Source: Macrostomum lignano
Lineage: Eukaryota
Direction of reading: 5' to 3'
Assembly (NCBI GenBank): GCA_002269645.1
Contig: NIVC01001603.1
Span: forward strand, 1 to 64,000
DNA length: 64,000 nucleotides
Part shown: in pieces, positions 1 to 64,000 of the stretch
How the letters are laid out: each line of letters opens with the position of its first letter
Position numbering within the stretch: position 1 is the first letter of the stretch
The notes under the pieces: generated by a model
The model's database searches: none
The model's input: only the letters and a program-made list of their open reading frames with translations
What the model was told of the DNA's origin: nothing
Made by a program: the position numbers and the translations under genes

Positions 1-120
1 GGACCAACCCGCAAGGTGCAGAGAGTGTAAATGCCTGACACTCCTGAGTGCGTGCCCGCGTACAGTATTGGTGCGCTTGTAAGTGCTGCCTCAGAACTGC
101 CTCATCGCTGGTCTGTGGGA
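1..120 (+). mobile_element. Diverged fragment of the tRNA-derived SINE family seen intact at 18993-19358
   Basis: gtgtaaatgcctgacactcctgagtgcgtgcccgcgtac...gcgcttgta aligns by eye to the body of the SINE at 18993-19358 read on the minus strand. Confidence 0.4.
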
Positions 121-464
121 CAATGTCTCCGAAGTTGCTGCGTCAATATTTTTATATTTTAGGACATTGTTTGATTACTTTGCACTAATTAATACCGTGA
201 GGGAAGGAGTAAACTTTGCTTAAACAGTAGGAATTTTGCTAGAATTCCCATTTTGTTTCTACGAGTATGTTATTGAGTCATTAAATATAATACTTTACCC
301 ACTGCAGTAAGGCTTTTAGAATTCGAAACTTGATCCGAGATGCGAGTACCCTAGCTGTTAAAATTTATCATATAAATTTTGTATTAATATACTATGAGAG
401 TTCCAAACTACACTTTAACAGGAAGCGAATATCGTAGAAAGGTAGGTTAACCTTAGTTTAATAA

Positions 465-775
465 GGGAGTTGTAGCCAAGTGGTTAGAGCGTCGGACTCA
501 CGACTTGAAGGTCGGAGGTTCGATTCTCGACCCACTCGAAACAATTTGTGCCAAGACACTTGACTCTGCACTGCTTCAGTTTACCCAGCTGTAAAATGGG
601 TGCCAGCATTAGCTGGGGTAATTGATTGGGTTTGTGTGACGACCCCCCCCCCATTCCTTAGAATGAACAGCCGTACGCAGCCTTCAGATGCACCGCGCAA
701 TAGCTGCGGCTGAGCTGTCGGTTGCACATCTGGCCCAATTGGGGCAGTTGTACTCAATTATTATTAATATTTTTA
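465..775 (+). mobile_element. tRNA-derived SINE with CORE-like central domain
   Basis: Pol III A box (tagccaagtggttag) and B box (ggttcgattct). Central caagacacttgactc...cttcagtttacccagctgtaaaatggg resembles the MIR/CORE consensus. AT-rich (tta) tail. Second copy at 60244-60500. Confidence 0.8.
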
Positions 776-1585
776 TTAGTTAACAGATAAAAATGGTAAT
801 AGCTTCTGCTACCCGCGGGGTCGACGTAAGCAATTTGATATTCATACGCTCAACTATAAGCTAGGCTAACTTTTCTTAACTAGATGCAGCAGTAGAGCTA
901 CCTGTAAAGGTGAAGGATCTACTTGGCTAGCGAGAACAAAGTCACTCCATAGTAGATAAATTTGAAAGTTTAAAAGTCTGGAATAATATGGCTTGCAGTG
1001 TCTCGCATTTTCGATAGAACTATACTTTCCTGGTAGATTTGCTACTCAAAACTACAGAATTGCAATCCTGCGAGCTAAGTAATGTTTATAAAGGTAAAGA
1101 TGGAAGCAGAATGCTTTCTTTCAGCATTTTTTTCTAGAAAGTTTCTGCTGTGGCTCTAACTGCGTCTATCTTTTAGACATGGTTAAAACTACTGCGAGAA
1201 AGCAGAAGTCTTTTCAAAAAGAGAGCCTTGAGGAGCTGCCAACTCATCCACATGCTTTAGCCTAGGGTGAAGCAGCCGGTAGGAATTTTCCATTGAACAA
1301 TTTACAGCCTTAAGAGCAAGTCGTATTCACAACTGCCATTGCATGAGAGCCATGCATCTGGGGCTCAGAAAACTTAAGCATGGGATTGGATAAGATATAA
1401 GGAACGGCGGCGTGCGCCTCGCAAGGAAGGCAGGAATAGACGATGGCGAGTGGCTGTCCTAGCAACCAGCTAAATATTTTACGCCCACATAGAATTCTTT
1501 CAAAAATAAGACGTAGAAGGTAACTGTAGGCATCCGACTTCTAGAGCTTGGAAAGATATTTGCAAGATCGCGTTAAAATTTCGTT

Positions 1586-4500
1586 ATGGAGTCAATAATT
1601 TTCGGATTGTTAATTCTTCTGGTCTGTTGCTGTATTTGCTTCGATGCTGCTCAAGGTAAGTCAATTGATCTGCATAATAATGGATTCTGTATTATCCGTT
1701 CAAGTCAAGGAACTGCAATATTTTCCACCTCAAATTGGTAGATGGCTTCGGGTCAGAGTGGAAGGACAGAAAAAAGATGAGAGATGAGACGCGACAAACA
1801 GGATGAGAGTAGAGAAAAGGCGAGAAGAGGTGGGAGAGAGGGGAGAGAGGAGAAAAGGGGAGAGAGGAGAGAGGCGAGAGAGAGAGAGAGACTCTCTACC
1901 CGACGGGCCGGATAGAGAGAGGCTTCACGGGCTGCATGCGGCCCTCGGGCCGGAGTTTGCCGGCCCCTACTCTAAGTGAACGTTAGCGGTGTCAGTGACT
2001 CCGGCTGACAAGTTAAGCATCAGCGCCAAGTCGTGCGGCCTACACAACTGGTGCAGACGGTGCTACTAACAGGTATCCTGCCTGCAAGGAGAAGCAGAGA
2101 CCAGGAGATTACATAAGTGCAGCTTTTTTAACGCTCTACAATCGCTTTGCAGGATCCTGCAATCCTGCTCGCTACACGCAGCACAATGGTGTCCTTACGA
2201 TCAACTCCGGAGTCAGCAGCCAAGTCAGTAACATCTCTGGAGTGGAATCCCTGCAGGGTTGCCTGACTCTGTGCCGGATGAGGGACTGCGTTGCTCTCGA
2301 GTACCGACCGAGCAGCGGTCTTTGCCGGCTGGTGACTGTCTCAAAAGGATCCAGCGAGTCCAGAGTCCTGGGGACAGAGCCTGGCTCTGAAGTTTTCAAG
2401 CTGAAGAATTTCGACTCTGTGATTAATTCGATATTAAGCACCAACATCACTCTTCTCTTCACAAGTAAGCCTTGCTTTTCGTTTTAAAAGTATTTTGTAA
2501 CCATAGTTAAGTAAAAATTAATTTGACCACAAATTTCAGACACCAGCACTGGTCAAAACGGCAGCATACAGCAGACAACGATAAACGTTACGGGCTGCTA
2601 TCGAATTGAGATTGCTGGAGCTAAGGGTGGTAGCAACTTTGACAGAGAAGAATATGGCGGTAGGGGAGCCCTGGTCACTGGAAATGTCAGCCTGACGGCC
2701 GGAAGCGTGCTGTCCATTCTCGTTGGTCAGGCTGGCGGTCACGCGAAATTCGATTATGTTGGAAGCGGCGGCGGCGGTGGAAGTTTTGTGTACCGTGCAT
2801 CGGACAGTGAGCCGCTCATGGCGGCTGGCGGTGGCGGCGGAGCCTCCAGGGACAACCATGGTTCGTTGAACTGAATTTTACTTTTTGCTCGTAAATACTG
2901 ACTGCTCGTATCTTAACGTGTAATTAAAAAGAAGATTCCAGAATAGCTTACTTCAATTAAATCAATTTTGAGGCACAATTTTCGACTCGATACTCAAAAT
3001 AAGAACACTTTAAAGTTGATTTTTTAAAAGAACATCTACATACGCTTCTACAACTTTAAACACTCGTTTAGCTTCGAAGTTTCTAGCTTGTATAGGTGAA
3101 AACCATTTCCAGAGTAGATTGACAAGAAAAAGTTAAATTATATTTTGCCAATTTTTACTTAGGTAGTCCTTATATGGACCTAGTCTGTTAAATTTATAGT
3201 GTTATGACGTCGGAGCGCATAATGGTACTATAAAAAACCTAAAGTGTTTTAAGTCCACTGAAAAATGGTAAACACCTTTTTTCAGGACGCCACGGTGAGG
3301 CCGGAAGAAATGGTTCAAACTCAGGTGGCTCAGACACGGTAATTTTATGACAATTTATTTTGATACGAGCGTAATACTCGATGATAATTAATAAGTCTTG
3401 ACGCTCAACGGTTTTGACAAACCTCAGAACAAGCTTTTTAATTAAGTTTATCACTCTATATTACAAAAAAACCTTAAAATTCAACTCTAAAGTTGGATTC
3501 ACAGTCGATCATTACGGTCCGGAAAGTTTTTTGCACCAAAGTATTAACGTAGAAATGTTCAAAGAGAGACCAGAAACAATTAGAATAAACCGGATTAGGA
3601 CCTGGATTGCATCAAATCTTGACACGATTGTGATGTTCATAAAGTACTTTCATTTATTCCGAATTTTACACAGTTCGTTCTGTATCAAATTAGGTATTGC
3701 GCAGCCTACAAAAAAAATAAGCCTACACTGTTTATGCATTAGTAATATTTTAGTAGTAGAAATGAGGTTTTTAAATATTTAAATGTGAATCATTCCTTTG
3801 CCTGGTGAGTATTGAAGACCACTAGCTTGTTTTAGTTGTAGTAGTTGTAGTACTTAACGAGCTCTATTACATTTAGAACTATATAACTGTGACTCGACCG
3901 CCAAAAATACTCTAGAGAAGAGCTGAAAAATTGAAATGTAAAATTAACAAATATCACTACTATTTTTAGCATTTCTTGATATTTTTCTAATGTTAAAGTC
4001 TCAGAAGATAAAATCTTACAAATAATTAGGACGATATTTTTTGTTGATTTTCTACTATTAGTAAGAATAAAAGGAAAATACGGTAGGAAAAACCTAAAAA
4101 CTCCTATTAGGACTGCTATTTGTTACTCACGACAACACACAACCATTTTATACAGCCCTCTGAGATCGGCATAGGAGGCATCAATGGACAACCGGGCAGT
4201 AATGTTCCGTCTAATGCGCCCTCAGGCGAAAATTATGGTGGCTGCGGCGCTGGCTGGAAGGGTAGAGCAGCCGTTGCGACCAGAGGCGAAAATGGTGGTG
4301 GAGGTGGTAGCAGAGATGAAAATTGGATTGGCGGCTCCTCCAGCCAAGGTTCCTTCTACGGCTTGGGCGGCTTCGGTGGCGGCGGAGGAGCTGCTACGGG
4401 CGACGGTAGTACCAATGGTGGCGGCGGAGCTGGTGGCGGCTACAGTGGAGGCGGAGCCGGACTGAGAGAAGACTTTTCTGGCAGAGGCGGCGGCTCCTTC

Positions 4501-4605
4501 TGCGGCGGTAGCGGCTGCGTGGCCACCACTGGCGGCAACACGAACAGTACCCAAGGATTTGTTAAGATTATGTTTGATTCTGTTATCCCATACACATGCG
4601 CTTGA
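1586..4605 (+). CDS. Paralog A: secreted PAN/Apple-like + ALK/LTK-like glycine-rich domain protein (~401 aa)
   Basis: Exons 1586-1655 (MESIIFGLLILLVCCCICFDAAQG, signal peptide), 2153-2464 (PAN-like, GCLTLCRMRDCVALEYRPSSGLCRL), 2540-2860 (FTNTSTGQNGSIQ...TGCYRIEIAGAKGG...RGALV.GNVSL..GSVLSILVGQAGG...GGGGGSFVY...LMAAGGGGGA), 3286-3338, 4156-4605 (GGFGGGGGA...GGGYSGG...GGGSFCGGSGC...GFVKI). All introns are GT-AG with matching phases; 1206 nt, no internal stop. Confidence 0.85.
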
Positions 4606-6274
4606 AGTCTTGAAGTCTAGAAAATAATCGGGGATTTGGAGAGCACAGGGTGACGGTCAAAAGTAACACTCATTACAGCTAAAGCCAAACAAAAAAACTT
4701 TGTTTAGAAACTTCAAAAAGTGTCACAGGGCGAATAATAATGGAATCTTCGGGGAATTAACGGGAAATTAACGAGGGGTTAACGGGAGCGCCAGATGAAA
4801 CCGCTATTCGCAGGTAAAGGGACGGTTAAGAACAAAGCATAGTACCCACAAGCGTAGGTTGTGCGAAGCGTGCGAATAGAATATATGTTATTAGTCTAGA
4901 TATCAATGGCTAAAATATGTTTTACTAAATGTTTTACTCATTTATTTACTAAAGCCGCAAAATGTAGATTCTTTTTGTTTTTTGTTTTTTTTAATCTGAA
5001 AATTTTAAAAAGTTTTTTTTGAAAATCTACGTACGTTTGACTAGTCGGTAGCGTGAATATGTGACGCACCTAAATTATAGGCGACCAAATGTTTCAGCAA
5101 GGCTATGCAGTTTGAAGCGATTGAATTTCTTCATTGAATTATTGAGTAGTACTAGCTTTCCACTACTGTCTAACAAAATTTCTTTATAAGATAGATGTCC
5201 CGCTATAAATTTTCCGTCCTACATTCACAATAGCATAGTTTGTCTTTATCTAGTTATACCATTAATGTATACCATGTTAATCTATCTATCGATTTTTACC
5301 TTATGCGTATACGTACTTATGCGTTTCCTAATGTCAAGACCATAACGTCACGCTTGTAACTCTTTGCACACTTCAATGCACCTATATTTGCTATATAGTC
5401 AGTTGCCCAACCCAGATGTTGGTTTTCTACGATGTTGCTAAAATATACGAAAGAATTCCTTATTTCTTTTTTTCATTAACCTCCATAAAGTGCATTTCGA
5501 TCTCGACTCTTTCTCAATCTGAGAAACAACAAACTTCTTATGGTAATTTATCGGTTCTAGGACTTACAACCATCCAGTTCTCCTCAGCTGTCATTGTTCT
5601 CAGTCCTGCTACAGTTGGAAAAATTTAAACTAAATTTAACTGACCAGCAATTACACAATTCAAAAAATTAAAAATATCAAAACTGAATACAACAGGAAAT
5701 TTAGCATTTTAAAAAATAGAAGTGTCTTGTAAGCGCCTAGAGTCACGTATAGTGGCCGTAAATATCATTCAAAGGTATTTCAACAGTGAACTGGCGTTAC
5801 CATAGATGTTAAGCCTAATTTTATTTATCGGTTTAGCACTCACTAGGCTGCTTTGTTTCATAGCTTCAACTGTTCTTAGGCAATGTAGCTCGCTTAATAA
5901 ACAACAAATAAATGAAGGTGATAATCAACATGTTTTATACTGTTATGTGCTTAATTTTTTACTCGGCATTTAATGCATCGGCATTAAAACATGTTGATAA
6001 TCACCTTCATAATCACCTTCATTTGTTTGCTGTTTATTAAGCGAGCTACATTGCCTAAGAACAGTTGAAGCTATGAAACAAAGCAACCTAGTGAGTGCTA
6101 AACCGTATTTTTCGGTTCTTCGAAATTCTCCATGATTAGCTAGTTTAGCTTCTTTGAAATTTCACTTTTCAAAAACGCAATTTTACTCCTCTGAAAGGCA
6201 GTGCATGTAAATCATACTTTCAGAGTGCACAGAGTAGTACAATTTTAGCAAAGTGAAACGCCATCCCTTTTCAG

Positions 6275-7045
6275 AATCTCTTCAGCATCCTTAGAGGGTG
6301 CAACAGGTTCAATGAAAAACCCGAACTGTCAGCTTTCATTGGCGCCCTGAGATCAGTAGCGGCTGGCGGGCTCTCTAAGCCGGATTCATCGGCTAGGAAC
6401 TGTGAGGATGACGGCTGCTCAGCTGCGATCTCAGCTTCCGGCGCATCAGCTTGCGCATCAGTAGGACGAGACGACAGCAATGCTGCAACCAGTGACTGGA
6501 CACCGCCGAGTGAAGCCTCTGGCAGCAATTCAAACGAATCAGCGATCCCGCTGCTGCACGAACCGATAGAAGGCCTGGCTACTGTCCAAGATGATGCAGT
6601 ACTGAACGAGGCCACTGAATACGTAGCTGGTTATGTGCTGAAAAAGAGTGGCGTATTGGACTGCAGCGACTGCAGGGCGGAGCTGACAGTGTCACTTCCG
6701 TCTGGCTGTCACATGCAGCACAAGCGTCTGCCTCACGCAGTCATCGGCCTCACGCATCCTTCACCTGCGGCTTTGGGTGAGTTCTGCAAGATGGAGGCTG
6801 CCTTCGTTGCGCAATCGCACAGTTTTATTGTGCAGCCGCAGGTAGCTAAACGATTGGCTGCTTTGTTCACAGCTGCAGCAGTTGCACTGCCGGCGTGCAG
6901 CTCACACGCTGCACATGTGCAGCGTCAGGTATGCAGCACGTTTGCACAGCTGCGACTGCATCATTGGTGCCGCTGCGAGGTGAGAAGCCTGCGAGCAGCG
7001 ACGAGCAGGAGCAGCACGCTGCGAAAGTTTCACAAACTGCGATGA
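6275..7045 (+). pseudogene. C-terminal exon of a P-element/THAP9-like transposase
   Basis: Acceptor cccttttcag, then an open frame NLFSILRGCNRFNEKPELSAFIGALRS...RNCEDD...EYVAGYVLKK...CSDC...GLTHPS...C..H...FAQLRLHHWC, typical of P-superfamily C-termini. No N-terminal or catalytic exons found. Confidence 0.7.
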
Positions 7046-7560
7046 GCTGATTAATTGATGAGAAATCATTCTATTTAGATAAAAAAATATGGAGTATATA
7101 ATAGCTTGTATTTGCTAAGTAGTTAACTGCAATTATATGGCCGTCAATGCAATCTAAAGCATTCGCAGTATTGCTTTTTGTCGTAGATATTGTCACAGAC
7201 GTGTTTCCTCCTTCTTCTAGATCCCACTAGATGTCACCAAGTTGTCGCAGACGTAATCGTTCCTAACTGCGATTTCACCGTAAAGCCACCGAGTCTTTAC
7301 AGACTTTCTGGTTCTTATCACTAAGCTGCCTATTTCTAGTAGTATTGGCTGCCCTAAACTATGACCTTTCTCTAATTTCACACGATTTCTCGGAAACCTT
7401 GTGATAGCGTGTAGTGCCCGAGCGGTAAGACACTGTCTAATTCCCTAGTTTAGTCCGAAAGCCTAGCGTTTTCCGAGGATCAAGGGTGTCCAGCAGTAGC
7501 TAATGCCTAATCTCCTAGCGCCTAATACCTATTATTAGCCAGTACGGCTTTCTTAGAGTC

Positions 7561-7787
7561 TGTACGACCTTAAATTTCTCCTTATTTTTAGACCTCTATC
7601 TTGGATCTCCACGACCTCTAGTTTCTCCCTATTCAGATCCCTAGTTCTGGGTCTCCACGACCTCTGGTTTCTCCCTATTCAGATCCCTAGTTCTGGGTCT
7701 CCACGACCTCTGGTTTCTCTCTATTCTGATCCCTAGTTCTGGGTCTCCACGACCTCTGGTTTCTCCCTATTCTGATCCCTAGTTCTG
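7561..7787. repeat. 46-bp tandem repeat, about 5 units
   Basis: Unit ctccacgacctctggtttctccctattcagatccctagttctgggt starts at 7607, 7653, 7699 and 7745, with a degenerate unit at 7561. No spacers. Confidence 0.9.
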
Positions 7788-8429
7788 TATTCGTACAAAG
7801 AACTAAGACTCGCAGGTTTTAACTTACGTTTTGGTTTGAATGTCAAACGCTGCTTCTCCGATTGAGAGCGAGCTCGCGAAGATTCGCGGAAGAGCAAGTT
7901 ACTTTTATTTTTGGTAAATTGTTTCGTTTATATAGGGGATAAAACTCAATTTGATTGGTTGAAATTAATTATAACAAAAATAGTTTACGAAATTTTAACA
8001 AAGTATTAAACTCCATTGGCTGAGATTATTTAAAACAAAACAATTTAGGGATTTAAACAAGGAAATTCACTGATTGGCTGAGTAAAAATAGCTCATTAAA
8101 CCCGCTTAAAACTACTATTAGTAAGAATAAAAGATCGACCCTATTACAATATTATAGTTAAAAGTTTATTTTTGCTAATAATATCATAATACAATTGCTG
8201 CATTGTATTCATCTTGATTTTTAATTTTTTAAATATAAAAAACGCTAAAATGTTTTATCACTACTAAGCAGAAAGTAGAATAAACTGTCATGTTGTGAAA
8301 ATTAGCCTGAGTGGCCTATCTAGTGTTTATAGTATGTGGTAAGCCCTGACGATGTCCATTGTGGACGAAATGCATCGGCATTAAAACATGTTGATTATCA
8401 CCTTCATTTATCAACTGTTCTTATTCACG

Positions 8430-8612
8430 CTCGGTTTTAATAGACGGACTTGATGATTGACCACCTGGTTGAAGACCCTGCGATATTTAACATGATTTTG
8501 GACGTCAAGCTGAATATATCGATCAAAAGCTGAGAAGATTTTCCTGTAACACGAGCGATATTCTCTCAAGCGAAGCCAGCGCGTTTTAGAGTGCTTGCGT
8601 CAGTCTTGCCTG
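8430..8612 (-). pseudogene. Crypton-like tyrosine recombinase C-terminal remnant (left-arm copy)
   Basis: Reverse complement reads KTDASTLKRAGFA*ENIARVTG... and is homologous to the better-preserved copy at 27805-27969. Confidence 0.45.
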
Positions 8613-8619
8613 GTCGTGA

Positions 8620-8835
8620 GACCGATCTGCTGCTTTGGCACGCTATACGCACGAAGCACCATTGGGTGCACGGCCCTCACGACCTATGGTAGTCGAAAGC
8701 CTTCCAGGCTTTCCAGAGCAATCAGGCTCGACTGGCGGGTCCACACTTTCTCGATGACTCGGCGAAGAGCCTGGATCTGCGCCACTGTGCCTAGATGGGG
8801 CCGGAACCCATTCTGCTCAACAAGTAGCATACCAT
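8620..8835 (-). mobile_element. Degenerate RTE-type LINE reverse transcriptase fragment
   Basis: Minus strand VEQNGFRPHLGTVAQIQALRRVIEKV...KAFD...VLRAYSVP, with frameshifts (RT domains 2-3). Confidence 0.65.
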
Positions 8836-10519
8836 TGTAATTTGCCTTGTGGTCATAACAGCTTGCATTCTCGCTAATTACACGTAAGCCAACCTTGACT
8901 TGCTCCGAATTCCCCCCGACTAATAAAGTTAAATATTTTTACCTAATGTTCAAAAACCCCTTTTGTAGAGCTTGAATCACTCAAACTTTAGTTGGATAGC
9001 TCAATTAATGTTTCATGTAGGAAATTTCTTACATCCGGCCAGTCAGCTGTACGATTGCTTAATTAATTATGCATACATAGTAGAAGATATGTGAAAAACA
9101 TTTTAAACTTACATGTAAGTTAAAAAGTCAAACACCCACTAAGTTTATATCTGCTGTTTTGCTAAACGCAAGCAAGCATAAAAGTCTCAATGGAGAATAT
9201 ATTGTGGTATAAGATAACAAAGCTATGACAAATATGATATTGAAGGATGAAGCGAGTCTTTCTTTATGTATACTTCATATTTATACTGTAGTATGTACTA
9301 GTCTTGTTTTCGGTTTTGTAGAGAGTTAAACAAGTCCGATTGAAACAAGCTTCTGCGCTATATGCCAGTATATGCTGAATGAGAATGTGAAAACTTCATT
9401 CAAAGCCTATTTGCATGCTAAATTTCTTCATAGACAGATGTGTCAATAAACGCGGGAACAAGTCTCAGAATTTTAATGCTTTCAAAGATACCGTAAAAGC
9501 CTTCTCTACCATCTAGATTCAGTACATAAGTCAACTTTGATTCAGAAAGTTTTTGCAATCAGCGAGCTTGTAGGATAATCCTGCTTTTTAGTAATAAAGG
9601 AAGAAATGGGTTTGATTTTTTACTCTATTCTTCTAACTTCATGCTTCAATTGTTTTTAGTAGCATCGCTTTAAAAAATCTAGCTGGTGTACAAGCAGGCG
9701 TCAGCTTTATGATCTCTATCTATAGTGTAGTGAATTATTTATCTCTGTCCAATACTACTCGTACATGCATACTTTTGTCTGAACCAACAACTATTTGTGC
9801 ACTTTTTACAAAATGGTTAAATTACGAGCGTATAAACATAGAATACTTCGAATTCGATAGATAATGAATTTCTTGCGTTCTCTTCCAAAAAGTTATTCGA
9901 TCAAGTTAAATGATGTCGGTTGCTTCTTTAACAATCAAAAGTTTGTGTAGTTTAGAACCGAATAAAGGAATTAATTAATTTTATCCTCAATTGAAAATTA
10001 CTTCTCTCATTTTTCTGTCAGCCAGAGGTAAAAAACGCTCTACTGGTACGTTAAACCTGAATGAGTACATCAATAGTAAAGCAATTGTTTATGGTCATGT
10101 ATTGTAACGATGGAGCAAAACTACGACGTATCTGTGCATAATTCGAGCTATTACTGTAGTTTTCTGTCGCTTGTCGGAAAATCTGATGACACTGATGGAA
10201 CCGTTTTTAAACCTTTCAGCTCGTCACGCAGTCAGCGCATTTTTGAGATGACAGAAAGCTAGCTTTTTACCATGATTCAGTCAACAGTGTATATTACTGG
10301 CTTTTACCAAAGGAAGACACTGAATCAAGTTTTTTTATTTTTATTGACAGGACAGAAGATGTTTCTAGCTTTTAGCTTTGCAGAATTTTGGCGTATGGAT
10401 TATTATTCAAGTTTCAGTGAAGTATAGCAGAAAACACGATGCCAGATGACCCGCACACTCTATGTATTAACTTTTGGTCTTACTGTAATATTACTGCAGC
10501 AATCATGTTGGATAGTTTA

Positions 10520-10640
10520 GTTTTGAGAAAGCCGCACACGGATACGTACGAAGGCACACACTCAACTGGTTTTATAGCGGCCCTGCCTTTCAAATCACCA
10601 GGTATATATAAGCATACACCTTGGGGCTCTTTACAGATAC
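10520..10640 (-). mobile_element. Old SINE body fragment (family of 18993-19358)
   Basis: ggatacgtacgaaggcacacactca...agcggccct matches the SINE body. Confidence 0.4.
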
Positions 10641-10993
10641 TCGTACTATGGCGCGAGAGTCTATGATACACCAGATATTGCACATTTTTTGCTCCATAAA
10701 TATACTTCTATTAGTTAAAATTTCTTTAATTCTATAGAAAAACGTGTCAAGAAAAAATTCGACCGTTTTGGGACCAAAAAAACTGCAAAATTCTGACAGC
10801 CAATCAGCGCCGCTACAGCGGGAGACGTATCTTTCGAGCTCTTAGCTGAAGCCAATAGCATCCTGGATGCAGAATGCAGTTTCTGAAATAGGTTAATGTA
10901 TTCCCCTTTAATGGATTAAAATGCCACTTTCCTTACAACTCGTGTCAAGCCGTTTGTTCAAGACATAGACATTTGTTCAAGCTTCGCACAAAT

Positions 10994-13622
10994 ATGCTTT
11001 GGAAATTGATTATTATCCATCTAGTGTGTGAATTTTTCGCTGTTCCGGTTATCGGTAAGATCTTACAATTGCCTCTTAAGTTTTTAATTTACGTGATTAG
11101 ATAGTAGCTCAAATCTGAAGTTATCTAAGCGGGGGCAAACTTTTGCGCTCGTGTGTACGAACAATAGAGGTGGATTTGTGCAGTTCTCATCCGGTCCATA
11201 AGGAGCTGCCATCTTGAAGCTACACTGTCTGATTATCAGAAAAGCACTTCTTCTTTGTCAACGCGGAGTTAAAGCAACGCTTTCTGAAAATTGGAAACTG
11301 AAAATCTTTTATATATAATATTCTATACCGATACCGTTCAAAACGCAATTACGCTTGTAGCAATCCACTCAAACATGCACAGTAGCGCAACCAGAAATTT
11401 TTCAAGGGGGGGGCGGATTCTGTGGGTAAAGTCCCGGGAGGGGGGGGCGGCGGAGGGGTGGCTCTGTTTTTGGCGAAAATTCGCTTGGTCCCCCCTTTGA
11501 TTTTTTTTCGGTCCCCGCCTAAGGGGGGGGCGACCGCCCCCCCGCCCCCCCCTGGTTGCGCCACTGAACATGCATCGAACATTTTTTCAGCCACTTGCAA
11601 CAAAACTCGTTACGCAAAACACGAAGGAGTCCTCGTCATCAACTCGTCTATCAGCAGCCAAGTGTCGAACTTCCCCGGGATGGCATCAAAGCAGGGCTGC
11701 CTGATGCTGTGCCGGGCGAAAGGCTGCGTTGCGTTGGAGTTCCAGAAGAGCAGCAAACTGTGCCGGCTGCTGCTGACGGTGCCAGAGGTGCCTGGGTCCG
11801 TCTGCAGTAACCAGACGAGACGTTTGGGAACCGAGGCCCAATCGATAGTGCTCAAGATTGAAAACCTTGATGAATTGATGGGCCTGAACACTAAATTCCA
11901 CGTGAGACGCTTCTTCACAAGTGAGACTTATTTTCAATGCTCTCTCGAGTTTCTATTGTGCGCAAATTCTGAATGAACAACAGACTTGGCATTGCAATAG
12001 TTCCGTTTCTTCAGACAATTAAAAGAAAAGAAGTACGATTTCTGCTGTGAAGAAATTTAACAGCATACATGTAGGCTCACTAAAGTTGATAAAATTGTCA
12101 AAATTGTCAAAAACACCTCCCTGTATTGAGTACCGAGCACTCTAACCCAATTAGGGTGACCGGGTACCGAGTACCGAGTATTGAGTACCGAGTACCGAGT
12201 ACCGAGTATTGAGTACCGACTACCGAGTACCGAGTATTGAGTACCGAGTACCGAGTACCGAGTACCGAGTACCGAGTACCGATTACTTAGCTGTGGCAGC
12301 TTATTTTTTAACATTCAACTTCACGGGAAAAATCACTTTCTGAAAGTTTATTTACTGTCTTTTCTATGAAGGAAAATCGTGAATATACTTTCAAATGTTC
12401 AATCCTGTCTAATATTTAATAGAATTATCTACTTTATTGACTATTAATCAACTTGAATATGGTTGTGTGCGATTTAATGGCACTTGTACGAGCTATCATT
12501 ATTGTTCTACTAGCGAATATAATAACTACCCATTCAGACGCTTCAACTGGTCGACATGGCGCCATACAGCAGATGACAATCAACGTGACTGGCTGCTATC
12601 GTGTCAAGACCGCCGGAGCCAAGGGTGGCGACAGCTTTGGTAGAAATCAGAAACACGGAGGTAGAGGAGCCCTGATCGCTGGCAATGCCATTCTGGCCGC
12701 GGGCACTCAGCTATCCATTGTTGTCGGACAGGCCGGAGGCACAGCGCATACTGACGAGTACGCTAGTGGTGGTGGTGGCGGAGGCAGCTTCGTGTACCGG
12801 ACATTGGACAATGGTCTGCTGATGGCTGCTGGCGGAGGCGGAGGCGCATCTTATCAGTACGATGGTGAGAGTTGTCGATCGATTTTTATATTTGACACTT
12901 TTTTTACCACCAGTCTTGTCAGTCAGTCAACAACTTGACAAACTGCATCTAACGCAGATATAGTTTATACCGCATCATCAACAATGACTCACTTTTTAGG
13001 ACGGCCAGGTGAGGCGGGAAATAACGGCACGGGATCTGTCGGTACGGAAGATGTAAGTCGGTGCGATTTGGAAAGTTGTCTTTTTTGAAGCTTTTCAAGT
13101 TAAAATTTTATAGGCCCTAACTTAAAAAATGAACACTAAGCTACTACTGCAACTAATGCTTTAATGATTTAAATGGTTGCATGGTTGCCTAATCAGATGG
13201 GCACCGGAGGCATCAATGGGAAGCCGGGCAGCAACAACCATAGCACTGCGGCTACCGATAGAAACCCTGGAGGCTGTGGAGCCGGCTGGCTTGGCAGGCC
13301 CACCATCGCCCGCACACGCAAAGAGTATGGAGACAGAGGCGGTAGTCGCGCCGACGGCTGGGTCGGCGGCAGCGCTGGAAAAGGCAGCCCCGCCGACGGC
13401 GGCTTCGGCGGTGGCGGAGGCGGAGGCGCGGCCGCCACAAAAGGAGCGGCAGGAGCCGGCGGAGGCTACAGCGGCGGCGGAGCCGGGAGTCGCCGCAGTT
13501 ACGCCGGAGGCGGCGGCGGCTCTTTCTGCGGTGGCATCGACTGCGTGGCTATCACGGGTGGCAACATAGGAAGCGAGCACGGCTTCGTGCTGCTACGACT
13601 GCTGGTCGGCGCCTGCAACTAG
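10994..13622 (+). CDS. Paralog B: secreted PAN/Apple-like + ALK/LTK-like glycine-rich domain protein (~398 aa)
   Basis: Exons 10994-11054 (MLWKLIIIHLVCEFFAVPVI, signal peptide), 11591-11920, 12538-12864, 13000-13052, 13197-13622. Same intron phases as A. The last acceptor is shifted 9 nt relative to its paralogs. 1197 nt open. Confidence 0.8.
11380..11566. mobile_element. hAT-type MITE in intron 1 of paralog B
   Basis: 15-bp TIRs cagtagcgcaaccag / ctggttgcgccactg (1 mismatch) and a perfect 8-bp TSD aacatgca (11372-11379, 11567-11574). Confidence 0.9.
12160..12282. repeat. 7-bp (GAGTACC)n minisatellite in intron 2 of B
   Basis: Direct reading. A short remnant persists in paralog C at ~19372-19398. 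Confidence 0.9.
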
Positions 13623-14189
13623 CCACTCTAGCTGTAACTTTTTCGGCAATACAAGTGCCTAACTTATGCGGAAACATTCGAACTCTGGTTACAGCTTGCA
13701 ATGACAACAACAGTGTCGAATAAAGATTTATGGTTGTTGCTAGGCAAAAGATAGAAAAAAGCCATCCAGTCAAAATACATTTAAGAGTTAATTTCACTAT
13801 GGCTTCAAATGAAGCAGGATGATGTGTAATAGCTAAACTCTGAGTATCGAAGAAAATTTGTTTGAAAATGGGAATCATCTGATGAGTTGGTTTAGCTGGT
13901 TCAGCAACTGCACTATCTTGAAGTCGAGCTCTCCAACAGCAGCGCACCGAGGCAAATCGGAAACTCCTCGGGTCTCGCCGCATTTGCCGCCTTCGCTTAT
14001 TTTTTTAGTGACCTTCTAGTGAAAGAAGCTTAAGAATTACTAAGATTAAGATTCGTTTTTTAATTAAAACCTTCGTGACCGTGAGCCAGATTTAAGCCGC
14101 TACTGAATTTAAGATTTACACGTCTCTGCAATTTACTCCGTCTTTGTCCTTGATCTAATAGGGTGAGGTGAAGCGTGTGATTTTTTTAT

Positions 14190-14500
14190 CAGGGGCGTCG
14201 CCATGGATTTTATGGTGGGGGGACAAAGCAAAGAATTTTACATGTACATGCATCGGACTAAATTCCTACATGTACACGATTTAGAGAGTCGGTGTTGTCA
14301 GCGCTCATTTTAGCGCCGCAGGTATTGATTTTAGCACTGCAGGTGCTATATTTAGGCGCCCTAAAACAAAATTATTGCTTTCCACAACGTGTCACATGGT
14401 GGGGTGGAGGGGGGGGGGGACAAACCATTGGCCTGTCCCCCCTTGGCTTTTATTTGGGGGGACATGTCCCCTTGTCCCCCCCCCCCCAGTGGCAACGCCC
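14190..14500. mobile_element. Probable degenerate MITE
   Basis: Ends caggggcgtcgcca / tggcaacgcccgtc are imperfect inverted repeats with G/C-run subterminal blocks. No clear TSD. Confidence 0.4.
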
Positions 14501-15112
14501 GTCTTTGATCATACATAATCCACAGGCAAGAAAATGAGGCAATACAATACCCTTGTACCAGCTTCTTACCATGCATTCACCGCGGTTTAACTCTTATCTA
14601 AATTCCTTGCTGGCAGTAACTTAAGTTAAAAATATGCATAACAAAGCATATTCCAGGGCAAAAAAAGTTATGAATATAACTGATGTTTTGTCTATTTCAG
14701 TCGATCTAAAATTTTAGGACAGCAAAAAATTAAGCATACTGAATATACATTTAATCATCTCTTTGCCAGCGTACATCCAGTAGATCGTATATCTGCGAAT
14801 CTGATTCGACAATTACGTCCTAGTTACATTTTGGGAAAGAGAATTGTGCATAAAATTGTGATAGTTCGTTCTGCCACGATAGTGCAATTCAATATTTTCA
14901 CAAAAGTATTATTCAAATGAACGTTTTGTAAAGCGAGCCTCGCTGTTTAAATTTTCGAAATACATGTAGGTTTTCATTTTTTGTTAAAATTCTTACAAAA
15001 ACAAAAACAGTATTATTCAATGAAGTACTTAAAGACAACGAAAATGTGCTACAAAAGAAAATAAATTCCGGTTAGTTTCTCAATTTAGTCAAGGTTTCCG
15101 TCCGTCTTGGAG

Positions 15113-16286
15113 TCAAGCCTGTAGGCTAGCGAAATTGTTCATCTGCTGCAAGTCTGGATCTGTAGGACCCGAGCGACTAGAGTCTTCACTGCAATTGCTG
15201 CAACGCTGCACACGGAACAGAGTCACGAACCGCTGCCGATAATTTGGGTTCTTCCAGAGCAGAAGCAGCCAGTTGCCGCTTTGGTTGAAGATGACCAGCG
15301 CCTCGCTTACTTTCGAAATTTTCACCAGAGCGCGCAGAAGCTGAGCATCTGCCACCGTGTCATATTCTCGAATAAATTCAACTGCAAGAATGATGAGAAC
15401 ACTCGGCAGAGAGCACAGAGCGAGAAGGACAGACATGGCTACGCACAGAATTGTGTTAGACATCTTGTCTCTTTCCTCAGCAGCTGTTCCAAGCGAAGCC
15501 GAGAGCTGACGGTGCTGTCGCAAGATGGCGACCAGCTTGAAGACCAAGTAGCAATTCGCGAGCAGCACGCAGAGTATCGGCAGAGTCGGAGGCTGCAAGA
15601 ACAGCACCATGTACAGTGTATACACTCAGCAAGGTTCGGAGTGCACCTTGGATGCTGGAGTAAACTTTGCAGATCGTCATCATGGGTCCAGTGGGTCCAA
15701 ACTGCAACTCGTCCCAGCCGTACGCAGCCAGACAGACGGAGCTCAGTGCCAATGAAGCCGCGACAGCTGCACCACAAACTCGCCAGGCCGTGCGGTGCGA
15801 CACAACTTGGAAGCGAAACGGCATGGCCAGGCACAGAGCTCGGTCCAGCACCATCGCCAGAAAGATGCACATCGACTGCAGGCTGAGCCACTTCTGAGCG
15901 AAACGATGCACAGTGCAAACTGTAGAAGAGTAGTTTGACACGATAAAGCCCAGTCGACCGCCGCTCACCCACGGCAGCCCTCGAGTGAGAAGCAGGTCAA
16001 GGCAGCCAGATACCAGCAGGGAGGCGTTGTCAGCAATCGCCATGGCGCCCAGGTAAACGTTTAGCCGGGAGCGCTCTGCACCGCGACCCAGCGTGATCCA
16101 GGCCGTGATGCAGTTGCCAAAGAGTCCGGACACGATCACCAGAGGCAGCAGCAGGCCGGTCACAATGCCGTAGGCTGTGCTGATGGGGCAGAAGATGCGT
16201 CGATTTGGCGCATTCGGCAGGCAGTCGACAAAGACGCCCTTGAGAGTGGCGTAGAATTGCGTCCTTACGACGGACGAGTTCGCCAT
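15113..16286 (-). pseudogene. Single-exon rhodopsin-family (class A, peptide-receptor-like) GPCR with one frameshift at the start of TM5
   Basis: Frame 1: TM1 GLFGN, TM2 AMAIAD, TM3 C...MVLDRALCLAMPF, TM4, ECL2 Cys. Frame 2: TM5 LYMVLFLQPPTLPILCVLLANCYLV, TM6, TM7 NQSGNWLLLLWKNPNYRQRF. The frames switch at ~15615-15627. Confidence 0.85.
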
Positions 16287-16669
16287 GGTTTGTCAGGGGA
16301 AGTTGAGGTTGCCTTCGATCTTGGTTTAGCGATGCAGTCTTTATATACGCAGGCGGGTCAGGAACGCCTCTAGCTGTAGATAACTGCTTTCGTTTGATGG
16401 GATTATCCTTTTCATTTTTACCTATCCCAGGATCAATTTAAACTGAAGAAGCAATATTTCTTAAAAAGTAATCGAAAGTTGAAAGGGGTATTAATCTGTG
16501 TTTTTTTTAATTGTCCAGAAGTCTTTGACGTCGAGAATAACCAATTCTGACTGTTATTTGCTGGAATATGCATCGTTTCTTATTAAAAAGCAAAGAACCG
16601 AGATTACTGGAGGCAGTTTGTCTGATCTAAGCAGACAAGGCTGCAAGAAGGTTTTTTACCACATTGTTC

Positions 16670-16925
16670 GGGGGTGTCCCTGTCTCTTGCTTGGCGTCCC
16701 TGTCTCTTTATTGCCATTCCTATGTCTTGTTGGGCGTCCCTGTCTCTTAGTGGGCGTCCCTGTCTCTTGATAGGCATCCTTGTCTCTTGGTGGACGCACC
16801 TGTCTCTTGGTGCCCTACAGCCTCTCTCCTTCTCTCTCCTTCTCCCTGCCGCCTCTCCTTCTCTCTCCTTCTCCCTGCAGCCTCTCTCCTTCTCCCTGCA
16901 GCCTCTCCTTCTCTCTCCTTTTCTC
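16670..16925. repeat. Low-complexity tandem repeats (gggcgtccctgtctctt-type followed by CT-rich cctctctccttctccctg-type)
   Basis: Direct reading. The CT-rich unit recurs at 39390-39650. Confidence 0.8.
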
Positions 16926-17633
16926 TGCTTACTTAGGCACGATCCAAAGAAGCAAGAAGCGGTAGCCCCCTGATATCTCACTGTTGTTATATCTTCCAGT
17001 CAGATCATGAAGCAAAGAGAATTGTAACTGTTATGAGTCAACGCGTAAATTTCTTTAACACAGTAATTAGATTTCCATTCTAGAAGCTAAATTAGACTTT
17101 TTATCTTTATTTTACATGTATATTGTTTAGTCCAATAAGGAGATTCGAGATTCTGGAATAACTCCGCATGCTGATTAAACATATAAAAATTGTAATGAAC
17201 ATTAGCGAAAAATCAATACTAACGAAGTGCAGTTTTATAGGTAATTATAGTAGGCTGATACATGTGTATGTCTATCAATTCATCTGTCAATAGTCCAATA
17301 AATAGTCCATACGAGCGTACGTATAACATTTCGAGTCAGAAAGGGCCTGTTCACATATCTTTAAACAATCAAGTATACTGGCAAATAGTACTACACCACG
17401 TATTTATCGTCTTGGAGGCAAAATTATACAAACCATGATCGTAAGGGCGTACTGCAACTTTTGCTGCACAGGTGTGTTAAAGTAATCGTGTGCTTTAAAA
17501 TTTCCCGTCTGTTATAATGTAAAATTTTTATAGAAGGGTTGTTCAAACCGCTACTCAATGACTGTAACCAGAGTTCGATATTTTCCGCATAAGATAGTCA
17601 CTTTTATTGCTGCAAAAGTTACCGTTAGAGTTA

Positions 17634-20010
17634 CTACTTGCAGGAGCCGTCGACCAGCAGTCGCAGCATCATGAAGCCGTGCTCGCTGGCCGTGTGCACC
17701 CGTGGTGGCCACGCAGCCGCTGCCACCGCAGAAAGAGCCGCCGCCGCCTCCGGCGTAACTGCTGCGAGTCCCAGGTCCGCCGCCGCTGCAGCCTCCGCAG
17801 GCTCCTGCCGCTCCTTTTATGGCAGCCGCGCCTCTGCCTCCACCACCGCCGAAGCCACCGTCAGCTGGGCTGCCTTTTCCAGCGCTGCCACCGACCCAGC
17901 CGTCGGTGCGACTACCGCCTCTGTCTCTGTACGAGATGCTTGCGCGGGCGGCGGCGGGCTTGCCAAGCCAACCGGCTCCGCAGCCACCAGGCTAGGGTTT
18001 CTTTCGGCAGCCGCAGTGCTTTGGTCGTTGCTGCGCGGTTGTCCGTTGGCGCCTCCGATGCCCATCTGATTCGGCTGCAACCATTTAAATATACCAAAGT
18101 ATTGCTGTTTCACTGAGCGAAATTAAATTGTATGCTCAGAAGTGCTACTACTTTGAGTAGTAACGTTTTGGTGATTTTTAAAGCAAGGGCTTATAAAATT
18201 TTACCTACGAAGTCTAAACACTTCATGAAAAAAAAACTTTCTAAATCGCACCGACTTACATCTTCGGTACCGACAGATCCCGTTGCGTTATTTCCCGCCT
18301 CACCTGACTGTCCTAAAAAGTGAGTCATAGTTGACGATGCGGTATAAACTACGTCTGAATTTGATGCATATTGTCAAGTTGTTGACAAAAATCAATCGAA
18401 AACTCTCACTAACGTACTGATAAGATGCGCCTCCGCCTCCGCTAGCAGCCATCAGCAGACCATTGTCCAATGTCCGGTACACGAAGCTGCCTCCGCCACC
18501 ACCACCGCCAGCGCACTCGTTGGTATGCGCTGTGCCTCCGGCCTATCCGACAACAATGGACAGCTGAGTGCCCGCGGCCAGAATGACATTGCCAGCGATC
18601 AGGGCTCCTCTACCTCCGTGTTTCTGATTTCTACCAAAGCTGTCGCCACCCTTGGCTCCGGCGATCTTGACATGATAGCAGCCAGTCACGCTGATTGTCA
18701 TCTGCTGTATGGCACCATGTCGACCAGTTGAAGTGTCTGAATGGGTAGTTATTTTTCACTCGTAGAACAATAATGATAGAAGTGCCATAAAAGCACTCAC
18801 AACCATATCTAATAAAGCCTAATCGAGTTGATTCATAGTCAACCAAGTGGATAATTGGATTACATATTCGACGAGATTAAAAATTTCAATGTAATTTTCA
18901 CGATCTATTTTTGTAGAAAAGGCAACAAATCAACTTTCAAAAAGTGATTTTTCCCGTGAAGTTGAAGATAAAAATAAGCTACGTATCTCAGTTACTTATT
19001 TTATTAGAGGCAGGGGGGTTGTGTGCATCCTGGCGCACTTTAAGCGACATAGGCACACAACCGGCGAGAGGCATTACTGCCCATTCCGCTGACTCCCCTG
19101 AGCAGGCATACAAGCGCGCGGATACGTACGCAGGCACACACTCACACAGGAGTGTACAGCGGCCCTAACTTTATATTATCGTTAGGCATTTACACTTCAC
19201 TGCGCCTTAGGGGGTTGGCTCTCAAGGCCGTTAATTGCATGAGCAGAGCCAAGCCGAGATTCCAATTCAGCCCCAAATTAATGTGACTGCACTTGGAATC
19301 GAGCCTGGGTCGCTGGCACACCAGAGCAGCTGCGCTACCGCTGGGCTACGGCCCCCCTAGCTACGTATCTCAGTACTCGGTACGTGGTACTCGGTACTCT
19401 TTAAATATACTCAGCAAAATTTAAATCCATGCGCAGTGAGCAAATTTCTTGGGCTATTCTGAAATAAAAGGTACGAGAAAACTGAGGGGTAGCTTTAATC
19501 CGTCCAGCCCTCGCACACCGCTCCCCTTACTTCATTCCTCAACTCGCAAAGATTGAGAGACTTCAGCTGCACTCTCACAAGTGGCGACAACAGACGGAAT
19601 CTTCTGTGCTGGCAAATTTTTATTAGGAACTGTGTAGAATATCAACTGAAGTGAGCTTATGTTGTTGCATTTCGTCTCCGCAGAAATCGTTTCTTTCGAT
19701 TTTTTATTGTCTGCAAAAACGGGTATATTGAAACTTCAAGTCTGTTAGTCTCGACTAAATCGAGAGAGCATTGACAATAAGTCTCACTCGTGACGAAGCA
19801 TCTCATGTTGATTTTAGAGTCCAGGCCCATTAATTCATCAAGGTTTAAAATCTTGAGCACTATCAATTGAGCTTCGGTTCTCAAACGTCTCGTCTTGTTG
19901 CTGGCGACGGACCCTGACACCTCTGGTACCGTCAGCAGCAGCCGGCACAGTTTGCTGCTCTTCTGGAACTCCAACGCAACGCAGCCTTTCACCCGGCACA
20001 GCATCAGGCA
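17634..20010 (-). pseudogene. Paralog C: pseudogene copy of B
   Basis: Exon remnants 19788-20010 (half of the PAN exon), 18410-18736, 18260-18312, 17634-18080. Lesions: 1594-bp deletion removing the signal exon; CAG>TAG at 18543-18545; 5-nt insertion at 17989-17993. Confidence 0.9.
18993..19358 (-). mobile_element. Full-length tRNA-derived SINE inserted in intron 2 of pseudogene C
   Basis: Minus-strand head gggggccgtagcccagcggtag...ggctcgattcc and tail ...ctaataaaataagta. 16-bp TSD agctacgtatctcagt at 18977-18992 and 19359-19374. Absent from B. Confidence 0.9.
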
Positions 20011-20599
20011 AATACATGACAATAACCAATTGTTTTACTATTGATTTACTCATTCATGTTAAACGTACGAGTAGAGAGTTTTTACCACTGGCTGACAGCA
20101 AAATACGAGTTGTATGTTCAATTGAGGATAAAGTTACTTAATCCCCTTATTCGATTCTAAGCTACAGTTACTTTTGATTGTTAAAGAAGCAACCGATTTT
20201 GTTCGAACTTAATCGAATAACTTTTTGGAAGAGAACGCAAGAAATTCATTATCTGCTTTGACGCACTTTATAGCTCGTAAAGAGCTATCAATGGATGAGT
20301 ACAGTGCGTAACTTTATGTAAATGTTTTGCCAAAGTATTCGATGTTTATACTTTAACTATTTTGCAAAAAGTACACAAATCGTTTTTGCTCCAGACAAAA
20401 GTATGCATTTACGAGTAGTATTGGACAGAGATAAATAATCCAATACAGTATAGATATAGATCATAACTAGCAATCTTCGCCCCCCGTTGGGGGACATCTG
20501 TATAGAATCTCTGCTCTCTACAAGTAACAAAAAGATAGCCAAATAAAGCATTCACAAAGAAAACAGACAAAATACTTAAATGAAGTGTAATGCAAAAAG

Positions 20600-21115
20600 A
20601 CAGCAAGCATCCCCCAGATAGCAAGCATCCCCCAGATTGCAAGCATCCCCCGGATAGCAAGCATCCCCCAGATAGCAAGCATCCCCCAGATAGCAAGCAT
20701 CCCCCAGATAGCAAGCATCCCCCAGATAGCAAGCATCCCCCAGATAGCAAGCATCCCCCAGATAGCAAGCATCCCCCAGATAGCAAGCATCCCCCAGATA
20801 GCAAGCATCCCCAGATAGATAGCATCCCCCAAATAGCAAGCATCCCCCAGATAGCAAGCATCCCCAGATAGATAGCATCCCCCAAATAGCAAGCATCCCC
20901 CAGATAGCAAGCATCCCCAAGGTAGCAAGCACCCCCCAGATAGCAAGCATCCCCAGATAGCAAGCACCCCCCAGATAGCAAGGATCCCCAGAAAGCAAGC
21001 ATCCCAAGATAGCAAGCTTCCCCCAGATAGCAAGCATCCCCCAGATAGCAAGCATCTTCCAGAGAGCAAGCTCCCCCAGATAGATAGCATCCCCAAATAG
21101 CAAGCATCCACCAGA
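20600..21115. repeat. 18-bp minisatellite (atagcaagcatcccccag)n
   Basis: Direct reading. Also at ~24422-25220 and, reverse-complemented, at ~63330-63845. Confidence 0.95.
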
Positions 21116-21194
21116 CAATAAGTAGCTAGTGCGACAATTTCCTTAGCATTATAGTGGCTAAGGATTCGCTTATTTTTACGTTTGAAATTGTGTA

Positions 21195-23690
21195 TCTTTT
21201 ATGTTTGGCATGGTGGCTCTTTAATGTTTGACATGGTGGCTCTTTTATGTTGACATGGTGGCTCTTTTATACTTGACATGGTGGCTCTTTACTGTTCGAA
21301 ATGGTGGCTCTTTTATGTTTGACATGGTGGCTCTTTTAGGTTTGACATGATGGCACTATTATGTTTGACATGGTGGCTTTTTAATGTTTGACATGTTGGC
21401 TCTTTAATGTTAGACAAAGTGGCTTTTTAATGTTTGACATGGTGGCTCTTTTATGTTCGACATGGTGGCTTTTTACTGTTTGAAATGGTGGCTCTTTAAT
21501 GTTCTACATGGTAACTGTTTTATGTTTGATACGGTGGCTTTTTAATGTCTGACATGGTGGCTATTTTATGTTTGACATGGTGGCTCTTCTATGTTTAACA
21601 TGGTGGATCTTAAATGTTAGACACGGTGACTCTATAATGTTCAACATGGTGGCTCTTTAATTAATATTCTATATGGTGGCTCTTTTTTGTTCGACATGGT
21701 GGCTCTTTAATGTTTTACATGGTGGCTCTTAAATGTTTGACATGGTGGCTCTTAAATGTTTGACATGGTAGCTCTTTAATATTCTACATTGTGGCTCTTA
21801 AGTGTTCGAAATTGTGGATCTTTTAGGTTTGACATGATGGCTGTTTAATGTTCAACATAGTGGCTCTTTAATATTCTACATGGTGGCTCTTTTATGTTTA
21901 ACATGGTGGCTCTTAAATGTTTGACATGGTGGCTCTTTAATGTTCGAAATGGAGGCTCTTTTGTTTTACATGGTGGCTCTTTAATGTTTGACATGGTGGC
22001 TCTTTAATGTTTGACATAAAGTCACTTATATGTTCGAAATGGTGGCTCTTTAATATTTTACATTGTGGCTCTTAAGTGTTCGACATGGTGGCTCTTTTAG
22101 GTTTAACATGGTGGCTCTTTTAGGTTTAACATGGTGGCTCTTTTAGGTTTAACATGGTGGCTCTTTTAGGTTTAACATGGTGGCTCTTTTAGGTTTAACA
22201 TGGTGGCTCTTTTAGGTTTAACATGGTGGCTCTTAAATGTTCGACATGGTGGCTCTTTAATGTTCGACATGGTGGCTCTTTAATATTCTTCATGTTATAG
22301 CTCTTTCATGTTTGACATGGTGGCTCTTTTATGGTCGACATGGTGGCTCTTTAATGTTCGAAATGGTGGCTCTTTAATGTTTGACATGTTGGCTCTTTTA
22401 TGTTTGACATGTTGGCTCTTTTATGTTTGACATGGTGGATATTTAATGTTCGAAATAGTGGCTCTTTTATGGTCGACATGGTGGCTCTTTAATGTTCGAA
22501 ATGGTGGCTCTTTAATGTTCGAAATAGTGGCTCTTTTATTTTCGACATGGTGGCTCTTTTAGGTTTGACATGGTGGCTCTTTAATGTTCGACATGGTGGC
22601 TCTTTAATGTTTGACATGGTGGCTCTTTAATGTTTTACATGGTTGCTCTTTTTTGTTCGACATGGTGGCTCTTTAATGTTTGACATGGTAGCTCTGTTAT
22701 GTCCGAAATGGTGGCTCTTTAATGTTTGACATAAAGTCACATATATGTTTGACATGGTGGCTCTTAAATGTTTGACATGGTGGCTCTTTATGTTTGACAT
22801 GTTGGCTCTTTTATGTTCGAAATGGTGGCTCTTTTTTGTTCTACATGTTAACTCTTTTTATTTGATACGGTGGCTTTTTTAATGTCTGACATGTTGGCTC
22901 TTTAATGTTCGACAAAGTGGCTCTTAAATGTTTGACATAGTGGCTCTTCAATGTTTGACAATGTGGCTTTTGAATGTTTGACATGGTAGCTCTGTTATGT
23001 TCGACATGGTGGCTCTTCTAGGTTTGACACGAAGGCTCTTAAATGTTTAACATGGTGGCTCTTTAATGTTTCACATGGTGGCTCTTTAATGTTTTACATG
23101 GTGGCTCTTTTATGTTTGACTTGGTAGCTCTTTGTTATTTTACATGGCAGCTCTTTTATGTTCGACATGGTGGCTCTTTAATATTCTTCATGTTATAGCT
23201 CTTTCATGTTTGACATGGTGGCTCTTTAATGTTCGAAATGGTGGCTCTTTAATGTTTAACACAAAGTCACATATATGTTTGACATGGTGGCTCTTAAATG
23301 TTTGACATGGTGGCTCTTTATGTTTGACATGTTGGCTCTTTTATGTTTGACATGTTGGCTCTTTTATGTTTGACATGGTGGCTCTTTAATGTTCGAAAAA
23401 GTGGCTCCTAAATGTTTGACATAGTGGCTCTTTGATGTTCGAAATAGTGACTCTTTTATTTTCGACATGGTGGCTCTTTAATGTTCGAAATGGTGGCTGT
23501 TTAATGTTAGAAATGGTGGCTCTTTTATGTTTGACATAAAGTCACTTATATGTTTTATATGGTGCCTCTTAAATATTAGACATGGTGGCTCGTTTAGGTT
23601 TGACATGGTGGCTCTTTAATATTCGATATGTTAGCTCTTTTATGTTCGACATGGTGGCTCTTCTATGTTTGACATTGCGCTTCTTTTATG
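21195..23690. repeat. 23-bp minisatellite (tgtttgacatggtggctctttaa)n
   Basis: Direct reading. Also at ~25310-26460 and, reverse-complemented, at ~62865-63245. Confidence 0.95.
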
Positions 23691-24277
23691 TTTAGAAGTT
23701 TTGTGTTTTTAAGGTGTTTTAATAAAAAAAAATCTTTTTTGCCCTACTAAGATTCGAACCCAAGTCGCTACATTAGCATTCCAGTCTGTTCGCATCTGGG
23801 CTATCTTTTTCAATTGGAGAACATAAATTGTGGCCCTTATAATTCAATTCTTACAGCAAGTCAATTGGAGTAAAAAGTTATGACATAATCAATTTCTCAG
23901 TCAGCCAGAATCAGTCTCAATTTAAGTTGCCAATATGGTTACGCAATTTCATTCAAGTCGTGTGTGCATTTCTTTGACACTGTTTTCAACTTGTTGTGAT
24001 GCAATCTTTATCACAATCGGAATTCAGCCAGTCAGTTTTTTCTCTAGCATTCTTACAATGCATTTCAAGTCGAAAATTTTGCTTGACCTTTGCAAAAAAG
24101 CAGGTTTTTCGAATATTTAATCCCTTTAACATTGAGCAATTTCTTAGCCAGGATGCATGTACCGTCCCAGGAAAATTTCTGATCGAATGGTGCAAGTTTG
24201 AAGAAAATCGGTTGAGCCAATTTTTCTGAAATCTATCGCATACCTACCCACAGACAACTCATTTTTAGTATATTGGA

Positions 24278-27081
24278 CTAGCAATCTTCGCCCCCCGTTG
24301 GGGGACATCTGTATAGAATCTCTGTTCTCTACAAGTAACAAAAAGATAGCGAAATAAAGCCTTCACAAAGAAAACAGACAAAATACTCAAATGAAGTGCA
24401 ATGCAAAAAGAAATCATCGCAAGACAGCAAGCATCCCCCACATAGCAAGCATCCCCCAGATTGCAAGCATCCCCCGGATAGCAAGCATCCCCAGATAGCA
24501 AGCATCACCCAAATAGCAAGCATCCCCCAGATAGCAAGAATCCCCAGATAGCAAGCATCCCCCAGATAGCAAGCATCCCCCAGATAGCAAGCATCCCCCA
24601 GATAGCAAGCATCCCCCAGATAGCAAGCATCCCCCAGATAGCAAAAGCATCCCCCAGATAGCAAGCATCCCCCAGATAGCAAGCATCCCCAGATAGCAAG
24701 CATCCCCCAGATAGCAAGCATCCCTCAGATAGCAAGCATCCCCAGATTGCAAGCATCCCCCAGATAGCAAGCATCCCCAGATAGCAAGCATCCCTCAGAT
24801 AGCAAGCATCCCCCAGATAGCAAGCATCCCCCAGATTGCAAGCATCCCCCAGATAGCAAGCATCCCCCAGATAGCAAGCATCCCCAGATTGCAAGCATCC
24901 CCCGGATAGCAAGCATCCCCAGATAGCAAGCATCCCCCAAATAGCAAGCATCCCCCGGATAGCAAGCATCCCCCAGAAAGCAAGCATCCCCCAGATAGCA
25001 AGCATCCCCCAGATAGCAAGCATCCCCAGATTGCAAGCATCCCCAGATAGCAAGCATCCCCAGATAGCAAGCATCCCCCAGATAGCAAGCATCCCCCAGA
25101 TAGCAAGCATCCCCCAGATAGCAAGCATCCCCAGATAGCAAGCATCCCCCAGATAGCAAGCATCCCTCAGATAGCAAGCATCCCCCAGATAGCAAGCATC
25201 CCCAAATAGCAAGCATCCACCAGACAATAAGTAGCTAGTGCGACAATTTCCTTAGCATTATAGTGGCTTCTTTAAAATTCGCTCACTTTTACGTTTGAAA
25301 TTGTGTATCTTTTATGTTTGACATGGTGGCTCTTTTATGTTTGAAATGAAGTCACTTATATGTTTGACATGGTGAATCTTTTAAATGTTTTACAGGTTGG
25401 CTCTTTAATTTTCAACATGGTGGCTCTTTTATGTTCGACATAGTGGCTCCTTTATGTTCGACATGGTGGCTCTTTTATGTTATACATGGTGGTTCTTTTA
25501 TGTTCGACATGGCGGCTCCTTTATGTTCGACATGGTGGCTCTCTAATGTTTGACATGGTGGCTCCTTAATGTTTGACATAGTGGCTCTTTAATATTCAAC
25601 AAAGTGGCTCTTTAATGTTTGACATAATGACTTTTTAATGTTCAAAATGGTGGCTCTTTAATGTTTGACATGGTGGCTCTTTAATGTTTGACATGGTGGC
25701 TCTTTAATGTTCGACACGATGGCACTTTAATGTTTGACATGGTGGCTCTTTAATGTTCGACATGGTAGCTCTTTAATGTTCGAAATGTTTTTTTTTGTTT
25801 TACAGTGGCTCTTTAATGTTCAACATGGTGGCTCTTTTTTGTTTGAAATAAAGTCTCTTATACGTTTGACATGGTGGCTCTTAAATGTTCGGCATGATGG
25901 CTCTTTAATGTTCGACATGAAGTCACGTATATGTTTGATATAGAGTCACATATATGTTTTACATAGTGGCTCTTTTATGTTTGACATGGTGGCTCTTTTA
26001 TGTTTGAAATGGTGGCTCTTTTATGTTTGAAATGGTGGCTCTTTAATGTTTGACATGGTGGCTCTTTAATGTTCGACATGGTGGCTCTTTACTGTTTGAC
26101 ATAGTGGCTCTTTAATATTTAACATAGTGGCTATTTAATGTTTGACATGGTGGCTCTTTAATGTTTGACACGATGGCACTTTAATGTTTGACATGGTGGC
26201 TCTTTAATGTTTGACATGGTGGCTTCATTATGTTTACATGGTGGCTCTTTAATTTTTGACATTGTGGCCCTTTAATGTTCGACATGGTGGTTCTTTAATG
26301 TTCGACATGGAGTCACGAATATGCTCGACATGGTGGCTCTTTAATGTTTGACATTGTGGCCTTTTAATGTTCGACATGGTGGCTCTTTGATGTTTGACAT
26401 GGTGGCTCTTTAATGTTCGACATGGAGTCGCGTATATGCTTGGCATGGTGGCCCTTTTATGTTTAGCATTTTGTGTTTTGAAGGTGTTTTGAACCCAGGT
26501 CACTACATTAGCAGTCCAGTCTGCTCGCATCTAGGCTATCTCTTTTTTTAATCTGAGAACATGAACTGTGGCCCTTTGAATTCAATTCTTACAGCAAGTC
26601 AATTGGAGTAAAAAGTTATGACATAATCAATTTCTCGGTCAGCCAGTATCAGTCCCAATTTAAGTTAGCAATATGGTTACGCAATTTCTATCAAGTAGTG
26701 TGTGCATTTCTTTGACACTGTTTTCAACTTTTTGTGATGCAATCTTTATCACAATTGAAATTCAGTCAGTCAGTTTTTTCTCTCGCATTTTTACAATGCC
26801 TTTCAAGTTGAAAGAGCTGCTTGACCTTTGCAAAAAAGCATGTTTTTCGAATATTTAATCCCTTTAAAATTGAGCAATTTCTTAGCCAAGATGCATGTAC
26901 CGTCCCAGGAAAATTTCTGATCGAATGGTGCAAGTTTGAAGAAAATCGGTTAAGCCGTTTTTTCTGAAATCCATCTCACAGAGACACACATTTCATTTTT
27001 AGTATATAGGATTTTTAGTATATTGGATTCTGGAATCTATCTCACACATACACACAGACATTTCATTTTTAGTATATAGGA
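24278..27081 (-). mobile_element. Non-autonomous Helitron, copy 2 of the tandem dimer
   Basis: Same termini (5' TCCTATATACTAAAAATGAAATG; 3' hairpin + CTAG). 18-bp array ~24422-25220, 23-bp array ~25310-26460. Stacked extra 5' ends at ~27000-27081. Confidence 0.85.
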
Positions 27082-27364
27082 AGCTGACGCCTTCTTATAC
27101 AACAGCTCAACTTTTGAAAGCGATGGGACTAAAAGCAATTGGAGCATAAAGTTAGAAGTATAGACTAAACAAATCGAACCCAGTTCTTCCTTAATTTACA
27201 AAAACTAGGATAATCCTACAAGCTCGCTGGTTAAAAAAACTCTCTGAATCTAACTTAACTCATGTTACTGAATCCAGATAAAAGAGAAGGCTTTTACGGT
27301 ATCTTTGAAAGCACTAAAATTCTGAGACTTGCTCCCGCATTTATTGACACACCTGTCGTCTAAA

Positions 27365-27655
27365 GACATTTAGCCCGGCCGCACGGCGACCTCAGCCTGC
27401 GAGAGCTGGAAGCAGCGGGAGGCCTGCTGACCCTCTCGGACGGAATCCCGTCCATGCTCTGCTCTCCGCTCAAATTCAAAACCAGCATTCCACCACGTCA
27501 TGAATCAAGAGACAACTGGAAACCCCATGAAATCCACTGCTTCACTGATGGGTCCCAAATCTGCATCGTGTTTGGAGGAAGAACTGAGGCGACCTACTCC
27601 CAGCACACCGGCACCTGCTCCACCGTCTTCCAGAACGAAGTTCTCGCCATCAGCT
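27365..27655 (+). mobile_element. Non-LTR retrotransposon RNase H fragment (I/Loa/Tad-like)
   Basis: EIHCFTDGSQ...STVFQNEVLAIS matches the FTDGS / TVFQAE..AI motifs of LINE RNase H. Confidence 0.7.
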
Positions 27656-27804
27656 TTAGACAGAGGCAGTGACACTAAAAGACACAAAAACACTCTTAGA
27701 CATAATAAACACACTATTTTGGATTGATTCAGCCCATCCCTCTGTCGAAGAAAATTTTAGAAATTCCAGATAATAGTTAAATAGTACACTCAACAGTCTC
27801 TAGC

Positions 27805-27969
27805 TAAGCAAGACTGGCGCAAGTACCCTACATCGTAAGAGGGTACGATCGTGCTGGCTTTGCTAGAGGGGACATCGCTCGTGTTATAGGACACTGTTCG
27901 ACAGCTATTGAGCGATATATTCAGTTTGATGCCCAAGATCATGTTAAAATATCTCATGCTCTTCAATAA
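27805..27969 (+). pseudogene. Crypton-like tyrosine recombinase C-terminal remnant
   Basis: KTGASTLHR[insertion]AGFARGDIARVIGHCSTAIERYIQFDAQDHVKISHALQ*: GH..Y catalytic tail typical of Crypton/DUF3504-type YRs. Confidence 0.55.
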
Positions 27970-28574
27970 GGTAGTCAGCCATCAAGTCCGCGTCTATTTA
28001 AACCGAGCCTGAACGCTTTGTTGAAGCTATGAAACAAAGCGACCTAGTGAGTGCTAAACCGGCAAAGAAAATTAGACTTAGCATCAATAGTGACGCCAAC
28101 ACTGTTGAAATACTTTTGAGTGATATTTACGGCCACTATACGTGACGCGAGGCGCTACAAGACGCTTCTATTTTTTACTATGCTAAACTTCCTGTTGTAT
28201 ACGGTTTTGTTATTTTAAATTTTTTTATATTGTTTAATTTTTGATCAGTTAAAATGTTAGCTTAAATTTGTCCAACTGTAGCAGGACTGAGAACAATGAC
28301 AACTGAGAAGAACTGGATGGTTCTCAGTCCTACACCGATAAATTACCATAGGAAGTTGTTGTTCCTCAGATTGGGAAAGAGGCGAGATCGAAATGCACTT
28401 TCTGTAGGATAATAAAAAAGAAATAGAGAATTCTTTCGTATATCTTCAGCAATATCGAAGAGAAAAAACATCTGCGTTGGGCAAACTGACTATATAGCAT
28501 ATGTATATGCAGGCAAGTGTGCAAGAGTTACAAGCGTGACGTTATGGTCTTGACATAAGGAACGCATAAGTACG

Positions 28575-28915
28575 TATAAAGTAAACCTAGGTAAACATGA
28601 CTGAAATAGGCAAACGTGAGTAAATAGGTTAACATAGGTACGTAGGTGAATATTTAGTGTAGTTGAATGAGTAAAAAGGCAAACATGAGTAGATAGGTAA
28701 ATATAAGTACATAAGTAGGCAAAACATTTTAGGCAAACATTTTGGAAATTTACGTAGGTAAACCTATGTACATATAGGTAAACATGAGTTAATAGGCAAA
28801 CTTGAGTAAACAGGCAAACTTGAGTAAATAGGCAAACATAGGTAAATCTTACATAGGTAAACATGAGTAAATAGGTGAACATGAGTAGATAGGTAAACGT
28901 AGGTACATATGTAAA
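28575..28915. repeat. Degenerate ~18-20-bp minisatellite (ataggtaaacatgagtaa-like)
   Basis: Direct reading. Confidence 0.75.
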
Positions 28916-28991
28916 CATTATTACAGATAACGCAGGAAAAGTTATTGGACAATTAGCTGTTAGTTTTATAGTCTGATATTACAAAATTATT

Positions 28992-29694
28992 CCTTTTTAC
29001 GTTCTATTTGATAAAAACTGCAACCAATTTGGCCACGGCTCAGCCTGACGCAGCCGCAGCAATTTTCCATAGACAGCCACCGCTAGCGGCAACCAATTTG
29101 GTAAAAACTGCGAGCTATTTTGCCAGCTTGAAGATAGCAGCTCAATAGCATAACAATAACGATAAAGAATGTTAACAATACATGCACGAAGTCAGAACAT
29201 TATGTCCTCAGCATTCAAGCACCGATTGAAGTACGTCTGGGAATGGTTGATCCAGCGCAGGCACTTGAGAGGCGTGAGAGGCAGTAGGTTGACCTTCGAC
29301 GAATTGAACAATGGTGTCCACCATAGCCTCCGTCAGCGCCATCCTCTTCACTCCTCCTTTTGGCAGAGTGCCAACTCTACCAGTTCGTTCATACGTGGTC
29401 ACGATGTTCCTCACTGTCGGTTTCTTCATCCCCATCATTCTGCCAAGCTCTCCCCAGTCGTCGCCACTCCTGTACGCTCTCACGATTCGCTCTCGATCCA
29501 GCTGACTTATCTTTTGGTACGGCCCACGATTCGCCATCAGAGCAGCTGCTATCTTCAAGCTGGCAAAATAGCTCGCAGTTTTTACCAAATTGGTTGCCGC
29601 TAGCGGTGGCTGTCTATGGAAAATTCTATGTCTATGGTCAGGCTAAGCCGTGGCCAAATTGGTTGGAGTTTTTATCAAATAGAACGTAAAAAGG
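28992..29694 (-). mobile_element. Internally deleted Tc1/mariner-superfamily element with ~150-bp TIRs
   Basis: Long inverted repeats (cctttttacgttctatttgataaaaact.../...atcaaatagaacgtaaaaagg). Inside, an N-terminal HTH (MANRGPYQKISQLDRERIV...TVRNIVTTYERTGRV...KGG) joins a C-terminal remnant (TPLKCLRWINHSQTYFNRCL). The DDE core is missing. Confidence 0.75.
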
Positions 29695-30435
29695 TATATT
29701 ATGGAAGCTATAGATTAATGGTATAATTAGATACCGAAATACCATGTTATAGTGAATGCATATATCAAGAAGGGAAATCTATAGGGGGACATCTATCTTA
29801 TAAAGCAATTTAGTCAAACAGCAGTGGCAAACTGGTACTCAATAATTCAATGAGGAAATTCAATGGCTTTAAATTGCATGGCGTTGCTTAAACATTTTTG
29901 TCGCCTATCATTTCGGTGCGTCACATATTCACCCTACCGACTAGTGGAAACTACGTAGATTTTCAAAAAAACGTTTTCAAATTTTTTTGAATTCTAAAAA
30001 ACAATGATAAAAGAATAAAAAATCCTACATTTCTGTGGCTTGAGTAAAGATATGATCGAATAAAACATGTTGCAGTCACTGATATCTAGAATAATAATGT
30101 ATATGTAGTATATTGCTACATTATTCCTAATATGTAGGATTTTTGGTTATACGAGTTGTATCGGCTTCGCATAACCTACTTGTTCTTATTCTTTGTTCTT
30201 AACCGTCTCTTTACCTGAGAATCTGGCACTCCCGTTCATCCCCCATTTATTCCTGTTAATTCCCCGTCGATCCAATTATTATTCCCCTGTGACGCTGTAA
30301 TCTTTCTCTCGGTTCCCTTGGCTTTGGTTTGCTGGATAAGTTTCTAAACAAACATTATATTTTGCTTTGGCTGTAATGAGTGTTACTTTCGGCCGCCACC
30401 CTATGCTCTCCAAATCCCCGATTAATTTCTAGACT

Positions 30436-32938
30436 TCAAGCGCATGTGTAGGGGATAACAGAATCAAACAGAATCTTAACGAATCCTTGGGCACTGTTCG
30501 TGTTGCCGCCAGTGGTGGCCACGCAGCCGCTACCGCCACAGAAGGAGCCACCGCCTCCGCCAGAAAGATCGTCATCAAGTCCGGCTCCGCCTCCGCTGTA
30601 GCCGCCACCAGCTCCAGCGGCACCTACCGCTGTGCTACCGTCGCCCGTAGCAGCTCCTCCGCCGCCACCGAAGCCGCCCAAGCCGTAGGAAGAGCCTTGG
30701 CTGGAGGAGCCGCCAATCCAATTTTCATACCTGCTACCACCTCCGCCACCATTTTCGTTACTGGTCGAAACGGCTGCTCTACCCTTCCAGCCAGCGCCGC
30801 AGCCACCGTAATTTTCGTCTGAGTCCGCACTAGACGGATCATTACTGCCCGGTTGTCCATTGATGCCTCCTATACCGATCTCAGAGGGCTGTATAAAATG
30901 GTTGTGTGTTGTCATGAGTAAAAAATACTCATAGTTTTAATAAGACAGTAAATTTATCGAGCATAGTTTTTTCTTTAGCTATATTTTTTTAATAGTAGAC
31001 CATACGTATCGTTATAAATAATTGTAACATTTAATATTCTGCAATTTTTACTATAAGAAAAATATCAAGAAATTACCTCGCTTGAGCCATAAGACTTTGA
31101 ACCGTTTCTTCCAGCCTGACCGGGGCGTCCTGAAGAAAATTTTTAAACCTTTTTTAGTGGATGCAAATAACTTTAGGTTTATTTAGTACCATTATGCGTT
31201 CCGGTGCCACAACACTATAAATATAACAGACTAGGCTCGTGCAGAGACTACGAGCTACCAAAAAAATTAACAAAATACAAATTAAATTTATTTCACCGAT
31301 CTACTCTGGAGATAGGTTTTCACCATGTACGCGTTAGCAATTCTTTTAACTTCAAAGCTGACGATTTTTTTTCATTTGTGAAAGCGCAGATGTTTCATTA
31401 AAAATAAACTTTAAAGCGTTCTGATTGTAAGTGTGAAATCAAAATTGTGCCTTAAAGTTTATATCCTTCGAAGTAAGATATTTTGGAATATTCTTACTGA
31501 TTAGTACGTATTGAAAAGGAAACTACTTAAAATGAAAAGGTAAACGAACCATGGTTGTCCCTGGAGGCTCCGCCGCCACCGCCAGCCGCCATGAGCGGCT
31601 CACTGTCGGATGCACGGTACACAAAACTTCCGCCGCCGCCGCCGCTTCCAACATGTTCGGATCTCGCGTGGCCACCAGCCTGACCAACGACAATGGACAG
31701 CACGCTTCCGGCCGTCAGGCTGACATTTCCAGCGACCAGGGCTCCCCTACCGCCATATTTTCCTTCGCCATAGTTGCTACCACCCTTGGCTCCGGCAATC
31801 TCAATTCGATAGCAGCCCGTCACGTTTATCCTTGTCTGCTGTATGCTGCCGTTTTGACCAGTGCTGGTGCCTGAAATTTGTTGTCAAATTAATTTTTACT
31901 TAACTATGGTTACAAAATGCTTTTAATACGAAAAGAAAGGCTTACTTGTGAAGAGAAGAGTGATGTTGGTGCTTAATATCGAATTAATCACAGCGTCGAA
32001 ATTCTTCAGCTTGAAAACTTCAGAGCCAGGCTCTGTCCCCAGGACTCTGGACTCGCTAGATCCTTTTGAGACAGTCACCGGCCGGCAAAGACCGCTGCTC
32101 GGTCGGTACTCGAGAGCAACGCAGTCCCTCATCCGGCACAGAGTCAGGCAACCCTGCAGGGATTCCACTCCAGAGATGTTACTGACTTGGCTGCTGACTC
32201 CGGAGTTGATCGTAAGGACACCATTGTGCTGCGTGTAGCGAGCAGGATTGCAGGATCCTGCAAAGCGATTGTAGAACGTTAAAGAGCTGCACATATGCAA
32301 TCTCCTGGTCTCTGCCTCTCCTTGCAGGACGCCTACTCCCCACTGACAGAAACAGATATGACGGGATGGTGTACATTAGCACCGCCTGCACCAGCTGTAC
32401 ATGTATGCGCCGCACGACTTGGCACTGATGCTTATCTGGTCAGCCCAAGTCACTGACACCGCTAATATTCACTTGACCCAGGGGCTAGTACACCCGGGTC
32501 CGCGGGCCACATGCAGCTCACAAAGCCTCTTTATCCGGCCTCGGGCCCTTTGAAACTTCACAATAGCAATCCGGCCTGCTTAGGGTTTGTGAATTGTGTC
32601 TATTCTCATTTCTCTCGGTCTCTCCTCTCTCTGCTTCTCTCTCCTCTTCTCTCCCCCACCCTCTTCTCTCCTCTTCTATTCTCTCATCTAATCTCTCGCC
32701 TCTACTCTCTCATCTCTTATCTTACATTTTCTCGCCTTCCACTCTCATCTGCCCCTCAACTATGAGCCGAATTCTTTACATGGTAGCTGGCGTCGTGATA
32801 CGAGAAAAAGAAAATTGCTGACTCTTAGATAATGCAGAATCCCCTATAATCCAAACCAATTGGCTTACCTTGGGCAGAATCGAAGCAACTACAGCGACAG
32901 ACCAAAAGCATTAACAAGCCGAAAATTATTGACTCCAT
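30436..32938 (-). CDS. Paralog D: secreted PAN/Apple-like + ALK/LTK-like glycine-rich domain protein (~402 aa), inverted partner of A
   Basis: Exons 32869-32938 (MESIIFGLLMLLVCRCSCFDSAQG), 31946-32257, 31550-31870, 31077-31129, 30436-30888. GT-AG, 1209 nt open. Confidence 0.85.
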
Positions 32939-34814
32939 TGGGAATTTTTAACGCGATCTTGCAAAGATATTTCCGGGCTTTCAGTAGGATACCTTCTATT
33001 TCTCATTTTTGAAGGAATTCTGTGTGGGTGTAAAATATTTTGCTGGTTGCTAGGGCAGCCACTCGCCATTGTCTCCCCTTGCTTTCCTTCCGAGGCGCCG
33101 GCCGCCCTTCTTACCTGGCCCAATCCTCAGCAAGGTTTTCTGAGCCCAGAATGCATTGGCAGTGTGGAGACGCCTCACTCCAGAGGCTGTAATTTTTCCA
33201 TGGAAAATTCCCAGTGACTGCATCGTCTTTGGCTTAAGCATGGGGATGGGTTGCCAGCTTTTCAAAACTCTCTGTTTGAAAAGACTTCTGACTGGCAGTA
33301 ATTTTAATTGGCAGTGGAATGGCTTAGAATAGGGGTCCCCAACCTTCTACGGGCAGCGGGCCGCATTGTTTAGCAATTTGACAATCATTATTCGCATTTT
33401 TTATGCAGAACAATCCATTACTACAAATTGTTTTAGGATCGTCAACTCCATTGACAACTGGCTTCGGGTGTTCGGGCCGCATGCAAGTAAAACATTGCAG
33501 TTTTCTTAGCTGCCATCGTAAATACCTTGAGCTTAGGACTTTAACCGGTAGCCTTGAAAACTCTTAGAAATTTAGTAAAAATCAATATTGGTTGCTTCTT
33601 GGAATTGCCCGACTCTTCAACGAGATAAGGAGTCCTAATCTCCCATTCTATCTATCTTTGTACTGTTGTCTGCTTTCTGTTTTTTTACTGAGGCCTATTC
33701 ACTTGCCTATAGCTTTTTCCACTTGGCTTACTGAGGCATGTTTTAAGAAGCAGTCGACGTAGCCCCTGACGTCTCACCATTGTTTTACCTGCAAGTCAAA
33801 TGACAAAACAGTAAAAAATTGTACCCCTCATGTGTCAGCACGTAAATTTTTTGCCACAGTAAAATGATTTCCATTCTAGAGGCTAAATTTGGCTTTTTAT
33901 CTCCGTCTTCTATTGTTTAGTCCAAAAAAGGGATTCGAGATTCCGGAATCACTCCACGTGCTGATTAAAAAGATATAAAGGTAATGCATATTGGAGAGAA
34001 ATGGTTAATTCTTACAGAGTGCTAAATAGTCCACTCGGATAAAATTTTGATTCACAGAAAGGGCCTGCTTACAGACCGTTAACAATCAAATATACTACTA
34101 TAACGAGTGAAAGGACAAATATTGCTATATCTTGGACGCAAAATTATGCAAACCACGATCCTAAGCGTGTACAACTATTTCTGCACAGTATCAAAGTGAC
34201 CGTGTGCAATCAAATTTCAAAAAAATATAATTCTATAAAATATAATTTTTTCTCTTTATTGCGACACCACTCAAGCACCGATACTTAGTTTCTGTTGCTT
34301 TGTTTTATTTTGATTTCTACCGGTAGAATCAAATTGGCTGGATGGGTTGTAGTTAAGCAGATGCAGAAGTTTGCGGTGCAGGGCGTTTCATTTGGGCTAG
34401 CAAGAGTGTTCAATGTCTCAATCATCACTTCCATCACCTTTGAATCCTTATTTTATCATCATTGTACATAGGGGCACCGCGATGAAGCATTAACAATGGT
34501 CCTTGCTGCACGACGTCAGCGCGTAACGCGCACTCGTGTTTGGCCAGTATTTCACTCCGTTACCTACTATACAGCCCACCATTGTTAAGTTTAGCATTTG
34601 AATTGGCTTGCTTAACTGTGTAGAATACGGAAACGAACTCGTTCGGCTCGCTGGTGCTAATGCGCGGTCGAAGTTCAATGCTGGATTCCAGAACGATGGG
34701 TTCAATAACTTTGCGCTCTCCAACTCTGAGTACGACTGAGTACGACTCAGTACGGTAGTACGACTCAGTACGGCAGTACGACTCAGTACGGCAGTACAAC
34801 TCAGTACGGCAGTA

Positions 34815-35335
34815 AGACTCAGTACGACTCGCGCGGATGATGTGGCCTGCCAGCTGGAGTCGCCGACGGCGCAACAGGTCGCTTGGATGGACCAGGCCGG
34901 CACGGTGATACAAAGCCGCGTTAATCACTCGCTCGTAGCCGCAATCGTCAAGCAGGCCAGCATGCGCCGCGGCAACTTGTTGCTCGAGCGACTCTGTCAG
35001 CGTCCAGGTTTCGGCGTTGTACAGCAGGATGGTCTCAAACATAGGGTCAGATAGGGCCGCGAATTGCAGGACTGCCCTCACAGAGCGAAAAGCAAGCCCG
35101 CGGCGTCGCGGACGCGCAAATCATCACCGCCAGAACCAGACCGTCGGGATGGACGAACTGCTGACAACGCGGAAGCTCTGTCGCTTGTCCATCAGCGCCC
35201 CGGCACAAAATCACAGCCTCGATGTCATCTGGCACGCACAGCAGGACAGTTTTCTGCATGTTGACCGCCAGGAAGCACCGAACGAGAAGCTGTCCGCTGC
35301 TACGTTGTATGCCAGCCGTCTGCCGGAAATTTGCA
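34815..35335 (-). mobile_element. RTE-clade LINE RT end / C-terminal fragment
   Basis: ADD...VNMQKT...LPRCQQFV... and ETILLYNAETWTLTESLEQQV...RRRRLQLAGHIIRA. Terminates in a (cagtacgact)-type repeat at ~34730-34830. Confidence 0.8.
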
Positions 35336-35339
35336 TCAT

Positions 35340-35975
35340 CAGCGCTTGCGCTCTTACTTGACTTACTTGACTTTGCTGCACGGGGCTCCGTGTATCCAGA
35401 TGCAGCGTTGCCGCCCATTTCGCTCACCCTTTTCACCACTAGGGCTCTGTTCCAAATGAAGCCGTCGAAGGAGATGGCCGGTCTCACAATGGCAGTGTAA
35501 TCTACCAGAGGCGACGGGGTGAAGCCCTGTCAACCTGTGGTCGAGGGTGAGGCCCAAGCATCTGGTTTGTTTTCCGCGATCAATTAGAGTGAGAGCGGTC
35601 AATTATCCAGTTTCGGCGGCTGGTGAACATGATAGCCACGGTTTTAGACTCAGAGAACCTGAGACCGCAGCTGTGTGCCCAGCGCTCGGCATAGTGGATA
35701 AAGTCTTGGATGAGGTCTCTGAGGACCGCGAGTGATGGTCCAGTCACAGTGGCAGTAACATCGTCCGCATGCGACCTTTTGATCCGGGTCCGGATGCAGG
35801 CTGCAGAACAGTTTCAGATAATCGGGCTGAGGACTCCACCTTGTGGTCCGCCTTTCTGGACCTCCACAGAGCGGAAGTGTCCTAGGAGGTGCGAGTTGAC
35901 AGTACGATGGGAGACCAATTTTTTTATCAAGCGGATAAGGTGCCCGTGCGTGCCCCACTCTACAACAGTGTAAAA
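35340..35975 (-). mobile_element. I/Loa-like LINE fragment (RT + 3' tail), internally deleted
   Basis: GGPQGGVLSPII...ADDVT RT motifs. 3' end gaaatgggcggcaacgc...cacggagcccc...agtcaagtaagtcaagtaag is shared with 37179-37570. Confidence 0.7.
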
Positions 35976-36222
35976 CATTGAACAATAGTAAGCAGGAATA
36001 CATAAATAGTAAGAGTAGCGTAGGGGCTTTTTATTGAAATAAATTGAGACCAAGTCGCTGTTTTTGTGTATGTTTAATTAATTGAGTAATAAATTAGGTT
36101 TCTATTCATAACTTAAAGTAGTCTGGTTTCAGTAGGTACCGTGTATTTACAGTATATACTCGTAGTTTTCTCCCGCAAATTTCTATAGAAATCTATTGCA
36201 TTATAACAAATTACGAGCTATA

Positions 36223-36537
36223 ACAAACACAACAACAAAATACGCTGTCAGGATGGCAAAAGTCAGCGTCACAGGGCGCGCTTCATGGCTTGGGCGCGAA
36301 CAAAGGCCGCGCCACCGGCAGTGTCCGGGGCGCCGGCGTCAGCCAGCAGACAGTCGACATAACGCCGAGTTCGCGCTTGACCTCGCCGGTAGGGTGCCTG
36401 CAGCGTGAGCAGCAGCACCTCCTGCACCGGCTGTGGGCAGTACGACTCGGCGCGGATGAGATGGCCTGCGAGCTGGAGTCGCCGACGGCGCAGTAGATCA
36501 CTTGGACGTGGCAGGTCAGCGCGGCGATAGAGCTTAT
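36223..36537 (-). mobile_element. 5'-truncated RTE LINE 3' end
   Basis: Near-identical to 46590-46893; (ttg)n tail; 13-bp TSD attacgagctata (36210-36222, 36538-36550). Confidence 0.9.
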
Positions 36538-37178
36538 ATTACGAGCTATATAAGCTTGAAAAGTACGAAAAAAACTGCTGGACTGGGACTACATTAAAAA
36601 TTACTGAACAAGAAGCTAGCTAGTGATTAGTTCGATTTTAAAATAATATATGAGGAATAAGAATTCAAAAGAAGTTTCTTGGCGAAGCAAGGATCGATAT
36701 TACATGTTAAATTAAGTAATTTTATGGAATATTAGAATGTAAAATAAGCAAGTATGCTACAGTTCTTTGACAGTGTCTAAATCTAGTGCCCCTGTAACGA
36801 GTCCGGTATATTTATAATATTACTGGCGGATGAGAGTATTAGCAACGTATGGTTCAGCAGCTACGTCTGTCAGTCCTGGACGATTTACTATACTCGTAGC
36901 ATAAGAAATCTTACTGTCTTAGTATGAATGCGTACACTGGTGATCGGCTCTGATTATAATTATTGTATCTCACGTACATGCTAAGTTGATCTACGTCCAA
37001 GGCTGCCACACGCTACAGAAAAGACTAGAACTTACATGTTTAAATTATGAGTCGCATTTCTTGGAAACGGAAACCAAATTAACAAAATACGTAATATTAG
37101 AACCCTAGAATAAATTATGCATATAATTCAAACAGCTAAGGATCTGACTAAAGTTAAAATACACCATGTAAATAAACT

Positions 37179-37570
37179 GGCATCGTTACCTCCAGGAGAA
37201 AATCCGCAGTGAGGACTGCCCTTTCTGCCTCTCCGGTGTCGAGAATGCGGAGCACTTCATCTGTGAATGCCCTCCCCTTTACTCAGGACAGGCTCACCTA
37301 CCTCGGCCCAAACCCGGACCTCTCCGACGTTTTCAGGCCCGAGAATCTCTGCCAGCTCGTCCGCTACCTAAGGGCTACCGGGCGAGCGAACATCCACCTC
37401 CTGGACTCTCCGGAGGGGGACCGCGCTGCGGACGCCGGCACCACCGGAACTCCCTGCGCGACACCGCAGCACTAGCTGCCCGTGGTCGCCAGGGGTTAGC
37501 GAAATGGGCGGCAACGCCTCCTCGCTGTTTCCAGACGCACGGAGCCCCCTGCAGCTAAGTCAAGTAAGTA
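37179..37570 (+). mobile_element. 5'-truncated I/Loa-like LINE 3' end with CCHC motif
   Basis: [18 protein letters not shown] zinc knuckle; tail aagtcaagtaagta; 13-bp TSD atgtaaataaact (37166-37178, 37571-37583). Confidence 0.85.
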
Positions 37571-37879
37571 ATGTAAATAAACTAGATTCGAATTACAGAA
37601 CTGTCAAACCGTTACACCCCCTTCGGGGCGGCCGATAAGAAAGAGCGAAATTTATTTGTTTAAATTCTGGTAGCGATTAGTATGATGTCACTGGTAACAA
37701 TCAGTAATTTTAATAATTTTATTATTTTTTTTAATTTTTTTGCGCTGGTAGCTATGTACAGTACAGTGCCGATTAAAGAAAATACACTAGCGATTGCTTA
37801 CACGGTTCGTGTTTCTTTTACATTTGCATCTTACAAAAGCAGCACTTTCTCAGGAGATGACACGCACGAACCTCGCTGA

Positions 37880-38980
37880 GCAACTTTCTTGCCTCTTCGT
37901 TAATTGCAAATGGTCACCAGTTCTGGTGTAGTTCCAGGATACTGGCTGCTGGTCCCTTCAAGAACCTGGTTAAAAATATGCTTTGGGTATGCTTTCTTCC
38001 CCTCTCCACGAAGATTTCCCATGGTCATTTTAAAGCGCTCGAATCCTGGGATGGAAATCCTGGACATCAGCTTGGCGAAATACTTGGCACTGTGGCTTTC
38101 AATCTTGATTGTGTGAAGCAAGCGCGGATCAATCGACTCATTGGAGAAATAAATTGGCCTTGAAAATCTCCGATTTCGTCGTACTCTGACAGTGTTTGAC
38201 AGCGTGGATCAATATCCTCAATTGGAAGTTCGAATTTCCCTGTGGTTTTGCTTTCAGCTGCAGTCGAAAATTTAATTTTTGGAGTCTCGGCGCGTGGAGT
38301 CTCGGCGCGCGGGGTCTCGGCGCGTGGGGCCTCGCCGCGTGGGGTCTCGGCGCGCGGGGTCTCGGCGCGTGGGGTCTCGGCGTGTGGGGTCTCGGCGCGT
38401 GGGGTCTCAGCGAGTGAAGTCTCGGCGCGTGGAGTCTCGGCGTGTGGAGTCTCGGCACGTGGGGTCTCGGCGCGTGGGGTCTCGGCGAGTGAAGTCTCGG
38501 CGCGTGGAGTCTCGGCGCGTGGGGTCTCGGCGAGTGAAGTCTCGGCGCGTGGAGTATCGGCGCGTGGGGTCTCGGCGTGTGGGGTCTCGGCGCGTGGGGC
38601 CTCGGGGCGTGAAGTCTCGGCGCGTTGAGTCATTGAGCTCATGGAGTGCTCATTGGTTACTTTCAGAGTTAAGAAGGACATTGTATCCTTGAGTTCTCTT
38701 ACATCTTTCTGAATCTGACCGACTGCTGATGAGAGCTCCTGTAGGTGCACTACAATCAAGGAGTTGACGACACTGCCGTCATTCTGCTTCAGACGATTGA
38801 ACTCAATAATCTTCTCGATTAGCAATTAGCAATTAGCAAGCTTACCGGATACAGCAAGAATTTCGACAAGCTTTTCGTCTCCATAGTAGCTTATTGTGAT
38901 TTCTTCTCCGACCTCCGGCACTGCCTGCTTGTACTCAATGGAATGAATGAGACCATCTGCGTCAAAAATTACTAGCATCC
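37880..38980 (-). pseudogene. Disrupted gene for a coiled-coil + AETPR-repeat + putative BEN-like domain protein, probably transposon-associated
   Basis: Exon MLVIFDADG...EILAVS|gtaagc; coiled coil LQELSSAVGQIQKDVRELKD; 15-bp repeat encoding AETPR; frameshifted tail KYFAKLMSRI...KMTMGNLRGEGKKAYPKHIFNQVLE...YP. The BEN assignment is by recall only. Confidence 0.35.
38281..38626. repeat. 15-bp minisatellite (ggggtctcggcgcgt)n, about 23 units
   Basis: Direct reading. Confidence 0.95.
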
Positions 38981-39389
38981 AGAAAGTCTGTTGTCGTGAA
39001 GAGCATCGGCTTATTTGTAGAAAAATTAAAGAAATAATAATAAAAGTAACAACTTGAGTTGTCCGTAAGATACCGATTGATATTGAGTATTAAAACAATA
39101 AACAAGGATTATGCACTAAATCATTTCTCATTTCTCAAAGCATTTCATGCCTCCGTACCTCCCGCCAATGAGAACAGCCAATGGGGTGTATGCTTTCGCA
39201 AGAGATACACTTCTCTCTTCCCCTACACCCTTTTCTCTTTCTCTCTCACTCCTTTCTCATTCTTGCTGATGACAGCTTCAGAAGGCGGGGAGAAGATACT
39301 CAAAACTTTTAGTTTGAAACCTATGCAAAAATATCACTTTTTATGTACGAGCTGTTTTGTAATTGCACGAGGGCGACGGCCTCCCCAAA

Positions 39390-39650
39390 CGGCCTCTCTC
39401 CTCCCTCCTTCTCCCTGCAGCCTCTCTCTCCTTCTCTCTCCTTCTCCCTGCCGCCTCTCTCCTTCTCTCTCCTTCTCCCTGCCGCCTCTCTCCTTCTCTC
39501 TCCTTCTCCCTGCAGCCTCTCTCCTTCTCTCTCCTTCTCCCTGCCGCCTCTCTCCTTCCCTCTCTCCTTCTCCCTGCAGCCTCTCTCCTTCTCTCTCTCC
39601 TTCTCCCTGCAGTCTCTTTTCTCCCTACCGCCTCTCTCCTCCCCCTGTCG
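39390..39650. repeat. CT-rich tandem repeat
   Basis: cctctctccttctccctg(c/a)-type units. Confidence 0.85.
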
Positions 39651-40126
39651 CTTGGTCCCCTACCCGTACCCCCTACCCCTTAGGTATCCTAGTCCGGTGG
39701 ATGCCACGTCTAAGAGGATGGACAAGTTGAGCTCCCATCATTCGTCGTGCTTGGTCACCTCTTTCAATTTGTTTTAGTGGAGCAAATTTTTTTAGGCTGA
39801 TTTTGGTACGGCGACATCCTGGACTGGACATGCGTACATCACTTATTATTATTGAGGAAATATTCAGATTTTGCTGGATGCTACTGAACAGCACCCGTAC
39901 AGTAGCTAGCTGGGTAATTTTTTGTTAAATTCTGTTACAAATGCAACTCTAACAGCTACTTTTTTGCTCTGAAACGCTATATTTCTGTTATTTATAAAGT
40001 GTAAAGTTCAATAGGCGGTCGGATATCATAGTATTGACTCACTGTAACTGATAATTGTTTATGATAGCTTGTATCTTGGTTTTTTCCGGATGTATTTGTG
40101 AATAGCATTCTTTCACGGCTATATCT

Positions 40127-41863
40127 TCACTCGCAAGCGCTAGCAGCCAGCAGTTGCAGAGCTACTCGTCCGTGTTTGTCAGCCGAGTTGCCTCTAGTGG
40201 CGCCGGTGCAGTCGATGCCGCTGCAGAACGAGCCGCCGCCGCCTCCAGAGTGGCGGTAGCCCAGTCCAGCTCCGCCACCGCTGAAGCCTCCGCCAGCTCC
40301 GCCGGCTCCGTTCAGGGTCTCGGTTTCGCCTCCACCGCCTCCACCGCCGCCACCGCCGCCGAAGCCGCCTTTGCCAGCGCTGCTGTCTCCGGCTCTGCCG
40401 CCGATCCAGCCTTCTTCCAAACCACCCCCTCGTTCGCCGTCACCGGAGCTTCGCCTCGGGTTGACGGCCCTGCCCAGCCAGCCGGCGCCGCAGCCGCCGT
40501 GGAACATAAAGGATGAAGCTCGACTCGGATCATTGAAGCCCGGCTGACCGTTGGCGCCACCAAAGCCTCTCGTCAAATCAATGTCACCGATGGAATCCGT
40601 TCCGTTCATGTCTATCCGTCCCGGTCCTCCGTCTAGTGGTTTAAATGCTCGCGATTGTTGTTCTGTTTTTGGTGAATTTTAAAGAAAAAAGAAAGCAATT
40701 TTCCCACCACTCGCTCCCTGAGAAGAGCAGCCACCGCCACCGCCAGCCGCAATCAGCAGCTGCTGATCCACAGTCCGGTACACGAAGCTGCCTCCGCCGC
40801 CGCCGGCTCCCGATGTATTTGAGTTGGCAGAGCCGCCCGCCTGCCCGACCACGATAGAGAGCTGGGTGCCGGCTGTCAGGTTGAAGCTGCCAGCTGCCAA
40901 GGCGCCGAGACCTCCACTCGTCTCAGTGAACGAGTTGTCGCCGCCTTTGGCTCCGGCCACCTCGATGCGGTAGCAGCCGGTGACGTTGATCAGAGCGAGC
41001 TGGACGGAGCCGTTTCTGCCTGAGCTGCTGTCTGTGGATTTTGAGTGCCCCTAATATAAACAAACTGATGCTGCTGTTATACTTAGTTAGGAATCAATTT
41101 CTGAAGTCCAAATAGGTCATTAATAGTTCAAAATAGTCACCAACTGAAGTAGTTTCAATGTATTTTTATTTTATGCGATGGGAGAGATTTAACTCACTCA
41201 AAAAAAATCGCACCGTGCTCTTCATTGAAATGGAAGCAGCGAAGCTCTCAGCTGCCCAGACTCTGTCTCCAGGCTCCGCTCCGAGAAGCCGACTCACGTG
41301 AGCTCCTGGAGGTCCTGCCGACATCAGGGAGTCAAAGACGGTGACAATTCGACAAATTTGCATCATCTTGTTTAGAACTGCAAGGACGCAGAGCTTTGCT
41401 TGGCACAGAGCCAAGCACTTGATGCCGGATTGAACTCCAGTCACGTTTACGACAGCACTTTTGATGCTTTCGTTGAAAAGCACGGGTTTCTCGTAGTCAA
41501 CAAAGCGATTCACAGCGCTCTGGGACGTGGTCGACTCTGAAATGGGTTACGTAAGGACTTAGCTAGTCACCACACCGAACAAAATTTTGCAGTAAACTGA
41601 AACTACCAATCAATAACCTGAAAGACTGCTTTGATAGAAGGGACTCAAGAAAGCGGGTAGAATTAACCAAAGTCGATTTTTTTTGCATTTTGAAATCTAT
41701 TTATAGCTTTGTACAATCGTTTTAGATTTAGTCTTTACGAATTTTGGGATTTTAAAAGCCTTGGTTTTTGGTAGTGCCTAAAACCCTCAGCCAGTTCTTC
41801 GAACTTACCGCCAAGAACATCAACTGACGCTAAAGTTAGTAAAACCAGAAGACATAAACTCAT
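40127..41863 (-). CDS. Paralog E: most divergent secreted PAN/Apple-like + ALK/LTK-like glycine-rich domain protein (~406 aa), 4 exons
   Basis: Exons 41809-41863 (MSLCLLVLLTLASVDVLG), 41198-41536, 40711-41031 (alternative donor 40708, same phase), 40127-40632. Open frame. Confidence 0.8.
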
Positions 41864-44186
41864 GACTAATTGCAGGGTTGAACAGTTGCTACACAGGTAA
41901 TGCAGATGTGTTTCTTTGCAGCTGGGACCAAAAACTCTACTTTTTCACGCCTAATTTGCAATTCCCATTTAAACTGTAGTTTGTTGATTGACATCAAACA
42001 CAGGAGCCCTGCGAAAGTCGTTACATTTAAGTCAGCATCAACCCAGCAGCAGCTTCTGCAACATCTTTGACAGCGAACATTTATGCAAAACGTTTTTTAG
42101 AGTCTGATACGTTATATTTGCCTTCATCTCCTACTTTCCCAGCTATCAAATGTGTGCCATAGTGGCTGCCATTTGTTTGCCTTGGGGCAATAAATCATTT
42201 ATTTTCGCTCGTCCATGAGACATTGACACTTGGTCTCTAAAGGGGTAGGATAAAAGATCGAAGATAAAATAATTTCAGAATACTTCTAGATTTTTATCGA
42301 AGTGGCAAATAAATATATATTATTTTCGTCCTCAAGGTCACATAACCATACTGTGTATCCTCATCCGCCTTTGGGGCGAATGGGAAGCACGAGGTTTTCT
42401 CTAAGGCAAGTGCTATAGGATTAGAAAAGCTATTGTCTAGGATGAAGTAGAAAAAGTAACCTTGAATTCGACTAGCCAGTAAAAGTGTGTATGCTGTATT
42501 GTAAATGAAAAATGATCACTACAGCGGAACAGCAAATGCAGATAAACTCACAAATAAAGAATCTAAAGATATAATCAGCCATGGTCCTCTTAATGGTCAT
42601 TTCAATGGCGAGCTGCCTCTTCCTGTCTCTTCCTTGTTGAAAAATTTCCAAAGACCAATCTCGAGCGATACTCTGACGAAATTCTTTATTGTGAGGATCG
42701 GATCACGAGTGTCATCAGAAATGAGGGACGACAGGGAGACAGGAGTGCAGGCTGGCAACTACGCTCGTAAGGACACAGATCTCCTTTTCGTCGAATTTGA
42801 ATTCACTTGGACTAGCTTTTTGCCAGACTGTGTGTTCATACACTAACGCCCACCTGCAGAAATAGATGAACTGATTTTGGATTCAGTTTTAATGAGCAAC
42901 TAACAGCAAAACCTCAGTACGAGGTACTATTAGTATAGTACAACACACCAGAAAATAATAAACGAAAGTTTTAAACTGGTTTTGCAGACACTTTTTGCAG
43001 TCCTAATACTCAACTCATTTAATCCTTATGAACTGCTGTCATATATTGATGTATTTTACATAATCAAACATTGGAAGTATATGTCAGAAAATACTGTCTT
43101 GAAAAGGCCCTTTTATTGTATTGAGTTGGATCTGTCAGTACTGATCCGGGAAACTTCATAAAACAGAATGTGCTGCAGCAAGTCAAGAGCAGAGACAACA
43201 AGCAGCTGTTCCAACAGGAAAGAGATATTAGTCAAGTTAAGCACTGCGCACTAAGCAAGCCATAGCAAAAGACCTACGACCTAGATTGACTTCCCTGGAG
43301 TTAATTTAACTTGGATTCTGAAGAGTACTTATGGCCGATCGGAGAAGGAGAGTAAGTAGAGAGGCTTAGAGCTAAAAAAAATCATTTTGCTTATTGCTTT
43401 TGTTCATGCTTTGAGCTACGTTGGAAACAGTATTGAAAGAAGAAGTTGTGCTCGTGCATACATGCAGAGTTTAAGTAGAAGCTTAAATTCCTCTCCCTCG
43501 TGGACGTACATGAAGCCCATGAGGGAGCTCAGTGCATGCAGATCAACAGTTAACACGTCTCGCGCCAAGGGTTTCCAGATTCGATTCCACGCTGCAGGGC
43601 TTGTGAGATGTAATTGTTGCTTCCACAGTGCAAACTCTGTGCTCTGTAATACAAAATTCCATAATACATTATACACGAGCTATGTACGACATAAAAATTC
43701 CATAGGGCACACCGATAGAGAAAAACGTACAATTGCTAGATCTACGTTCGTACTGTCGCTGGTCGCTAGGAATATTTATTCGTACCAATAGGAAGGGATT
43801 ATGGCAATTTTCCTACACAAAAAATTGGGGAGCGTGGACCGGAGCGGGCGAGAGTGGCGTTGAAAAAAATATTTCCCATTTCCTTTCCCAGACGAATAGG
43901 CGGGTAGCTTGGAAAGGGACACACATTTTTTTCTCCTCGGCTCGTCCTCTCACGAACGGTTCCTCGTTTCATCAGTTCTACCGCCATCCCCTCAACTGCC
44001 CTGGAGGCCTAAAATCCTGTTTCCGAATCTGCATATGCACCACCTCTCTTTTCATGCCTACTAGAGCTGTTACAACCGTATTTCCTTCCCCAATATATTG
44101 AAGCAGATTGCGACAATCTCAGTCTTGGGGATTGCAACAAATTTTCTTCTTTCAAAAACGGGTGCTGAAGTAGTCCAGCCTAACAG

Positions 44187-62187
<18,001 letters not shown>

Positions 62188-62864
62188 GTAAGAGTTACAT
62201 TTGAATCATACCGTGCATCATAGGTCAAACTGAAAATGCTTTTTTATGGTCATCTTTTGATCAGTTTTTTTGTTTCAGAGGAACGAATACGCTCGTAACA
62301 ATAACAATAGAAACGTGCTAATCTGAGCCGTTTATTTACATGTTGAACCTAAAAAATGCCAATCTGACGCGTAAAGTAATAACATTGACCATGCATGTCT
62401 CGCTTTGTTTATCAAGACCTCTACGCGACGAACCAAAAAATGCGTCACACCCTTTGCCGACGGCTGTCAGAACTTCTACCCCTCGTTCCAGACGGCAGTT
62501 AACTCCACAAGTATACCCGTATGTAGCAAAGCCGCTTAACCAAAAGATAATTTGTCTATGGCTGGGGACCAAATGCTATGGCTGCATGTCTTTCATTCAT
62601 GAGAAAACCATACAGGGAAATATTGAAAGGGAACTATACCTTTTAATCATTTTTTGGACATAAGTGAAGTCAATTTAGTCATTAGCCAGCTCAGTCCTAG
62701 AAAAGTGAGTTTGATTTAGTCAGCACTCGGGGTTTACCATAGACTATAGTAAAGAAATGAAATCGATTAAGTCAAGTTCCTTTAAATCCGTCTTTCGTAA
62801 CTTTTATTAAGTCAAAGTGAATTTTATTTATTCTTTATAGCTTTGAGAAGATGCACGTAGTGAA

Positions 62865-63996
62865 ACAAAGCCACCATGTCAAACATAAAAGAGCCACCAT
62901 GTCAAATATAAAAGAGCCACCATGCCAAACATATACGTATCTCCATGTCAAACATTAAAGAGCCACCATGTCAAACAACTGAGCCACAATGTCAAACATA
63001 ACAGAGACACCATTTTAAACGTAAAAGGGCCGCCATGGAAAACATAGAAGAGCCACCATGTCAAACAATAAAGAGCTACCATGTCGAACATTAAAGAGCT
63101 ACCATGTCGAACATTAAAGAGCCACCATGTCAAACATAGAAGAGACGCCATGTCAAACAAAGAAGAGCCACAATTTCAAACATAAAAGAGCCACCGTTTC
63201 AAACATAAAAGAGACACCGTTTCAAACATAAAAGGAAGTGTCATGCCAAACAAAACGGAGCCACTATAAAGCTAAGGAAATTGTTGCACTAGCTACTTGT
63301 TCTCTGTTGGATGATTGCTATTTAAGGATGGATACTTGCTATCAGGGGGATGCTTGCTATCTGATGGATGCTTGCTATCTGAGGGATGCTTGCTATTGGT
63401 GGGATGCTTGCTATCGGAAGGATGCTTGCTACTGGGGTAACTTGCTATTGGGAGATGCTTGCTCTTGGGGGTGGAGGGTACTGGCTATCTTGAGAGGGGG
63501 TTGCTAGATATCTATAAGGTCTCTTTCTATCCAGGTTATGCTTGCTATCTGGGGTTGCTTGCGGTCTGGGGGATGCTTGCTATCTGGGGGATGCTTGCTA
63601 TCTGGGAGATGCTTGCTATCTGGGGGATGCTTGCTATCTGGGGGATGCTTGCTATCTGGGGGATGCTTGCTATCTGGGGTTGCTTGCTATCGGGGGTCTG
63701 GGGGGTGCTTGCTATCTGGGGGATGCTTGCTATCTGGGGTTGCTTGCTATCGGGTGGATGCTTGTTATCTGGGGGATGCTTGCAGTCTGGGTGATGTTTG
63801 CTATTTAGGGATCGATGCTTGAATGCTTTCTGGGGATGCTTGCTGTTTTGGGATGTTTTGTTTTTAGAGAAAATGTCTGTTGCTTTTTCATGAAAGCTTT
63901 TTTTCGCTGTCTATTTTTTATTTCTCTTGGAGTCTTTATTTGTAAAGAACAAGGATTCTATCCAGATGTCCCCCATCGGGGGGCGAAGATTGCTAG
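62865..63996 (+). mobile_element. 5'-truncated Helitron of the same family, in a KCNT intron
   Basis: Both minisatellites are present. The 3' end gatgtcccccatcggggggcgaagattgCTAG|t matches the dimer termini. Confidence 0.85.
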
Positions 63997-64000
63997 TCAC

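Follow-up and report, generated by a model that had tools for sequence, protein, structure and literature searches.

Probable old inverted segmental duplication with local gene conversion in a PAN and glycine-rich-domain gene cluster of Macrostomum lignano

The first 64,000 nucleotides of the Macrostomum lignano contig NIVC01001603.1, referred to here as the window, carry five members of a secreted-protein family that has expanded in this lineage, four of them arranged as a mirror image around a spacer. This raises the question of how the mirrored cluster arose, and whether its halves still exchange sequence. The locus is most probably a genuine, old inverted segmental duplication, with independent decay of the arms and local conversion, and this one duplication would account for four of the five copies.

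Arms, spacer and genes

Comparison of the window with itself by blastn yields nine collinear antiparallel blocks, which link positions 1184-13697 with 33307-17562 at E-values from 1.8e-35 down to 0, far outside chance. The reverse-complement pairs are 1183-3356 with 33307-31059, 3971-5271 with 31073-29709, 5308-5870 with 28578-28020, 8424-8583 with 28013-27850, 9417-9707 with 27374-27081, 9707-9848 with 20466-20333, 9859-10103 with 20254-20011, 11698-12091 with 20010-19640, and 12298-13694 with 18980-17562. All six coordinate pairs listed in the earlier note fall within this longer chain, and the collinear anti-diagonal on which its reading depended is present. The left arm (1184-13697, 12.5 kb) holds genes A and B, while the right arm (17562-33307, 15.7 kb) holds pseudogene C, gene D and 8.3 kb of private insertions. 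Inside the arms lies a non-homologous segment of 833 bp on the left (8584-9416) and 475 bp on the right (27375-27849).

The arms end sharply at all four ends, and the sequence beyond is unrelated, in the flanks as in the spacer. Smith-Waterman scores equal those of shuffled controls both beyond the inner ends (13695-14700 against 16560-17561) and beyond the outer ends (1-1182 against 33308-34500), a comparison that reaches only 1.2 kb on the left, which is all of that flank in the window. The spacer (13698-17561, 3,864 bp) has no counterpart in either arm. Previously described as a unique central spacer of 3.9 kb, it keeps its size and its place and is unique only in part, as the right 0.7 kb or so (16813-17504) recurs in the window. 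It carries on the minus strand a rhodopsin-type GPCR-like gene (15113-16286), split between two ORFs that overlap in different frames and leave no space for an intron, the frame being shifted by 1 nt near 15625-15630. The merged 391-aa protein matches Pfam 7tm_1 over model positions 1-235 of 260 (38.9 bits, threshold 30.5), the threshold being passed only with both frames joined. The GPCR reported earlier is in this way confirmed as a GPCR-like gene, frameshifted as it stands; a homologue search with the protein returned none at E<=1e-5.

Block-by-block realignment of the arms gives 6,424 aligned nucleotides with 87.5% identity (about 80% with gaps counted), a K2P distance of 0.138 and 618 gap columns. 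About 4.2 kb of this is non-coding, with a mismatch of 15.1%, which together with the private insertions supports the view of an old quasi-palindrome decaying separately in each arm. The non-coding mismatch is uneven along the arms, about 17% in the outer and about 13% in the inner part. With one event, strictly taken, and no later conversion, such a difference would not be expected.

The three subgenome copies of M. lignano differ by 2.2% in SNPs (PMC10733133). The arms are about 7-8 times more divergent, and since this is far above the roughly 2% between subgenome copies they are neither mis-joined alleles nor homeologues; a join of allelic haplotypes, which the earlier note had considered, is contradicted by 15.1% against 2.2%. 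A different kind of artefact would be a chimera, in which two distant paralogous loci were falsely joined head to head at the inner boundary. The physical linkage of the arms is taken from a single assembly of this repeat-rich, neopolyploid genome, and the reference is said to be prone to errors, among them misassemblies and haplovariants that were collapsed or expanded (PMC10733133); one false join at 13697/13698 alone would give the sharp inner boundary, and the left outer flank is short. However, an arm divergence of about 15% with many private indels is far over the 2.2% separating copies that an assembler confuses, and the outer boundary is equally sharp, at matching points of both arms. 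A false join would moreover have to hit the exact end of homology of the other arm, or else truncate the homology, and low-complexity sequence and repeats, the usual marks of such a join, are absent from both junctions. We therefore regard a chimera as quite unlikely and a genuine duplication as the better reading.

The arms contain the mirrored pairs A/D and B/C of a family combining a PAN/apple domain with an ALK/LTK-type glycine-rich domain (GRD). Membership was defined by PF00024 and PF12810 above gathering score, and the exons of D give PAN_1 (PF00024) at 23.0 bits (threshold 21.4) and ALK_LTK_GRD (PF12810) at 38.7 bits (threshold 24.5); the latter is matched also by the assembled D and B proteins. 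Gene A (2128-4605, plus strand), located by tblastn and ORFs and assigned its domains through its mirror copy D, has a PAN exon (2128-2484), a GRD1 exon (2548-2865), a mini-exon (3279-3335) and a GRD2 exon (4132-4605), all of the mapped exons being open. Gene B (11557-13622, plus strand), located in the same way, has the corresponding exons at 11557-11934, 12537-12866, about 13005-13060 and 13188-13622, again all open. Gene D (30436-32300, minus strand) mirrors A with exons at 32300-31926, 31862-31545, 31133-31077 and 30915-30436. It matches M. lignano UniProt entry A0A1I8JKJ3 (P0001) at 100% over the stretch covered by that prediction, which comprises the PAN exon from SCNPARY on, the GRD1 exon and a read-through tail. 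UniProt contains separate sets of near-identical variants for the A type and for the D type, a further argument against reading the arms as alleles or homeologues. The mirror of B, C (17641-20010, minus strand), is a pseudogene: half of its PAN exon, the 5' one, is deleted, an in-frame stop interrupts GRD1, and at least two frameshifts affect GRD2. A fifth paralogue, E (40127-41507, minus strand), lies outside the arms, is oriented like C and D and is 58-61% identical to A-D in amino acids. Within the mirrored pairs the amino-acid identity is 88% (A-D) and 84% (B-C), and between pairs 60-65%.

Insertions and losses in each arm

The largest private insertion of the right arm is a non-autonomous Helitron-like element in the form of a head-to-tail dimer (20467-27081, minus strand). 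Its 5' end is TCCTATATAC, its 3' end consists of the hairpin CCCCCAACGGGGGG followed by ...GCTAG, and at the internal junction, at about 24277, CTAG is joined directly to TCCAATATAC. Both units contain arrays of 18-mer and 23-mer satellites and share the termini TCCTATATAC... and ...CCCCCAACGGGGGGCGAAGATTGCTAG, found again at 63.9 kb in a third copy. The dimer thus has the 5'-TC and 3'-CTRR ends of a Helitron and a hairpin shortly before the 3' end. On the left arm the exact empty site, without target site duplication (TSD), is found at 9706-9708, where GCTT^TATG corresponds to the joined right-arm flanks of the dimer. The target lies between T and T and not between A and T as in classical Helitrons; a T-T target has been reported for Helentrons (PMC7492417). 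Like Helitron/Helentron elements with satellite arrays, such as Cg_HINE of the Pacific oyster, the 6.6-kb insert lacks a TSD, has a T-T target and a short 3' palindrome, contains tandem arrays and is repeated in tandem as a whole element, all features described for the Helentron group (PMC7492417). In contrast to HINE/Helentron elements it has no subterminal inverted repeats (in neither unit do the 120 nt at the start and the 120 nt at the end share an inverted word of at least 8 nt), for which reason it falls outside the HINE definition, and its 5'-TC and 3'-CTAG ends resemble those of a classical Helitron.

The second element found only in the right arm is a SINE of 366 bp, probably tRNA-derived (18993-19358, minus strand), flanked by a perfect 16-bp TSD, ACTGAGATACGTAGCT, at 18977-18992 and 19359-19374. 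Its A-rich tail is AATAAAATAAGTA, and its head shows A and B box-like motifs (GTAGCCCAGCGGTAGCG and GGCTCGATTCCAAG) seen by eye, with no tRNA called by ARAGORN. The third, also confined to this arm, is Tc1/mariner-derived (28988-29698, 711 bp), with 155-nt terminal inverted repeats (TIRs), of which 82 nt are at 100% complementarity, TA flanks and an HTH-only ORF; an 18-mer array (28588-28918) adjoins it. The ORF scores above the cut-off for the general HTH_28 (26.4 against 25 bits) and below it for the Tc1-specific Sleeping-Beauty HTH (E 5.5e-7, 29.7 against 43 bits), and the element is classed as a remnant because it has no DDE domain. The labels of Helitron dimer, Tc1 derivative and SINE given to the right arm beforehand are all three borne out by structure.

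The left arm alone carries a TIR element of 2.55 kb (5871-8423) with a perfect 30-bp inverted repeat (5908-5937 and 8382-8411), flanked at both ends by the 8-bp direct repeat (CAAC)TGTTCTTA. The corresponding right-arm "empty" site reads AAAGCG where one copy of TGTTCTTA would be expected. The 262-aa ORF of the element has no match in Pfam (E<=0.05) or in PDB (E<=10), and with no transposase domain in these searches its earlier label of P derivative is a tentative one. The hAT MITE proposed for the same arm was not found; a 277-bp palindrome at 5829-6105 takes in part of the flank and is no simple MITE. A 629-bp insertion without TIRs (3346-3974), again private to the left arm, occupies intron 3 of gene A.

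The sequence at 10104-11697 is present on the left arm only. Its interpretation as a left-arm insertion was rejected in favour of a 1,594-bp deletion of the right arm, with its junction at 20010/20011, which took away the 5' half of the PAN exon of C. That insertions entered both arms after the duplication, as the earlier note claimed, is borne out by empty sites, the TSD and arm-specific elements, above all by the exact empty site of the Helitron-like dimer, the perfect SINE TSD and the 82-nt complementarity of the Tc1-like TIRs.

It could be asked whether A gave rise to D and B to C in two separate inverted duplications. The non-coding K2P distance around A/D, at 0.16-0.26, somewhat exceeds that of the intergenic DNA and of B/C (0.12-0.19), as two events of different age would have it. 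Yet about 1.4 kb of intergenic DNA (5308-10103) is collinear in one antiparallel register, its breaks being insertions with empty sites and the one non-homologous segment described above, and order, orientation and spacing would not be reproduced by two events. The identities of 88% and 84% within pairs, against 60-65% between them, fit a single later event. Two duplications are hence very improbable indeed. The A-B, spacer, C-D layout is supported by the collinear blocks as an inverted duplication of a two-gene segment, and we infer that it took place once.

Exchange between the arms

Against the background mismatch of about 15%, positions 2135-2540 of the left arm and 31870-32275 of the right (partners in the sense 32275-31870), which take in the PAN exon, intron 1 and the first part of GRD1 of A and D, differ in 8 of 406 columns (at the non-coding rate, the binomial probability of at most 7 differences is about 2e-20). 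The tract holds a perfect run of 195 nt, where the permutation maximum is 70 (n=2,000). The dS of the PAN exon is 0.012, compared with 0.09-0.16 in other exons and 0.57 in the mini-exon, the last value coming from 18 codons only. Of 85 synonymous sites in the PAN exon 1 differs, and of 212 in the remaining A/D exons 30 do (Fisher P = 2.9e-4). Intron 1, of 75 nt and within the tract, is 93% identical, compared with 78-80% for introns 2 and 3. A second patch of high identity (96%) lies in the GRD1 exon of B/C (12519-12818, partner 18755-18456), with a dS of 0.049 and a dN/dS of about 1 despite C being a pseudogene.

Even in a genuine duplication, the tract could also stem from selection or from a cold spot of mutation at this place. 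It starts essentially at the 5' end of the PAN exon and matches exons, and this exon is near-invariant in seven UniProt variants too. Synonymous sites, however, lack differences as well, and three of the four exon differences alter the protein; as dN/dS in the tract is about 1, constraint at the protein level cannot explain its identity. The 75-nt intron is unusually alike too, the B/C patch involves a pseudogene, and UniProt contains mosaic A/D variants: those with D-type intron tails bear A-type residues in the PAN and junction region, and two diagnostic sites occur in all four combinations, in predictions from a fragmented assembly, where the look of exchange could also come from repeated mutation or faulty prediction. 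A short stretch shared by paralogues might, in principle, likewise be made uniform by consensus polishing with mis-mapped reads. Selection or a cold spot is an unlikely source of the tract, and gene conversion, which is supported locally, probably caused it. The arm-to-arm conversion suggested earlier accordingly holds for a tract of about 0.4 kb (up to 0.7 kb) in A/D and a weaker patch in B/C, and not for the arms as a whole, which have drifted to about 85% identity.

History and known systems

The order of events can be read directly from the arms; the steps themselves would be as follows. A head-to-tail array of genes with PAN and ALK/LTK-type glycine-rich domains, already diverged to about 60% amino-acid identity, would have come first. 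Roughly 9-10 kb of it, two adjacent genes with their intergenic DNA, would then have been copied once in inverted orientation 3.9 kb away, giving A-B, spacer, C-D; the left arm may be the copy, because E, D, C and the GPCR-like gene share one orientation. The arms would have evolved mostly independently to about 15% non-coding mismatch. The right arm would have gained the Helitron-like dimer, the SINE and the Tc1-like element and lost 1.6 kb, a loss which with the stop codon and frameshifts would have inactivated C, and the left arm would have gained the TIR element and the 629-bp insert. At least one recent non-reciprocal exchange may then have re-homogenised about 0.4 kb over the PAN exon and intron 1 of A/D, with a weaker patch over the B/C GRD1 exon; being inverted repeats on one chromosome, the arms could still pair. 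The dated sequence thus runs from tandem duplication over inverted duplication, then insertion of transposable elements and loss of C, to recent conversion, the latter roughly as young as the whole-genome duplication.

Palindromes of mammalian sex chromosomes (for example P1-P8 of the human Y and 26 of the human X) likewise set a unique spacer, which bears a gene, between inverted arms of more than 8 kb that house a gene family, and they show structural changes within and beside the arms. Large palindromes are defined by arms of at least 8 kb with at least 99% identity (PMC8327919), and mammalian arms are kept alike by frequent arm-wide conversion (PMC8327919, PMC8981503). The flatworm arms reach the length (12.5 and 15.7 kb) and fall short of the identity (87.5%), conversion is seen only in sub-kilobase tracts, one arm gene is dead, and M. 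lignano is a hermaphrodite without sex chromosomes. In ordinary inverted segmental duplications and tandem-inverted expansions a reversed copy arises nearby and decays independently, with insertion of transposable elements, loss of one copy as a pseudogene and occasional ectopic conversion of exons, as here. The locus belongs to this class, from which it differs in nothing essential, and being of a known kind it reveals no new mechanism.

It is possible, if doubtful, that the palindrome predates the whole-genome duplication and is present in all three subgenome copies, where exon-centred conversion would reshuffle the family. The secreted PAN and glycine-rich-domain proteins would then be kept reshuffled, visible as the mosaic A/D variants, with conversion preserving just the ligand-binding exon while the remaining arm decays, in an autosomal invertebrate counterpart of sex-chromosome palindromes. 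The locus offers a compact natural case in which inverted paralogues appear still to swap short tracts long after their overall homology has decayed. Annotation of this neopolyploid genome should treat C as a pseudogene and the GPCR-like gene as frameshifted, and should allow for the failure of paralogue-specific markers within the converted exon.

Arms, spacer and their limits

Comparison of the window with itself by blastn recovered every coordinate pair on which the earlier note had based an inverted duplication, and gave nine collinear reverse-complement blocks, the outermost starting at 1183/33307 and the innermost reaching 13694/17562 (E-values 1.8e-35 to 0). Realigned singly, the blocks comprise 6,424 aligned nt with 87.5% identity, a K2P distance of 0.138 and 618 gap columns. 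The alignment was made anchor by anchor; global MAFFT was dropped, as it aligned unrelated sequence over the insertion-rich middle. Homology is lost abruptly at all four arm ends: beyond the outer ends (1-1182 against 33308-34500, reverse-complemented) and beyond the inner ends (13695-14700 against 16560-17561), local alignment scored no higher than shuffled sequence. The limits are therefore a left arm of 12.5 kb (1184-13697), a right arm of 15.7 kb (17562-33307) and a spacer of 3,864 bp (13698-17561). Within the arms, left 8584-9416 and right 27375-27849 are without mutual homology, apart from about 35 nt at the anchor edge found by sensitive alignment.

Of 4,185 aligned non-coding sites, 634 (15.1%) are mismatched between the arms, and a further 598 columns are gaps. 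The three paralogous genome copies of the neopolyploid M. lignano differ by 2.2% in SNPs and by 1.1% in coding sequence (PMC10733133). The non-coding divergence of the arms is thus about 7-8 times that between subgenome copies, and a mis-joining of alleles or homeologues was rejected on this comparison. The physical linkage of the arms is read from this single assembly, and a chimeric join by the assembler is considered very improbable. Summed per block, non-coding mismatch amounts to about 17% for the outer part (1184-5271) and to about 13% for the inner part towards the spacer (5308-13697). Regional differences in rate could account for this, as could earlier conversion towards the centre that has gone unrecognised; the contrast is either a divergence gradient or the mixed history of a two-gene block.

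The spacer does carry the GPCR-like gene noted earlier, and was held to be unique; its right 0.7 kb, however, recurs elsewhere in the window. The rhodopsin-type receptor gene (16286-15113, minus strand) has its two halves in different frames, with a 1-nt shift within a few bases near 15625-15630 and no space for an intron. The joined 391 amino acid receptor scores above the Pfam 7tm_1 threshold, and a search of 5.8 billion proteins gave no relative of it at E<=1e-5; either an orphan receptor was broken here recently, or the frameshift is an assembly indel. Of the recurring part, the CT-rich satellite at 16813-16928 is repeated at 39392-39647, and the block 16927-17504 at 33726-34218 in direct orientation with 72-75% identity. 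This block adjoins the inner end of the right arm, and its repeat lies 0.4-0.9 kb beyond the outer end of the same arm. The pair is older than the arms and could be a dispersed repeat or the relic of an older tandem-duplication unit.

The inverted-duplication reading is supported, with corrections, and the locus is best classed with the ordinary inverted segmental duplications; it is an old one, with a residue of exon-centred conversion. It resembles the palindromes of mammalian sex chromosomes in its long inverted arms, its spacer gene and its arm-to-arm conversion, and differs from them in an arm identity below the >=99% by which they are defined (PMC8327919; PMC8981503). It is instructive for its conversion tract and its clean record of dated insertions, and involves no new mechanism.

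The mirrored gene family

The open reading frames of the arms encode a PAN/apple domain (PF00024) and an ALK/LTK-type glycine-rich domain (PF12810), both above gathering scores. By tblastn with the PAN and glycine-rich-domain exons, five gene copies are present in the window: A (2128-4605) and B (11557-13622) on the plus strand of the left arm, C (20010-17641) and D (32300-30436) on the minus strand of the right arm, and E (41507-40127, minus strand) outside the arms. From the PAN exon on, each gene has the order PAN exon, short intron, first glycine-rich-domain exon (GRD1), 18-codon mini-exon and second glycine-rich-domain exon (GRD2). UniProt A0A1I8JKJ3 matches D without a difference wherever it covers the PAN exon (from SCNPARY) and GRD1. 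By database search the family belongs to Macrostomum lignano, the more distant relatives being mostly cnidarian or unnamed metagenome proteins. Relatives of the glycine-rich domain number in the hundreds; these are metagenome, coral and anemone proteins of about 300 amino acids with 35-41% identity, some of which also have a PAN domain. As a stand-alone secreted protein the ALK/LTK glycine-rich domain is much commoner than the receptor kinases from which it takes its name.

In the core of the glycine-rich domain, amino acid identity is 88% between A and D and 84% between B and C, as against 60-65% between these two pairs and 58-61% between E and all others. These values point to an older tandem duplication, which would first have given A/D-, B/C- and E-type genes, and a single later event would have mirrored the two-gene block. 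Between the genes, about 1.4 kb of intergenic sequence aligns in the same antiparallel register, which argues against two separate duplication events. E, D, C and the receptor gene form a head-to-tail series on the minus strand, against which A and B alone are inverted; the orientation shared by these four suggests that the right arm lies in the ancestral context and that the left arm may be the copy. The junctions, after about 15% divergence, show no interpretable microhomology, so that replication template-switching, break-induced fold-back and repeat-mediated rearrangement fit them alike.

Probable conversion between the arms

The identity of the arms is very uneven along their length. The arm-to-arm conversion proposed in the earlier note applies to a local A/D tract and, more weakly, to a B/C patch, and does not extend to the arms as a whole, with their non-coding mismatch of about 15%. 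The A/D tract (2135-2540 / 32275-31870) takes in the PAN exon and the 75-nt intron 1, reaches into the first part of GRD1, and has 8 differences in 406 columns, including one perfect run of 195 nt, between flanks of 60-75% identity, gaps counted. In 2,000 shuffles of match and mismatch columns the longest perfect run did not exceed 70, and at the non-coding rate no more than 7 differences in 406 columns would be expected with a binomial probability of about 2e-20 (the observed number is 8). By the Nei-Gojobori method, dS between A and D is 0.012 in the PAN exon (1 synonymous and 3 non-synonymous differences, dN/dS about 1), 0.092 in GRD1, 0.157 in GRD2 and 0.57 in the mini-exon, which has only 18 codons. 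The PAN exon has 1 synonymous difference in 85 vs 30 in 212 for the other exons (Fisher P = 2.9e-4), and intron 1 is 93% identical vs 78-80% for introns 2 and 3. Protein constraint was rejected as the cause of the tract, for it cannot give identical synonymous and intronic sites.

On this pattern of sites, a recent non-reciprocal exchange can account for the A/D tract. The residual difference of 2% is similar to the subgenome divergence, which would make the last exchange roughly as young as the genome duplication. The second patch (12519-12818 / 18755-18456), with a weaker signal at 96% identity, lies in GRD1 of gene B and of its pseudogene counterpart C (dS 0.049, dN/dS about 1).

The UniProt cluster around D comprises seven distinct A/D-type predictions (A0A1I8JKJ3, or P0001, and six further M. 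lignano entries, P0121-P0126), in which read-through of the intron after GRD1 marks the locus, GSLN* being A-type and GSFTFSF* D-type. By these intron tails the A-type and D-type genes each have near-identical variants of their own, as is expected of two old paralogues each present in about three subgenome copies. A number of seven is in keeping with two genes in three subgenomes each. In each of P0121 and P0124 a D-type tail is combined with A-type residues at three sites in the PAN/junction region, and the diagnostic sites L/P (column 59) and S/A (column 88) occur in all four combinations among the UniProt variants. As probable A/D mosaics, these two protein predictions from a fragmented assembly would lend independent support to conversion; polishing artefacts could also lie behind the conversion signal.

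Private segments and other repeats

The Helitron dimer named in the earlier note for the right arm was confirmed by its head-to-tail units, Helitron-type ends and an empty site on the left arm. It occupies 20467-27081 (minus strand) exactly between T and T; the left arm retains the unoccupied site (GCTT^TATG at 9706-9708), by comparison with which there is no target-site duplication. On the minus strand each of the two units begins TCC(T/A)ATATACTAAAAATG, contains 18-mer and 23-mer satellite arrays and ends in the hairpin CCCCCAACGGGGGG followed by CGAAGATTGCTAG, and the units join directly as CTAG/TCC. A third copy (62867-63997, plus strand) lies in the opposite orientation and ends at 63997, with the same 23-mer and 18-mer arrays, 3' hairpin and CTAG end; its 5' head is apparently missing. 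T/T targets, internal arrays and tandem repetition of whole elements have been described for Helentron-type elements (PMC7492417). The dimer carries Helitron hallmarks and is placed at superfamily level only, because its units have no subterminal inverted repeats.

Also on the right arm are a SINE (18993-19358), its head putatively tRNA-like and its tail A-rich, with the 16-bp sequence ACTGAGATACGTAGCT perfectly duplicated at its two ends, and a Tc1-like remnant (28988-29698) with TA flanks and 155-nt inverted ends, 82 nt of which are perfectly complementary. ARAGORN and Rfam found no RNA gene in the window. The helix-turn-helix of the Tc1-like open reading frame scores above threshold with the general model HTH_28, and with the Sleeping-Beauty-type model only below threshold. 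The right arm is without 1,594 bp which the left arm retains at 10104-11697; since this stretch includes the first half of the PAN exon of B, a left-arm insertion is ruled out and the difference is a right-arm deletion. C, whose GRD1 is also interrupted by an in-frame stop and whose GRD2 is shifted in frame at least twice, is a pseudogene.

The left arm carries an insert of 629 bp without inverted ends in intron 3 of A (3346-3974) and a 2.55-kb element (5871-8423) with a perfect 30-bp inverted repeat, bordered by the direct repeat (CAAC)TGTTCTTA. The matching right-arm site of this element reads AAAGCG instead of a single TGTTCTTA, so that an insertion later than the duplication and a right-arm excision agree with it equally. 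Its 262 amino acid open reading frame has no Pfam or PDB match, so that the labels P and hAT in the earlier note are at most candidate ones, and for eight other open reading frames of private segments Pfam and PDB gave only the Tc1 helix-turn-helix. A palindrome of 277 bp (5829-6105; 107-nt arms, 93% complementary) holds left-arm flank sequence (5830-5870), the TGTTCTTA repeat and the 2.55-kb element's 5' end, then all three reverse-complemented; the reverse-complemented copy of the flank is 6064-6105, and the flank has a further match at 28020-28061. The palindrome has the look of a folded-back transposon-flank junction and not of a MITE.

The open reading frames 34560-35081 (minus), 8687-8938 (minus) and 27376-27669 (plus) show by eye motifs like those of non-LTR reverse transcriptase or RNase H (e.g. 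LLYNAETWTL, NGFRP...IQALRRVIEK, CFTDGS), and none of the three has a Pfam match. An inverted 83-nt dispersed repeat (33363-33445 / 51953-52035, 96% identity), with no tRNA called by ARAGORN, lies 56 bp outside the outer boundary of the right arm. Much younger than the arms is an inverted pair of 304 bp (36229-36532 / 46589-46892), 10 kb apart and 98.4% identical; a further tight pair is found at 47398-47530 / 47667-47799 (97.7%). Inverted (TGTC)n and complementary (GACA)n microsatellites lie 7 kb apart at 50909-51172 and 57990-58336. Long arrays are formed by a 15-mer (45602-45944), a 17-mer (53428-54121) and a 19-mer (55118-55957), and GC skew is strong at 52-56 kb. The 252 amino acid open reading frame at 38067-38825 (minus) contains about 23 copies of the pentapeptide AETPR, which a 15-mer array of its own encodes, and matches Pfam GETHR (E 8e-12).
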